Assembly: GCF_964213995.1 (NCBI RefSeq)
Contig: NC_135808.1
Location: 23,684,001-23,748,000 of the forward strand
From: Mustelus asterias
Taxonomy: Eukaryota
Length of the DNA stretch: 64,000 nucleotides
Direction: 5' to 3'
Shown here: positions 1 through 64,000 of the stretch, piece by piece
Position numbering within the stretch: position 1 is the first letter of the stretch
How the letters are laid out: every line of letters starts with the position of its first letter
Translations under genes and position numbers: made by a program
Notes under the pieces: model-generated
Told to the model about the DNA's origin: nothing
What the model saw: only the letters and a program-made list of their open reading frames with translations
The model's database searches: none

Positions 1-589
1 ACCCGCTTCCACTACCCCCCCCCCCCCCCCCACCCACCCCCGAGAACGAGTTCCAGGCACCCACTACTCTCTGTCTAAAAAAAAAACCTGCCTGGTACAT
101 CTCTTGTAAACCTTGCCCCTCACACATTTAACCTGTGCCCCCAAGTAATTGACTCTTCCACCCCGGGAAAAAGCTTCTGACTATCCACTGTCCATGCCTC
201 TCATAATCTTGTAGACTTCTATCAGGTCGCCCCTCAACCTCCGTCACTCCAGTGAAAACAAACCAAGTTTCTCCAACCTCTCCTCATAGCTAATGCCCTC
301 CATACCAGGCAACATCTTGGTAAATCTTTTCTGTACCCTCTCCAAAGCCTCCACATCCTTCTGGTAGTGTGGCGACCAGAATCGAACACTATATTCCAAG
401 TGCCGATGAAGGTAAGCATGCCATATGCCTTCTTGACTACCTTCTCCACCTGCATTGCCACTTTCAGTGACCTGTGTACCTGTACAGCCAGATCCCTTTT
501 CCTATCAATACTCTGAAGGGTTCTGCCATTTACTGGATATTTCCTATCTGTATTAGACCTTCCAAAATGCATTACCTCACATTTCATAG

Positions 590-2726
590 AAATGAATCAT
601 AGAAACCCTACAATGCAGAAGGAGGCCATTCGGCCCATCGAGTCTGCACCGACCACAATCCCACCCAGGCCCTGCCCCCCACATATTTACCCGCTAATCC
701 CTCTAACCTACGCATCTCAGGGGCAATTTTAACCTGGCCAATCAACCTAAGCCGCACATCTTTGGACTGTGGGAGGAAACCGGAGCACCCGGAGGAAACC
801 CACGCAAACCCACGCAAACCCACGTATGTCAAGAACAGAAGGTTGGTTAGGGCAAGTTTAGGGCCAGTTATAGACGGCAGAGGGAAGTTATGTGTGGAAC
901 CGGAGGAGATTGGTGAAGCATTGAACCAATATTTCTCTTCGGTGTTCACGCAAGGGGACATGAATATAGCTGAGGAGGACACTGGGTTGCAGGGGAGTAG
1001 AATAGACAGTATTACAGTTGATAAGGAGGATGTGCAGGATATTCTGGAGGGTCTGAAAATAGATAAATCCCCTGGTCCGGATGGGATTTATCCAAGGATT
1101 CTCTGGGAGGCAAGAGAAGTGATTGCAGAGCCTCTGGCTCTGATCTTCAGGTCGTCGTTGGCCTCTGGTATAGTACCAGAAGATTGGAGGTTAGCGAATG
1201 TTGTCCCATTGTTTAAGAAGGGGAACAGAGACTTCCCCGGGAATTATAGACCGGTGAGTCTCACTTCTGTTGTCGGCAAGATGTTGGAAAAAATTATAAG
1301 GGATAGGATTTATAGTTATTTGGAGAGTAATGAATTGATAGGTGATAGTCAGCATGGTTTTGTGGCAGGTAGGTCGTGCCTTACTAACCTTATTGAGTTT
1401 TTTGAGAAAGTGACCAAGGAGGTGGATGGGGGCAAGGCAGTGGACGTGGTATATATGGATTTTAGTAAGGCGTTTGATAAGGTTCACCATGGTAGGCTTC
1501 TGCAGAAAATGCAGATGTATGGGATTGGGGGTGATCTAGGAAATTGGATCAGGAATTGGCTAGCGGATAGGAAACAGAGGGTGGTGGTTGATAGTAAATA
1601 TTCATCATGGAGTGCGGTTACAAGTGGTGTACCTCAGGGATCTGTTTTGGGGCCACTGCTGTTTGTAATATTTATTAATGATCTGGATGAGGGTATAGTT
1701 GGGTGGATTAGCAAATTTGCTGATGACACCAAAGTCGGTGGTGTGGTAGACAGTGAGGAAGGGTGTCGTAGTTTGCAGGAAGACTTAGACAGGTTGCAAA
1801 GTTGGGCCGAGAGGTGGCGGATGGAGTTTAATGCGGAGAAGTGTGAGGTAATTCACTTTGGTCGGAATAACAGATGTGTTGAGTATAGGGCTAACGGGAG
1901 GACTTTGAATAGTGTGGAGGAGCAGAGGGATCTAGGTGTATGTGTGCATAGATCCCTGAAAGTTGGGAATCAAGTAGATAAGGTTGTTAAGAAGGCATAT
2001 GGTGTCTTGGCGTTTATTGGTAGGGGGATTGAATTTAGGAGTCGTAGCGTTATGTTGCAACTGTACACAACTCTGGTGCGGCCGCACTTGGAGTACTGTG
2101 TGCAGTTCTGGTCCCCACATTACAGGAAGGATGTGGAGGCTTTGGAGAGGGTGCAGAGGAGGTTTACCAGGATGTTGCCTGGTATGGAGGGGAGATCCTA
2201 TGAGGAGAGGCTGAGGGATTTGGGATTGTTTTCGCTGGAAAGGCGGCGGCTAAGAGGGGATCTTATTGAAACATATAAGATGATTAGAGGTTTAGATAGG
2301 GTGGATAGTGATAGCCTTTTTCCTCTGATGGAGAAATCCAGCACGAGGGGGCATGGCTTTAAATTGAGGGGGGGTAGTTATAGAACCGATGTCAGGGGTA
2401 GGTTCTTTACCCAGAGGGTGGTGAGGGATTGGAATGCCCTGCCAGCATCAGTAGTAAATGCGCCAAGTTTGGGGGCGTTTAAGAGATCCGGAGATAGGTT
2501 CATGGACGAAAAGAAATTGGTTTAGGGTCACAGTTTTTTTTTTAACTGGTCGGTGCAACATCGTGGGCCGAAGGGCCTGTTCTGCGCTGTAATGTTCTAT
2601 GTTCTATGTTCTAACACGAGGAGAATGTGCAAACTCCACACAGACAGTGACCCGAGCCGGGAATCGAACCCGGGACCCTGGAGCTGTGAAGTAGCAGTGC
2701 TAACCACTGTGCTACCGTGCCGCCCC
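590..2726 (-). mobile_element. HE1-like tRNA-derived SINE (590-820 and 2613-2726) split by CR1
   Basis: Reverse complement GGGCGGCACGGTAGCACAGTGGTTAGCACTG...GGTTCGATTCCC A/B boxes; CR1-like 3' tail. Confidence 0.85.
822..2612 (+). mobile_element. Young 5'-truncated CR1 LINE with uninterrupted RT ORF to 2525
   Basis: KSPGPDG, YRPVSLTS, DFSKAFD, GVPQGSVLGP and FADD motifs; (ATGTTCT)n tail. Confidence 0.95.
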
Positions 2727-5329
2727 TGGATTTGTCTGGATTAAACTCCATCTGCCATCTCTCCACCCAAGTCTCCAACTGATCTATATCCTGCTGTATC
2801 CTCTGATGGTCCTCATCACTGTCCACAAATCCACCAACCTTTGTGTTGTCCACAAACTTACTAATCAATCCAATTACATTTTCCTCCAAATCATTGTTTG
2901 TAACAAATAGATATATAAATGTTAATTTCAATGTAGATTAGTGAAGAAAGAAGATGTGATGTAATTTATTTTATCCCCTTTCAAAGGCACGTTTTTTCAG
3001 TTGAAAAGATCCGCAGTGAAACTGGAAGTGATGAGAGAAAGAATTGTGTGTACAGATGTGTGTGTGTAAACTTCCTGTTAGTGAATGAGGAAAGGCTGTG
3101 TGAATGCTCTGTGTTGCTGTTCCTTCAGACCGGCTCCAAATGTGTTTTCCTGAAAATGGTTAGATCTAAAGAGGGAGAACAGTTTAAAGTTTTGAAACTG
3201 GGAGCTTGTTACCACTGCAATGAAACTCTGTTGAAACGGGTGAAACATGTGGATTTCTAATCCAGATACAAATTCACATCTGTCAGAGTGGGGTTTTTAA
3301 GCTTTGTCGGTGTAATTTCAAATTCAGGAGCTGAATTTAAGGTGATTGTTGGTGGATTATTCTTGTGTTTAAAATCTCCATAAAAACAACCCTGGGGAAC
3401 ATTTGGGACTTTATCTTCTAATCCACTTTGCTCCAAGGGTTTTATTTGGAAGTATCCAGTTTGAAATGGTGAATCCACAAGACTTGAAGAAATATCTTTG
3501 TTCTGCTGAAACCGCCATTACTCTGAGAACATTGTAACCCAGTCACTTTCTGAAATCGCGGTGACAGTGAATTCCTTCACCAAACGTGTTTTAATTTAGA
3601 ATTAACGCATTCAGCTCCGAGCAGAATAAACCTTTTCTGTTGTTTTAATAACACACACACACACACACACATACAGGTAACAATTGTGTCCAATACTGCA
3701 AAGTGTAACAATATTTCTAACAGTGACAAGAATTGGAAACTTATCTGCAGCTCCAAATGTCAGATCGCGGTGTCAGTTTGATACAAAGGCTCTGATATTT
3801 CAATGATGTTTGTTATTTCCCCAGACAGAGTGCTTGGGCAGGGGGGATGTGACATAAACACACTCACCAATGAATAACAGACATTAAAAGAAAAAATCAG
3901 GAAAGGGCAGAAGATATTGGAATTCATGAGTTCAATACAGATGAGATTCGCTCCCGATTTCTCACACATTGCGGCGCGAGGCTGAATAAAATACTTGACT
4001 ACATTTAAAACCTGTTTTGAACAAAATGAGCGAGCCCGCGGCGCAATCATCTGGGCTCTCGTCTCTGTGGCCTCACGGGAGAGGTTCACTCCAGCGAGAA
4101 TCACAACGGGGCAAAACCCGATAGCCTCACTAGTGGATCCAGAGGCCACTGAAGCCACCGCGAGAAGTCGGGGGGGGAGGGGGGGGGAGTGCCTTGTGGG
4201 CAGTGCCAAGCCTGATACTCTGGCAGTGTGAAGGGTGTGGAGCCTGATTTGTTGGGGGACCAAATCCTGGTGGGAATATCAGTGGTGATGGGAGGGGATG
4301 TGCTGCACACTCTGCATTTGCAATTTGGGGGGAAGGGGGGTCGCTACTGCCACTCAGCATTTGCCATTGGTGAGGGGAAGCAGTGGGGCCTACTGCATTG
4401 CAATTGGGGGTGGGATGGGGGGGTTTGATCTGTCTGGGAGGGTGTGGCTCGATCCGTCGGGGCAGGTGGGGTGTCGCGGGGTCAATTGGTCTGGCCATCA
4501 GGGGTCGCATGAGGCCACGGACCGCTGTGGCAGCTGGGGAGGTCCGTGTTTAGGCCATGGAGGTCTGGTGAAAGCAGCAGAGGCTGAGTGACAGGTTTCT
4601 CTGTTGCTCAGAGTAGAGGGACCTGCACATGCACAATGGTGTCCTCTGCTGTTGTCAGGCCGCATTCTGGTGATTTAAGCCCTGCCCACTCCCCCTACAG
4701 GCAAGAAACAGATTAGGGGTTCTTTTCTGCTCCAACTGCATAAGATTGCAGATTTTGATTCACCGAAAAGATGGATCAGAAACTCTCCCGTTTTCATACT
4801 CTTTCTGGACTTAGAATATTTTTCACAAGATCGCCCTCTAGTGTCTGTGCAGGATAAACAGATCAGATCAGAATAGCTTAAAGTGCAGCTCCAGATATAG
4901 CAATTACTTCCAAACCACCACCACAGTTCCATTTAAACAGAATCACATTTGTGGAGCTTGAATCAGTCAGTCGCTGTCACCTTGATGAAGTCACATCTTC
5001 CCTCATTCTCTCATCCTCTCCAGCTGCTGTTCTCGGAAACTGGTGTTCCTGGATTACAAACGCTGGAATGCACTGGAGATGAGAAAGAAATACATCACTA
5101 TAGAGTGAGGCAAAGCCAGCAGAGCTAGAACCACCCACCCGCGCCCCCCCCCGCCAAGCCAAAACCCATCAGATCCATCCAACTCCCACATAAACCAGCA
5201 GCAAAATCCATCTGACCCCTCACGCCTCATAATGCAGAAACCTGGAAGAGATACAGAGAGAGGAATATTAGGAAAGAAAAGAGGGGGCACGACAAAATAC
5301 TAGCAAGAAAAATCAAGGCACCTCCAAGG

Positions 5330-7265
5330 ATGTCCTATCAGTCCCTGAAGAGAAAAGGATAAGGAAAGTAGAGCTTTTTGGAGACCAATAAAATAGTCTG
5401 TGCCCTAAATGATAAAAAAATAAATAGTCTGTGTGAGAGGGTGGAGAATGTGATGGATTTCAAAAGGATTAACAAGGCAAAGGGAATCCCCAATAAATGG
5501 GAGGATAATGAGTAATGTGGAGGAAGAGAGGCACCCAGGAGTGTATGTCCACAGACTGGGAAAGGTGTCAGGACAGGTTAATAATTGTGGTAAAGGTGGT
5601 ATATAACATGCTTTCCTTTATTAGCCAAGGCACAGAGCAGAGTGGTTTTGCTAGAACTGTAAACACCAGATAGACGACAGCTGAAGCACTGCACACAGTC
5701 TGGTCAGCATATTACACAAAAGATGTGATTATACAATGTCGATGAATATGAGGTTATCCACTTTGGTCGCAATAATAGGAAGACAGATTATTATTTGAAT
5801 GGGTGTAAATGGAGAGAGGTGGATACTCAGCGAGACCTTGATGTCCTCATGCATCAGTCGCTGAAAGTAAAGTACAGCAAGCAGTAAAGAAGGCAAATGG
5901 TCTGCTGGCCTTCAGAGCGAGAGGATTTGAACATAATAATAGGGATGTTTTACTGCAATTGTATAGGGCATTAGTGAAGCCACCCCTGGAGTATTGTGTG
6001 CAGTTTTGGTATCCTTATCTGAGGAAGGATGTCCTTGCTATGGAGGGAGTACGATGAAGGTATACCAGGCTGGTTCCTGGGATGGCAGGACGAAGTCAGG
6101 TAGGATTATATTCACTGGCATTTAGAAGAGTGAGAGGGGATTGCAAAGAAACTTATAAAATTCTGACAGGATTAGAGCGGGTAGATTCAGAAAAAATGTT
6201 CCCAATGGAGGGGGAGTCTAGAATGAGGGGCCATTGTTTGTGTATAAAGGGTAAAACTTTTAGAACTAAGGTGAGGGGAAATTTCTTCACCCAGAGGGTG
6301 GTGAATGTGTGGAATTCACTACCACAGAGTGTAGTTGAAGCAAAAACACTGTCTGATTTCAAGAAGAAATTAGATGTAGCTCTTGGGGCTAAAGAGATCA
6401 AGGGATATGGGAGGAAGGGTGGATCAGGATATTGAATTTGATGATTGGAACTGCTGCCACACAGCGCCAGGGGCCCGGGATCGATTTCCAACTTGGGTCA
6501 CTGTCTGTGCAGAATCTGCACGTTCTCCCCGTGCCTGCGTGGGTTTACTCCGGATGCTCCGGTTTCCTCCCACAGTCTGAGAGACGTGCTGGTTAGGTGT
6601 ATTGGCCATGCTAAATTCTCCCTCAGTGTACCTGAACAGGTGCCAGAGTGTGACGACTAAGGGGTTTCCACAGTAACTTCACTGCAGTGTTAATGTAAGC
6701 CGACTTGTGACAATAATAAACAAACTTTGAAAAACTTTAAAACCAGAAGAAATGACGGAGCAGGTTTGAAGGGCCGAATGGCCTCCTCCTGCTTCTGGTT
6801 TCTCTGTACTGGAGAGAATGCAGAGGAGATTGTTTAATGTGGACAGGACTGGAGAATGTTCACTGTGAGGAAAGAGCGGATAGGCTGGAATAGGATTCTG
6901 TGGAATAGAGGAGGCCGAGGGGAGATTTAATTGGGGTGGATATAATTATGAGGAGCCATGGTAAATAGAGATGACACATTTACCTGAGCAGAAGGGTCAA
7001 AAACCAGGGGACAAGATTTAAACTAATTGTTAGAATGATCAGCGGGAAGTGAGGAAAGAGATTTTCACCCAGAGGGTGGGAGGGACCCGGGACTCACTGT
7101 CTGAAAGGATGGTAGAGGCAGAAACTCTCACCACATTGAGTCAATTCTTGGATGTCGAGTTGAAAAGCTGTGATCTACAGAGCTGCAGATCGAGTACAGG
7201 AAGGTGAGATGAGGCTGGAGAGCTCTTCATTAACAGGCAGGGACATGATGGGCTGAATGGCCTCA
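5330..7265 (+). mobile_element. Nested CR1 fragments (inner copy about 5732-6806) with SINE at about 6448-6730
   Basis: LYSLAFRRVRGD and FFTQRVVNVWNSLP CR1 C-terminal motifs. Confidence 0.8.
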
Positions 7266-7435
7266 CTCTCAAACATACATTTTCTATCATTCAACATTCC
7301 AACCACACACCACGAGCTAAACCCCTCAGAGCCCCAAACGCCAGCGAAACCCATCAGAGCCCCAAACGCCAGCTAAACCCCTAAGATCCACTCCGAACCC
7401 CAAACATCCAGTGAAAGAACAGACCCATCATGTGT

Positions 7436-7678
7436 CACAGAATCCCTACAGCACAGAAGGAGGCCATTCAGCCCATCGAGCCTGAACCGACAACAATCCC
7501 AGCCAGGGCCTATCCCTGTAACCCCACGTATTTATCCTGTTAATCCCCCTCACAGTAAGGGGTAATTTAGCACAGCCAATCAACATAACCTATACATCTT
7601 TGGAGTGTGGGAGGAAACTGGAGCACCCAGAGAAAACCCACGCAGACATGGGGAGAATGTGCAAACTCCACACAGACA
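7436..7678 (-). mobile_element. HE1-like SINE fragment; inverted paralogue at about 43070-43310
   Basis: Shared SINE body and tail. Confidence 0.75.
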
Positions 7679-8050
7679 AAACAAGACTAATGTTAAATCC
7701 TGTGGGAGTGGCAAAGCCCAGTGACCAACTTCATGGAAATCTCAGGGAATTACAACTTCCTTAAAGAAATTGAGCAGCTGAGAGGAGGCTGTCCAGGGTG
7801 AGACGTTTCCGGATGTCTCTACACGTCAACACCCACAATGTCTCCACCCTCAGACTGTACAGGAGCAGCCGTCTCCAGAAGGCCAGTCTCAAAGCTCAGT
7901 GTTGGATTGGATGGGCTGCTCTTTAGTGACTATACAGCGAGAGACAGACACTGAGCTCACATCCCACCCACCAGATTGTACAGCTAAATCCAGTGGGAAT
8001 GTCACAGTTAGAAGGATCAGCTCCCAATATTTATCAACACAGTTCATACC

Positions 8051-8097
8051 TCAGGAACGCGTGGAGGGGCTGGATGAGGAATCCCCACCATCAGAAG
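8051..8097 (-). CDS. Gene A exon 7 (cytoplasmic tail, stop)
   Basis: TSDGGDSSSSPSTRS*; Ser-rich tail typical of class I. Confidence 0.85.
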
Positions 8098-11000
8098 CTG
8101 TTAAAGGAGGGAGAGACATTAAAAACTGTTCATTATCAGAGAGACAGAGACTGTGCACAAGATATAGATACAGAGAGAAAGAGACACACACACATACATA
8201 CACACACCATTTGGTTGAGTATATTTGACACAGAATGAACAATGATTCACACATTACACAGAGATACAGATGATGTTTGATGATCAGCTTACTATTTGCA
8301 GGATTGTAGTCGCTCTTCCCTCTCCCTGTAAAACAAGGAATGTTCAGTGAGTGACAAGACTGAGAGAAAATCAGAGACAGAGGCTGGAACTCTCGCTCGC
8401 ACTGAGCCCCGACAACACAATTCTGAACCCTCACTCCCACCACAACCCGAGACCCTCACTTTGCCCTTACCAGTGACCCTCTCTCTGTCCTTAGACCCTC
8501 ACCTGAGACCCTCACTCCCACACTGACCTGAGCCCCTCACAGATACCCTGAGCTCCTCATCCAATCTGAGACTCTTCCCACAATTCTCAGACACTCCCTC
8601 TTTATCATGAGCCCCTTATCCTCCCGATCCCAACCCTGGGGCTCTCCCACCCACTCTGTTTCCCCCCCACATCAACGCGAGACCCACAGCCTGAGCCCCC
8701 CCACCCTGGAATACTCTCCCACAATCCCTCCCCCCAGTGAGGAGCTGCTCTTTTCCCTCCAATTCCTACCTTTCTTGTTGTAGATGACGACAGCCACAAT
8801 GATGAGAGCGATGAGCACGAGGACCCCGACCACAATCCCGACAGTAACAGCAACCTGGGAGTGAGACTTTGGTTCTGTTAGAGAGAGAGAATCAGAGAGA
8901 CTGAGTGAATCAGGGAGAGGGAAAAGTGAGAATCAGAGAGAGAGAATGTACAGAGTGGGAGAGAGAGAGGGAGCTAGCATCGAACAATGAGTGAGGGAGT
9001 GGATGAGAGATAGAGAAAGCTGAGAGAGAAAGAATGAGAGAGTGAATCAGAGTGAGAGAGAGAATCAGGAAACACAGGATATACGACACAGAAACTGGCC
9101 ATTCGGCCCTTCCAGTTGATGCTGGTATTTATGTTCCACTTGAGCCTCCTCCCGTCATTCCTCATCTCATTCGACCATTTTAACTCTATTCCCTTCTCCC
9201 TCGTTTGCTCGTCTATCCTAGGGGATAGACGAGCAAATTGTTCAGTTCAGCCACTCCCTGTGGCAGCGAGCTCCACATTCTCATCACTCTTTGGGTGAAG
9301 AGGTTTCTCATGAATTCCCCATTGGGTTTCTTGTATTGATAGCCACTGGATATGCTCTTCCCACAAGAGGAACACTCTCGGTGTGTCCGCTCTATAAAAA
9401 ACCTTTGAGAATTTTAAAGTCCTCGATTAGATCAACCCTCAGCCTTCTGTTTTCCCGAGAGCAGAGACACAGCCGGTCAATCCTTTCCTGAGATGTCCAC
9501 CCACTCATTTCTGGAATCATCTCTGTAAATCTTCTCGACACTCTCTCCCCTGACTCTATATCCTTTGTATGAAATGGTGACCGGAACTGCACACGGTCTT
9601 TAAATGTGGTCTAACCAAGGTTTGGCAATAACGTCCCTGCTTTACAATTCTATCCCTCGAGAAGTAAAACCTGGTTTTCGATTGTATTTTGTTTATTGTC
9701 TAACCTGTAACTCTATGTTTACTGATTGGTGTATTTGTACATCAAGATCCCTTTCTTCCTCAACCCTCCCTATTCATCGTTAACTGAAAAATACCTCACG
9801 TTTATCTGTGCTGAACTTTATTCACCAACTATTTGCTGAAGTTTATTCATGTCCTATTAATTTATGATGTGGAGATGCCGGCGTTGGACTGGGGTAAACA
9901 CAGTAAGAAGTTTAACAACACCAGGTTAAAGTCCAACAGGTTTATTTGGTAGCAAAAGCCACACAAGCTTTCGAGGCTCTGAGCCCCTTCTTCAGGTGAG
10001 TGGGAATTCTGTTCACAAACAGAACTTATAAGACACAGACTCAATTTACATGAATAATGGTTGGAATGCGAATACTTACAACTAATCCAGTCTTTAAGAA
10101 ACAAAACAATGGGAGTGGAGAGAGCATCAAGACAGGCTAAAAAGATGTGTATTGTCTCCAGACAAGACAGCCAGTGAAACTCTGCAGGTCCACGCAACTG
10201 TGGGAGTTACAAATAGTGTGACATAAATTCTGATTCTAGGATCGCATGATAAAGACTCAGGAGGAAAAAAGCAGAAATATTTATGTGAAATAGTGTGACA
10301 TAAACCCAATATCCCGGTTGAGGCCGTCCTTGTGTGTGCGGAACCTGGCTATCAGTTTCTGCTCAGCGACTCTGCGCTGTCGTGTGTCGCGAAGGCCGCC
10401 TTGGAGAACGCTTACCCGAATATCAGAGGCCGAATGCCCGTGACCGCTGAAGTGCTCCCCAACAGGAGGAGAACAGTCTTGCCTGGTGATTGTCGAGCGG
10501 TGTTCATTCATCCGTTGTCGCAGCGTCTGCATAGTTTCCCCAATGTACCATGCCTCGGGACATCCTTTCTTGCAGCGTATCAGGTAGACAACGTTGGCCG
10601 AGTTGCAAGAGTATGTACCGTGTACCTGGTGGATGGTGTTCTCACGTGAGATGATGGCATCTGTGTCAATGATCCGGCACGTCTTGCAGAGGTTGCTGTG
10701 GCAGGGTTGTGTGGTGTCTTGGTCACTGTTCTCCTGAAGGCTGGGTAGTTTGCTGCGGACAATGGTCTGTTTGAGGTTGTGCGGTTGTTTGAAGGCAAGA
10801 AGTGGGGGTGTGGGGATGGCCTTGGCGAGATGTTCGTCTTCATCAATGACATGTTGAAGGCTCCGGAGGAGATGCCCTAGCTTCTCCGCTCCGGGGAAGT
10901 ACTGGACAACGAAGGGTACTCTGTCCACTGTGTCCCGTGTTTGTCTTCTGAGGAGGTCGGTGCGGTTTTTCGCTGTGGCGCGTTGGAACTGTTGATCAAT

Positions 11001-14000
11001 GAGTCTAGCGCCATATCCTGTTCTTATGAGGGCATCTTTCAGCGTCTGGAGGTGTCTGTTGCGATCCTCCTCATCCGAGCAGATCCTGTGTATACGGAGG
11101 GCTTGTCCGTAGGGGATGGCTTCTTTAACATGTTTAGGGTGGAAGCTGGAGAAGTGGAGCATCGTGAGGTTATCCGTGGGCTTGCGGTACAGTGAGGTGC
11201 TGAGGTGACCGTCCTTAATGGAGATGCGCGTGTCCAAGAATGCAACCGATTCCGGAGAGTAGTCTATGGTGAGCCTGATGGTGGGATGGAACTTGTTGAT
11301 GTCATCATAGAGTTGTTTCATTGATTGTTCACCATGAGTCCAAAGGAAGAAAATGTCATCGATGTATCTAGTGTATAGCACCGGTTGAAGGTCCCGTGCG
11401 GTGAAGAAGTCTTGTTCGAACCTGTGCATGAAGATGTTGGCATATTGAGGTGCAAATTTGGTCCCCATGGCTGTTCCGTGTGTCTGGATGAAGAACTGGT
11501 TGTTGAAGGTGAAGATATTGTGGTCCAGGATGAAGCGGATGAGATGTAAAATTGCATCTGGAAACTGGCAGTTGTTGGCACTGAGCACTGAGGCCGTTGC
11601 AGCAATGCCATCGTCATGGGGGATGCTGGTGTAGAGTGCTGAGACATCCATTGTGACGAGGAGCGCTCCTGGTTCAACTGCTCCATGTGTGCCGAGTTTC
11701 TGTAGGAAGTCCGTCGTGTCGCGACAAAAGCTGGGGGTTCTTTGTACAATGGGTTTCAGGATGCCCTCGACATAGCCGGAGAGGTTCTCGCACAGGGTCC
11801 CATTGCCCGATACGATGGGACAGCCGGGTGTGTTTGCCTTGTGTATCTTCGGGAGGCAGTAGAGATCTCCAACGCGGGGAGTACGTGGGATGAGAGCACG
11901 GAGGGTGTTCTGAAGGTCCGGATCAAAGGTCTTGATCAGAGTGTTGAGTTGACGGGTGTGTTCTTTGGTCGGATCTGCAGGTAACTCTGTAGTGTTCCTC
12001 GTTGTTGAGTTGTCGGTACACTTCTTTGCAGTAATCCGTTCTGTTCAGTATGACGATGGCCCCTTCTTTGTCTGCTGGTTTGATGACAATGTTGCGGTTG
12101 GTCTTGAGAGCGTGGATGGCGTTACGTTGTGCTTGGGTGATGTTCGGGGCTGTCTTGTGAGTGCGGCTGATGAATTTGGTGTTGACGCACCTCCTGACGG
12201 CTTGGGCATACATGTCAAGTCGAGGGCAGCGGCCTTCCGGAGGAGTCCAATTCGACTCTTTCCTCTTCGGATGCACTGCGGATCTCTCTGTCGGCTGTTC
12301 CAGTTCATTGGCTGTCTCATTGTGTTCGTTGTTGGCCTCTTGGGGTTTGTGGAAGAACTCCCTCAGCCTCATTCGCCTGATGAATTCCTCTGTGTCTGCT
12401 GCGAGACTGATGGGGTCTATTTTGGTGGTGGGGCAAAAATTAAGCCCTCGGCTGAGAACTTCGATTTCATCTGGTTGAAGTGTGTAGTCGGACAAGTTGA
12501 CAATGGACTTCCCTGCAGTGGTACTGTTTTCTACTGTGGTACCGGGGGAGGCTTGGTTGCTGCTGGTGGTGATGCCGAGTTTCTCAAGTTTCCTGTTCTT
12601 GGTGTGCATGTAGATGGTGTAGTTCCTTTGTCTCGTCTGCTTGGCAGAGTTTCGCAGCTGGTCTGCGTCCTGAGCGCAAGTTGAGAATATGGATTCGATC
12701 TTGGTTTCCAGGCTGCGGCGTTTGCTGTAGAGTTGGTGTATGAGGTGGTTGAGGAGGGTGAGAGAGGTGCGACGGCAAAGTCTCTCAGCGTAGTCTGTGT
12801 TATAGGTTGACCTGAGTGGGTTCGTGATCTGTAGTCCTTTCGGTATCTTGTCTGCTTTCTTGCATCTTTGTAGAAACTTGATGTCTGTGTCGATATGCGC
12901 GATCTTCTTGGCGATCCTCTCCACTTGGAGCCGGCAGTTTGCGGTGTCTATGGTAGTCATGATGTGGAGATGCCGGCGTTGGACTGGGGTAAACACAGTA
13001 AGAAGTTTAACAACACCAGGTTAAAGTCCAACAGGTTTATTTGGTAGCAAAAGCCACACAAGCTTTCGAGGCTCTGAGCCCCTTCTTCAGGTGAGTGGGA
13101 ATTCTGTTCACAAACAGAACTTATAAGACACAGACTCAATTTACATGAATAATGGTTGGAATGCGAATACTTACAACTAATCCAGTCTTTAAGAAACAAA
13201 ACAATGGGAGTGGAGAGAGCATCAAGACAGGCTAAAAAGATGTGTATTGTCTCCAGACAAGACAGCCAGTGAAACTCTGCAGGTCCACGCAACTGTGGGA
13301 GTTACAAATAGTGTGACATAAATTCTGATTCTAGGATCGCATGATAAAGACTCAGGAGGAAAAAAGCAGAAATATTTATGTGAAATAGTGTGACATGAAC
13401 CCAATATCCCGGTTGAGGCCGTCCTTGTGTGTGCGGAACTTGGCTATCAGTTTCTGCTCAGCGACTCTGCACTGTCCTGTGTCGCGAAGGCCGCCTTGGA
13501 GAACGCTTACCCGAATATCAGAGGCCGAATGCCCGTGACCGCTGAAGTGTTCCCCAACAGGAAGAGAACAGTCTTGCCTGGTGATTGTCGAGCGGTGTTC
13601 ATTCATCCGTTGTCGCAGCGTCTGCATAGTTTCCCCAATGTACCATGCCTCGGGACGTCCTTTCTTGCAGCGTATCAGGTAGACAACGTTGGCCGAGTTG
13701 CAAGAGTATGTACCGTGTACCTGGTGGATGGTGTTCTCACGTGAGATGATGGCATCTGTGTCGATGATCCGGCACGTCTTGCAGAGGTTGCTGTGGCAGG
13801 GTTGTGTGGTGTCTTGGTCACTGTTCTCCTGAAGGCTGGGTAGTTTGCTGCGGACAATGGTCTGTTTGAGGTTGTGCGGTTGTTTGAAGGCAAGAAGTGG
13901 GGGTGTGGGGATGGCCTTAGCGAGATGTTCGTCTTCATCAATGACATGTTGAAGGCTCCGGAGGAGATGCTGTAGCTTCTCCGCTCCGGGGAAGTACTGG

Positions 14001-17000
14001 ACAACGAAGGGTACTCTGTCCACTGTGTCCCGTGTTTGTCTTCTGAGGAGGTCGGTGCGGTTTTTTGCTGTGGCGCGTTGGAACTGTTGATCAATGAGTC
14101 TAGCGCCATATCCTGTTCTTATGAGGGCATCTTTCAGCGTCTGGAGGTGTCTGTTGCGATCCCGGCCTCGACCGGGATATTGGGTTCATGTCACACTATC
14201 TGTAACCCCCACAGTTGCGTGGACCTGCAGAGTTTCACTGGCTGTCTTGTCTGGAGACAATACACATCTTTTTAGCCTGTCTTGATGCTCTCTCCACTCC
14301 CATTGTTTTGTTTCTTAAAGACTGGATTAGTTGTAAGTATTCGCATTCCAACCATTATTCATGTAAATTGAGTCTGTGTCTTTATAAGTTCTGTTTGTGA
14401 ACAGAATTCCCACTCACCTGAAGAAGGGGCTTAGAGCCTCGAAAGCTTGTGTGGCTTTTGCTACCAAATAAACCTGTTGGACTTTAACCTGGTGTTGTTA
14501 GACTTCTTACTGTGTTTACCCCAGTCCAACGCCGGCATCTCCACATCATAATGTAATATCCCATGTTACACTATATCATGTTGTACTGTAATTTCCCAGG
14601 ATACATCAGGCCCTGTTATACTGTAATATCCCAGGATACACAAACAACAGTCATAGTTTAATATCCCAGGATACTCTGGGCTCTGTCATATTGTAATCCC
14701 AGGATACACTGCTGCCCGTGCAAAATATCCCAGAATGCACTGGGTCTTGTTGTACAATAATATCTCTGGACACACTGGGCTCTGTCATACTCTAATATCC
14801 CAATTAAACCAGGCCCTTGTGCACAGTAACATCCGAGGATACACTTGGCCTTGTCCCGACTGTAATATCGCAGGAAACACTGGGCCCTGACCAACTAAAG
14901 GGTCTCATGATACACAGCGCCCTGTCCCACTGTAATGTCCAATAACGCAATGGGTCCTGTACGCCCAGTTATTTCCCAGGATGCACTGGGCCCGGTCAAG
15001 CTCTAATATCCCAAGGTACACCCGGCCTTATCCATCTTGTAATATCCCAGAAGACACTGGATCCTGTTGCTCTGTAATACAGCAGGATACAGTGGGGTAT
15101 GTTTCATGTCAAATCCATGGACACACAATTATTTCCCTCGAATGGTGGTGCCAAGATATACAACGCATTGAAGATTAATATTTATTTCCCTCTCTGTATC
15201 TTGGGCCTCAGGCTGTCCTGGGCTGACAGCTCAGCACTGACCCTCACTCCTGTGATCCTGGTCTGAGGCTGGGTCCTCTCTCACAGTGAGAAACAGTCTT
15301 ACCGTAAATCACCACCAGTGTCTCATTCATCCCGCTGTGTTCCACCCGACAGGAATACACGGCCTGGTCCTCTGGATCAAACTCTACCCATTTCCGGATC
15401 TGGTAGGTGCTGTCGTGATTGGGTAAGATCCCAGTGGACAGAGTCTCATCAATCACCACTCCGTCTCTCCACAGATTCACCTCGATGGCTTGAGGGTAAA
15501 ACCCGGTGACGGCACAGGACAGCCGGTTAGAATCACCCAGACGGGTAAAGGACACGACAGGGGCAACTGAGAGAGAAAGAAAGAGCAGTCAGGACAGGAA
15601 CCTCGAGATAGAGAGTCCCGGCATCACCCCCTTCACCGACTCTCACCCCCCCTCACTCACCGACTCTCACCCCCCCTCACTCACCGACTCTCACTCCCCC
15701 CTCTTCACCGACTCTCACTCCCCCCTCACTCACCGACTCTCACTCCCCCCTCACTCACCAATTCTCACTCCCCCCTCACTCATCGACTCTCACTCCCCCC
15801 CTCATTCACCGACTCTCACTCCCCCCCTCACTCACCGACTCTCAATTCTCTCTGTCCGTACTCCAGGTATTTTCTCAGCCACTCAACACACTCCACCTCC
15901 AGGTAATGTTTCCATTGCTTGCTATTGGCCATGTTCCTGTCTAAATTGTTTTTGATGATCTCTCCCCAGGGGACCGGGGTCACCCACACCATGTGATCCT
16001 TGTCGAAGCTGATAAAATCATCTCCGTCCCACCCAAACTGGTTGAATCCACTCGTGGTCCCATCATCCCTCAGGTCACAGCCAGTCATCAGCTGGTAGAC
16101 ATGGATCCCTGTGGATCAGAAACACAAACAGACAATCAGAGACAGTCCCAATGGGCGATCCCAACTGCACAGCCAATCAGAGCCAGCCTCAATCCCTCCA
16201 CACATTCACAGCCAATCACATTTCCTGTCACATCTCCAATCGCAGCCAATCAACCTCTGGCCCCCGGTTCCTGATCCACTCTGGGTTTCTCCTCATTCCC
16301 ACCTGGATCCCCGGGTGCTGGGAGAGTGAGCACTCACCTCCTGTCTGGTTGGTGCGGGTCATGAAGCGCGGAATAGTAAGTTTGGAGTACATCTCCTGCT
16401 TCTGTGTGAGAATCTTCTTCCGCTCCCAGGCTGCCCGACCCTCGCTCTCCACCATCCACTGCTCCCGGGGGATCAGCTCCCTCCGATCGCTGTCGTACAC
16501 AACAAACTGGACACCGTCCACATAACCGACAGCCACAAACTCCGGGAAATCCGGGATCGGAGTCATTCCCGTGAAGAAATACCGGAGAGAGTGAGAGCCT
16601 GAAATATAGAGAGAGAGAATTCAGAATAGACACCCGAAAAACACCAACACACTCACACACACACACACACACACAGATCAGGGCATGAACCCCAAAACAC
16701 TGATTCCAAACCGAGAGCAAGACCTCCACCCAGCCTGGCATTGCCTCTCTCACACCCCATCACTCACTGACCCAGGGTTAATGCCCCAGTACCCAGCCTG
16801 GCATTGCCCCTCTCACACCCCATCACTCACTGACCCAGGGTTAATGCCCCAGTACCCAGCCTGGCATTGCCCCTCTAACACCCCATCACTCACTGACCCA
16901 GGGTTAATGCCCCAGTACCCAGCCTGGCATTGCCCCTCTCACACCCCATCACTCACCTGCAGACAGCTCTCCACACAGAAGGACCAGCTCTATCAGTCCA

Positions 17001-17020
17001 ATCATTGCTGCTTCCCTCAT
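8051..17020 (-). CDS. MHC class I heavy chain gene A (UAA-related, non-classical-type), 7 coding exons
   Basis: Exons 17020-16957, 16598-16338, 16108-15836, 15566-15303, 8874-8770, 8325-8293, 8097-8051. All have GT-AG boundaries and phase 1, and the spliced frame is open to TGA at 8051. Confidence 0.93.
8293..8325 (-). CDS. Gene A exon 6 (cytoplasmic, Tyr-containing)
   Basis: GRGKSDYNPAN; 33 bp; AG/GT flanks; paralogous exon at 42455-42487. Confidence 0.85.
8770..8874 (-). CDS. Gene A exon 5 (transmembrane)
   Basis: EPKSHSQVAVTVGIVVGVLVLIALIIVAVVIYNKK; 105 bp; cag/gtagga boundaries. Confidence 0.9.
9085..9860 (-). mobile_element. Degenerate CR1 3' fragment in intron 4, shared by A, B and C
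   Basis: Homologous to about 29755-31140(-) and 40145-41460(+); RRFTEMIPEM. Confidence 0.75.
10281..12960 (-). pseudogene. Penelope RT / GIY-YIG endonuclease ORF with one frameshift near 11985
   Basis: DVSALYTSIP, GTAMGTKFAP and YIDD RT motifs; NVVYLIRC...WYIGET GIY-YIG; N-terminal ORF 11923-12996 leaves frame after NNEEHYR. Confidence 0.9.
14415..14451 (+). ncRNA. Minimal type I hammerhead ribozyme motif in Penelope pLTR
   Basis: CAC-CUGAAGA-stemII-GAAAGCUU-GUG. Copies at about 9962-9998(-), 13057-13093(-), 17298-17334(-), 17380-17416(+), 53122-53158(+). Confidence 0.7.
15303..15566 (-). CDS. Gene A exon 4 (alpha3 Ig C1 domain)
   Basis: LSCAVTGFYP...W...YSCRVEH C1-set motifs; 264 bp. Confidence 0.95.
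15627..15840 (-). repeat. About 25-bp minisatellite in gene A intron 3
   Basis: (CTCACTCACCGACTCTCACTCCCCCC)n, about 8 units. Confidence 0.9.
15836..16108 (-). CDS. Gene A exon 3 (alpha2 domain)
   Basis: GIHVYQLMTGCDL...FGWDGDDFISFD...YLEVECVEWLRKYLEYG; 273 bp; conserved Cys pair. Confidence 0.95.
16338..16598 (-). CDS. Gene A exon 2 (alpha1 domain)
   Basis: GSHSLRYFFTGMTPIPDFPEFVAVGYVDG...RTNQTGG; 261 bp; N86 glycosylation sequon. Confidence 0.95.
16728..16956 (-). repeat. 63-bp tandem repeat at the start of intron 1 (gene A, about 3.6 copies)
   Basis: Unit GTGAGTGATGGGGTGTGAGAGGGGCAATGCCAGGCTGGGTACTGGGGCATTAACCCTGGGTCA. Confidence 0.9.
16957..17020 (-). CDS. Gene A exon 1 (signal peptide)
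   Basis: MREAAMIGLIELVLLCGELSA followed by G|gtgagt donor. Confidence 0.88.
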
Positions 17021-17113
17021 GTTGGAGAAACATTTGGAGGAAACTCTTTTTCGAAGAAAGGCCATTTTCTCAACTCACTCCTTCTGCCTTTTCCTGTTTA
17101 CACTGAGCCGCAA

Positions 17114-17184
17114 TCTGATTGGACACAAAATCGGACTGAACCAATCAGTATAAAGAGATTCAGTGAGTCATCAGTCTCCGGCAG
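17114..17184 (-). promoter_or_regulatory. Gene A proximal X1-X2-Y module and second CCAAT
   Basis: Reverse complement GCCGGAGACTGATGACTCA...CTGATTGG resembles the MHC SXY X1/X2/Y boxes. Confidence 0.7.
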
Positions 17185-17243
17185 AATAGACACAAACAGG
17201 ATGAGAAACTGCCTCGATGTTGAGAACTGTCCAATCAGGTAAA

Positions 17244-17641
17244 AAGTTTAACAACACCAGGTTAAAGTCCAACAGGTTTATTTGGTAGCAAAAGCCACAC
17301 AAGCTTTCGAGGCTCTGAGCCCCTTCTTCAGGTGAGTGGGAATTCTGTTCACAAACTGTTTGTGAACAGAATTCCCACTCACCTGAAGAAGGGGCTCAGA
17401 GCCTCGAAAGCTTGTGTGGCTTTTGCTACCAAATAAACCTGTTGGACTTTAACCTGGTGTTGTTAAACTTCTTACTGTGTTTACCCCAGTCCAACGCCGG
17501 CATCTCCACATCATGACAATCAGGTAAAGTCATGATGATTTTCACTCCATCTGACGAAGGAGCAGCGTTCCGAAAGCTAATGGTATTTGCTACCAAATAA
17601 ACCTGTTGGACTTTAACCTGGTGTTGTTAAAACTCTTACTG
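17244..17641. mobile_element. Two Penelope pLTR fragments in gene A promoter; the first includes a perfect palindrome
   Basis: pLTR sequence; CAATCAG(G/A)TAAA repeated at 17232, 17517 and 17642. Confidence 0.85.
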
Positions 17642-17683
17642 CAATCAGATAAATACAGCTGCTGACATCATCAGTTGCCGGGT
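17642..17683 (-). promoter_or_regulatory. Gene A distal X1-X2-(Y) module
   Basis: Reverse complement CCCGGCAACTGATGATGTCA...CTGATTGC; Y box clipped by a Penelope insertion. Confidence 0.55.
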
Positions 17684-17769
17684 AGAATCAGCTGGAAGGA
17701 GTTTGATGCAGTGACAGAGGGAAGGACATTCAGAACAGGAGCAGGTCTGATCTAACTATTCACTCGCAG

Positions 17770-18212
17770 TCATAGAGATATACAGCACAGAAACAGGCCA
17801 TTCGACCCAACTCGTACATGCCCATCAGGCTTTCTTTACTGAACCAGTCGCATTTGCTTGCATTTGGCCCATACTCCTCTAAACCTTTCGCATCTATGTA
17901 CCTGTCCAAATTGATTTTAAATGTTGTAATTGTACCCACGTTAGCCACCTCTTCTGGCCTCTCATTCCATATACACACCACCACCATCTGTGTGAAATCA
18001 TTGCCCCTTTTAGTCCCTTTTTATACTTCTTCTTCTCACCTTTAACCTATAGCCTTTAGTTTTAGACTCGTCTACCCTGGGGAAAAGGCCTTGTCTCTTT
18101 ACCTTATCTATGTTCCTCATGATTTTATAAACCTCTATAAGGTCATCACATTCTCCTACGCTTCAGGGAAAGAAACCTTCTTCAATGTCCACTGCACCAC
18201 CAATTTTGGAGC
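17770..18212 (-). mobile_element. CR1 fragments
   Basis: WNERPEEV...TFKINLDRY and KIGGAVD. Confidence 0.7.
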
Positions 18213-18945
18213 TGTTGTCGGTAAAAAAAACCTCTGACACTATTAGTGGATCAAAATGCAGGTTTATTTTCACAATTGTGGGAGAGGTCCAATTCCTAAC
18301 ATGGTCTCGGGCCTCTCCTCGAATATAAGTTAAGGGCAAACATTTATACATCCTGGTTCCCGCCCTTAATTACATTCCCCAATTCTCCAGGATGGCTGTC
18401 ACTGTTCCTCATTCATTGTGGGATTCTTGCTGCATTGGCACTTTCTTCTGTTGTGTAGTTTGTTCAATCGTGGCAATCTCCAAGGCGATTGTTTCTGTTC
18501 CATCCCTCTACGTTACGCACAGCCTTGAAACAACATCACAAATTTTGCACAAACAGGTTAATTAAAACACAAGAGTTTATTACAGCAATTTATATCAGTT
18601 TAAAATAGTATAGATGCATAGCATATAATGAATATATAAATCTTTTGTTATACAAAGACAGAAGGCATACATGTCAGCTTCACCGTATTAAACAAAAGTA
18701 CATGAAAATGGAGACTGTTTCGCGTATACGCTGCATTAACCACATTCCTGAATACGATAGGCTGGAGACAATAGGGATAGCTGTTCCTCTTATCTGGTCT
18801 GGATGCACCAAAACAATTAATTCTAACAAAAACAATGAATTCTCCAGTACTTCTCACGAATCTCTTAAGTATTACAGAGGTGAGTCTCAATGTTTAAGTA
18901 TTCCAAGATTCATTAACCCATTCCCGTCTTCATTTTCCCCCTTTT
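18213..18945 (-). mobile_element. ERV polypurine tract (18933-18945) and probable 3' LTR (about 18213-18932)
   Basis: AAAAGGGGGAAAA then TGAAGAC; TATAAA near 18345 and AATAAA near 18265 on minus; ends ACAACA at a junction with CR1 sequence. Confidence 0.6.
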
Positions 18946-18984
18946 GGTCAGGTGCCAGGTCCAAACATGGCACCTATGACCAAC

Positions 18985-20384
18985 TCAGAACCACATGTTA
19001 TCGGGAAATGGGCCTCGCTCCTTCGTTGGGAGGTCTGCCCCCTCCACCTGTACACTTGCGACCGTCATAATTCGCGCTGTTACTGTTTTGCTACAGGCGT
19101 TCAATAATGCCATACAAACACAGCAAGTAATTACAATTGCAATTAATACAATCAATCCAGGCATCAGGTATGAACCCCACGACCCGAACCATTGCCCCAG
19201 CCAGCCCAGAGGGTTATAATTGTGATATTGGTTCCCCTTATCCTGTATTGATTTTGTCACGTGTTTAATATGATCTGCCAAGCGAGTTATATTCTCCGAA
19301 GCATCGGGAATATACGTACAGCATTCAGAGCCAACTATGGCACATGTTCCTCCTTGGGAGGCTGGCATATAATCGAGTGCTAATCGGTTCTGTAACGCCA
19401 CAGTCCGAATAGCTACGACCACTGCTGATATTTCAGAGACGGCTGTGCTCACCTCCTCGAACCCATTTTTAGCCTCATTTGCAATTTTCTCTTGGGTTGA
19501 GGCCATCCGTATAAGTTCCTGTGCTGCCTTTGCCGTCCCAAAAAATGGGTAAGCTATCATGAAGAATCGTTCTGTCTCACTAATGGCTCGCTTAGCCCTA
19601 AGCAGGTGTATCTCGGGGTGGTCCCATAAGTCAGTGTAATGGTGAATATAAGGCACCACATATGCCAAATAACATGATCCTGTCCAATTCCAGGGAAGCC
19701 ACGGATAGGCATTGTTTCCACAGACAAAATAGGTACCATTATATGCAGTCACCTCGCTTATATAAGCGGAGGAGAGGCTAACCGGGACGGTGGCTATGGG
19801 GCACTGGATTGTGACCTGTATCATGGCCTCAGTGTCATCCGTGATATCAACCTGCTGTATACAGTAGCTACGGCCAACAGGTGTGGTTCCATTTCTTGTC
19901 AGGCAGATAACTCCCCTTTGTTGATTTTTCACAATGAAGTCGGGTGGGGAATCTGATCTGTCTTAGTTGGGTTGGTCATGTTTCTTAAAGGACGATAAAG
20001 TGCACCCTCCACCCCCTAGCCTTGAAACAACATCGCTGTTGCTGATACCCTGCATAGTGGTACCCGATGGGTTTTTAAATGTCAGTTTCCTTCCTGGGTT
20101 CCATTCTGATTTAAAACCCATTCAATTACTTCTGGAGCTGATAAAGGGATAGGAAATAAGGGAATTCCTCCCTTTCCTCCATGCATGGGAATGTGTGAAC
20201 AGACCCAGCACTTGCTCAGATTTGATTGTGATGCATACAGATAAGACATATACACAAAGGTGTTCATACAATGGACAGAGTCATCGTGACAGAGATGATC
20301 ATTGTGCTTCATTCCTAACTCCTCATAATACAATTTATACTTTCCCGCTATGGCTAACAGGGCCAGGGTCGTGAGTATCAGCAT
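18985..20384 (-). pseudogene. env: Endogenous retrovirus gamma-type envelope, disrupted
   Basis: Signal peptide, CWVC (CXXC), furin site RAKR, ISD LQNRLALDY, CX6CC (CAIVGSECC), TM anchor; stops and frameshift between 20082 and 19932. Confidence 0.88.
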
Positions 20385-20801
20385 GAAAAGAATCTTATCA
20401 CTTACTAATATCCCGCGCGACCGTTATACAATGGTCCAAAGGCTATAATCGCCCGCGTGCAACTTCCTGCGAAACCGTTCAGCTTGCTTGGAGGTCAGTT
20501 GTTGTTTGTATATATCTGCAATTGGAGTGCGGTAAACCACTGTTAAGCTATTGCCTGTGTGTGTGTGTGTGTGTGTGTGACATGCCTGGGCATGCTCCTG
20601 CCGGCCCTGCCTGAGACTCCTCCCCCCCTGGTCCAGGTATAAAGGTGACTGCTCCCAACCCCCCTGCCTCAGTCTCGGGACCAGTTCATCAGCATGGGTG
20701 TGCTCCAAGTCTTTTGCTAATAAAAGCCTATTTGTTCTTGCATACAAACTAGTCTTTGCTTGATTGATGGCGCATCAATTTTATTCGCAAAATGTTTTGG
20801 G

Positions 20802-23800
20802 ATGGAGCAGATACTAAAACCCGATAGATTAGAATTGAATCCTCAAGCCGTAGGAGCCTCTAACAGCTTTGATCACTGGCTGCGATGTTTCGAAACTTTC
20901 CTCACCGCCGCCTCCTCCATCATCCGGACCGAAACCGACAAGCTACACGTGCTCCACGCCCGGGTAAGCGATCAAGTATTCTCGATGATTAGAGACGCTG
21001 AAACTTACGAGGATGCGATTGAACTTTTAAAAGGCCAGTACAACAAACAGACTAATGTAATCTACGCCAGACATCTTCTGGCTACTCGCAGACAACAGCC
21101 AGGAGAATCGGGCGATCAATTATTGTGTGCGATGCGAGCACTTGGCAGGGCCTGCAACTGCAAGGCCATAACAGCTGCCCAAAACACTGAGGACTTAATC
21201 AGAGATGCCTATGTCATGGGTGTCAGGTCAAACTATATCCGACAACGACTGCTGGAACAGGGTGAGCTGGACCTACAAAAGACTGTAGCGCTTGCCAACT
21301 CGTTAGATGTGGCCTACCGTAATCTCGAGGCCTACACCCCCGACCACGGGGGCGCATCATGGATGCTGCAGTCGCCGCCACCTCTGTACTCGGGAGGGCC
21401 GCAGGCCTACACCACGCCACGTCCCACTAATGACGCGACCGCTGCGGCAGTCTCTGGAGGCCCGAAGTGCTACTTCTGCAGCCTGGGGAAGCACCCCCGA
21501 CAACGCTGCCCGGCGAAGGATGCGATCTGCTCCGGGTGTGGAAAGAAGGGCCATTACACTAAGGTATGCAGGGCAAAGTCGACCTCCAAGCCCAGTAGCA
21601 CCGCGTGCGACCCATGGGGGCTGCCACCTTGGGCACCGGTAGCTGCGTGTGAGCCATGCGGGCCGCCATCTTGGACGCCATTAGCCGCGTGTGGGCCGTG
21701 CGGGCCGCCATCTTGGATGCCGTCAGCCACGTGTGGGCCATGCGGGCCACCATCTTGGATGCCATCAGCCACGTGTGGGCCGTGCAAGCCGCCATCTTGG
21801 ACGCCGTCAGCCGCGTCGCAAAATCCAACAGTGGCTTCGGTTACGCTGGACCAATCCAGGCCTCACCAACTCACCAGGTCCATGATGGACATTGAGGTAA
21901 ACGGTCGCACTACAAACTGTTTATTTGACTGTGGGAGTACAGAGAGCTTTATTCACCGTCACACAGTGAGTCGCTACGCCCTTTCAGTACTGCCAGTGAA
22001 GAAAACGATCTCCATGGCTTCAAAGTCCCACTCGGTGGATGTCCTCGGGAACTGCGTGGCGACCCTGACTGTACGGGGCACAGTGTACAAAAACTTCAGG
22101 CTCCTCATGCTGCCACAACTCTGCGCTGCCGTACTCCTGGGGCTAGATTTCCTGTGTCACCTTAAGAGTGTCACCATGGAGTATAATGGGCCTTTTCCCC
22201 CACTCTCTGTTTGCAATCACCAGTTCTTAGATCGCCCACCGTGCACCACCTGCAGCCTCTCATGCCTTAAAGTCGTCCCTCCCTCACTGTTTGAAAATCT
22301 CACCCCCGATTGCAAGCCCATCGCCACCAAGAGCAGACGGTACAGTGCTGGAGACAGGGCTTTTATCAGGTCCGAAGTACAACGGCTCCTAGGGGAGGGG
22401 ATCATTGAGGCCAGTACCAGCCCCTGGAGAGCCCAAGTGATGCGCATCAATTGGACACGAGGCACTAAGCTTCGGTAAAAGAAGGCTTTTATTAACTAAC
22501 AATGGAACTAACAGAACTTTAACACACTATCCCAGACTGAAGAGGTCCCGCCCGAGCAGGGAGTCTTATACCTCTCCCAGGAGGCGGAGCCCGACTGGGA
22601 TGTGCCACAACAGTAACAACCACAGGTGTATCAATCCCACCCTAGCCCAACAACAACATTAGAACAATCCCACAGTGGGAACCAACGATGGTTCACCACA
22701 CCAAGTAGGAGTTGTTAAGACTGGGGAGAAACATCGCATGGTCATTGAGTACAGTCAGACCATAAACCGCGACATGCAGCTGGACGCGTACCCCCTTCCC
22801 CGCATATCTGACATGGTTAATCAGATTGCGCAATATCGGGTGTTCTCCACCATCGACTTAAAATCTGCTTACCACCAACTCCCTATCCGCCCGGAGGACC
22901 GCCAATATACTGCCTTCGAGGCGGATGGCCGCCTGTATCACTTCCTTAGGATCCCCTTCGGCGTCACCAACGGGGTCTTGGTTTTCCAGCGTGAGATGGA
23001 CCGAATGGTAGACCAGAATGGGTTGCGGGCCACCTTCCCATACCTAGATAACGTCACCATCTGCGGCCATGATCAGCAGGACCACGACGCCAACTTCCAC
23101 AACTTCCTCCACACCGCCACACTCCTAAATCTGACCAATAATAAGGAGAAGTGCGTATTCCGCACACGCCGCCTTGCCATCCTTGGTTGTGTTGTGGAAA
23201 ACGGGGTCATCGGTCCCGATCCCGACTGCATGCGTCTCCTCCTGGAACTTCCCCTCCCCACCAGCCTCAAAGCCCTGAGGAGATGCCTGGGCTTCTTCTC
23301 ATATTATGCCCAGTGGGTCCCCAATTATGCGGATAAAGCCCGTCCGCTCATCAAATCCACCTCTTTTCCCCTGACGGCAGAGGCCTGCCTGGCCTTCGAC
23401 TGCATCAAAGCAGACATCGTGAAGGCCACGATGCACGCTGTAGACGAATCCATCCCGTTCCAGGTGGAGAGCGATGCGTCTGTCTTCGCCCGAGCCGCCA
23501 CCCTTAACCAGGCGGGCAGACCCATGGCCTTCTTCTCATGAACCCTCCAAGGCCCTGAAATTCAACAGTCCTCTGTCGAAAAGGAGGCCCAAGCCATAGT
23601 GGAAGCTGTACGGCACTGGCGTCACTACTTAGCTGGTAAACGATTCACCCTACTCACGGACCAACGGTCAGTTGCATTCATGTTTAACAACACGCAGCCG
23701 GGCAAGATCAAAAATGATAAAATATTGAGATGGAGAATTGAGCTTTCCACCTACAATTACGACATCTTATACCGGCCCGGGAAGCTCAATGAGCCCCCAG

Positions 23801-24779
23801 ACGCCCTGTCCCGGGGAATATGTGCCAGCGCACAAATAGACCAATTGCAGACTCTCCACAATGACCTCTGCCACCTGGGGGTCACCAGGTTTTTTCACTT
23901 CATTAAAGCCCGTAACCTGCCCTACTCCATTGAGGAAGTCAGGTCTATAACCAGACACTGCCAGGTCTGCGCAGAGTGCAAGCCGCACTTCTATCGGCCA
24001 GACAGAGCACACCTCATAAAGGCCACCCTAAGCGTCGACTTCAAAGGCCCCCTCCCCTCTTCTGACCGCAACGTATACTTCCTCAACGTCATTGACGAAT
24101 ATTCACGTTTCCCCTTTGCTATTCCCTGCCCGGATATGACCTCGGCCACGGTCATCAGGGCCGTGCACAGCCTCTTCACCCTGTTCGGTTTCCCTAGCTA
24201 TATCCATAGCGACCAGGGATCCTCCTTTATGAGTGATGAGCTGCGACAGTACCTGCTCTCCAAAGGCATAGCCTCGAGTAGGACCACCAGCTACAACCCC
24301 AGGGGAACGGACAGGTAGAGAGGGAGAACGCGACAATCTGGAAGGCCGTTTTACTAGCTCTGAGGTCTAAAGGTCTTCCAGTCATCCGCTGGCAAGAGGT
24401 CCTCCCTGATGCGCTACACTCGATTAGATCACTCCTTTGCACAGCTACCAATGCTACCCCTCACGAAAGAATGTTTGTTTTCCCCAGGAAGTCCTCCTCT
24501 GGGACCTCACTACCGTCGTGGCTGATGTCCCCAAGCCCTGTCCTGCTCCGGAAGCACGTGAGAACCCATAAGTCGGACCCCCTGGTCGAAAGGGTCCAGC
24601 TCCTCCACGCCAACCCCCAATACGCCTATGTGGCGTACCCCGACGGGCGGGAGGACACGGTCTCCATTCAAGACCTGGCACCCGCAGGTGCCCCAGGGAC
24701 CACGACGACCCACAACCCCACACCCTCAACCCCCGTATACAGCACGCCTGAGCCCCAGGAGCCGCCACCACGCACCTGA
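20802..24779 (+). pseudogene. Gypsy gag-pol, interrupted
   Basis: Two CCHC-type knuckles, protease LFDCGS, RT YLDN, RNase H ESDAS, integrase HHCC, VDFKGP and HSDQG. Broken by a solo LTR at 22438, a stop at 23539 and a frameshift near 24310. Confidence 0.9.
22438..22700 (-). mobile_element. Solo LTR inserted antisense in Gypsy RT
   Basis: Reverse complement TGTGGTGAACCA...TATAA...AATAAAAGCC...GCGCATCA; 5-bp TSD CCAAG (22433-22437, 22701-22705). Confidence 0.88.
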
Positions 24780-25048
24780 CAATCGGAAGGGACTACAGAC
24801 GACTCGAGCGACTATGGCCTGGCGCCTGAACCAACACCGCGGCCACCGGAACCGACACCACAACTGACACTACGGCGGTCGCAGTGGCAGATCAAGCCCC
24901 CAGAGAGACTGAATTTGTAATTCTGTAAATATCGTTCCACCCACCTCACCCCCGCCAGACTCTTTTTTAAAAGCAGGGGGTGAATGCAGTAAACCACTGT
25001 TAAGCTTATTGCCTGTGTGTGTGTGTGTGTGTGTGTGACATGCCTGAC

Positions 25049-25402
25049 ATGAGTGGAGGGAGCATTAAGCACAGGTTACAGAGATGTGTATTGTCTCCAG
25101 ACAGGACAGCCAGTGAGATTCTGCAGATTCTGTGCTGAATGCTCCCTCCACTCACATTATCTGTCTCTTTAAGACCTGGTTGGTTGTAGGGATTCGCATT
25201 CTAATCAGTATTCTGTAACTTGATTTTGTGTCTCTGTGTCCTGCTTGAGAGCAGATTTCCACTCCATCTGACGAAGGAGCAGCGCTCCGAAAGCTAATGG
25301 TATTTGCTGCCAAATAAACCTGTTGGACTTTAACCTGGTGTTGTTAAAACTCTTACTGTGTTCACCCCAGTCCAACGCCGGCATCTCCACATCATGACTA
25401 CC
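25049..25402. mobile_element. Penelope pLTR fragments in inverted arrangement, truncating the Gypsy 3' LTR
   Basis: Matches pLTR, including the CCAAATAAACCTGTTGGACTTTAACC block and the hammerhead motif. Confidence 0.8.
25266..25300 (+). ncRNA. Minimal hammerhead ribozyme motif (CUGACGA variant)
   Basis: CAU-CUGACGA-AGGAGCAGCGCUCC-GAAAGCUA-AUG; also at about 17548-17583(+) and 52836-52872(+). Confidence 0.7.
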
Positions 25403-26320
25403 ATTTCCCACAGCCAGCGGTCTATTCCTTGATCTATCAAAGATTCATCCATCTCCACTTTAAATACTTCAAATAACCCAGCCTCCAACACCCCCCCCCC
25501 CCCGCCCCCCCCCCACTTTGGGGCAGAGGATTCCAGAGATTCACCACACTCTATGAGAAGAAATTTCTACGCATCTCAGTTTGAAATGACCGACCCTTCA
25601 TCTTGCAGCTATATCCCCATATTTGAGACTCTCCCCCGAGTGAAAACATCTCACCCTGTCAAGCCCCCTCAGATCTTATATGTTTGAATGAGGTCACCAC
25701 TCACTCTTCTAAACCCCAAGGAATACAGACCCAGACTATTTAGTCTGTCTTGATAGGACAACCCTGTCATTCCAGAAATTAGCCTGGTGATGAATGGACT
25801 GCCTCCACTGTTACTATATCCGTTGTAGGTAAGGGGACCAAAACTATACACAGTATTTCAGGTGAGGCCTCACCAACACCCTATGCAATTGGAACAAAAC
25901 CTCCCTATTTTTAAACTCTAATCCCTTTGCAACAAAGACCAAAATGCCGTTTGCTTTCTTAACTACCTGTTGGACCTGATTGCTAGCTTTTTGTGATTAA
26001 TGCACTAAAAAAACTAAATCCTTCTAAACTTCACTCACCTGCAGTCTCTCTCCATTTAGATAATAGTCTACATTTTGATTACTTCTGCCAAAGTGCATGA
26101 CCTCACACTTCCCCCATTAAACTCCATTTGCCAGGTTTTTGCCCAGTCACCCAATCTATCTTTATCCCATTGCAGATTCACAATATTCTCATCATGTCCC
26201 TGCCCTTCCACCAATCTTAATATCAGCAGCAAATTTGGAAACCTGACATTCTGTTGCTTCATCCATGTCATCAGTATAAACAGGGAACAATTGTGGGCCA
26301 AGAACTGATCCGTGCGGTAC
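25403..26320 (-). mobile_element. Degenerate CR1 fragments
   Basis: LGLYSLGFRRVSGDLI and WAKTWQMEFN. Confidence 0.75.
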
Positions 26321-27311
26321 TTGAGGAAGAGTTGTATATTAGTTTTGAACCTGAATCACTTTAATTGACATTTCGAATCCCAGAGTTGTTATGGGGCAGA
26401 AGGAAGCCATTTCACCTATTTTATTTGCACCAGCTCTGCAAACGGGCATTGTGGTTTAGCGCCTTTTAAACATTTAATTATCTGTGATTCAATGGCAATA
26501 CTATCACTGAATCCCCCACTGTGAACATCCTGGGGGTTGCCATTGACCAGAAACTGACCTGGACAAGCCACAGAAACACTGTAGCTGCAAGAGTGGGTCA
26601 CAGGCTGGGAATTTTGTGGAGAGTTTAAATTTTAAGTTCATGCATTAGTATTGCAAGTAGGCTTACATGAACACTGCAATGAAGTTACTGTGAAATGATG
26701 TTGGGATACTAATGCAAGTGTGATTGAATGAGTGTCATTCTGTTACGTCTTAAAATGTTCCCCACCACAGTGGTGTTGCCCCTCGCCTGTGGCATCAGTT
26801 TTGTACTGAAGACTTTACAGAGGCAGGAAGTGAAAAATAAATCTCATTTATTGTAGAAATTGGAACAATGTTAAAAATTGCAGAAATAGATTCTGGTTTG
26901 AAAAACAGAAACCAAACATCCTCACACCATCAATATATCTCTGGGACACAGACTCCCCGACCCCCAACAATCCATTCCTCCCAATCCCACCCTGTGGGTT
27001 CAGCACAACAGCTCCTTCCCAATTTACCTGCACCAGTGTAAACCCCGGGGATTGTCCCAGGGAGCGAACCCCCTCGTTCCACAGCCCACCCACCTCACAG
27101 TGAAAGCAATGAGTGAATCGGCCTTGAGTGAAATGGATTCCTAAACTCGACACAGGTTAAACAGGGCAGATCAGAAGAGATTAAAACTTCCAGCTGCAAA
27201 CAGAGCAATCCCTGATAAAACATCCCAGTTCCATTTACAGAGTTCCATATGTAGAGCTTGAATCCGTCAGTCGCTGTTACCTCCATGAAATCACATGGCA
27301 GCATCTGTGAG

Positions 27312-27957
27312 CAAAACCCATCGGACCGCCAAACACCAGCTAAACCCATCAGACCCCCAAACACCAGCTAAACGCATCAGAGCCCCAAACACCAGCAAAA
27401 CCCATCAGACCGCCAAACACCAGCTAAACCCATCAGAGCCCCAAACACCAGCAAAACCCATCAGACCCCCCAAACACCATCTAAACCCATCAGACCCCCA
27501 AACACCAGCTAAACCCATCAGACCCTCAAACACCAGCTAAACCCATTAGACCCCCAAACACCAGTTAAACCCATCAGACCCCCAAACACCAGCCAAACCC
27601 ATCATAGCCCCAAACAGCAGCTAAACCCATCAGATCCCGCAAACACCAGCTAAGCCCATCAGACCCCCAAACACCAGCTAAGCCCATCAGACCCCCAAAC
27701 ACCAGCTAAACCCATCAGACCCCCAAACACCAGCCAAACCCATCAGAGCCCCAAACAGCAGCGAAACCCATCAGATCCCGCAAACACCAGCTAAGCCCAT
27801 CAGACCCCCAAACACCAGTTAAACCCATCAGACCCCCAAACACCAGCTAAACCCATCAGACCCCCAAACACCAGCTAAACCCATCAGACCCCAAACACTA
27901 GCTAAACCCATCAGACCCCAAACACTAGCTAAACCCATCAGATCCGCGCCCCAAACA
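27312..27957 (+). repeat. 27-28-bp minisatellite downstream of the class I 3'UTR
   Basis: (CCAGCTAAACCCATCAGACCCCCAAACA)n; shorter arrays at about 7316-7382 and, inverted, 43366-43516. Confidence 0.92.
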
Positions 27958-27995
27958 TCCAGAAAACGATCAGACATATCGCGCAATATAACTGA

Positions 27996-29450
27996 TGTTA
28001 AATCCTGTGGGAGTGACACAGCTCAGTGACCAACTTCAGGGAAAACACTTGGGAATTCCGACTTCCTTAAGGAAATTGAGCAGCTTAGCAGAGGCTGTCC
28101 AGGGTGAGATGTTTCCGGATGTCTCTTCACCTCAACACCCACAATGTCTCCACCCTCAGACTGTACAGGAGCAGCCGTCTCCAGAAGGCCAGTCTCAAAG
28201 CTCAGTGTTGGATTGGATGAGCTGCTCTTTAGTGACGATACAGCGAGAGACAGACACTGAGCTCACATCCCACCCACCAGATTGTACAGCTAAATCCAGC
28301 AGGAATATCCCAGTTAGAAGGATCAACTCTGCATATTCTGAGCTCCTGCAACAGAATGCTGGACTCTTCACTCCCTCCACAATCTAAACCCCTCAACTCC
28401 AGCCCTGACCATAGACCTTCATTCCAGCCCTGACCACAGACTCTCACTCCAGCGCTGATCTGAGACCCTCACTCCCACCCTGACTCGAGACCCTCATTCA
28501 TGCTCTGACTTGAGACCCTCACTCCCGCCCTGAACCGAAACCCTCATTCCCACACTGGGGTGAGACCCTCAGGTTGGAATTGTCCCGTCCCGCCTGCCAT
28601 GGGAATTGTAGCGGGCAGGGGAGGACAATGCAAAGGTCTGTTGATCTTGGGTGGGATTTTACGGTCCTGGGGTGAGCCCGGCCAGAAACTCCCACGCTCA
28701 ATCGCACTCCGAGGCGAGAGCCTCACTCTCACTCTGACGCAAGGCGCTCACACTGGCCCGAGACCCTCACTCCCACTGGCCCGAGACCCTCACTCCCACT
28801 GGCCTGATACCCTCACTCCCACTGGCCCGAGACCCTCACTCCCACTGGCCTGAGACCCTCACTCCCACTGGCCTGAGACCCTCACTCCTACTGGCCTGAG
28901 ACCCTCACTCCCACTGGCCTGAGACCCTCACTCCCACTGGCCTGAGACCCTCACTCCCACTGGCCCGAGACCCTCACTCCCACTGGCCTGAGACCCTCAC
29001 TCCCACTGGCCTGGGACTCTCACTCCCACTGGCCTGAGACCCTCACTCCCACTGGCCTGGGACCCTCACTCCCACTGGCCTGGGACCCTCACTCCCACAT
29101 TGACCCAAAACCCTTACAGATATCCTGAACTCCTCATTCAATCTGAGACCCTTCCCACAATTCTGTGACACTCTCCCTTTATCATGAGCCCCTCACCCTC
29201 CCTATCCCAACCCTGCGACTCTCCCACCCACTCTGTGACCCCCAGACCAACCTGAGACCCACAGCCTGAGCCACCCCCACCCTGGAATACTCTCCCACAA
29301 TCCCTCCCCCCAGTGAGGAGCTGCTCTTTTCCCTCCAATTCCTACCTTTCTTGTTGTCGATGACGACAGCCACAATGATGAGAGCGATGAGCACGAGGAC
29401 CCCGACCACAATCCCGACAGTAACAGCAACCTGGGAGCGAGACTTTGGTT
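27996..29450 (-). pseudogene. MHC class I gene fragment C: orphan TM exon (29346-29450) plus 3'UTR copy (about 27996-28325)
   Basis: TM exon encodes the same peptide as gene B exon 5. The 3'UTR matches about 7690-8020. Exons 1-4, 6 and 7 were not found nearby on this strand. Confidence 0.8.
28750..29098 (+). repeat. 23-bp minisatellite in the intron 5 homologue of fragment C
   Basis: (GAGACCCTCACTCCCACTGGCCT)n; degenerate versions at about 8425-8545 and 42275-42352. Confidence 0.92.
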
Positions 29451-29754
29451 CTGTTAGAGAGAGAGAATCAGAGAGACTGAGTGAATCAGGGAGAGGGAGA
29501 GAATGTGAGAGGAAGAGAGAGAGAGAGAATGAGGGAGAGAGATGAGAGAGGGAGAGAACTTTGAGAGAATGTGAGAGACTGAGTGAATCAGGGAGAGGGA
29601 TAAGTGTACATCAGAGGGAGACAGAGTGGGAGAGAATAGGAGACAGTGGGAGAGATAGGAAGAGAAGAGTGGAAGAGAATACGAGAGCGATGGAGAGAGA
29701 ATGAATCAGAAAGAAAGAGAAAGAGTGAGAGAGAGAATTAGAAAACACAGGATA

Positions 29755-31140
29755 TACGACACAGAAAACAACCTTTCGGCCCATCCAGCTGATGCTGGTG
29801 TTAAAGTTCCACCTGAAGCTCTTCCCATCTTTCCACATCTAATTCCACCATCTTAACTACCTATTCCCTTCTCTCTCAGTGACTTGTCTATCTTCCCCTT
29901 AAACTATACTGTTCAGTTCAGCCACTCCCTGTGGCAGCGAGCTCCACATTCTCATCACTCTTTGGGTGAAGAGGTTTCATGAATTCCCCATTGAGTTTCT
30001 TGATGAGTATCTTGTATTGATGACGTCTAGTTACGATCTTCCCACCAGAGGAGACATTATCTCTGTATCCTGTCTATGAAAACCTTTCATAATTTTAAAG
30101 TCCTCGGTTAGATCAACCCTCAGCCTTCGGTTTTCCCGAGAGCAGCGACCCAGCCAGTCAATCTTTTCCTGAGATGTCTATCACTCATTTCTGGAATCAT
30201 CTCTGTAAATCTTCTCGACACTCTCTCCCCTGACTCTATATCCTTTGTATGAAATGGTGACCGGAACTGCACACAATCTCTAAATGTGGTCTAACCAATT
30301 TTGATAAAGGTTTAGCAATAACTTACAATTGTACAAATTGTAATTACGAATGTACAATTCTATCGCTCGAGAAATGAAACCTGGTTTTCTGTTTGTTTTG
30401 TTTATGGCCTTGTCTAACCTGTTACTGATTGGTGTATTTGTCCACCCAGATCCCTTTGTTCCTCAATCCCATCCAGACTGACACCTTCCTCGTAATAAGT
30501 GACCTCCTTATCCATCCTTAACAGAAAACTACCTCACGTTTATCTGTGCTGAACTCCAGACACCAATTATTTGCCCATTCTACAAGTTTATTAATGTCCT
30601 ACTAATTACCTGCAGTTCTCCTCAATATCAAATAATTCCCCCAATTTGGTGCCATCTGCAAATTGAGAAATTGTGTTTTTGATTCCAATATCCAAATCAT
30701 TGAGTGTAAGTTGTGAACAGCGATGATCCCAGCACTGATCCTTGTGGGACACCATTTCCCACCTTCCGTCACTCTGAATAACTCAATTTCCTCACACTCT
30801 CTGCTTTCTGTCTCAAAGTCAGTGAGTGATCCATTCTGTCACTTATCCCTAACTCCACATTCTCTGACCTTATCCATTTGTCTATCACCAGTCACCTTAT
30901 CGATTTCATTTGAAAAATCATATTAAATTACATCCGTTACACCACCATTGACTCCTCCCTCTGTTACGTGCTCAAAAAATTCACAAAGTGGAGTAAAATA
31001 AGATTTTCCATTTCAAAATCCATGCTGATGATTCATTGTTATATTATTTGATTTCCAGATTTTCATGAATTCTCTCCAATGGAAGGAGTTCCATTATTTT
31101 TCTGAAACTCTGATTTAATCTGACTGAACTAAACTTCCAG
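29755..31140 (-). mobile_element. Degenerate CR1 fragment (intron 4 homologue of gene C)
   Basis: Inverted match to 40145-41460. Confidence 0.75.
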
Positions 31141-31267
31141 GATGCACTGGGCTTTGTTGTACTGTAATATCCCAGAATGCACTAGGCCCTGCTGTACTGT
31201 AATAGCCCAAGATACACTGGGCTTTATTGTACTCCAGGATGCACTGGGCCCCATTGTACTGTTATAA

Positions 31268-33085
31268 TGGTGTGGAGATGCCGGCGTTGGACTGGGGTAA
31301 GCACATTAAGAAGTCTCACAACACCAGGTTAAAGTCCAACAGGTTTATTTGGTAGCACAAGCCACTAGCTTTCGGAGCATTGCCCCTTCATCAGGTGAGT
31401 GGGAGTTCTGTTCACAAACAGGTCGTGGAGATGCCGGCGTTGGACTGGGGTAAACACAGTAAGAAGTTTAACAACACCAGGTTAAAGTCCAACAGGTGTA
31501 TTTCGTAGCAAAAACCCTTTTGCTACCAAATAAACTGTTGGACTTTAACCTGGTGTTGTGAAACTTCTTACAAACAGGACATACATAGATACAAACTCAA
31601 TTTACAAAATAATGGTTGGAATGCGAGTCTTTACAGGTAATCAAGTCTTAAAGGTACAGACAATGTGAGTGGAGAGAAGGTTAAGCACAGGTTAAAGAGA
31701 TGTGTATTGTCTCCAGCCAGGACAGTTAGTGAGATTTTGCAAGTCCAGGCAAGTCATGGGGGTTACAGATAGTGTGACATGAACCCAAGATCCTGGTTGA
31801 GGCCGTCCTCATATGTGCGGAACTTGGCTATCAGTTTTGCTCAGCGATTCTGCGTTGTCGTGTGTTGTGGAGGCCGCCTTGGAGAATGCTTACCCGAATA
31901 TCAGAGGCTGAATGTCTGTGATTGCTGAAGTGTTCCCCAACAGGAAGAGAACAGCCTTGCCTGGTGATTGTCGAGCGGTGTTCATTCATCCGTTGCCGTT
32001 GCATCTGCATGGTCTCCCTAGTGTACCATGCCTCGGGATATCCTTTCCTGCAACGTATCAGGGAGACAACGTTGGCCGAGTTGCAAGAGTATGTACCATG
32101 TACCTGGTGGATGGTGTTCTCACGTGAGATTATGGCATCCATGTCGATGATCCAGCACATCTTGCAGAGGTTGCTGTGGCAGGGTTGTGCGGTGTCGTGG
32201 TCACTGTTCTCGTGAAGGCTGGGCAGTTTGCTGCGGACAATGGTCTGAGGTTGTGCGGTTGTTTGAAGGCAAGAAGTGGGGGTTTGGGGATGGTCTTGGT
32301 GAGATATTTGTCTTCATCGATGACATGTTGAGGCTCCGGAGAAGTTGTCATAGTTTCTTTGCTCCAGGGAAGTACTGGACGACGAAGGGTACTCTGTCCA
32401 TTGTGTCCCGTGTTTGTCTTCTGAGGAAGTCGTTGCGGTTTTTCGCGGTGGCACGCCGGAACTGTCGATCGATGAATCGAGCGCCATATCCTGTTGTTAT
32501 GAGGGCATCTTTCAGCGCCTGTAGGTGTCTGTTACGATCCTCCTCATCTGAGCAGACCCTGTGTATATGGAGGGCTGGTCTGTAGGGGATGACTTCTTTA
32601 ACGTGTTTCGGGTGGAAGCTAGAGAAGTGGAGCGTCGTGAGGTTACCAGTGGGCTTGTGGTCGAGTGAAGTGCAGAGGTCACCGGCCTTGATGGAGATGC
32701 GTGTCCAAGAATGCAACCAATTCCGGAGAGTAGTCCATGGTGAGTCTGATGGTGGGATGGAACTTGTTGATGTCATCATATAGTTGTTTCAGTGATTGTT
32801 CGCCATGAGTCCAAAGGAAGAAAATGTCATCGATGTATTTAGTGTATAGCGTTGGTTGAAGGTCCTGAGCATCCCACGATGCTCCACTTCTCCAGCTTCC
32901 ACTCTAAACATGTTAAAGAACCCATCCCCTACGGACAAGCCCTCCGTATACACAGGATCTGCTCAGATGAGGAGGATCGCAACAGACACCTCCAGACACT
33001 GAAAGATGCCCTCATAAGAACAGGATATGGCGCTCGACTCATTGATCGACAGTTCCGGCGCGCCTCAGAAGACAAACACGGGACA
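31268..33085 (-). mobile_element. Degenerate Penelope element (pLTR plus GIY-YIG/RT 3' part) with inverted segment at about 32868-33085
   Basis: ORF fragments 31831-32779 are homologous to 10281-11651; plus-strand MLHFSSFHSKHVKEPIPYG at 32852. Confidence 0.88.
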
Positions 33086-33900
33086 TGATGGACCCAACAC
33101 CGATCCCTGAGGCACACCACTGGTCACAGGCCTCCAGTTTGAAAAACAACCCTCTACAACTACCCTCTGTCTTCTGTCATCAAGCCAATTTTGTATCCAT
33201 TTGGCTCCCTCACCCTGGATGCCGTGAGATTTAACCTTATGCAATAATCTACTGTGTGGTACCTTGTCAATGGCCTGAATGATGGACATGTATCAATTTA
33301 AAGGCCTTCTGGCAGGCTGGGTTCAGCAGAGTGATGTCTGTATGGGCCAGTATGAATGCGCAGAAGGCCATATTGTGCTGGCAGGAGACAAAGTGTAACC
33401 CCACACTGACCCCCGTTACACCCCATCTGCCACCTTGCAGCCCATTCGCTTAACTTGTCCTAATCTCTTTGCAGCTGTCTATGTTCTCCATACAGTTTGC
33501 ATTATTCCTCATATGTAAATCCCTCATACCCGGGATCAACCGAGTGAACATGTTCTGGACTGCCTTCAACACCAGTACATCTTTCCTTATATAAGGGGAC
33601 CAAAAATATTCATAGTATTCCAGAAGTGGTGTAACTAGTCTTCACCAAGACTTCCCTATTTTATATTCCATTCCCTTTGAAATAAAGGCCAACATTCCAT
33701 TTATCTTCCCTAATATCTGCTGAATTGGCGTGCTGGCTTTCTGTGATTTATGTATGAAGGCTCCTACATTCTTCTGTGCTGCTCCTTTCTCCCTTCAAAT
33801 TAAATTCAGCTCCTTTATTCTTCATACCAAATGAATAACTTCACATTTTCTGACTCTATATTTCATCCGCCAAATTTTTGCCCACTCACTGAACCTGATC
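33086..33900 (-). mobile_element. CR1 fragments
   Basis: DKVPHSRLL...GVPQGSVLGP. Confidence 0.75.
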
Positions 33901-33990
33901 CAGACTCGAAACGTTGGCTCACACTGAAGCAGGATTAGGAGAATTCATCAAGATCCCTATTAGTCATCACCCGGATATAATCAGCAGCAT

Positions 33991-35075
33991 GGGTGGGATT
34001 CTCCAAAAAAAATTCTAAGTGTCGAATTCACAATTCTTTCAGTGGGATTTTGGAAATGAATCTCCCACACTCTGCATCACGGAGTACACGAGTGCGAATC
34101 TCGCTAAAAATCAGTGGGCAGGGACTATTCTCGCTGGAGAGGCCGGCAGCAGAGTGTTGAACAGGCCATTGCGCATGCACGATCTCTCAGTGCCGAGATT
34201 GGCGCATGCGCAGTAGCCCCGCACTGCGAACCTCTCAATCGCTGGACAACTCATTCGCTGGCCAGCCCCACAACCCCTACATCGCTGCCCCTCCAACTCC
34301 CCCATGGACCGATCACTGGCACCCCGGACGTGTCTGGGCCAACATTGCCCATCCTCCCCACCCCTCCAGTCCACCTCAATCTCCCGCCAGCAGTCCCAAT
34401 CTCCCCCACAGTCCTGAACCCCCACCCCACAGCCCCGACCTTTCCCACACCCTACCCCCTGACAGACGGACCCTCCCCCTCTTGTGGCCAGCCCCGATCG
34501 CTGTCCTCCCTCCCTCTGTCACTCAGCCCAAGTGCAGAGTGGCAGCGGGACCCCCCCCCCCTCGCACTCCATCAATCAACATCCCCCCATCCCCCCCCCA
34601 GACACCCTGCCCCCATCAGGCCATGCCACATTAGGCACCACCCCTTGACGTTGCCCAATGCCCCCCCCCCGCGTTGGGCAGTGCCAAGTTTCCTCCACTG
34701 GGCATTGGCACCTTGCCCCTTGGGCAGTGCTGTGGTGCCAGGCTGGCACTGACAAGCTGGCAATGCACAGGAGGGGGAACCCTTTCTACCCCCGGCCCCT
34801 TCACTCCATTGGGGTCAGGCCGCCAGCAAGTGGGGATCTGTTGTGAACCCGACTGGGGTGAAACACTCCTGGCGGGACGCGGGGGTGGAGACGCTGGCGG
34901 GCCCGGAGAATTCCGTCCCAGGCCCGCTAATTAGATTGAAATCATGATTTAAATAAATGATACAGCTCCGCGCCGGAAATCCGGCGTGCAGCGGGAAGCT
35001 CGCCGCACGGCCCCCGCTATAGTCTCCCTGCACCCTGCGCTGCTAAAGTAGCACAATGCGCTGGGAGAATCGCAA
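33991..35075. mobile_element. GC-rich non-autonomous element with short imperfect TIRs (putative DNA transposon derivative)
   Basis: Begins GGGTGGGATTCTCC and ends GGAGAATCGC; related blocks at about 49421-50227, 3940-4836 and 46048-46945. Confidence 0.45.
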
Positions 35076-35135
35076 CACATTTCTTTACCACAATTAAACA
35101 CAAAGTTTGTTTCCCAATCAGCTTTGTGTCTATTC

Positions 35136-35204
35136 TGCCGGAGACTAATGACTCACACAATGTTTTTATTCTGATTGGTGCAATTGTATTTTAAGTCCAA
35201 TCAG
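35136..35204 (+). promoter_or_regulatory. Gene B X1-X2-Y module and second CCAAT
   Basis: GCCGGAGACTAATGACTCA...CTGATTGG (35171-35178)...CCAATCAG. Confidence 0.7.
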
Positions 35205-35292
35205 TTTGCAGTAAGTTACCGGAACAGGAACACCTTTTCCTGTAAATACAGGACACAGCTAACGGGCTGAGAATTCCAAATGTTTCCCCAAC

Positions 35293-35356
35293 ATGAGGGA
35301 AGCAGCAATGATTGGACTGATAGAGCTGGTCCTTCTGTGTGGAGAGGTGTCTGCAG
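35293..35356 (+). CDS. Gene B exon 1 (signal peptide)
   Basis: MREAAMIGLIELVLLCGEVSA then G|gtgagt. Confidence 0.88.
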
Positions 35357-38300
35357 GTGAGTGATGGGGTGTGAGAGGGGCAATGCCAGGCTGGGTACTG
35401 GGGCATTAACCCTGGTTAAGAAGTCTCAGAAGACCAGGTTAAAGTCCAACAGGTTTTGTTTGGTGGCACAAACCACTAGCTTTCGGAGTGCTGCCCCTTC
35501 ATCAGGTGAGTCTGGGTCAGAGTGATGGGGTGTGAGAGGGGCAATGCCAGACTGGGTACTGGAGCATTAACCCTGGGTCAGTGAGTGATGGGGTGTGAGA
35601 GGGGCAATGCCAGGCTGGGTACTGGAGCATTAACCCTGGGTCAGTGAGTGATGGGGTGTGAGAGGGGCAATGCCAGGCTGGGTACTGGGGCATTAACCCT
35701 GGGTCAGTGAGTGATGGGGTGTGAGAGGGGCAATGTCAGGCTGGGTACTGGGTTTCTTAAAGGAGGGAAACTGGGATGTGAGGGAACTGAGAGCAGGGAT
35801 GTGGGATTGGAGATCGAGGAGAGAGACAGAGAGAGGGAGAGGTTGTAGGATTACAGGAACAGGAGGGGAATAATCTAAACTCCATTTTCTGCATCCCCAC
35901 AAAAATCCATCTCAATTTTGAAAGCTGCAATTGATCCACAACAGCTGCAGCTTCTTGCGGGAAAGAGGATTTCAGATTTCCACAACCATTTTGGTGAGGA
36001 GGTTCCTGGCTAAAGACAGCAGGCAGCAACCAGGAAAGAGAGAGTGAGTGTAGATGAATAGCAGAGACTGGTTAAAGGCTTCAGCAACAGTGCACGATTA
36101 GAGAGAGAGAGAGCAGCAGAAGTATAGTGTCATAGAATCCCTGCAGTGCAAAAGAAGGCTATTTAGCCCATCGAATCTGCACTGAGAACAATCCCACCTG
36201 GGCCCTATTCCCGTAACCCCATGTATTCATCCTACTAATCATCTTGACACTAAGGGGTAATTTAGCATGGCCCATCAACCGAACCCGCACATCTTTTGAA
36301 TGTGGGAAGAAACCGGAGAACCTGGAGGAAACCCACGCGGACACGGGGAGAACGTACAAACTCCACGCAGGCAGTCACCCGAGGCCGGAATTGAACCCGG
36401 GTCCCTGGTGCTATGAGGCAACAGTGCTAAACACTCTGCCACCGTGCTACCCATATAATCAGACCCAGTAAAAGACTCCCAGCAGCAATGCATGAATAGC
36501 GAGAGAGTGTGTGTAAAGGAATAGCACAGACCGAGTTAGGGACTCCAGCAGCAATGCACAATTGGAGAGTGATGGGGAGGGAGGAGAAATCAGACCTGGC
36601 TGGAGACTCCAGCATTTCTACAATTCCTTAGCTGATGTCCTGAGGAAGATTCTGGATGACTGGAGTCTTTTCAGCCTAAGTGACTTCAACAATGTGTTGG
36701 GACAGACAGTAATCATGGCCATTGTGCCTCGGTCATCACGGTGTGGGCAAGATCATCGATAATTATATTTGACCGAATGCATGGGACTTCTGTGCTGAGG
36801 ACTCTCAGGGGAACTGTATTGTGGAAGCACATCACTGCACCAATACCTCTGGTGGGCCTGTTGTGCGAGTCAGACAGTTATATCCAGCTTCTAAGCACCT
36901 TCTGGAGCTTTGCCATCTGAATGAACTCTCCATCACCAACACTTACCCCCAGGGCAAACATTGCCTCAAAGTATCGTGGCATCGCTCAAGGTGTAACCCT
37001 GGCACCAACTAGACCTGCGTAATCAAGAGGAGACACAATCTGCCCAGCTTTCTCCACACCCACACCAAGCACAGAGCAGATTGTGATAGTGCCCACTGTC
37101 CTGTCCGTCGCAGTGTGAAACTGCATCCCTGAATAATTCACAGTCCCAAACACCATGGCCTGTCGCGTGTTAATGGGTTCGTACCCTGATGTCCCTCTCT
37201 GTGTGGGTGCTGATGGTTAGGGGTTCAAACCCTGATATCTGTGTGTCAGCGTTTTTAGGGTGCATATCCTGAATTTCTCTCCCTCTCTGTTTTTCAGGCT
37301 CTCACTCTCTGCGGTATTTCCTCTCGGGAATGACCCTGGTCCCCGGTTTCCCAGAGTTTGTAGCTGTCGGTTATGTGGACGATGTCCAGTTTGTTGTGTA
37401 CGACAGTGATCGGAGGGAACTAATCCCCCGGGAGCAGTGGATGGTGGAGAGCGAGGGGCTTGAGTCCTGGGAGCGGAAGAAGATGCTTGTACAGGAGCAG
37501 GAACGGTATTCCAAAGCCGATATTCCGCTCTTCATGTCTCGGGCCAACCAGTCAGGAGGTGAGTGCTCACTCTCCCACAACTCTGGGATCAAGTTGGTCA
37601 ATGTGGCTCCTCCCAGTGTAGTTGGCATTGATTGGCTGTGTGTGTGGTGCTCCCAAGTGACACTGTCTCTGATTGGTTGTTTGTGTTTCTGATCCACAGG
37701 GATCCATGTCTACCAGACGATGACTGGCTGTGACCTGAGGGATGATGGGACCACGAGTGGATTCAACCAGTTTGGGTGGGACGGACAAGATTTTATCAGC
37801 TTTGACAAGGATCACATGGTGTGGGTGACCCCGATCACATGGGGAGAGATCATCAAAAACAATTTGGACAGGGACATAGCCAACAGCAAGGGATGGAAAA
37901 GTTACCTAGAGGGAGAGTGTATCGAGTGGCTGAAGAAATATCTGGAGTATGGACAGGGAGAACTGAGAGTTGGTAAGTGAGAGGCGAGATGCCCGGGACT
38001 CTCTATCTCAAGGTTCCTGTACTGACTCCTCTTTCTTTCTCTCTCAGTTGCCCCCGTCGTGTCCTTTACCCGCCTGGGTGATTCTAACCAGCTGTCCTGT
38101 GCCGTCACCGGGTTTTACCCTCAAGCCATCGAGGTGAATCTGTGGAGAGACGGAGTGGTGATTGATGAGACTCTGTCCAGTGGGATCTTACCCAATCACG
38201 ACAGCACCTACCAGATCCGGAAATGGGTAGAGTTTGATCCAGAGGACCAGGCCGAGTATTCCTGTCGGGTGGAACACAGCGGGATGAAGGAGACACTGGT

Positions 38301-41300
38301 GGTGATTTACGGTAAGACTGTTTCTCACTGCTAGAGAGGACACAGCCTCAGGCCAGGATCACAAGAGGGAGGGTCAGTGCTGAGCCTGAGACCCAGGATA
38401 CAGAGAATGGGAAATAAATATTAATCTTCAATACTTTATTTATCATGGCGCTACCTTTAGAGGACAGTAATTGTGTGTCCAGGGATTTAATGTGAAATGT
38501 GCCCCTATTATTTGGCTACTAATTCAAACTCTTTGCAAACATTTCAGTTTAGTCGGACAAAGGACAGAAGTCGAGTCTATTCCTCTTAATAATCTATTTA
38601 ACACTTTAAGTACCAAACTCAAACTTACAACAGTTGCAACATTTTAACTCTTTTTGTGGACATTAATTCTTTAACTGAACATTAATTCTAATTCCTTAAC
38701 TGCAAACAGATATTCTAATCCTTTAACTGGAAATAGATATGACCTGGTTTAGAGCAAAATGTCTGTTCCCGATGTAGAACTGTCCTCAGCGTCTTTCTCT
38801 GAAGATGTTCTGCAGGGTACACTTCTTGCGATGGTTGATCTCTGGAGTTATTGCTGGAAACAAAGGGCTGACGTGTGCCTTTACCCCCAAAACTGTTCTC
38901 ACTTTCCAGAAAGTTCTGTAACACCCAGCCAATGGTGTAACCGGGAACTGATCATGTTGCTCGACCAAGCCAATGAATTACTTGTAACCGATTCCACAAT
39001 GCTCACTCAAGCCTGCATGCAGGACACATAGCTTATCCTCTGTCGGTGCCATCAGGTCGAACTCAAAGTAAACAACTTCCCATATTTGGTCAACACAGGA
39101 AGCGGAACAAAGAAACCTACAGCACAGGAACAGGCCCTTCAACCCTCCAAGCCTGCACTGACCATGCTGCCCAACTTAACTAAAACCCCCTACCCTTCTG
39201 GGGACCATATCCCTCTATTCACAAAGAACAGTGTCAGGTCACAGTTCACCGGGCAGACCACGTCAAGAACAGCTTTACGACCTGCATCTGTTTTTAAATA
39301 TAAGTTGACCAAAAATCTCAGCATGCTTAACCCTCAGCCAGAATCCCACTTATCGCCATTATACTTGTTAAAATCATTATTGCAGTCATTCTTTATCTGT
39401 CTGCACCCCATTGTATCCTGGGATATTACAGGTGAAAGGGCACAGAGTATCCTGGGATATTACGGTGCAACAGAATCCAGTGTATCCTGGGAAATTATAG
39501 TACGTCACACTGCAGTGTATCCTGGGAAATTACAGGAGGGGTAGGGCCCAGAGTATCCTGGGACATTACAGTGCAACACAATCCAGTCGATCCTGGTGTA
39601 TTACAGTGCACCAGGATCCAGTGACTCGTGAGATATTTCAGGAGGGATGGGGCTTGGTGTATCCTGGAATATTACAGCATGACAGGGCCCAGTGCATCCT
39701 GGGAAATAACAGGAAGCACAGGAACCATTGTATCGATGGATATTACAGTAAGACAGGGCTGTGTATCATGAGCTATTATAGTTGGTCAGGGTGCAGTATA
39801 TCTGGGATATTACAGCCTGACAGGACATGGAGTATCCTGGGATGTTACAGTATGACAGGATGCAGTGTATCCTGGGATATTACTGGATGACGGGACTCAA
39901 TGTCTGTTGGAATTTTAGAGAAGGGACAGGGCCTGGTGTGCTTGGGATTTCAGAGGAGGGAGAGGACCTGGTGTATTGGGATATTGCAGGATGGCAGGGC
40001 CCAGTGTCTGCTGTGATATTACAACCTGAGAGGACCCAGTGTGCCCTGGGATGTTATATTAGGACAAGGCCCAGTGTATCCTGGGATATTGCAGTAGGAT
40101 AGGACCCAGTGCATCCTGGGAGTTTACTTCAGTCAGCTTCAGATCAGAGTTCAGAAAAATAACTCCTTCTATTGGAGAGAATTCATGAAAATCTAGAAAT
40201 CAAAAAATATAACAATGAATAGTCAGCATGGATATTGAAATGGAAAATCTTGCTTTTCTCTACTGAGTGGATTTTTTGAGGATGTAACAGAGGGAGGAGA
40301 CAATGTAATAGATATAATTTAATATGATTTTTCAAATGTAATCGATAACATAACTCATGGTAGATTAATGAATCGGGTCAAAGAATGTGGATTTAGACGA
40401 TAAGTGACAGAATGGATTGCTCGTTGACTTTGAGACAGAAAGCAGAGAGTGTGAGTAAAGGGAGTTATTCAGAGTGACGGAAGGTGTTCCACAAGGATCA
40501 GTGCTGGGATTACTGCTCTTCATGCTTTACACTCACTGATTTGGACATTGGAATCAAAATAAAATTGACCAATTTGCAGATGACACCAAATTGGGGGAAT
40601 TATTTAATACTAAGGAGAACTTCAAGAAATTAATAGGACGTTAATAAACTTGTCGAATGAGCAAATAATTGGTGAATGGAGTTCAGCACAGATGAATAAG
40701 ACGTAGTTTTCTATTAAGTGACCTCCCGATACATCCTTATTACGAGGAAGGTGCAGGTCTGGATGAGGTTGAGGAGCAAAGGTGAACAAATACACCAATT
40801 AGACACAGGTTAGACAAGGCCATAAACAAACCAAACGGAAAACCAGGTTTCATTTCTTGATGGATAGGATTGTCAAATATGGACGTTATTCGTAAACCTG
40901 TATGAAACCTACATTATAGCACATTTAGAGTACCATGTGCAGTTCCAGTCACCATCTCATACAAAGGATATAGAGTCAGGGGAGAGAGTGTAGAGAAGAT
41001 TTACAGAGATGATTCCAGAAATGAGTGGGTGGACATCTCAGGAAAGGATTGACCGGCTGGGTCTCTGCTCTCGGGAAAACAGAAGGCTGAGAGTTGATCT
41101 AATCGAGGTCTTTAAATTTATGAAAGATGTTTTATAGATCAGACACATGGAGAATGTTTCCTCTTGTGGAAAGATCATAACAAGGTCATCAATACAAGAC
41201 AGTCACCAAAAAATCCAATGGGCAATTCAGGAGAAACCTCTTTACCCAGAGTGGTGAGAATGTGAGCTCACTACCACAGGGAGTGGCTGAACTGAACAGT

Positions 41301-42698
41301 ATAGTTTAAGGGGAAGATAGACAAGCAAATGAGGGAGAAGGGAGTAGAGTTAAAATGGTTGTTTTAGATGAGGAAAGATGGGAGGAGGCTCAAGTGGAAC
41401 ATAAATACCAGCATCAACTGGATGGGCTGAATGGCTGGTTTCTGTGTTGTATATCCTGTGTTTCCTGATTCTCTCTCTGTGATTCATTCTGTCTCATTTT
41501 TCTTTCCCTTTTTATGGGCGGCACAGTAACACAGGGGTTAGCACTGCTACCTCACAGCGCCAGGGACACAGGTTCGATTCCCGGCTTTGTCACTGTCTGG
41601 ATGGAGTTTGCATGTTCTCTCCGTGTCTGCGTGTGTTTCCTTCGGGTGCTCCGGTTTCTTCCCACAGTTCAAAAATCCACTGGTTAGGTGGATTGGCCGT
41701 GCTAAATTGCCCCTTAGTGTCAGGGGGGTTTGCAGGTTAAATACATGTTACAGGGATAGGGCATAGATGGGATTGTTGTCAGTGCAGACTTGATGAGCCG
41801 AATGGCCTCCGTCTGCACTGTAGGGATTCTATGATTCACTCTCAGATTCTCTGCCTCTCTCATTCTCTTTCTCGCTCTCTGACTCTCACTTTTCCCTCTC
41901 CCTGATTCACTCAGTCTCTCTGATTCTCTCTCTCTAACAGAACCAAAGTCTCGCTCCCAGGTTGCTGTTACTGTCGGGATTGTGGTTGGGGTCCTCGTGC
42001 TCATCGCTCTCATCATTGTGGCTGTCGTCATCGACAACAAGAAAGGTAGGAATTGGGGGGAAAAGAGCAGCTTCTCACTGGGGGGAGGGATTGTGGGAGA
42101 GTATTCCAGGGTGGGGGTGGCTCAGGCTGTGGGTCTCGGGTTGCTGTGGGGGGGGAAACAGAGTGGGTGGGAGAGTCGCAGGGTTGGGATCGGGAGGGTA
42201 AGGGGCTCAAGATAAAGAGGGAGTGTCTGTGAATTGTGGGAAGGGTCTCAGATTGCAGATGGAGTTCAGGGTATCTGTGAGGGTCTCAGGTCAGAGTAAG
42301 GGTCCAGGGTCAGGGTGGGAGTGAGGGTCCAGGGTCAGGGTGGGAGTGAGGGATCAGAATTGTGTTGTCGGGGCTCAGTGCGAGTGAGAGTTCCAGCCTC
42401 TGTCTCTGATTTTCTCTCAGTCTCGTCACTCACTGAACATTCCTTGTTTCACAGGGAGAGGGAAGAGCGACTACAGTCCTACAAAGAGTAAGCTGATCAT
42501 CAAACATCATCTGTATCTCTGTGTAATGTGTGAATCATTGTTCATTCTGTGTATGTGTGTGTGTCTCTTTCTCTCTGTATCTATATCTTGTGCACAGTCT
42601 CTATCTCTCTGATAATGAACAGTTTTTAAAACCTCTCCTTCTTTTTAACAGCTTCTGATGGTAGGAATTCCTCATCCTGCTCCTCATCGCGTTCCTGA
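35293..42698 (+). CDS. MHC class I heavy chain gene B (close paralogue of gene A), 7 coding exons
   Basis: Exons 35293-35356, 37298-37558, 37700-37972, 38048-38311, 41941-42045, 42455-42487, 42652-42698. Exon lengths match gene A, GT-AG boundaries, open frame. Confidence 0.93.
35357..35752 (+). repeat. 63-bp intron 1 tandem repeat (gene B, about 5 copies)
   Basis: Same unit; gene D has about 2 copies at 53454-53573. Confidence 0.9.
35417..35511 (-). mobile_element. Penelope pLTR remnant in gene B intron 1 repeat
   Basis: CCAGGTTAAAGTCCAACAGG...AGCTTTCGGAG...TTCATCAGGTGAG. Confidence 0.75.
36130..36452 (-). mobile_element. HE1-like SINE
   Basis: tRNA-like head and CR1-like tail. Confidence 0.8.
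36640..37170 (+). mobile_element. Degenerate LINE endonuclease fragment (RTE-like)
   Basis: LSDFNNVLG and LLELCHLNELSITNTYPQGKHCLKVSWH resemble APE-domain motifs. Confidence 0.55.
37298..37558 (+). CDS. Gene B exon 2 (alpha1)
   Basis: GSHSLRYFLSGMTLVPGFPEFVAVGYVDD...RANQSGG. Confidence 0.95.
37700..37972 (+). CDS. Gene B exon 3 (alpha2)
   Basis: GIHVYQTMTGCDLRDDG...YLEGECIEWLKKYLEYG. Confidence 0.95.
38048..38311 (+). CDS. Gene B exon 4 (alpha3)
   Basis: LSCAVTGFYP...YSCRVEH. Confidence 0.95.
39405..40120 (+). repeat. Degenerate approximately 34-bp satellite in intron 4
   Basis: CAGTGTATCCTGGGATATTACAG core; inverted copies at 14550-15095 and 31137-31265. Confidence 0.8.
40145..41460 (+). 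mobile_element. Degenerate CR1 fragment in gene B intron 4
   Basis: TTTGCAGATGACACCAAA (FADDTK) and other CR1 motifs. Confidence 0.75.
41515..41833 (+). mobile_element. HE1-like SINE
   Basis: GGGCGGCAC...GGTTCGATTCCC...GGGATTCTATG. Confidence 0.82.
41941..42045 (+). CDS. Gene B exon 5 (transmembrane)
   Basis: EPKSRSQVAVTVGIVVGVLVLIALIIVAVVIDNKK. Confidence 0.9.
42455..42487 (+). CDS. Gene B exon 6 (cytoplasmic)
   Basis: GRGKSDYSPTK; acag/gtaagc boundaries. Confidence 0.85.
42652..42698 (+). CDS. Gene B exon 7 (cytoplasmic tail, stop)
   Basis: TSDGRNSSSCSSSRS*. Confidence 0.85.
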
Positions 42699-43544
42699 GG
42701 TATGAACTGTGTTGATAAATATTGGGAGCTGATCCTTCTAACTGGGATATTCCCGCTGGATTTAGCTGTACAATCTGGTGGGTGGGATGTGAGCTCAGTG
42801 TCTGTCTCTCGCTGTATCGTCACTAAAGAGCAGCTCATCCAATCCAACACTGAGCTTTGAGACTGGCCTTCTGGAGACGGCTGCTCCTGTACAGTCTGAG
42901 GGTGGAGACATTGTGTGTTTTGACGTGTAGAGACATCCGGAAACGTCTCACCCTGGACAGCCTCCTCTCAGCTGCTCAATTTCTTTAAGGAAGTCGTAAT
43001 TCTCTGAGATTTCCCTGAAGTTGGTCACTGGGCTTTGCCACTCCCACAGGATTTAACATCAGTCTTGTTTTGTCTGTGTGGGGTTTGCACATTCTCCCCG
43101 TGTCTGCGTGGGTTTCCTCTGGGTGCTCCAGTTTCCTCCCACACTCCAAAGATGTACAGGTTATGTTGATTTGGCTATTCTAAATTACCCCTTACTGTGA
43201 GGGGGATTAACAGGATAAATACGTAGGGTTACAGGGGTAGAGCCTGGGTGGGTTTGTTTCAATTCAGGCTCGATGGGCTGAATGGCCTCCTGTGCTGTCG
43301 GGATTCTGTGACACATGATGGGTCTGTTCTTTCACTGGATGTTTGGGGTTCGGAGTGGATCTTAGGGGTTTAGCTGGCGTTTGGGGCTCTGATGGGTTTA
43401 GCTGGCGTTTGGGGCTCTGATGGGTTTAGCTGGCGTTTGGGGCTCTGATGGGTTTAGCTGGCGTTTGGGGCTCTGATGGGTTTAGCTGGCGTTTGGGGCT
43501 CTGATGGGTTTAGCTAGTGGTGTGTGGTTGGAATGTTGAATGAT

Positions 43545-44690
43545 AAAGAAGATTGGGTCACACGGAGTTGGGGGTAGGGTGTTAGCGTGGATTGGGGATT
43601 GGCTAATCGACAGGAAGCAGAGAGTAGGAATAAATGGGTGCTTTTCTGGTTGGCAGATGGTAACTAGTGGCGTGCCGCAGGGATCGGTACTGGGGCCTCA
43701 ACTATTTACCATTTATATAGACGATCTGGAGGAGGGGACTGAGTGTAGGGTAACAAAGTTTGCAGACGACACAAAGATAAGTGGAAAAGTGAATCATGTG
43801 GAGGGCGTAGAAGGTCTGCAGAGAGATTTGGACAGGCTGAGTGAGTGGGCGAGGATCTGGCAGATGGAGTATAACGTTGAGAAATGCGAGGTTATTTACT
43901 TTGGAGGAAATAATAGCAAATTGGATTATTATCTAAATGGAAAAAAAATTACAACATGCTACTGTGCAAAGGGACCTGAGGGTCCTTGTGCATGAGATGC
44001 AAAAACCCAGTCTGCAGGTGCAACAGGTGATCAAAAGGCAAATGGGATGTTGGCCTATATCGCAAGGGGGATAGAATATAAAAGCAGAGATGTCTTGCTG
44101 CATCTGTACAGGGCATTGGTGAGACCGCAGCTGGAATACTGTGGGCAGTATTGGTCCCCTTATTTGCGGAAGGATATATTGGCCTTGGAGGGAGTGCAGA
44201 GAAGGTTCACCAGGTTGATACCAGAGATGAGGGGTGTTGATTATGAGGAGAGACTGAGCAGATTGGGTTTGTACTCGTTGGAATTTAGAAGGCTGAGGGG
44301 GGATGTTATAGAGACCTATAAGATAATGAAGGGGCTGGATAGGGTAGAGGTGGAGAGATTATCTCCACTTGGAAAGGAAGCTAGAACTAGAGGGCACAGC
44401 CTCAACATAAAGGGGGTTCAGTTTAGGACAGAGTTGAGGAGGAACTTCTTCTCTGAGGGTGGTGAATCTCTGGAATTCTCTGCCCACTGAAGTGGTGGAA
44501 GCTACCTCGTTGAATATGTTTAAATCACGGATAGATGGATTCCTGATCGATAATGGAATTAGAGGTTATAGGGATCAGACGGGTAAGTGGAACTGATCCA
44601 CTTCAGATCAGCCATGATCTTACTGAATGGCGGGGCAGGCTCGAGGGGCTAGATGGCCTACTCCTGCTCCTATTTCTTATGTTCTTATGT
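43545..44690 (+). mobile_element. 5'-truncated CR1 LINE, frameshifted
   Basis: GVPQGSVLGP and KFADDTK; (TTCTTATG)n tail; absent from the paralogous site at about 7280. Confidence 0.9.
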
Positions 44691-47600
44691 ATGTTTGAGA
44701 GCGAGGCCATTCAGCCCATCATGTCCCTGCCTGTTAATGAAGAGCTCTCCAGCCTAATCTCACCTTCCTGTACTCGGTCTGCAGCTCTGTAGATCACAGC
44801 TCTTCAACTCGACATCCAAGAATTGATTCAATGTGGTGAGAGTTTCTGCCTCTACCATCCTTTCAGACAGTGAGTCCCGGGTCCCTCCCACCCTCTGGGT
44901 GAAAAACCCTTTCTTCATTTCCCGCTGATCATTCTAACAATTACTTTAAATCTGTGCCCGCTGGTTTTTGACCCCTCTGGTAAGGTAAATGTGTCATCTC
45001 TATTTACCATGGCTCCTCATAATTATATCCACCCCAATTAAATCTCCCCTCGGCCTCCTCTATTCTACAGAATCCTATTCCAGCCTATCCGCTCTTTCCT
45101 CACAGTGAACATTCTCCAGTCCTGTCCACATTAAACAATCTCCTCTGCATTCTCTCCAATACAATCACATCTTTTGTGTAATGTGCTGACCAGACTGTGT
45201 GCAATGCTTCAGCTGTCGTCTGTCTGGTGTTGTTTACCGTTTTCGCAAAACCACTCTTCTCTGTGCCTTGGCTAATAAAGGAAAGCATGTTATATACCAC
45301 CTTTACCACATTTATTAACCCAGTCTGGACACCTTTCCCAGTCTGTGGACATACACTCCTGGGTGCCTCTCTTCCTCCACATTACTCATTATCCTCCCAT
45401 TCATTGGGGATTCCCTTTGCCTTGTTAATCCTCCCAAAACCCATCACATTCTCCACCCTCTCACACAGACTATTTTATTTATTTTTTTATCATTTAGGGC
45501 ACAGACTATTTTATTGGTCTCCAAAAAGCTCTACTTTCCTTATCCTTTTCTCTTCAGGGACTGATAGAACATCCTTGGAGGTTCCTTGATTTTTCTTGCC
45601 AGTATTTTGTCGTGCCCCCTCTTTTCTTTCCTAATATTCCCCCCTCTCTGTCTCTTCCAGGTTTCTGCATTATTCGGCGTGAGGGGTCAGATGGATTTTG
45701 CTGCTGGTTGATGTGGGAGTTGGGTGGATCTGGTGGGTTTTGTTTGGAGGGTGGATGGTTCCAGCTCTGCTGGCTTTGCCTCACTCTATAGTGATATATT
45801 TCTTTCTCATCTCGTGTATTCTGGGGTTTGTAATCCAGGAACACCAGTTCCTGAGAACAGCAGCAGGAGAGGATGAGGGAATGAGGGAAGATGTGATTTC
45901 ATCAAGGTGACAGCGACTGATTCAAGCTCCACAAATGTGATTCTGTTGAAATGGAACTGTGGTGATGGTTTGGAAGTAATTGCTATATCTGGAGCTGCAC
46001 TTTGTAACCTATTCTGATCTGAGCTGTTTATTCTGCACAGACACTAGAGGGCGAACTTGTGAAAAATATTCTAAGTCCAGAAAGAGCATGAAAACAGGAG
46101 TGTTTCTGGTCTGTCTTTTTGGTGAATCAAAATCTGCTATCTTATGCACTTAGAGCAGAAAAGAACCCCTAATCTGTTTCTTGCCTGGAGGGGAAGTGGG
46201 CAGGGCTTAAATCACCAGAATGTTGCCTGACAACAGCAGAGGACACCATTGCGCATGTGCAGGTCCCTCTGCTCTGAACAACAGAGAGACCTGTCACTCA
46301 GCCTCTGCTGCTTTCACCAGGCCTCCATAGCCTAAACACGGACCTCCCCAGCTGCTACGACAGTCCGTGGCCTCATGCGACCCCTGATGGCTGGACCAAT
46401 AGACCCCGCGACACCCCACCTGCCCAGACGGATCGAGCGACATCCCCCCGGACAGATCAAACCCCGTGATCCCACCACTCAGGCCGATTTTCCCCCCCAT
46501 CCCACCCCCGATCGCAATGCAGTAGGCCCCACTGCTCCCCCTCACCGATGGCAAATACTGAGTGGCAGTCGCCCCCTCGCCTCCCCCCAAATTGCAAATG
46601 CAGAGTGTGCAGCACTCTTCACTGCTCTTCCCACCACGGTTTTGCCCCCCAACAAATCAGGCTCCACACCCTTCGCACTGCCAGAGTACCAGGCTCGGCA
46701 CTGCCCACTAGGCACTCCCCCCGACTTCTCGGGGTGGTTTCAATGGCCTCTGGATCCACTAGCGAGGCATCAGGTCTGGTCCCTGTTGTGATTCTCGCTG
46801 GAGTGAACCTCTCCCGTGAGGCCACAGAGACGAGAGCCCAGATGATTGCGCCGCGGGCTCGCTCATTTTGTTCAAAACAGGTTTTAAATGTAGTCAAGTA
46901 TTTTATTCAGCCTCGCGCCGCAATGTGTGAGAAATCGGGAGCGAATCTCATCTGTATTGAACTCATGAATTCCAATATCTTCTGCCCTTTCCTGATTTCT
47001 CTTTTAATGTCTGTTATTCATTGGTGAGTGTGTTTATGTCACATCCCCCCCTTCCCAAGCACTCTGTCTGGGGAAATAACAAACATTATTGAAATATCAG
47101 AGCCTTTGTTTCAAACTGTCACCGCGATCTGACATTTGGAGCTGCAGCTAAGTTTCCAATTCTTGTCACTGTTGGAAATATTGTTACACTTTGCAGTATT
47201 GGACACAATTGTTACCTGTGTGTGTGTGTTTTATTAAAACAACAGAAAAGGTTTATTCTGCTCGGAGCTGAATGGGTTAATTCTAAAATTAGAACACATT
47301 TGGTGAAGGAATTCACTCACCGATTTCAGAAAGTGACTGGGTTACAATGTTCTCAGAGTAATGGCGGTTTCAGCAGAACAAAGATATTTCTTCAAGTCTT
47401 GTGGATTCACCATTTCAAACTGGATATTTCCGAATAAATATCTTCTAATCCATTTTTCTCCAAGGTTAAGTCCCAAATGTTCCACAGGGTTGTTTTTAAT
47501 GGAGATTTTAAACACAAGAATAATCCATCAACAATCACCTTAAATTCAGCTCCTGAATTTGAAATTACACCGTCAAAGCTTAAAAAAAACGGCCCCACTC

Positions 47601-47874
47601 TGACAGATGTGAATTTGTATCTGGATTAGAAATCCCACATGTTTCACCAGCTTCAACAGAGTTTCATTGTAGCGGCAACAAGCTCCCAGTTTCAAAACTT
47701 TTAAACTGTTCTCCTCCCTTTAGACCTCACCATTTTCAGGAAAACATCAGAGTTGGAGCCGGTCTGAAGGAACAGCAACACAGAGCATTCACACAGCCTT
47801 TCCTCATTCACCAACAGGACGTTTACACACTCACATCTGTACACACAATTCTTTCTCACAGCACTTCAAGTTTC

Positions 47875-48755
47875 ACATTTGGAGGAAAATGTAACTGGAT
47901 TGATTAGTAAGTTTGCGGACAACACAAAGGTTGGTGGATTTGCGGATAGCAATGAGGACCATCCGAGGATACAGCAGGATATAGATCAGTTGGAGACTTG
48001 GGCAGAGAGACAGCAGATGGAGTTTAATCCAGACAAATGTGAGGTAATGCATTTTGGAAGGTCTAATACAGATAGGAAATATACAGTAAATGGCAGAATC
48101 CTTCAGAGTATTGATAGGCAAAGGGATCTGGGTGTACAGGTACACAGGTCACAAAGTGGCAATGCAGGTGGAGAAGGTAGTCAAGAAGGCATATAGCATG
48201 CTTACCTTCATCGACACTTGGAATATTGTGTTCAATTCTGGTCGCCGCACTACCAGAAGGATGTAGAGACTTTGGAGAGGGTACAGAAAAGATTTACCAG
48301 CATGTTGCCTGGTATGGAGGGCATTAGCTATGAGGAGAGGTTGGAGAAACTTGGTTTGTTCTCACTGGAGTGACGGAGGTTGAGGGGCGACCTGGTAGAA
48401 GTCTACAAGATTATGAGGGGCATGAACAGAGTGGGTCGTCAGAAACTTTTTCCCCAGGGTGGAAGAGTCAATTACTAGGGGGCACAGGTTTAAGGTGTGA
48501 GGGGCAAGGTTTAAAAGGAGATGAACGAGGCAAATTTTTTTTTAAAAACAGAGTAGTGGGTGCCTGGAATTTGTTGCCGGGGGAGGTAGTGGAAGCAGGT
48601 ACGGTCGTGACTTAAGGACCATCTTGACAAATACATGAATAGGATGGGAATAGAGGGATATGGTCCCCGGAAGGGCGGGGGTTTTAGTTAAGTCAGGCAG
48701 CATGGTTGGTGCAGGCTTGGAGGGCCGAAGGGCCTGTTCCTGTGCTGTAATTTTC
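47875..48755 (+). mobile_element. CR1 3' fragment
   Basis: ISKFADNTKVGG...CEVMHFGRSN. Confidence 0.85.
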
Positions 48756-51550
48756 TTGGCATATATTCCTATTCTCATGAAAGAGCATTTTTCCAAACTC
48801 CAAACTGACAGTTGGCCAAGGCCGGAATTGAACCCGGGTCCCTGGCGCTGTGAGGCAGCAGCGCTAACCACTGCCACTGTGTCACCCACATGGACACAGG
48901 TTGCTTCACATCCTTTAGATTTGTGCACAGAACGGAGGAATATTCATGAAGTAAAAGGAACAGTTGTTTGTTTACAAATCAGGATATCTCTGAACATAAA
49001 CAACCCGGTTGTTCACACAGTATTTTAAACTTTACTGTGAGTTTCTTTAATTTCTTTTTTCTAACCTGCTTCTGATATTCCACCAACCAGACATCAACAG
49101 CCCATTTCTGAAAAGCAGCGAGATCCATTTCTTCATCCTGATTCAATAATCTAATCTTTGGTCTCACATCTCCGTGATCTCTCACTATTTGTTTCTTCCT
49201 GTCGACTTTCTCCCAAACATTCCAATCTCCCGACTCTGATCCAAGCATCAAATCTCCAAATACTGTTTCTTTGTGCACCATTTTACCTTTCAATTTAACT
49301 CTGCCCGATCAACTCTTCACTTTTTCAAATCAATTCATTCCCGAACAAACACAGTAACCTTTCAAACAGGACTGGACAAGCTGTGAACTGTTTGTATCCC
49401 GGGTGGGGGGGGGGGGGGGGGGGTGATTCTCCCATCCCGCCACTACTTTTTTAGCATGGCGGGTTGAGAGAATTGCATGTCGGCCGATTCGTGGGATTCA
49501 TGCCTGTGTCCCTGCCGCGCACACATCTCCCAGCGCCAGATATCTGGCACCATCTGAGCCTCGCTGGAAACTGGTGAGTACTTTGCGTCTGTTTTTAATG
49601 TGTTTACCGGGCTCTGGGACTGAATTCTCCGGGCTCGCTGGCATCTTCCAACCCGTCAGGAGCATTTCACTCCAGTGGGGTTCAGACTAGCTCCCCACTT
49701 TCAGGGAACTAGCGGGACGACCTCATTGGAGTGAAGGGAAAGCAATCAGGGCCCCCTGGGGGTCGATGGCAAGGGGGCGGTGCCCCCTGGGCATGGGCAT
49801 CCTTACAGTACCAGCCCAATGGGCAAAGTGCCCATGCCCAAGGTGCACCAACAGTCCGAAGGGAGTGGGGCCCAGGGACAGTTGGGGCCTAGGTATGGGA
49901 GTGCGGGGGGGGAGGGGGGGGGGGGCTCCTGCTACCACCCTGCATTGGGATCAGTTGGGGCTGGAGGGAGGCCAGTGATCAGAGTGGCCTGGGGGATCAC
50001 CCTGGGGGTTTTGCCGGGGAGGGGATATCATCACCGGTGGAAGGGCGAGGGTTGGCTGGAGGGGCAGCACTACAAGGGTCCTGGGATGGCCAGTGATCGA
50101 GCTGCCCAGCGATCGTGAGGATGATCAATAAGGGCCACTGTGCATGTGTAGAGTTCTGGAATTGTCAGCCTCCAGGATTTTCCCACAAAGTCGATACTTA
50201 GAACTTTTTGGGGAGAATTGCGGGCCCGATTTCTTCAATAGTATTTGGTGTCCAGTTGCTATTTACATAATTTAACAGGAACAGGTTTAATATCAGGTCA
50301 GGACACAGCTCACAGACTGAGGGGGACAATATCAATACAGGACGCAGCTCAGACCGAGAGAGACAGTATCAGTACAGGACGCAACTCGGAGACACAATCT
50401 TGGAAAGATATTTCCTCACAGATTTCCCCTCCCAAACTGGTGAAGAAAGCAACAACTTTGACAGAACGTGCTGGTCCCTTTGTGGACAGTGATTTCTGTG
50501 GGTGATGGTGTGATGGGGGAGTGCTTGGGGTTAGATGTTAACCCTCAGTCATTGGAGAGCATGAGCTATAACAGCAGGAGTTCATCCTCGTGAGACTGTC
50601 CCATCATTCAACACAATCATAGCTGATCTGCCTCATCTCAATTTCAGTCCCACTCTCTGTAAACCTCCATTCCCTAAGACACCACAAATCTGTCTCTCTT
50701 CAATATCTTCAGGATTGAAGCATCCACAATTCTCTGGGGTAGAGAATCAAAGGTTCACAACCCTTTGAGTGAAGAAATTTCTCTTCATCTTAAATGATTC
50801 ACCTCTTATCCTGAGGCTTTGCCCTCATGTTTTATTCCTGAGCAGCAGAAAGAATCTTTCAGTGTCTACACTATCAGAATCAAATCTTTTCCAGTGAGAT
50901 TATCTCTCATTGTTCTAAACTCCAATGAATAAATCCCCAACCTGCTCAAGTTTTCCTCACAAAATAAATCCCAATCATTCCAAATAAACATTCTCTGTAC
51001 ATCTGCCAGAACAACTCTACACAAATTACAGGTGTGGTGTTAACAATGGTGTGTACATTTGTCACAAGACTGATTTATTCTGTTCTGTAATCCCTTTACA
51101 ATAAAGACCAAAGTACCATTTGCTTTCCTGGTTGTGCTTTAAAGGCGTGGCACGGTGGCACATTGCTGCCTCACAGCACCAGGGACCCTGGTCCAATCCG
51201 AGTTTGCATGACGATGTGGAGTTTGCACATTCTCCCTCTATGATTCTACCTGGAGGAGTTTCTGTGTTCCTTGTAGAGTACATACAAGTGTCTCATTTTA
51301 AAAGAAGTGTTCTACGTTTCCATCCTTGCTAGCAAAGTTGAATAGCCCCCACAGCTGTGTCCTCTGCCACATACAAGCAGTTTGAGTGCTTTCCCACTAT
51401 GTGAAACAGGAAGCCACATTTCAACTCAAAGACACAATCATTGTGCATTCACTGAGCCCACCAACAAAACTGTCTGACTTCATTACACCCAAATTAATAA
51501 TTAAATAAATGTGCGCTCGTCTCAGAAAAACCCTTACACAAATTCAGTTA

Positions 51551-52030
51551 TGGGCGGCACGATGGCACAATGGTTAGCACTGTGTGGTGAACCACTGTAG
51601 TTGTCTGTTTGTGTGATATGCCTGGACACACCCCTGCTGCCTCAATCTGGGGCTCCGCCTTTCTCGGGGTATAAAGGTGACTGCTCTCCGCCCCTTTTGC
51701 CTCAGTTCGGATTAGCTATCGGTTCGGGTGTGCTCCAGTTTTTTTGTTAATAAAAGCCTGTTATTTCGCAACAACGAGTCTTTGCGTAATCAATGGTGTA
51801 TCACCCTGCTGCCTCAGTGCCAGGAACCTGGGTTCGATTCCCGGCTTGGGTCACTGTGTGGAACCTGCACGTTCTCCCAGTGTCTGTGCGAGTTTCCTCC
51901 CACATTCTGAAAGACGTGCTGGTAAGGTGCATTGACCCAAACAGGCACCGGACTGTGGTGACTAGGGGAATTTCACAATAACTTCATTGCAGTGTTAATG
52001 TAATCCTTACTTGTGACTAATAAATAAACT
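51551..52030 (+). mobile_element. tRNA-derived SINE interrupted by a solo LTR
   Basis: Head 51551-51582, resumes at 51804. Confidence 0.75.
51583..51803 (+). mobile_element. Solo LTR of the same Gypsy group, inserted in a SINE
   Basis: TGTGGTGAACCACTG...TATAAAGGTGACTGCTC...AATAAAAGCC...TATCA; flanks CACTG/CCCTG. Confidence 0.82.
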
Positions 52031-52081
52031 TTCAATGTTCTTCCCTCTGTCACTGCATCAAATTCCTTCCAGCTGATTCTA

Positions 52082-52123
52082 CCCAGCAACTGATGATGTC
52101 AGCAGCTGTATTCAGCTGATTGG
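52082..52123 (+). promoter_or_regulatory. Gene D distal X1-X2-Y module
   Basis: CCCAGCAACTGATGATGTCA...CTGATTGG, close to the MHC X-box consensus CCYAGNRAC. Confidence 0.6.
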
Positions 52124-52171
52124 ACAATTCTCAATATTGAGGAAGTTTCTCAACCTGTTTGTGTCTATTCT

Positions 52172-53217
52172 TGATGTGGAGATGCCGGCGTTGGACTGGG
52201 GTAAACACAGCAAGAAGTTTAACAACACCAGGTTAAAGTCCAACAGGTTTATTTGGTAGCAAATGCCACTAGCTTTCGGAGCGCTGCCCCTTCATCAGGT
52301 GGAGTGGAGAAATGCTCACAAACAGGGCACAGAGACACAAACTCAATTTACAGAATAATCTTCATGACACACGACAGCGCAGAGTCGCTGAGCAGAGACT
52401 GATAGCCAAGTTCCGCACGCATGAGGACGGCCTCAACCGGGATCTTGGGTTCATGTCACACTGTCTGTAACCCCCACAGCTTGCCTGGACTTGCAGAATC
52501 TCACTGGCTGTCCTGTCTGGAGACAACACACATCTCTTTAACCTGTGCTTAATGCTCTCCCCACTCACATTGTCTGTACCTTTAAGACTTGATTATCTGC
52601 AAATACTGCATTCCAATCATTATTCTGTAAATTGAGTTTGTGTCTCTGTATGACCTGTTTGTGCAGTAAGAGTTTTAACACCACCAGGTTAAAGTCCAAC
52701 AGGTTTATTTGGTAGCAAATGCCATAATAAACCTGTTGGACTTTAACCTGGTGTTGTTAAAACTCTTACTGCGTTTACTCCAGTCCAACGCCGGCATCTC
52801 CACATCATGCCCTGTTTGTGAGCATTTCTCCACTCCACCTGACGAAGGGGCTTGGAGCTCCGAAAGCGAGTGGCTTTTGCTACCAAATAAACCTGTTGGA
52901 CTTTAACCTGGTGTTGTGAGACTTCTTACTGTGTGCAGAGTTTCACTGGCTGTCTTGTCTGGAGACAATACACATCTTTTTAGCCTGTCTTGATGCTCTC
53001 TCCACTCCCATTGTTTTGTTTCTTAAAGACTGGATTAGTTGTAAGTATTCGCATTCCAACCATTATTCATGTAAATTGAGTCTGTGTCTTATAAGTTCTG
53101 TTTGTGAACAGAATTCCCACTCACCTGAAGAAGGGGCTCAGAGCCTCGAAAGCTTGTGTGGCTTTTGCTACCAAATAAACCTGTTGGACTTTAACCTGGT
53201 GTTGTTAAACTTCTTAC
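52172..53217. mobile_element. Composite of Penelope pLTR fragments in gene D promoter
   Basis: Several pLTR pieces in both orientations; TGTGTCTATTCT flanks both sides (52160-52171, 53218-53229). Confidence 0.85.
52267..52301 (-). ncRNA. Minimal hammerhead ribozyme motif (CUGAUGA variant)
   Basis: CAC-CUGAUGA-AGGGGCAGCGCUCC-GAAAGCUA-GUG; related copies at about 31363-31398(-) and 35474-35508(-). Confidence 0.72.
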
Positions 53218-53228
53218 TGTGTCTATTC

Positions 53229-53297
53229 TGCCAGAGACTGATGACTCACTGAATCTCTTTATTCTGATTGGACACAAAATAGGACTGAACCAATCAG
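53229..53297 (+). promoter_or_regulatory. Gene D proximal X1-X2-Y module and second CCAAT
   Basis: GCCAGAGACTGATGACTCA...CTGATTGG...CCAATCAG. Confidence 0.7.
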
Positions 53298-53389
53298 ATT
53301 GAGGCTCAGTGTGAACAGGAAAAGACAGGAGTGAGTTGAGAAAATGGCCTTTCTTTGAAGAAGAGTTTCCTCCAAATGTTTCCCCCAAC

Positions 53390-53453
53390 ATGAGGGAAGC
53401 AGCAATGATTGGACTGATAGTGCTGGTCCTTCTGTGTGGAGAGGTGTCTGCAG
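53390..53453 (+). CDS. Gene D exon 1 (signal peptide)
   Basis: MREAAMIGLIVLVLLCGEVSA then G|gtgagt. Confidence 0.85.
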
Positions 53454-56400
53454 GTGAGTGATGGGGTGTGAGAGGGGCAATGCCAGGCTGGGTACTGGGG
53501 CATGAACCCTGGGTCAGTGAGTGATGGGGTGTGAGAGGGGCAATGCCAGGCTGGGTACTGGGACATTAACCCTCAATCTTTAGATGACTTGAAAGTGGGA
53601 CTTTGCTCACAGTTTAAAGAGATGGCAGAGCAGTCGGTTGACCTTGCTGTCCTGTGGCCTGGCATCCGCTGGCAGCTGCCCTCTGGCTACCTGAGACCTG
53701 GAGTGTCCCATCATGCTGAGGGGTTCCTGAACAGATATAGGAACCTCCTCTGTCACCTTGACGACTGAAGTCAATGGCAGAGGTGCTGCGACACACTCGT
53801 ACCTCCCCGCTGAAGTAGACAAGGAGCTGATGGTGAATGTGTGTGTCTCACCCACCTCTCCCCTTACCACTACTCCCTTGAGCTGAGAGCCTAGCCAATG
53901 GCATACTGCCTGCACAATTCTCCAGCATCCATCTGCTGGATGTGGATCTCCAAGAGTTGGCAATCTCTCGAGGGAGAAGGCCGCAAGTGCATAAAGCGGG
54001 GAAATGGCAGCGTTCATGGCTTGGATAGACTTCTCCAACCTAAATGCACCTCACACCAAATCTCCAGCATCTGTTGTCTTGCTGACAACTCCAGAAGCTT
54101 GTCATCAGCCTAGGATTTAGTATCGTCCTCACCTCTCAAGCTTCAGGGGCCTTGTCTGTTAGAACATCCGACAGCTGGTCAGGCACGTGTCGTGTTCTCA
54201 CCAGGTTGTGACATTGAATCTAAGCGCAAACTCACACACACCATGGTGACAGTGTCTGCGCTGGTAGAGGGTGTGGGGAAATGATGATATGATACTGCAC
54301 CTCTGAAGTCCACAGGACCATAGAAATGATACAGCATAGAAGGGGGCCATTCAGTCCTCTCCTAACCCTTACTGATGGACAACTATTGGCCGCAGTTGTC
54401 AGCTCTCTGCTCTGATGAAAGACCCGAGAGAGGGAGTGAAAAGATCAAAGGGTTTTACCCTTCCAAGAATGAGCTTGTAGATTCAGCTGGAGTTCAGCTC
54501 AATGTGCAGAGTGGAGAAGACACATTAGCACCATATACATGCTTGCCTGAGGCTGCCTCCTTCCAGTTCATACAATCCCTACAGTGCAAAAGGAGGCCAT
54601 TTGGCCCATCTAGTCGACACCTACTCTGCGACAGAGCATCTTACATAGGCCGTATCCCTATAACTCCACACATTTACCCCACTAATCACCCTGACCTTCA
54701 CATCTTTGGTCTTAAGGGGTAATTTATCCTGGCCAATCCACCTATTCTGCACATCTTTGCACTGTGGGAGCAACCCGGAGCACCTGGTAGAAACCCATGC
54801 AGGCAAGGGGCGAACCTACAAACTCCACACAGACAGTCACCCAAGGCCGGAATTGAACACAGGTTCCTGGCACTGAGAGGCAGCAGTGCTAACCAGTGCC
54901 ACCGCGCTGCCAATCATGAACCCACTTCTGCTCTGCGACCGCAATCCTACCTCATTATCTGCTCTGCTGTCCTGCCAGTTTCAGAACCTCCTCCCTGGAC
55001 GTGAGGATGTCAGGAACGGAACTTCACCACCAACCTGGCTCCTTTCCTCGATTTTGTGGGCACTCTCCTGCTGTAGAAATAAGGAAAGGTGATGTCAATT
55101 GCCCCACAAGTAAGGTGCAATATCTAAGTTGCTGGCACTCTGGCTGTGGACTTTGATTCTGTCACCTTGTTCTTGAAATAGTTTATCCACAATGATTGTC
55201 GCAAACCCTTGTGACATGCAAAACACCCAAGTTAGCACCAAAACTCAATGAATGTAAGAATATAGTCTACACCCTGTCCTTATAATAATTTAACACTTTT
55301 AAGCCCCAATTTTACAACCGCTGTAGAGATTGTTAACTTTTAAAGATAAGTTTTCCAGTAAAAGCTGAAAGGCTATCCTGATGAGATTTCACATTTAAAA
55401 AGGACAAGTCAGTTCTGTTTCAGCACTTCCGCAGGAGGTAACACACACTTAACTATCAAAAAGATTGATGAAGCTCTTGGAGTGTAGTGAAAGCAGGAAG
55501 TAACTCAAATGTGGAATTAGGAGGCTAAAAGGAGCTGTGAAATGTCTTTAGCTTTTTATGCATATATGATGAGCAAGAGAAAGAGTAGGCCCACTCAAGG
55601 GCAATGGAGAGAAGTTATGTGTGGAGCTACAGGAAGCGGGGGAGATCTTTAATGAATACTTTGTACAGGTATTCACCACGGAGAAGGACATGACAGAGGT
55701 TGAGGTCAGGGAAAGGTGTGAGAACACTCTAGAGAATGTCAATATAATCAAAAGAGGAAGTGTTGACTGTCCTAAATTGCATTAAGGTAGACAAGTCCCC
55801 AGGGCCAGATGGGATCTATCCCAGGTTACTGCAGGAGGCAAGGGGAGAAATAGCTGGGACCTCAACTGGTATCTTCACATCCTCTTTGAGCACAGGTGTG
55901 GTTCCAGAGGACTGGAGAATATCCAACGTTGTTCCCTTGTTTAAGAAAGGAAGCAGGGGTAATCCAGGAAATTATTGGTCAGTGAGCCTGACGCAGTGGT
56001 GGGGAAGCTTTCGGAGAAGATACTAAGGGACAGGGTATATGCACATTGAGGAAAATGGACTAGTTAGTGACAGGCAGCATGGTTTGTTTGGGAAAGGTCA
56101 TGTCTCACCAATTTCATTGACTTTTTTTTGAAGAGGTGACAAAGAAAATTGATGAAGGGTGGGCTGTGGATGTCGTTTACATGGATTTTACTAAGGCATT
56201 TGACAAGGTCCCACATGGCAGACTGGTACAAAAACTAAAATCACACGTGATTCGCTTGGGCTGGCTAAATGGATGCAGAACTGACTTTGTTATAGAAGAC
56301 AGAGTAGTGGTGGAAGGGTGTTTTTCAGAATGGAGATCTGTAGCTAGTGGTGTTCTGCAGGGATCAGTGCTGATTGTAGTATATATAAATGGAGGAAGAT

Positions 56401-59400
56401 GTGGGTGGTCTGATTAGTACATTTGCGGATGACATGAAGATTGGCGGAGTTGCTGATAGTGCCGAAGATACAACAGGATATAGCTGGATTGGCGACTTGG
56501 GCACAGAAATGGCAAATGGAGTTTAATCCGGACAAATGCGAGGTGATGTATTTTGGAGGATCAAATTTAGGTGTAAATTATACAATAAAAAGCAGAACCC
56601 TGAGGAACATTAACGTACAGAGGGATCTGGGCGTGCAGATCCACAGTTCCCTAAAAGTGGCAACACAGGTGGCCAAGGTGACTAAGAAGACATATGGCAT
56701 GCTTGCCTTCATCAGCTGGGACATTGAGTACAAGAGTTGGCAAATCATGTTGTAGCTATATAAAACCTCGGTCAGACCGCATTTGGGGTATTGCGTGCAG
56801 TTCTGCTCACCACACGACCAGAAGGACATGGAAGCTTTGGAGAGATTGCAAAGAAGGTTCACGAGGATGTTGCCTGGTCTCGAGGGCATTGGCTATGAGG
56901 ATTAATAAACTCGGATTGTTTTCACTGGAAAGACAGAGGCTGAGGGGAAACCTGATAGAGGTCTACAAAACCATGAGGGGCACAGACAGGGTGGATAGTC
57001 AGAGGCATTTTTCCAAATGGAAAGGTCAATTACAAGAGGGCACAGGTTCAAGATGACAGGGGGAAAGTTTATGGGAGAAATGCAGGGGAAGTTTTTCATG
57101 CAGTGTAGTAGGTGCCCGGAACCCACTGCCAAAGGATGTGGTGGAAGCAAGCACGTTAGCAACATTTAAGAGGTATCTGGATGGGGACATGTTTAGGGAG
57201 GGAATAGAGGGATACGGACCGAGTAAGGACAGAAGATTTTTTTTAAAGTTTAGTGAGAGCATCATGATCAGCACAAACTTGGAGGGCCGAAGGGCCTGTT
57301 CCTGTACCTTTCTTTGTTCTATCATTCCCTGCTTTGATATGTAAATAGGCAAATTCCAAGCTTATAATATTGTTGTCCTCAAACTCAGGTCAACTAATGC
57401 CTTGGATAAAGATGCTCAAACTCTCAAATTTAAAGTAAAGTTGCCATGGGCCCAGGTGACCACAGGTTGCTCTCCTCAAAGCAGAGAGGGAAAGGAGTCT
57501 GGTGGTGATTTAACCTGAGGATCACCACACCTCAGGCGAGGGGCAAGGTTGAGAAAGTGGGGCCTTCATGAATAACCTCAGCCGGTACAGGGATTGAACC
57601 CACGCTGTTGGCATCGCTCTGCCCCAGCTGTCCAATAACTGAACGAACCAACTCTCCTCAAATTATTGTACAACATGTTTCCTTTATTGTACTGTACCAA
57701 AGTTTGGGGCAGCCTGGTGGCACAGTGGTTAGCACTGCTGCCTCACAGCTCCAGGGACCAGAGTTCAATTCTTGGCTTGGGTCACTGTCTGTGTGGAGTT
57801 TGCACGTTCTCCCCGTGTCTCTGTGGGTTTCCTCCCACACTCCAAAGATGTGTAGGTTAGGTGGATTGGCAATGCTAAAGTACCCTGGGATGCGTCGGTT
57901 AGAGGCATTCGCGGGGTAAATGGGGAGTTACAGGAATAGGGCTTGGGTGGGATTGTTGTCAGTGCAGAGTCAATGGGCCAAATGGCCTCCTTCTGCATTG
58001 TAGGGTTTCTATGATTTCTACAACACAAACTTTCGTACACCAAATATCAAACTTTCTTCCACACAAGGAATTCAACCTCTGACTTAGTTATACACAAAGT
58101 ATTTAAACACGAGTATAATCATCGAATCCCTACAGTGCAGATGGAGGCCATTCAGCCCATCAAGCTTGCACCAACAACAAGCCCACCCAGGCCCTATACC
58201 TGCAACTCCACATATTTACTCTGCTAATCCCCAAAACGCTAAAGGGGCAATTTAGCATGGCTAAACAACCTGGCCCACATTTTTGGAGTGAGGGACAAAA
58301 CCAAAGCACCCGGAGGAAACCCACAGACAGTGACCCGAGGCCAGAATTGAACCTGGGTCCCTGACACTGTGAGACAGCAGTGCTGACCACTGTGCCACCA
58401 CATCGTTATATAGACTATAACACTCTGACTTACTTACTGTCTGTACTCATCTGTTGATACTCCTGATTACCTGCAAGTGTCGGACTATCGTCACTCCACC
58501 TATATATTCTGTACCTGCTCACCTCGCTCCCCTTCACCTGACAAAGGAGCAGCACTCCGAAGGATTATGATTATGATCCTGTGTTACTCCTGCCGATGTT
58601 GCTTTGTTTCTCCATCTTATACGGATGTTGCTGGCACTGATCGTGCTTCCAGTCATGGACCTCACTCAGGTATTTATCTCAGGAGCACGGCACACAGGGT
58701 CTGTGTTCAATCAGCTCCTGTGCCTATCCTTCACTGCAGACCCCTACACCAATGCTGCTCCTACAGTCCTTAGCCTGATACAGAGTGGGCTCTTTTAACC
58801 ATCACCATTTGCTGGGATCTTCATTTTGCTGGTTGTTCAGCCTTTCTGTTGCAGTCCAGTAAATGATACAAGTCCAGCTTCTTCACAAACTCACTTTATT
58901 CCCTTTTACAACTCCACATACACACACCCAACACACTGTCACCTGTAACCTCTTTATATATCCAGTGGTTTTTTTGGCTAACCGATTCAACTAAATCAAA
59001 TCAACTGAGGGACAAATTAAAAGAGGCAGCCCCCAAAAGGAAGGGAACAGCCCAAAACAAAAAGCAAAATAGTACGGAAACTTAAAACGTTAAATCAAAA
59101 TGGAATTAGAATGGTCAGTAACACTCCAATCCTCTATTCTCTTTTAAAACTCCACATACACATCCCAACACCCAGTGTCACCTGTAACCTCTTTATCTAT
59201 CCTAGTGACTTCTATTAAATGATTAACAGCCAATTTAGGACTTAAATAGAAGGTGACTGTTAACCTATTCCTGACACTGGTATCTTATGGATACCTCTCT
59301 GGAGAGGGAGCATGCGGTGTCCACGGGCGCGATTGACGCCTTCCGCGACCGCTGGGCGCCGCAGGGGCTGGGGTGTATTATCGACCCCGATAATCACCTT

Positions 59401-62400
59401 TTGGTTTGACGTTTTAAGTTTCCTTTTGACTTTGTTTTTGGTTCGGGCTGTTCCCCCCTTCCTTTTGGGGAGCCGCCCCTTTTACTTTGTCCCTAAGTTA
59501 ATTTGAGTTCGTTTACTTGATTGGTGCCGAAAGAGCTATCTTATGGATACCTCTCTGGAGAGGGAGCATGCGGTGTCCACGGGCGCGATTGACGCCTTCC
59601 GCGACCGCTGGGCGCCGCAGGGGCTGGGGTGTATTATCGACGCCGATAATCACCTTTTGGTTTGACGTTTTAAGTTTCCTTTCGACTTTGTTTTTGGTTC
59701 GGGCTGTTCCCCCCTTCCTTTTGGGGAGCCGCCCCTTTTACTTTGTCCCTAAGTTAATTTGAGTTCGTTTATTACGTTGGTACCCGAAAGAGCTACCTTA
59801 TGGATACCCATCTGGCCACGAACTCCTTTAAGTGAACAGTCCAAAGTTGTTCCCAGCTTCTCTCTGTCCACATTTCCCCTGTTTCTGTGGGAGATTTGAG
59901 GGGGTCCAGTTGGGACACGGAGTCCCTGATCAGGGTAGAGTGAGCGATGTGGACAGGAGCTGACAGATTTTGAGGAGGCAGGAGGGAGATCGAGGAGCAT
60001 TGGAAGCCTCGGTCTTTGTTGGGGTAGGTGCGTGGGGATTGTGTTAAATGTGTTTCCAGAAGGTGAAGTTGCATGAGATCAGAGGTGAGCTGGCAAGGTG
60101 GATACAAAACTGGCTCGATAAAAGAAGACAGAAGGTAGCAGTGGAAGGGTGCGTTTCTGAATGGAGGGCTGTGACAAGTGGCATTCCTCAGGGATCAGTG
60201 CTGGAATCTTTGCTGTTTGTAATACATATAAATGATTTGGAGGAAAATGTAACGGGATTGATTAGTAAGGTTGCGGACGACACAAAGGTTGGTGGATTTG
60301 CGGATAGCGATGAGGACCATCAGAGGATACAGCAGGATATAGATTAGTTGAAGACTTGGGCGGAGAGGTGGCAGATGGAGTTTAATCCGGACAAATATGA
60401 GGTAATGCATTTTGGAAGGTCTAATACAGATAGGAAATATACAGTGAATGGCAGAACCCTTAAGAGTATTGATAGGCAAAGGGATCTGGCTGTACAGGTA
60501 CACAGAACACTGAAAGTGACAATGCAGGTGGAGAAGGTAGTCAAGAAGACATACGGCATGCTTGCCTTCATCAGCCGGGGTATTGAGTTTAAAAATTGGC
60601 AAGTCATGTTGCAGCTTTATAGAACCTTAGTTAGGCCGCACTTGGAATATAGAGTTCAATTCTGATCGCCACACTATCAGAAGGATGTAGAGGCTTTGGA
60701 GAGGGTACACAAAAGATTTACCAGGATGTTACCTGGTATGGAGGGAGTTAGCTATGAGGAGAGGTTGGAGAAACTTCGTTTGTTCTCACTGGAGCGACGG
60801 AGGTTGAGGGGAGACGTGATAGAAGTCTACAAGATTCTGAGAGGCAATGGCAGAGTGGATAGTCAGAAGTTTTTTCCCAGGGTGGAAGAGTCAATGACTG
60901 GGGAGCATAGGTTTAAGGTGTGAGGGGCAAGGTTTAAAGGAGATGGCCAAGGCAGATTTTTTACACAGAGAGTAGTGGGTGCTTGGAACCCGTTGCTGGG
61001 GGAGGTAGTGGAAGTGGATACAGTAGTGACTTTTAAGGGGCGTCTGGACAAATCCATGAATAGAATGGGAATAGAGGGATATGGTCCCCGGAAGGTAGGG
61101 GGTTTTAGTTAAGTCAGGCAGCACGGTCGGTGCAGGCTTGGAGGGCCGAAAGGCCAGTTCCTGTGCTGTAATTTTCTTTGTTCTTTGTTCTCTGGGTGTT
61201 GATGTTTTGGGGTTCACACCTGATGTCTCTCTCTCTGGGCGTTGGTGTTTTGGGGTTCACACCCTGATGTCTCTCTCTCTCTCTGGGTGTTGGTGTTTTG
61301 GGGTTCACACCCTGATGTCTCTCTCTCTCTGGGTGTTGGTGTTTTGGGGTTCACACCCTGATGTCTCTCTCTCTGGGTGTTGGTGTTTTGGGGTTCACAC
61401 CCTGATGTCTCTCTCTCTCTGGGTGTTGGTGTTTTGGGGTTCACACCCTGGTTCTCTCTCTCTCTGTGTTTCAGGTTCTCACTCTCTCCGATATTTGGCC
61501 ACTGTTATGACTCCGGTCTCTGGTCTCCCAGAGTTTGTGATTGTCGGGTTTGTGGACGATGTGCAGTTTTTTATGTATGACAGTGACTTGAAGGAGTTGG
61601 CCGGCCGTGGGCAGTGGTATATGGAGAACAAGAGGCCCAATTTCTGGATGCGGAAGACAGTGCTTGCACGGGAGAAGGAGAAACATTTTAAATTCTACAT
61701 TCAGAGCCTCATGTCCCGGACCAACCAGTCAGACGGTGAGTCCCTGCGCTCCCACCATCTGTCCTTCGAGAGAGGTTGGAAGCAGAATGAGATCCGAGAA
61801 CCAGGGTCAGGGGAAAAGTTTCTCCATCGCTTCGAGCATGGAGCGGCAGCAATGGGGAGCACCCTTTAAATACAAAGAAATATTCTTCCTAATTAGCTGA
61901 TTGTACAAGGTTTGGTTTATAATTTAAGTTTATTTATTGGTGTCACAAGCAGGCTTACATTAACACTGTAATGAAGTTACTGTGAAAACCCCCTCGTTGC
62001 CACACTCCGGCAGCTGTTCGATACACTGAGGGAGAGGATAAATATGTGGGGTTACGGGAATATGGTGCAGATTGTGGTCGGCGCAGACTCGATGGGCCAA
62101 ATGGCCAATGCACCTAACCAGCACGTCTTTCTGACTGTGGGAGGAAACCAGAGCACCCGGAGGCAGACACGGGGAAATCGTACAAACTCCACGCAGACAG
62201 TGACCCGAGGCCGGAATCAAACCCAGGCCCCTGACGCTGTGAGGCAGCAGTGCTAACCACTGTGCCACCGTGGGGGCACAGATTTCAGGTTTTGGGAAGG
62301 AGATGCAGGAAAATCCTCACTACAAAGTGCTTGGCAGACACCTGGGATTGTTGGCCTGTGAGGGCGATGGAAGCAGGGACGATCAATGACTTCAAAAGGA

Positions 62401-63443
62401 AATTGAATCGGACATCAAAGTAATAGATAGTCAGCACTGTGGGATAAGCGGGGGGGGGGATGACACTGACCAGTTTGCAATATAGAGAGCCAGCATGGAC
62501 TCAAAGGAATGAATAAATGACGACGATAATGATTGGGAATTTGGTGGATGAAGGTCTCCTTAAAATATTTCAATTGGGAGTCTAGTAGTGTGGAGTTGCA
62601 GACAAATTAAATCTTAGTCCGAGACCTGTAAATTTACACAGCTGCTGCTTTGGGTTTCCTTCAATTAATAGACATGGTTCAGGGGGGTCCTTTAAATATA
62701 GGTTGGGTTCGCGGATCATTTACATGGGGTGGCACAGTGGTTAGCACTGCTGCCTCACAGCGCCAGAGTTCAATTCCAGCCTCAGGTCTGTGTGGAGTTT
62801 GTACATTCTCCTCGTGTCTGCGTGGGTTTCCTCCGGGTGCTCCCGTTTCCTCCCACAGACCAAGGGTGTGCAGGTTAGGTTGATTGGCCATTCTAAATTG
62901 ACCCGAGTGTCAGGGAATTAGCAGGATAAATATGTGGGGGTACGGGAATAGGGCCTGGGTGGGATTGTGGCCGGTGCAGACTCGATGGGCTGAATGGCCT
63001 CCTTCTGCACTGTAGGGATTCTATGACATGTTAAGGAGTCTTATAAATACACATATTGCGGTCCAGGGGTCCATTAACACTGGCTTCCGAGGTGATATCT
63101 GATTAACTGTGTGGTGGGGTCACTCAGTCGAACTGAGCCTCATTGGTCGTATACGTCTGATTGACAGGGATCCACTTCTTCCAGATGATAACTGGCTGTG
63201 ACCTGGCTGATGATTCGATGACGAGTGGCTTCTCACAGTTCGGCTGGGACGGGCAAGATTTCATGACATTTGATAAAGATGAGCAGGTATGGCTGACACC
63301 GGTACCGTGGGGTGAGAACACCATGACGTGGTGGCAACAAATCAGGGCCTGGGATAATCAGCAGTGGAAGTTTTACCTGGAGCAGGAGTGCATTGAATGG
63401 CTGAAGATCTACTTGGAATATGGACAGCAACAGCTGGGAGTCG
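53390..63443 (+). CDS. MHC class I heavy chain gene D (divergent non-classical-type), exons 1-3; runs off the window
   Basis: Exons 53390-53453, 61475-61735, 63168-63443 splice in frame. The window ends in intron 3, just before the expected alpha3 acceptor. Linking exon 1 across the 8 kb intron is inferred. Confidence 0.85.
54572..54912 (-). mobile_element. HE1-like SINE
   Basis: Same family. Confidence 0.78.
55470..57320 (+). mobile_element. Degenerate CR1 LINE
   Basis: KSPGPDGIYP, DFTKAFDKVPH, WQMEFNPDKC; many frameshifts. Confidence 0.9.
57707..58400. mobile_element. Two HE1-like SINEs tail to tail (57707-58015 plus; 58122-58400 minus)
   Basis: Same family, opposite orientations. Confidence 0.78.
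59281..59807 (+). mobile_element. Two tandem 256-bp 3' ends of a Tx1-like (L1 clade) element
   Basis: SLEREHAVSTGAIDAFRDRWAPQG resembles the Tx1 ORF2 C-terminus; TA(T/C)CTTATGGATAC occurs three times; inverted 3'UTR relative at about 58970-59115. Confidence 0.65.
60060..61180 (+). mobile_element. CR1 3' fragment
   Basis: GIPQGSVL, ADDTKVGG, RPHLEY. Confidence 0.9.
61190..61465 (+). repeat. About 44-48-bp tandem repeat before the gene D exon 2 acceptor
   Basis: ((CT)nGGGTGTTGGTGTTTTGGGGTTCACACCCTGATGT), about 6 copies. Confidence 0.9.
61475..61735 (+). CDS. Gene D exon 2 (alpha1)
   Basis: GSHSLRYLATVMTPVSGLPEFVIVGFVDD...RTNQSDG; 261 bp. Confidence 0.93.
61925..63027. mobile_element. SINEs in gene D intron 2 (61925-62272 minus; 62727-63027 plus)
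   Basis: A/B boxes and SINE body. Confidence 0.78.
63168..63443 (+). CDS. Gene D exon 3 (alpha2)
   Basis: GIHFFQMITGCDLADD...YLEQECIEWLKIYLEYG; 276 bp, one codon longer than A/B. Confidence 0.93.
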
Positions 63444-63958
63444 GTGAGTGAGGGGGGAGCGAGAGTCGGTGAGTGAGGGGGGGAGTGAGAGTCGGTGAGT
63501 GAGGGGGGGAGTGAGAGTCGGTGAGTGAGGGGGGAGTGAGAGTCGGTGAGTGAGGGGGGAGTGAGAGTCGGTGAGTGAGGGGGGAGTGAGAGTCGGTGAG
63601 TGAGGGGGGAGTGAGAGTCGGTGAGTGAGGGGGGAGTGAGAGTCGGTGAGTGAGGGGGGAGTGAGAGTCGGTGAGTGAGGGGGGGGGTGAGAATCGGTGA
63701 GTGAGGGGGGAGTGAGAGTTGGTGAGTGAGGGGGGGAGTGGGAGTCGGTGAGTGTGGGGGGGAGTGAGAGTCGGTGAGTGTGGGGGGGAGTGAGAGTCGG
63801 TGAGTGAGGGGGGAGTGAGAGTCGGTGAGTGAAGGGGGAGTGAGAGTCAGTGAGTGAGGGGGGAGTGAGAGTCGGTGAGTGAGGGGGGAGTGAGAGTCGG
63901 TGAGTGAGGGGGGGGAGTGAGAGTATGTGAGCGAGGGGGGAGTGAGAGTCGGTGAAGG
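63438..63958 (+). repeat. About 25-bp minisatellite in gene D intron 3
   Basis: (GAGAGTCGGTGAGTGAGGGGGGAGT)n, about 20 units. Confidence 0.95.
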
Positions 63959-64000
63959 GGGTGATGCCAGGACTCTCTATCTCGAGGTTCCTGTACTGAC

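Follow-up and report, generated by a model that had tools for sequence, protein, structure and literature searches.

Two MHC class I genes on a chromosome of the shark Mustelus asterias lack several of the residues that anchor peptides in classical class I molecules, and the question raised by this locus is whether such genes form a young, undescribed subfamily or belong to a lineage already known from sharks. An earlier note on this DNA favored the former, proposing an expanded non-classical subfamily derived from shark UAA. The window analyzed here is the whole stretch of 64,000 nucleotides (contig NC_135808.1, positions 23,684,001 to 23,748,000 of the forward strand), which contains three genes for class I heavy chains (A, B, and C) and one fragment. 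These three genes almost certainly belong to UBA, a described lineage of shark non-classical class I genes. UBA is an old offshoot of classical UAA and occupies a cluster of its own between C4 and RXRB. The best overall explanation, to which we give a probability of roughly 0.9, is that A, B, and C are UBA members in a cluster that has grown to about 55 loci.

Genes A and B have the same architecture: seven exons of 64, 261, 273, 264, 105, 33, and 47 nt, an open frame of 1047 nt encoding 348 amino acids, and GT..AG boundaries at all six introns, which bears out the earlier description of two complete seven-exon frames. Gene A lies on the minus strand, from 17020 to 8051. Its leader exon (exon 1, 16957..17020) carries the ATG and a GT donor; exon 2 (16338..16598) encodes alpha1, with Y7, A59, K63, R84, and a glycan sequon at its end; and exon 3 (15836..16108) encodes alpha2, with I143, N146, L147, Y159, W167, Y171, and both cysteines. 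The open alpha3 exon (exon 4, 15303..15566) encodes an immunoglobulin C1-set domain. A 6.4-kb intron holding retroelement pieces precedes the transmembrane exon (exon 5, 8770..8874), and the cytoplasmic tail is encoded by exon 6 (8293..8325, open and with splice sites) and exon 7 (8051..8097, open to the stop codon). Gene B runs along the plus strand from 35293 to 42698. Its leader exon (35293..35356) is followed by alpha1 (exon 2, 37298..37558; Y7, S59, K63, R84), alpha2 (exon 3, 37700..37972; I143, N146, L147, Y159, W167, Y171), and alpha3 (exon 4, 38048..38311), and then by the transmembrane exon (exon 5, 41941..42045) and two cytoplasmic exons (exon 6, 42455..42487, with splice sites; exon 7, 42652..42698, with the stop codon), all open in frame.

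Gene C, which the earlier note did not mention, starts at 53390 on the plus strand with an open leader exon (53390..53453). A divergent alpha1 exon (61475..61735; F59, K63) and a divergent alpha2 exon that is one codon longer (63168..63443; T143, W146, W147) close the window, and exons 4-7 lie within 10.2 kb past its end (L037, L038). The whole frame of gene C is open and encodes 349 amino acids. The fragment is an orphan transmembrane exon on the minus strand (29346..29450), open and flanked by AG and GT, with intron-4 homology upstream and a piece of 3' UTR at 27991-28337; it is a piece of a gene, and no alpha1-3 or cytoplasmic exons were found beside it in the window. All three genes are already present in the automatic annotation: the RefSeq prediction XP_078073669.1 equals gene A over all 348 amino acids, and parts of XP_078075253.1 (1069 amino acids, three genes fused) match exons 1-5 of both B and C without a mismatch. 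The two entries bear only automatic names ("F10 alpha chain-like" and "uncharacterized") and are no independent evidence for the gene models.

The class I identity of the genes is secure. Pfam matches of the window genes are far above chance (MHC_I, E 1e-45; C1-set, E 6e-15), and both disulfide cysteine pairs are present, as is the glycan sequon that follows alpha1. A predicted structure (mean pLDDT 75, pTM 0.54) has the class I fold and speaks to that fold only; the best match in the fold search was nurse-shark UAA (6LUP), at 59% identity. Upstream of the ATG by 120-165 bases, the three genes carry the same X1/X2-like and Y-box-like motifs (gene A, 17141..17184, minus strand; gene B, 35135..35178, plus strand; gene C, 53228..53271, plus strand), which by their consensus may form an SXY module. 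Genes A and B resemble classical shark UAA (6LUP) in fold, in the seven-exon layout, in R84, Y7, Y159, W167, and Y171, and in these SXY-like promoter motifs. UAA-type proteins in the residue table, however, mostly keep Y59 and T143/K146/W147, and genes A and B do not.

The lineage of the genes was assessed by maximum likelihood. A protein search returned 38 proteins of 132 candidates, and the accessions used included AAC60347 from nurse shark and AAC60348 from horn shark, presumably the sequence named Hefr-20. The tree of alpha1-3 (42 rows, LG+G4) samples the 55 loci of the cluster by 18 representatives plus L010, with broken loci and near-identical copies left out. Genes A, B, and C fall into a 29-row clade, supported at 100/96, with 16 other cluster genes, AAC60347, AAC60348, and eight further proteins from cat, bamboo, epaulette, horn, and saw sharks. 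This clade is nested among UAA-type proteins, with the next node at 95/80. It is recovered from alpha1 and alpha2 together (100/99) and from alpha3 alone (90/97, with the saw-shark row outside). The UBA label rests on a paper for one tree sequence only, AAC60347, which is called Gcirratum_UBA in the supplement of Verissimo 2023 (PMC10751288); AAC60348 does not occur in that supplement. Across alpha1, alpha2, and alpha3, genes A and B are 64-76, 67-70, and 79-86% identical to the two UBA-clade references, and 38-52, 62-65, and 59-71% identical to three UAA-like proteins.

Other shark lineages fit less well. According to PMC10751288, UDA and UEA are, like genes A-C, non-classical and MHC-linked, and UEA is also multicopy; unlike genes A-C, they lie in a separate cluster. 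The tree rows do not include references for UCA, UEA, UFA, or UGA; the UCA, UFA, and UGA reference rows were compared by eye, with no UEA row among them. Identity with UCA or UEA was set aside on sequence identity, position, and these reference rows. Affinity to UDA, UEA, UFA, UGA, or UCA was likewise not found: the position differs, a UDA-like sequence of this genome (L060) falls outside the UBA clade, and the other references were judged by eye. L060 is the one sequence fetched from among 18 alpha2 matches of 30-39% identity at 31.0-33.6 Mb, and it was called UDA-like by eye.

Gene order gives the same answer as the tree. A UBA-only multicopy cluster, flanked by c4 and rxrb and away from both the UDA/UEA cluster and the class Ia region, is described in PMC10751288. 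On the contig studied here, C4-like genes, which encode thioester proteins, lie at 20.3 and 21.0 Mb and are followed by the cluster at 21.6-24.75 Mb and by an RXR exon at 26.1 Mb. Beyond these come, at 31.0-33.6 Mb, 18 class I alpha2 exons that are only distantly similar, and then a UAA-2-like gene (35.07 Mb), PSMB8-/PSMB9-like exons (41.3-41.7 Mb), and UAA-like genes (41.6 and 42.4 Mb). The catshark table of the same source lists C4B at 30.2, C4C at 30.9, MHC-Ib at 32.1-32.4, and RXRB at 34.8 Mb, and onward MHC-Ib at 38.4-41.1, "MHC-Ia like" at 43.7, PSMB8 at 51.7, and MHC-Ia at 51.9-53.0 Mb. The position of the cluster is that published for UBA, and the gene orders of catshark and white shark are matched. 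PSMB8, at 41.3 Mb, is about 17 Mb from the window at 23.7 Mb, so the tight linkage of classical UAA to PSMB8/9 is absent; the UAA-like genes of this genome adjoin PSMB8/9, whereas genes A-C lie in the cluster between the C4-like genes and RXR.

Because the tree and the gene order both place A, B, and C within UBA, a non-classical lineage already described, the young and undescribed subfamily of the earlier note gives way. The phylogeny returned one UBA clade of 29 of the 42 rows in place of a separate branch, and lineage, UAA origin, expansion, and position are all in print, with the genes themselves already automatic predictions. The remainder of that proposal (non-classical, UAA-derived, expanded, and altered in the groove) agrees with the position of the clade among UAA-type sequences and with the 55 loci, as well as with a review that recognizes two expanded class Ib families in sharks, UBA (Bartl 1997) and UEA, and derives UBA from UAA (PMC12562908). 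Genes A, B, and C therefore add members to a known lineage. The literature within reach (most subscription papers lay outside it) yielded no paper on the class I genes of this species or on a UBA ligand, and shark UBA does not come up in the available portions of PMC6523485 and PMC6795676. Also potentially relevant, both to the residue pattern and to copy numbers, are Bartl 1997, Almeida 2020, and Almeida 2021.

In classical class I molecules, Y7, Y59, Y159, and Y171 hold the peptide amino terminus. At the F pocket, R/Y84, T143, K146, and W147 bind the main chain of the peptide (PMC8236899). Positions were numbered as in HLA-A2 by way of AAC60347, using the alignment published in PMC10751288. 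Genes A and B then have Y7, A59 (A) or S59 (B), K63, R84, F123, I143, N146, L147, Y159, W167, and Y171, which include all the residues read earlier by manual alignment. Alignment of nurse-shark UAA (6LUP) with A and B is ungapped over 143-147, so the loss of T143/K146/W147 is real, and a proper alignment does not restore these residues. Misalignment as the source of the lost anchors was ruled out by 6LUP and the published alignments. Four of the eight anchors (Y7, Y59, R84, T143, K146, W147, Y159, Y171) are missing from A and B, which are thus not classical by this measure.

Across the 41 loci of the cluster with open alpha1 and alpha2, the two ends of the groove behave differently. K63 is found in all 41 and Y59 in none, Y7 in 34, and R84 in 26; at the other positions, T143 is found in 10, I143 in 31, K146 in 12, W147 in 14, Y159 in 33, W167 in 41, and Y171 in 35. 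T143, K146, and W147 occur together in only two loci, and the N146/L147 pattern of A and B with I143 occurs in eight. Among the other-shark UBA-clade proteins in the residue table, ten of ten lack Y59 and carry K63, and nine of ten have I143; L147 is found in one catshark protein, and N146 in the horn-shark reference. The nurse-shark UBA reference AAC60347 (F59, K63, I143, R146) shares the non-Y59, K63, and I143 residues with A and B, but it carries R146/W147 where they carry N146/L147. Loss of Y59 together with K63, being present in 41 of 41 loci and in other sharks, marks the lineage as a whole and affects the amino-terminal end of the groove; changes in the F pocket differ between paralogs. 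The altered F pocket of the earlier note accordingly stands for A and B, with I143/N146/L147, as one of several patterns (8/41), whereas the change common to the lineage is at the opposite end. The K63/Y59 pattern may already have been described in Bartl 1997 or Almeida 2021.

According to PMC10751288, shark class Ib lineages still have no known function. For the UBA cluster, the mechanism proposed here begins with recent tandem and block duplication, which would have produced about 55 loci with roughly a dozen groove types. Each gene would give rise to a beta2-microglobulin-bound surface protein that presents, to receptors of the T-cell or NK type, a narrow range of ligands characteristic of its paralog. 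The ligands would most likely be peptides with atypical ends, and the terminal clamp would be partly dismantled: the amino-terminal end of the groove has Y7, Y159, W167, and Y171 in most copies, with K63 and never Y59, and the carboxy-terminal pocket varies per paralog, with T143, K146, and W147 lost in A and B. Uniformity of the alpha3 domain and tail would be maintained by gene conversion or the exchange of exons. With terminal residues and pockets specific to each paralog and a uniform alpha3 and tail, diversity would be spread across paralogs. Narrow, paralog-specific ligands, most likely peptides without the full classical terminal clamps, are a proposition to which we give about an even chance.

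Class I-like molecules such as CD1, MR1, and H2-M3 provide comparisons for non-peptide or chemically blocked ligands, and the UBA groove could similarly hold a lipid, a metabolite, or an acidic or N-capped peptide. This alternative is possible although unlikely. It would account for the loss of Y59 and the fixation of K63 in 41 of 41 loci and in all ten other-shark proteins, for R or Q at position 62 in 12 of 12 cluster types, and for the three carboxy-terminal anchors lost in A and B. Yet most loci retain Y7, Y159, W167, and Y171 (34, 33, 41, and 35 of 41), two loci keep T143, K146, and W147 together, and the polar groove differs greatly from one paralog to the next. The fold search also matches MR1, but at 38% identity versus 59% for shark UAA; these model-based matches reflect general class I likeness and are no functional evidence.

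The size of the family was determined by searches for alpha2 (83 matches of 89 candidates) and alpha1 (62 of 83), which yielded 55 class I loci in 3.1 Mb (21.6-24.75 Mb), all of which were examined. In 30 of them alpha1, alpha2, and alpha3 are open with splice sites; in six more alpha1-2 are open and alpha3 lies outside the fetched stretch; and the other 19 are broken or partial, with an alpha1, alpha2, or alpha3 exon broken or missing. The intact genes whose alpha2 measures 273 nt number 28 and form 12 types at 95%. A set of genes recurs at a spacing of about 410 kb, with copies that are mostly 95-100% identical, and such repeated blocks point to recent expansion. Over 3.3-4.5 kb the identity of some block copies reaches 99.9-100%, and others differ by 1-5%; assembly duplicates could be among the near-identical ones. 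The tables of PMC10751288 label two MHC-Ib gene models in the C4-RXRB interval of white shark and three in that of catshark, counts that are not directly comparable with our 55 loci because annotated models can fuse or miss copies; with unlabelled and very long models in the same interval, the comparison of copy numbers is unfair. The large recent expansion is possibly the sole new point, and of the features of the cluster only the growth in copy number and the alpha3 exons appear to be young.

Most UBA copies might instead have arisen neutrally from the instability of a region rich in repeats, with few working genes and a count perhaps inflated by assembly. The 19 broken or partial loci, the orphan exon inside the window, and the blocks that are 99.9-100% identical are what such a history would leave, and we consider it improbable, a little more so than a non-peptide ligand. 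Other block copies do differ by 1-5%, genes A, B, and C retain all splice sites and promoter motifs, and selection can be detected. Pairwise dN/dS was computed for 12 representatives drawn from those 28 intact genes of 273-nt alpha2 length; gene C and L043 were excluded for their extra codon. The ratio is 0.38 (0.28-0.52) at 141 other alpha1/alpha2 codons and 0.38 (0.19-0.72) at 87 alpha3 codons; purifying selection acts outside the groove. At 35 codons that we take to be groove positions, it is 1.37, with a bootstrap range (0.94-2.15) that spans 1 and with non-independent pairs.

Splicing of B-like transcripts also argues against neutrality. Four of 22 sequencing runs were aligned to 37200-38400, all as assembled contigs without tissue labels; together with a single assembly, these are the data against which low polymorphism or restricted tissue expression, general traits of class Ib genes, would be read. 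None of the runs matching gene B has an RNA label on record, which says nothing either way; the RNA nature of run X1 is a guess, and its organism code differs from that of the best DNA matches. Depth is zero in the wholly intronic bins of this interval in runs X1, X2, and X3, and contigs cover exons 2, 3, and 4 of gene B, with X1 showing exon joints at both predicted GT..AG sites of the stretch. The leader exon is joined to exon 2 in contigs of X1 and X2, where loose contig ends match it, and the transmembrane exon is matched by loose ends in X1, X2, and X3. An X1 contig differs from gene B alpha1 at 6 of 262 letters, and a second differs at 2 of 117 letters across a stretch that includes codons 146-147. 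From the intron-free depth of the three runs and the joints in X1, B-like transcripts are spliced in an organism or individual other than that of this genome, and the exact window loci lie outside that evidence.

The domains of these genes have had different histories. Synonymous divergence is 0.27 in alpha1/alpha2 versus 0.067 in alpha3, and gene C is 71% identical to gene B in the DNA of alpha1 and 98% in that of alpha3. In domain trees, gene C alpha1/alpha2 branch below horn, nurse, and cat shark sequences, and its alpha3 groups with its neighbors. This pairing of old alpha1/alpha2 with a neighbor-like alpha3 suggests that alpha3 has been homogenized within the species. A young, species-specific subfamily split from this shark's own classical UAA is very improbable: although the UBA clade is nested among UAA-type sequences, the copies are 95-100% identical in repeated blocks, and all 17 cluster alpha3 exons group together (98/89), forcing the cluster genes with this genome's UAA-like L058 and L055 is rejected (lnL 87.8 lower, p-AU 5.5e-10), the clade includes several other shark orders sharing non-Y59, K63, and mostly I143, and the cluster has the published UBA position, so that the trees and the AU test refute such an origin unless the UBA reference is mislabelled.

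The UBA cluster clearly exemplifies concerted evolution by domain, and does so in the oldest group of vertebrates to have an MHC. Its many intact paralogs, resolved in one cluster with an invariant K63, variable F pockets, and a uniform alpha3, are a concrete panel for ligand elution. A bolder view, which we regard as doubtful, is that about 55 loci and about a dozen groove types with a uniform alpha3 and tail, diversifying at the groove upon old alpha1/alpha2 platforms (that of gene C predating the horn/nurse shark split in the tree), might make up a germline-encoded rather than allelic panel of receptors, in which Y59 loss and K63 would favor amino-terminally capped, extended, or acidic ligands.

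The flanking genes of the UBA cluster were named with varying certainty. In the gene at 20.3 Mb, the thioester exon has its best match in C4 (E 9e-16 vs 8e-10) and another exon has its best match in C3 (3e-10 vs 1e-4). Scores for the RXR exon at 26.1 Mb (85.4 vs 83.2 bits) do not separate alpha from beta, and the paralog, RXRB, was assigned from position. The PSMB9-like call was made by eye, and the identity of PSMB8 is clear for the single exon examined. In white shark the order is reversed, and C4A adjoins the class Ia region (PMC10751288). A third C4-like (thioester) gene is found on the Mustelus asterias contig at 44.6 Mb.

Most of the remaining peptide anchors are gone from one subtype of MHC class I loci in the UBA cluster (L006, L010, L022, L034, L041, and L053), whose members carry I7, L84, L159, and F or S at position 171 (HLA-A2 numbering). 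This anchor loss leaves the subtype with a more hydrophobic groove than any other in the set and makes it the strongest candidate for binding something other than a peptide.

The classical anchors Y59 and T143/K146/W147 are present in L057, the UAA-like gene closest to PSMB8/9 (41.59 Mb on contig C8 of this genome, G000:C8). Late in alpha1, L057 has a frameshift in this assembly, so that either the allele is null or the assembly is wrong at this point. Two further genes of the class Ia region, L058 and L059 (42.40 and 43.41 Mb), have in common an alpha1 exon that is divergent and of an unusual type. In L058, Y59 is missing, yet the alpha2 is classical; in L059, the divergent alpha1 is followed by an alpha2 that is broken and an alpha3 that is UAA-2-like. 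Because PSMB8-like and PSMB9-like exons each occur in two copies (L070-L073, 41.28-41.68 Mb), the class Ia region appears to be duplicated in this assembly. Distant from both clusters, a solitary UAA-like alpha1 and alpha2 pair (L055, 27.97 Mb) has Y59, S143, K146, W147, and S167, and no alpha3 for it was found in the 8.8 kb of sequence examined.

Within the window, the promoters of gene C (53264-53297, forward strand) and gene A (17115-17148, reverse strand) differ by 18 bases in opposite orientation, namely the stretch that separates a Y-box-like motif from its own inverted copy. The difference is a micro-inversion between short inverted repeats. The predicted protein XP_078075253.1 (P0043; 1069 aa) is a fusion of gene B, gene C, and the next gene, L039, made by automatic annotation.

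Intron 4 of gene A holds a reverse-transcriptase element (9855-14558), presumably Penelope-like, that contains a direct repeat of 1.2 kb (99%) as well as an inverted copy of 370 bp (98%); its insertion is recent. Sequence related to this element also occurs at 25130-25400, 31300-32870, and 52370-53225. A retroviral env-like frame (18988-20423, reverse strand; Pfam TLV_coat, E 7e-18; 325 aa stop to stop), located between genes A and B and preceded upstream by a separate, second short frame, appears to be what is left of a disrupted endogenous envelope. The LTR-retrotransposon pol remnant at 22663-24315 (forward strand) encodes reverse transcriptase, RNase H, and integrase in a frame interrupted by a stop. 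Toward the window end, at 57715-58400 and 59281-59815, are an inverted pair of short interspersed elements (70% identical) and a 256-bp tandem duplication (96%).

Follow-up and report, generated by a model that had tools for sequence, protein, structure and literature searches.

For HLA-E and H2-Qa1, the passages of Joly and Rouillon (2006, PMC1403747) that treat these genes describe an old orthology kept in alpha1-alpha2, with exon 4 (alpha3) homogenised within species by gene conversion. In the teleost U-lineage alpha1 and alpha2 are shuffled through intron 2, a process that the relevant sections of PMC6523485 present as allelic, at a classical locus with a long intron 2. For elasmobranchs, the part of PMC10751288 devoted to UBA reports a multicopy class Ib cluster located between c4 and rxrb; its main text has 0 occurrences of 'gene conversion', and its passages on the UBA cluster name no sublineages.

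In this study we analysed a window of 64,000 nucleotides (the whole stretch of DNA, in whose coordinates positions are given) lying within a cluster of ~50 shark nonclassical MHC class I (UBA family) loci at C8 21.6-24.7 Mb. It contains three class I genes, A (minus strand), B (plus strand) and D (plus strand), and a truncated remnant, C. Judged from the sequences, there is a real mosaic among them, but it is D and not A, and the conserved exons of D appear to have been overwritten around an old groove. In D, a promoter, leader, alpha3 and TM of its neighbours' type are combined with an alpha1-alpha2 whose sublineage is old, low in copy number and also represented in carpet sharks. We put the probability at roughly 0.8 that repeated gene conversion homogenises the leader, alpha3 and TM exons around the selected, ancient groove of D.

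Results

The UBA cluster

All genomic comparisons were made within one assembly (G000). The genes are identified as MHC class I by their leader, alpha1, alpha2, alpha3 and TM exons, which have open frames and are separated by GT-AG introns. Nurse shark UBA AAC60347, so labelled in the supplement of PMC10751288, shares a clade with A, B and D (support 100/100 for alpha1-alpha2 and 100/99 for alpha3), apart from classical-type outgroups. Thioester-domain genes at 20.3 and 21.0 Mb (C4, C3 and A2M not distinguished) flank the cluster on one side and an RXR exon at 26.1 Mb (subtype not distinguished) on the other, in agreement with a multicopy UBA cluster at the stated position between c4 and rxrb. 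Much of the cluster is recent block duplication, and some copies are 100% identical. Segment counts leave out 11 of the 51 family loci, in which exon 1 or 4 is absent from the extracted stretch; three exon-3 pseudogene matches (C8:22717600, 23123795, 23542257) were left out of comparisons as well.

Nine conserved peptide-terminus residues of classical class Ia were mapped on Triakis P0007, using a residue set and numbering that we take to be those of classical peptide termini. A and B each have 5/9 of them, which sets both apart from classical class Ia (UAA); D and its four carpet-shark orthologues have 7/9 (F59, W146) and are likewise not classical. UDA, UGA and UCA look unlike D to the eye in the supplementary alignment of PMC10751288. 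That alignment has no UEA-labelled sequence.

Gene A as an ordinary family member

17021-17730, minus strand: A promoter of the family default type, interrupted by a mobile element at 17239-17641
16957-17020, minus strand: A exon 1 (leader), 97-98% identity to B and D
16728-16956, minus strand: A 63-bp G-rich tandem array, 3.6 copies, beginning at the intron 1 donor
16338-16598, minus strand: A exon 2 (alpha1) of ordinary UBA type, 3.4% from the nearest locus, G000:C8:23776854
15836-16108, minus strand: A exon 3 (alpha2)
15633-15844, minus strand: A 25-bp array, copies of the exon 3/intron 3 junction
15303-15566, minus strand: A exon 4 (alpha3), homogenised across the family
8770-8874, minus strand: A exon 5 (TM), with 7 further nt 1/112 different from D
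27310-31260, minus strand: C, truncated gene remnant, with TM exon (29450-29346) and flanking introns
35123-38311, plus strand: B, promoter to exon 4, with divergent promoter, no 25-bp array and an intron 3 of 75 nt
35293-35356, 37298-37558, 37700-37972 and 38048-38311, plus strand: B exons 1-4
35512-35751: B 63-mer array, G-rich

The promoter, repeat arrays and groove of A are the family default. The first-pass annotation had tied A to D through the promoter and the intron 3 minisatellite. The 25-bp array is indeed common to both genes, and 39 of 41 aligned bases of the intron 3 flank are identical. However, the array occurs in 45 of the 51 family loci and the A-type promoter, at 91-96% identity, in 28 of the 29 other loci compared, and D ranks 34th of 39 in likeness to the A promoter. 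Where 17020-17730 had been matched to 52035-53390, both stretches do hold a family-type promoter, but much of the match is one mobile-element family, with separate insertions at 17239-17641 in A and, at another site, 52166-53222 in D. A second copy of D, called D2 here, has no such element, and the A promoter is without the short inversion seen in D. With a default promoter and independent insertions, the promoter was rejected as a special link between A and D.

The same annotation was right that exons 2-3 of A resemble B (85% identity in exon 2, 90% in exon 3) and differ from D (~70%), and that B has a different proximal promoter and no intron 3 array; B is one of five copies with these two traits. 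Yet in likeness to the A groove B ranks 32nd in exon 2 and 9th in exon 3, and for promoter, exon 2 and exon 3 alike, loci other than B and D are nearest to A. An A+B clade is rejected by the AU test in exon 2 (p = 0.018) and neither supported nor rejected in exon 3. For remnant C, a search for an exon 2 or exon 3 match found none.

Domain discordance in gene D

52034-53389, plus strand: D promoter of the family type, carrying a mobile-element insertion of its own (52166-53222) and, between inverted CCAAT boxes, a short inversion
53390-53453, plus strand: D exon 1, followed by 1.9 copies of the G-rich 63-mer (53454-53573); homogenised island 53390-53573
61189-61470, plus strand: D 46-bp array, ending 4 nt before exon 2
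61475-63443, plus strand: D-private block of exon 2 (61475-61735), intron 2 and exon 3 (63168-63443) with one extra codon
63438-64000, plus strand: D intron 3, with 25-bp array (63438-63955, 20 copies) and family-type flank
G000:C8:23748022-23748285, plus strand: D exon 4, just past the window, 97% identity to A
G000:C8:23754730-23754834, plus strand: D TM exon, outside the window

A D-private intron 1 of ~7.6 kb follows the exon 1/63-mer island. The 46-bp array at its far end is common at ~91% to three paralogues whose groove is 28% different. D-private sites extend from nt 2 of exon 2 to nt 270 of 276 in exon 3, and both edges of the block adjoin tandem arrays common to paralogues, so that the term repeat-bounded is descriptively right for D. 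Intron 2 of D gives no blastn alignment to that of A or B, and the intron 3 flank is 95-97% identical. The TM exon is 0-2 of 112 nt from the neighbours. Unique intron 4 sequence of D is 12-18% from A and B, which are 13% from each other; an intron 4 divergence like that of A and B also fits a single old capture.

Between A and D, dS is 0.905 in exons 2-3 (54.9/104.5 sites) versus 0.033 in exon 4 (2/62), with 0/16.8 in exon 1 (Fisher p = 5e-12). Against 14 representatives, the p-distance of D is low in exon 1 (0.03), rises to 0.30-0.31 in exons 2-3 and to 0.36-0.45 at the ends of intron 2, and falls back to 0.03 in the intron 3 flank plus exon 4 and to 0.012 over the initial 54 nt of intron 4. 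In alpha1-alpha2, D and D2 cluster with proteins of Hemiscyllium, Chiloscyllium (2) and Stegostoma (100/99 under two models); these grooves have in common a one-residue insertion and six residues absent from the 50 other rows. In the alpha3 tree the eight G000 genes form one clade (98/85). Grouping the G000 genes as a clade in alpha1-alpha2 is rejected by the AU test (p = 9.9e-5), as is a D-type clade for alpha3 (p = 6.6e-4). The pattern of HLA-E and Qa-1, alpha1-alpha2 grouping by orthology and alpha3 by species, is found here, and synonymous sites and introns show the same contrast. In carpet sharks the orthologues have retained a leader and a TM of their own.

In the exon 2 and exon 3 trees D branches as sister to the cluster, and among the six G000 class I loci outside it none was closer as a donor of the D groove. 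Catshark, horn shark and lamniform matches included no D-type groove, which is weak evidence of absence. When exon 3 of D was used as query for further homologues, three candidates emerged and all of them were discarded. A literature search of limited reach found no earlier description of a D-type UBA sublineage. The AlphaFold model of orthologue P0001 has a pLDDT of 67 (low confidence).

D2 lies ~0.7 Mb from D and has the same architecture, with an intron 1 that is 2.1% different and only one partial 63-mer unit. Its groove has no amino-acid change relative to D: 0 of 430 nonsynonymous groove sites differ versus 123 of 5742 sites in intron 1 (p = 9e-5). Conversion between D and D2 could also produce a low groove difference. 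In the 3' island 9 of 380 sites differ, which is not above the intron background (p = 0.43) and thus lends no support to conversion since the D/D2 duplication.

Exchange among ordinary members

G-rich tandem arrays of 63-mer, 25-mer and 46-mer type are present, as had been noted from the sequence; they make up 8.5% of the window, have a G content of 44-60% and contain G-run motifs, and in A occupy introns 1, 3, 4 and 5. Separate segment trees are discordant, and recombination between paralogues, as first proposed, is real. Where exchange between ordinary members is clearest, it involves single exons or short tracts with ends inside exons, not whole cassettes. In exon 3, neighbours 2.2% apart upstream show differences at 11.8 of 51 synonymous sites (p = 8e-10), and A and one paralogue show 2/58 synonymous differences in exon 2 and 11.5/51 in exon 3. 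One of four copies otherwise 0-1 of 684 apart carries 5 differences within 29 nt of exon 4. The idea that exchange is bounded by repeats stands for the two edges of the D block, where arrays do lie; it does not extend to the exon-3 patch and exon-4 tract, which end inside exons, or to the intron-4 edge, none of them located at an array.

Islands of near identity are centred on exons 1, 4 and 5. In nine duplicate groups 3' variation is 2.1% versus 1.0% in the groove, a biased excess, since groove identity had served to define the groups. In an incompatibility test, distance had no effect within exons 2-3 (p = 0.35) and had one over the whole gene (p = 0.002).

Discussion

We suggest that recurrent ectopic gene conversion overwrites the exons that D shares with its neighbours, perhaps after an older hybrid-gene event that gave D its ordinary intron 4. 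Conversions into the D groove might fail for lack of homology, or selection might remove them, as would be expected of a groove with a conserved binding partner, either ligand or receptor. On both sides of the groove, homologous DNA comes nearest in the tandem arrays, and tracts would for this reason end there; the arrays may also promote exchange.

A more active role of the arrays, as germline exchange sites between which double crossover or long conversion would carry complete exon 2-3 blocks from one paralogue to another, with D as such a capture, seems unlikely to us, although D-private sites do stop within ~6 nt of an array on both sides. It is also in line with the G content and G-run motifs of the arrays and with an intron 4 of D at ordinary-member distance. 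In addition, G000:C8:22967752, 23386625 and 24586063 have the 46-mer array in common with D, but not the rest of intron 1 or the groove, so an array can be homogenised with no conserved exon beside it; these three loci also appear to have the promoter inversion of D. However, a complete foreign exon 2-3 block set between matching flanks turned up in no pair, and the clearest case is an exon-3 patch that is back to host type before the last base of the exon. About 4 of 72 best-triplet breakpoints span an array, in a scan confounded by rate differences, and the island that follows exon 4 stops ~85 nt into intron 4, at a point without an array. D2 has its single partial 63-mer unit, and arrays are in any case common in these genes. 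It might be speculated that UBA as a whole is a germline cassette system, in which G-rich arrays derived from splice junctions flank exons 2-3 as exchange points, ancient grooves sit on a refreshed leader, alpha3 and TM, and D represents a class Ib lineage as yet without a name, whose ligand is invariant and which predates the split of carpet sharks from this genome's lineage; we regard this picture as doubtful.

Recent duplication with diversifying selection on the groove and purifying selection elsewhere, that is, birth and death with no recombination, is adequate for part of the ordinary members. The block duplications with identical copies fit it, as do differences among ordinary members that are largely nonsynonymous (16 nonsynonymous versus 1 synonymous in exon 2 of one pair). 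For D it is contradicted by the AU tests and by the synonymous contrast, since it cannot yield a dS of 0.9 beside 0.03 in one gene pair; nor can it produce an intron 2 without blastn alignment next to a near-identical intron 3 flank, or a groove whose closest kin are in carpet sharks and not among the neighbours. As a general account we consider it very improbable. Hardly any credence is left for A as a B-type groove on a D-type chassis. Within the genes of the window A does match B at 153 of 191 informative sites inside the groove and D at 61 of 69 outside, but the same two 'parents' are best for 10 of 16 ordinary genes in triplet scans, which are confounded by rate differences and were used only for the generality of this signal. 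The promoter of B and the groove of D are the unusual ones, so that most ordinary members look like B/D mosaics; with this shared signal and nearest relatives that are neither B nor D, A was rejected as a mosaic. Least probable of all is an assembly chimera or haplotype collapse, which a repetitive cluster with identical blocks might invite: D2 is distinct from D in intron 1 and insertions and distant in position, and has the same joins, and carpet-shark D-type proteins also join a D-type groove to a UBA-type alpha3.

The findings point to D as a testable class Ib molecule, with a groove kept across shark orders that split in the Jurassic, in a family of otherwise fast turnover. By analogy with HLA-E and Qa-1, D is a candidate for binding a conserved ligand or an innate-like receptor. 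Whole-protein or alpha3 trees should be read with caution, as they hide orthology among shark class I genes. Base-level edges at arrays make the question of conversion boundaries in MHC clusters testable with long reads.

Comparison with known systems

The cluster resembles elasmobranch UBA, as given in the UBA passages of PMC10751288, in being a multicopy class Ib cluster in a clade with AAC60347 and flanked by thioester-domain and RXR genes; it is unlike it in that one groove lineage is kept across shark orders while most others cluster by taxon. As with the teleost U-lineage in the sections of PMC6523485 cited above, ancient grooves are recombined with other domains and ordinary UBA members reassort alpha1 and alpha2, whereas D keeps alpha1 and alpha2 together. 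In a further system, coding-sequence tests placed conversion mostly in alpha3 (in MHC-I-like lineages only there); here the edges were mapped in genomic DNA. There is also a likeness to HLA-E/H2-Qa1 as portrayed in the corresponding passages of PMC1403747, with an orthologous groove and a homogenised alpha3. In contrast to that system, the partners here number ~50 and are nonclassical paralogues, homogenisation extends to leader, promoter and TM, the edges are located at tandem arrays, and no CD94/NKG2-like function is implied for D. A mode of evolution already known from mammals is thus seen here in a shark gene family.

The gene family and its cluster

The window contains three intact MHC class I genes, A (minus strand), B and D (both plus strand, with exon 4 of D just beyond the window end), together with the following partial gene, for which a search for a matching exon 2 or exon 3 found none:

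27310-31260, minus strand, 3' gene remnant with an intact-looking transmembrane (TM) exon

The best solved-structure match of the D alpha2 domain is 6lup, which we take to be nurse shark class I. Exon 2 of A has 55 matches in the genome (G000), every one on the same contig (C8) and all but two at 21.6-24.7 Mb. We assembled 51 family loci and 6 class I loci from outside the family, and exons 1-4 lay inside the fetched DNA for 40 of the 51. In trees the family clusters with nurse shark AAC60347, which is UBA according to the supplement of PMC10751288, and its flanks (thioester-domain genes on one side, an RXR gene on the other) agree with the UBA cluster position in that paper. UBA is described as an expanded, UAA-derived family in a 2025 review (PMC12562908). 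At a classical-type locus in another part of C8, the alpha3 domain clusters with houndshark (Triakis) proteins, which points to a carcharhiniform shark.

A several-gene class I block occurs in four copies of 99-100% identity (G000:C8 22.58-22.72, 22.99-23.12, 23.41-23.54 and 24.61-24.75 Mb), so that the duplication is either very recent or partly one of the assembly. A second cluster, at 31.0-33.6 Mb of C8 and probably the other nonclassical one, consists of divergent class I genes (26-37% to D alpha2), and one distant match lies at 3.66 Mb of that contig.

D, not A, is the mosaic gene

The first-pass annotation had read A as a groove cassette (exons 2-3, encoding alpha1-alpha2) exchanged onto a D-like chassis. 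The pairwise likenesses among A, B and D that it described do hold, but three genes alone mislead: the mosaic is real and of a known kind, and the gene that carries it is D. Exons 2-3 place A and D at a synonymous distance of 0.905, against 0.033 for exon 4 and 0 for exon 1 (Fisher p 5e-12); for reference, the values between A and a classical-type locus are 1.2 and 1.0. Sites private to D begin at nt 2 of exon 2 and end at nt 270 of the 276 in exon 3 (45 and 51 sites); exon 1, the ends of intron 1, the flank in intron 3, exon 4 and the first part of intron 4 have 0 or 1.

The best match of D exon 2 is a Hemiscyllium protein; the other members of its cluster and its relatives are from Chiloscyllium, Stegostoma and Rhincodon. 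In the alpha1-alpha2 tree D forms a clade with four of these carpet-shark proteins (100/99), and all five have in common a one-residue insertion and six residues found in none of 50 other rows. In the alpha3 tree D is placed among its neighbours (98/85). AU tests rejected a single clade of the G000 genes for alpha1-alpha2 (p 9.9e-5) and, for alpha3, a D-type clade (p 6.6e-4). The carpet-shark orthologues have retained a leader and TM of their own; the D TM exon, by contrast, is 0-2/112 nt from its neighbours. We infer that the D lineage lost its own flanking exons in the ancestry of this genome.

A second D-type copy, D2 (G000:C8:24430170), differs from D at 123/5742 positions in intron 1 and at 0/430 nonsynonymous groove sites, an identity that fits purifying selection or D-D2 conversion. 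In what we take to be the nine-residue peptide-terminus set, D keeps 7 of 9, with F59 and W146, and the four orthologues do likewise. In the D and D2 promoters a short segment is inverted between two CCAAT boxes that are themselves inverted (window ~53270-53295); G000:C8:22967752, 23386625 and 24586063 appear to have the same inverted orientation with a further deletion.

The promoter and intron 3 array taken as a special link between A and D turned out to be family-wide. Of 29 other loci, 28 have the A-type promoter at 91-96%. The 25-bp array is present in 45 of 51; of the six that lack it, five are B-type copies and the sixth is another gene. A mobile element, at different insertion sites in the two genes, accounts for much of the long A-D promoter match, and D2 lacks this element. 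In likeness to A, D ranks 34th of 39 for the promoter, and B 32nd for exon 2 and 9th for exon 3. A mosaic of B and D as the origin of A is rejected, as the same two genes are the best 'parents' for 10 of 16 ordinary genes tested. Hence A is an ordinary member; what is unusual is the promoter in B and the groove in D. A retroelement-like family has inserted repeatedly in promoters and introns (window 17239-17641, 52166-53222, 9864-14549, 31267-33068 and 35417-35511), at sites differing between A and D.

Probable gene conversion and a possible role of tandem arrays

Near identity is confined to three islands: from the promoter through exon 1 to the first unit of the 63-mer array at the start of intron 1; from the 25-mer array at the start of intron 3 through exon 4 to ~85 nt inside intron 4; and the TM exon with ~100 nt on either side. 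Unique intron 4 is 12-18% different among A, B and D alike. The ordinary members show tracts as well. In one of four gene copies otherwise 0-1/684 apart, 5 changes lie in a 29-nt stretch of exon 4. Two groups that are neighbours and whose upstream parts are 2.2% apart differ at 11.8/51 synonymous exon-3 sites, the odd exon 3 being 3/52 from a third lineage (AU p 9e-6). Islands and tracts fit recurrent ectopic gene conversion. Such conversion would recur freely in shared exons and would be blocked from the D groove by divergence and selection; an older hybrid event perhaps preceded it. However, the D-D2 difference in the 3' island (9/380) is not above background (p 0.43), the group-wide 3' island excess is biased by how groups were chosen, and an incompatibility test within exons 2-3 was null (p 0.35).

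The exchange had also been proposed to be repeat-bounded, and for D this description stands: both edges of the D-private block lie within ~6 nt of an array common to paralogues. The best support for the repeat idea comes from the left edge, where the 46-mer just before D exon 2 is common at ~91% to three genes that are 28% away in the groove and in which the rest of intron 1 does not align. Even so, a causal role of the arrays in exchange seems unlikely to us. The clearest tracts among ordinary members end within exons, the outer edge in intron 4 has no array, and the 63-mer of D2 is one partial unit. In a confounded scan ~4 of 72 breakpoints span an array, arrays are present in most introns of these genes, and homology limits alone predict edges at arrays. 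No family gene was seen to carry a complete exon 2-3 block of foreign origin with matching flanks on both sides.

The 25-bp unit (window 15633-15844 and 63438-63955) copies the junction between exon 3 and intron 3, and the splice donor thus recurs in every unit; alternative donors may be used. Within the family, the length of intron 3 varies between 75 and 2851 nt. A 42-bp GC-rich array lies at window 21601-21816, and D intron 1 contains a 256-bp tandem duplication (59281-59815; copies 96% identical).

Among the classical-type loci (G000:C8:41594242, 42400008 and ~43.41 Mb; L085-L088 and L092), two have an identical alpha3 exon and very different alpha1 exons, and one of these has its alpha1 type in common with a third locus bearing a different alpha3 type. 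In the first two loci, intron 3 opens with a GC-rich repeat. Domain shuffling is thereby suggested for the classical region too.

Comparison with known systems

In our literature search neither a conserved UBA sublineage nor conversion in shark UBA was described, although primary shark papers or their supplements may cover either. As far as that search reached, the ancient groove lineage of D was previously unnoted; it is the part worth following. Related processes are described for newts, with gene conversion biased to alpha3 (PMC12863176), and for teleosts, with alpha1/alpha2 shuffling (PMC6523485). The pattern in D resembles that of HLA-E/Qa-1, where homogenisation of exon 4 masks an old groove (PMC1403747).

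Follow-up and report, generated by a model that had tools for sequence, protein, structure and literature searches.

Gene D, an intact MHC class I heavy-chain gene of seven exons in the 64,000-nucleotide stretch of Mustelus asterias DNA analysed here (the window), very probably belongs to the shark nonclassical UBA lineage and represents an old sublineage of it, here termed D-type. Judged from aligned sequences, conservation is stronger at its groove residues than elsewhere in the domain, and a conserved, bulky and tryptophan-rich groove of this kind suggests that one fixed ligand is held. One groove has stayed near constant between two shark orders inside a fast-turning cluster, with alpha3 overwritten by neighbours, a combination of the kind that a fixed ligand together with a fixed receptor would leave.

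The D-type may represent a concrete low-copy target for asking whether sharks, in addition to their CD1-like UFA/UGA, possess innate-type presentation of the MR1, HLA-E or Z kind, and it occurs in bamboo sharks, which are kept as laboratory animals. The shark nonclassical class I lineages are described as having no known function (PMC10751288 section 9). We found no paper describing such a UBA sublineage, which PMC8454915, PMC7002201, the Almeida 2021 thesis or supplements may already note, and inspection by eye of Supplemental File 10 of PMC10751288, which gives 26 class I references, revealed no sequence with the D-type motifs.

Gene structure and genomic setting

Every exon of gene D is open (Table 1), which rules out a pseudogene, and as this includes the exons past the window, the disruption there that the first-pass annotation had named as an argument against its reading was not found. 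The public model P0155 fuses gene D with two neighbours, so that the gene is easily overlooked; a single-exon protein search gave no match. The leader (21-22/22) and transmembrane exon (36/37) are nearly identical to those of neighbours, as is alpha3 to that of paralogue C (84/87), and the alpha1 identity to gene A given earlier as 45/88 was reproduced (44/87 by BLASTP).

Table 1. Features of gene D and of two paralogues used for comparison (plain positions refer to the window, those prefixed C8 to the contig)
Feature	Position	Strand	Remarks
Gene D exon 1, leader peptide	53390..53453	+	ATG 53390, GT donor 53454; tblastn 22/22 to modelled leader in P0155
Gene D exon 2, alpha1	61475..61735	+	Open, AG/GT ends; nurse shark class I 6lup_A is best solved relative, E 9e-20
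Gene D exon 3, alpha2	63168..63443	+	Open, AG/GT ends; 6lup_A E 5e-23
Gene D intron 3, tandem repeat	63444..64000	+	Gene runs on past the window
Gene D alpha3 exon, outside window	G000:C8:23748022-23748285	+	Open, AG/GT ends
Gene D transmembrane exon, outside window	C8:23754730-23754834	+	Open, AG/GT ends
Gene D cytoplasmic exons, outside window	C8:23756685-23756717, 23758153-23758199 (TGA)	+	Open, AG/GT ends
Paralogue A, leader to alpha3	15304..17020	-	Transmembrane exon 8765-8875; ordinary UBA member for comparison, anchors 5/9
Paralogue C, leader to alpha3	35293..38310	+	Transmembrane exon 41940-42050; ordinary UBA member, anchors 5/9

In HLA-A2 numbering, alpha1 carries Y7, A9, F34, F59, K70, H73, F74, Y77, R84 and a glycosylation site at N86, and alpha2 carries C101-C164, F95, F116, F123, T143, W146, W147, W152, W156, Y159, W167 and Y171. 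The motifs first remarked upon are present, namely NFWMRK...KHFKFY in alpha1, with F in place of Y59, and the tryptophan-bearing alpha2 helix ENTMTWWQQIRAWDNQQWKFYL (W146, W147, W152, W156) with its extra residue. With 91 codons, the alpha2 exon is one codon longer than that of neighbours A and C (90), and it exceeds that of nurse shark UAA by one residue, at 152.

Gene D is one of about 55 class I (alpha2) loci clustered at C8:21.6-24.75 Mb. A2M-family matches at 20.30 and 21.07 Mb flank the cluster on one side, and an RXR AF1 match (weak, E 9e-4) and ligand-binding-domain matches at 26.06-26.11 Mb on the other, both flanks being assigned no further than to a gene family. White shark has the same order of flanking genes and class I cluster, and UBA is described as a multicopy cluster flanked by c4 and rxrb (PMC10751288 section 9).

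A second copy, D', differs from gene D by 1 synonymous change in the 531 coding bases of exons 2-3, whereas intron 1 differs by 2.1% and intron 2 by 1.2% (exon contrast Poisson p 0.00015 and 0.01). Introns overall differ by 1.2-3.7% and alpha3 by 6/261 bases, so that an assembly duplicate is unlikely; recent conversion may account for the close likeness of the two copies.

Placement within the UBA lineage

In the alpha1+alpha2 tree, gene D and five carpet-shark proteins form a clade (support 100/99) nested in a 41-row clade (100/99) with nurse shark AAC60347, a sequence labelled UBA in Supplemental File 10 (PMC10751288), and in the alpha3 tree a 40-row UBA clade (97/95) takes in gene D and AAC60347. 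The D-type clade also appears in alpha1 alone and alpha2 alone (SH-aLRT 96 and 98) and survives removal of the groove columns (100/97); as non-groove columns alone recover it, convergent grooves are ruled out. In alpha3, gene D groups with 16 of its own paralogues (99/90) and a D-type clade is rejected (p-AU 0.008). The alpha1+alpha2 AU test (p 0.004) keeps D and all 16 paralogues together, so is not about D alone, and is not relied on. In all likelihood, judging from these trees, the D-type alpha1/alpha2 exons have been distinct since before the houndshark and carpet shark split, with alpha3 following local paralogues. These two orders split more than about 200 million years ago.

The UAA-like frame proposed at first does not hold, since the trees place gene D in UBA; UAA-like genes of the same genome lie at C8:41.6-43.4 Mb, 17-20 Mb from gene D. 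Membership of UEA was likewise rejected, with UEA-like genes at C8:32-33.6 Mb and L063 identical to gene D at 52/177 residues. The UGA-like loci L060 and L061 stand far from gene D in the tree, which was built without UFA sequences; the alpha2 of L060 matches 9ch4_A (E 1.7e-31), titled UGA.

Conservation of the groove across shark orders

The search for orthologues across sharks, suggested in the first-pass annotation, found proteins with the WW..I.AW motif and the extra residue of gene D in five carpet-shark species, and the groove proved conserved across the two orders. The groove set comprised 40 positions, leaving out 26, 33, 118, 150a and 160, and W152 beside the insertion was aligned by hand, following the HMMER alignment; the groove and pocket positions are those we take to be the standard ones. 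Groove identity between gene D and these orthologues is 31-34/40 (78-85%), as against 77-82/138 (56-59%) elsewhere (Fisher p 0.0008-0.026), and in the six D-type sequences 30/40 groove positions are invariant as against 67/138 (p 0.004). With a preliminary list of 45 positions, its numbering off by one after residue 107, the groove excess was non-significant (p 0.08-0.16). In 128 control UBA pairs the groove averages 50% identity and the remainder 69%, none showing a 15-point groove excess. As all five orthologues come from one order, they provide one deep contrast, not five. Recent rapid drift of the gene D groove is ruled out by them.

The invariant groove residues that set the D-type apart are A9, F34, F59, K70, F95, M124, T143, W146, I150 and W152, and F76 of gene D is not conserved among the orthologues. 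K70 is found in 6/6 D-type and 0/34 other UBA-like rows, and T143 in 3/34 of the latter, most ordinary UBA grooves having I143. All six D-type sequences keep 7/9 peptide-end anchors, and reading frames are intact in all six species. Among 112 matches there was no D-type protein for catsharks, white shark, basking shark or horn shark, where the lineage may be lost or unannotated.

Groove composition and predicted structure

Compared with 81 other class I rows, the groove of gene D is indeed rich in aromatics, as had been claimed: they occupy 18/40 positions (median 12; 18 reached by 1/81), and its summed side-chain volume is the largest of the 82 rows, yet W60, W147, W156 and F74 are ordinary residues (in 76, 56, 49 and 31 of the 81). 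Aromatics outside the groove are ordinary (13 vs median 12). At the F (C-terminal) end 7/11 positions are aromatic, a number reached by 0/81, and in volume the pockets A to D are unremarkable. Mean groove hydropathy is 0.25, equalled or exceeded in 22/81 rows, as against 0.77 and 0.96 in UGA-like genes of the same genome. Thus, of the narrowed or hydrophobic cleft that had been proposed, the bulky, aromatic and probably narrowed part was borne out by residue counts, mainly at the F end, and the CD1-like hydrophobicity was not. Gene D keeps 7/9 anchors, neighbours A and C 5/9 each; with Y59F and K146W it retains 6/8 of the classical set Y7, Y59, R84, T143, K146, W147, Y159, Y171, all of which are conserved in classical molecules according to PMC4364491.

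Among solved structures, nurse shark class I 6lup_A lies nearest to the AlphaFold model of gene D, whose pLDDT is 91.7 (TM 0.94, 51% identity); the model also matches YF1 9eb4_A (TM 0.91), with classical chicken molecules equally good (TM 0.90-0.92). For alpha1/alpha2, HLA 1tmc (Z 16.2, rmsd 2.5, 154 aligned), HFE (16.1, 3.1, 164), chicken CD1-1 (15.9, 3.0, 159) and FcRn (15.3, 3.0, 154) are tied, as are H-2Kd, marsupial class I, UGA and ZAG in a second comparison, and on these models structure comparison does not discriminate ligand class. Two models disagree at the insertion, one with a helix break at 146-150 and one with a continuous helix (pLDDT about 76).

What the groove might hold

We tentatively favour, without calling it probable, a reading in which the gene D product holds a short or invariant peptide-type fixed ligand under an aromatic lid. 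The heavy chain would pair with beta2m, reach the surface and present one fixed or very restricted peptide-type ligand, its free amino end lying in a near-normal A pocket (Y7, Y159, W167, Y171), where Y59F would cost a single hydrogen bond, while R84/T143/W147 would hold its carboxylate. Crowding of the C-terminal half by F74, Y77, F95, F116, F123, W146, W147, W152 and W156 would favour a short or small-side-chain peptide under the tryptophan lid. The replacement of K146 and Y59 speaks against this reading, as does the chance that Y77 and W146 fully block the C-terminal end. The invariant K70 might pair with an acidic group of the ligand. Such a conserved display would be read by an invariant receptor, like that of teleost typical Z or of HLA-E/Qa-1.

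Chicken YF1*7.1 has equivalents of R84, T143, W147 and F123 (position mapping inferred), yet binds N-myristoylated peptides according to PMC12212280, so that these anchors do not prove plain peptides. It seems unlikely that gene D presents an acylated short peptide or lipid in the YF1*7.1 manner, with A9/A67/T99 opening the B pocket to the acyl chain and the head group at the F end. Gene D shares Y7, I24, G26, Y36, W60, A67, F74, an aromatic 152 and W156 with the YF1 myristate contacts given in PMC12212280 (offset mapping inferred), YF1 combines a narrow hydrophobic groove with classical architecture (PMC2998441), and the predicted structure matches 9eb4_A; but it matches classical chicken molecules equally well, the B pocket is unremarkable in volume and hydropathy (31 and 45 of the 81 rows reach its values), F34 and L45 fill the pocket, K70 stands at the place of YF1 G68, and gene D keeps Y159, W167 and Y171, whereas YF1 is changed at 159 and 167 (by offset).

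A closed or empty groove, belonging to a receptor ligand or serum-protein binder like FcRn or HFE, is quite unlikely: the groove volume, the aromatic F end and invariant D-type residues outside the groove list (L8, G49, K55, K72, Q131, Q177) would fit it, but conservation concentrates at groove positions, the hydrogen-bonding anchors Y7, Y159, Y171, R84 and T143 are retained, and the A to D pockets are of ordinary volume. Distinctly improbable is a convergent MR1 analogue in which K70, invariant and caged by aromatics, would capture a small metabolite, much as MR1 uses a lysine beneath an aromatic cradle (PMC12058573). The exclusive K70 and the conserved, aromatic-rich groove agree with this, but K70 is on a helix, not the floor, MR1 ligands occupy the A' pocket and not the F end, where gene D has its excess of aromatics, and MR1 K43 (the Schiff-base lysine), R9, R94, Y62, W69 and W156, as listed in that paper, align with L45, A9, M97, K63, K70 and Y159 of gene D, a 0/6 match that leaves the MR1 likeness first suggested without support from ligand residues. 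These comparisons lower the lipid, metabolite and empty-groove readings.

It is very improbable that gene D is just an old copy of UBA with no special function, its groove likeness reflecting only shared ancestry or convergence: UBA clusters turn over fast and contain many odd grooves and pseudogenes, and several other sharks have no D-type match, but groove identity exceeds non-groove identity, opposite to all 128 control pairs, non-groove columns recover the clade, and frames are intact in six species.

Beyond the peptide-type ligand favoured above, we speculate, at a low probability, that the D-type is an independent UBA-derived fixed-ligand molecule, exons 2-3 alone being shielded from concerted evolution, whose ligand, modified or not a peptide at all (metabolite or acyl-peptide), is held by K70 under the W146/W147/W152/W156 lid for an innate-like T cell or invariant receptor, an analogue of MR1 or YF1.

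Comparison with known systems

UBA is described as an expanded family derived from UAA (PMC12562908); low polymorphism and restricted expression are further traits of the lineage. Gene D resembles it in sharing a clade with nurse shark AAC60347 and horn shark AAC60348 (alpha1/alpha2 and alpha3), in alpha3 identity to them (67/85 and 74/87), in its multicopy cluster between C4-like and RXR-like genes and in its incomplete anchor set. In ordinary UBA, however, the groove is the faster-diverging part of the domain and mostly has I143, whereas the D-type groove is conserved across orders, keeps T143 and has W146, W152 and one inserted residue. Classical UAA, a lineage marked by linkage to TAP/PSMB8 and by high polymorphism, provides with the nurse shark molecule (PDB 6LUP) the closest solved structure and has 7/9 anchors in common with gene D, but only 13/40 groove positions and 46/87 alpha3 residues are identical, and gene D has Y59F and K146W.

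With shark UFA/UGA (CD1-like; PDB 8GM8, 9CH4) and MR1, gene D has in common a class I fold and nonclassical character. UGA differs in its separate cluster at C8:31 Mb, in being 47-50/177 identical to gene D, in its higher hydropathy and in 5 and 2 anchors against 7; with MR1, only Y7 and W167 match, its ligand residues being missing. YF1*7.1 (MHC-Y) is alike in its classical-like frame, multigene nonclassical cluster, narrow groove and retained F-end anchors, but has changed N-terminal anchors that gene D keeps (offset mapping), and MHC-Y is polymorphic.

Teleost typical Z also combines a groove conserved between distant species with most anchors kept and a fixed ligand, according to PMC4364491, which found no Z in sharks; it is unrelated to gene D, which nests in UBA. 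Typical Z has Y171F where gene D has Y59F and K146W, its alpha3 is the more variable domain whereas that of gene D is homogenised with paralogues, and the D-type is much the younger.

Results

Gene D is a real class I gene and a member of the UBA lineage. Exon reading inside and beyond the window gave a whole gene, from leader through TGA (table), in which Pfam found MHC_I (E 4e-44) and C1-set. Both exons cited by the first-pass annotation are present, as are its helix sequences, F59, W146/W147, the extra alpha2 residue and the 45/88 alpha1 identity with neighbouring gene A, and the exons past the window, for which it had considered disruption, are intact from alpha3 to the stop. Among the protein hits gene D has no separate model and occurs only within P0155, a 1069-aa public model in which genes C and D and the gene after them are fused. 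Proteins that match genes of the cluster exactly are labelled Mustelus asterias, a houndshark (order Carcharhiniformes). In an alpha1+alpha2 tree of 52 rows, gene D and nurse shark AAC60347, a UBA sequence according to PMC10751288 (Supplemental File 10), fall in one clade (100/99), inside which gene D stands apart from its own paralogues.

Coordinates of gene D, its second copy and other features (C8, contig holding the window)
Feature	Location	Strand	Remarks
Gene D leader exon	window 53390-53453	+	
Gene D alpha1 exon	window 61475-61735	+	open, canonical splice sites
Gene D alpha2 exon	window 63168-63443	+	open, canonical splice sites
Gene D alpha3, transmembrane, two cytoplasmic exons	G000:C8 23748022-23758199		past window end; last ends in TGA
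D' (L005)	G000:C8:24427601-24430420	-	alpha1/alpha2 protein identical to gene D
Short tandem repeat arrays	window 61200-61470, 63444-63950		flank gene D exons 2 and 3
Retroelement frame	window 603-2522	+	reverse-transcriptase-like, 640 codons
Orphan transmembrane exon	window 29341-29451	-	gene remnant; unaccompanied by alpha1-alpha3 exons of the same gene in window
L055	G000:C8:27973689-27975521	-	isolated alpha1/alpha2 pair; no alpha3 in 7.7 kb downstream; possibly truncated or with long intron
L060, L061	G000:C8 31.05, 31.15 Mb		UGA-like; L060 alpha2 matches PDB 9ch4_A (shark UGA), E 1.7e-31
L057, L058, L056, L059	G000:C8 41.59, 42.40, 35.07, 43.41 Mb		UAA-like, two alpha3 types; L057 alpha1 frameshifted in assembly, L059 alpha2 broken
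L013, L017, L029, L040, L043, L054	G000:C8 21.88, 22.65, 23.06, 23.47, 24.36, 24.67 Mb		UBA subfamily, clade 100/100

The genomic setting agrees with this assignment. All 80 matches of an alpha2 search of the genome lie on C8, and 57 of them make up 55 loci at 21.6-24.75 Mb (52 examined, the remaining three carrying internal stops), where full-length alpha3 matches are 92-100% identical. On one side of this cluster are C4-like hits (20.30 and 21.07 Mb) and on the other RXR-like hits (26.06-26.11 Mb), the position published for the UBA cluster (PMC10751288, section 9 and the white shark gene list of its supplement). As such, the UAA-like frame proposed in the first pass gives way to UBA, on the clade with AAC60347 and on cluster position. 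Genes resembling UGA, UDA and UEA (31-33.6 Mb) and UAA (41.6-43.4 Mb), on assignments made by visual inspection and from a single PDB match, lie further along C8. Between 22.58 and 24.75 Mb, near-identical blocks recur in up to four copies at spacings of ~410-420 kb and 1.2 Mb (L017/L029/L040/L054, for example, are identical), reflecting either recent segmental duplication or, in part, the assembly.

Orthologues were found in five carpet-shark species, namely zebra shark P0203, whale shark P0313, epaulette shark P0211 and two bamboo sharks, P0315 and P0316, which form a D-type clade with gene D (100/99; 100/97 without the groove columns) that is also recovered from alpha1 alone and from alpha2 alone. 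A profile search (4136 candidates) yielded 112 hits, with no further D-type cluster among them; it did return UBA proteins of catshark, white shark, basking shark and horn shark. In the alpha3 tree, gene D groups with 16 same-genome paralogues (99/90), and a D-type clade was rejected there (p-AU 0.008). Species-specific homogenisation of alpha3 is known in teleost class I (PMC4364491). Given these differing groupings, exons 2-3 of gene D would be old and the other exons exchanged with neighbouring genes.

Within the cluster, gene D alpha1/alpha2 recurs only at D' (24.43 Mb), the next best matches reaching 63% identity in alpha2 and 57% in alpha1. Exons 2-3 of the two copies differ by one synonymous base and introns 1 and 2 by 1.2-2.1%, a pattern compatible with either purifying selection or recent conversion; alpha3 shows 6 base differences, intron 4 differs, and the transmembrane exon of D' matches gene C's variant.

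Groove conservation was compared over 40 positions in HLA-A2 numbering, a list that we take to represent the groove. Gene D shares 31-34/40 of these with its orthologues and just 77-82/138 elsewhere (p 0.0008-0.026), a comparison that amounts to a single deep contrast because all five orthologues belong to one order, and 30 groove positions are invariant across the six D-type sequences. In 128 control pairs of ordinary UBA sequences, houndshark versus carpet shark, mean identity was 50% in the groove and 69% elsewhere, the highest groove identity was 72.5%, and no pair had a 15-point groove excess.

Of the narrowed or hydrophobic cleft envisaged at first, residue counts support the bulk and do not support the hydrophobicity. 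In a comparison with 81 other class I rows (3/84 dropped for gaps), aromatic residues fill 18 groove positions of gene D (median 12; a single row ties with it), its summed side-chain volume in the groove is the highest, and 7/11 of its F-pocket positions are aromatic (maximum elsewhere 6). Hydropathy is ordinary, with 22/81 rows as high, and so are pockets A, B, C and D. Position 123 we assume to be a ninth peptide-end anchor. With the eight defined in PMC4364491, gene D retains 7/9 (Y7, R84, F/Y123, T143, W147, Y159, Y171), neighbours A and C five each, and 34 other UBA-like rows 0-8. The UBA subfamily of L013 and its five relatives keeps 0-1/9 anchors, and its groove, at a mean hydropathy of 1.3-1.5, is the most hydrophobic of those compared; it is a better candidate for lipid binding than gene D.

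The predicted ectodomain (pLDDT 91.7, pTM 0.78) adopts a class I fold closest to nurse shark 6lup_A (TM 0.94), the nearest solved relative by sequence as well, followed by fish and bird classical molecules (0.88-0.92), YF1 (0.91) and MR1 (0.83-0.87). For the alpha1/alpha2 model (pLDDT 79.5), HLA, HFE, CD1-1 and FcRn tied; such backbone comparisons of predicted models cannot decide the ligand class.

Discussion

Within the literature searched, which did not extend to two principal papers on shark class I, no conserved UBA sublineage of this type was found, and D-type is, as far as shown, a new variant inside UBA. In the available part of PMC12562908, UBA and UEA are families that have expanded, UDA, UFA and UGA are each present in a single copy, and no such sublineage is mentioned; PMC6523485 contributed nothing further. 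The molecular kind is not new, but gene D gives a concrete candidate, open to testing, for an innate-type presentation of antigen that sharks have conserved.

Here we tentatively favour, from sequence, a gene D that would present a fixed, short peptide-type ligand beneath an aromatic lid. A lipopeptide or lipid is a somewhat unlikely occupant, an alternative kept alive by chicken YF1*7.1, which holds acyl-peptides in a classical frame with F-end anchors (PMC12212280, PMC2998441). An empty groove and binding of a metabolite are both unlikely; counterparts of the MR1 ligand residues (PMC12058573) were sought in gene D and none was found. That gene D has no special function seems very improbable. 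Classical dog DLA-88*5, like gene D, carries an inserted residue adjoining W156; there the insertion makes the groove shallower while peptide binding is retained (PMC10093629).
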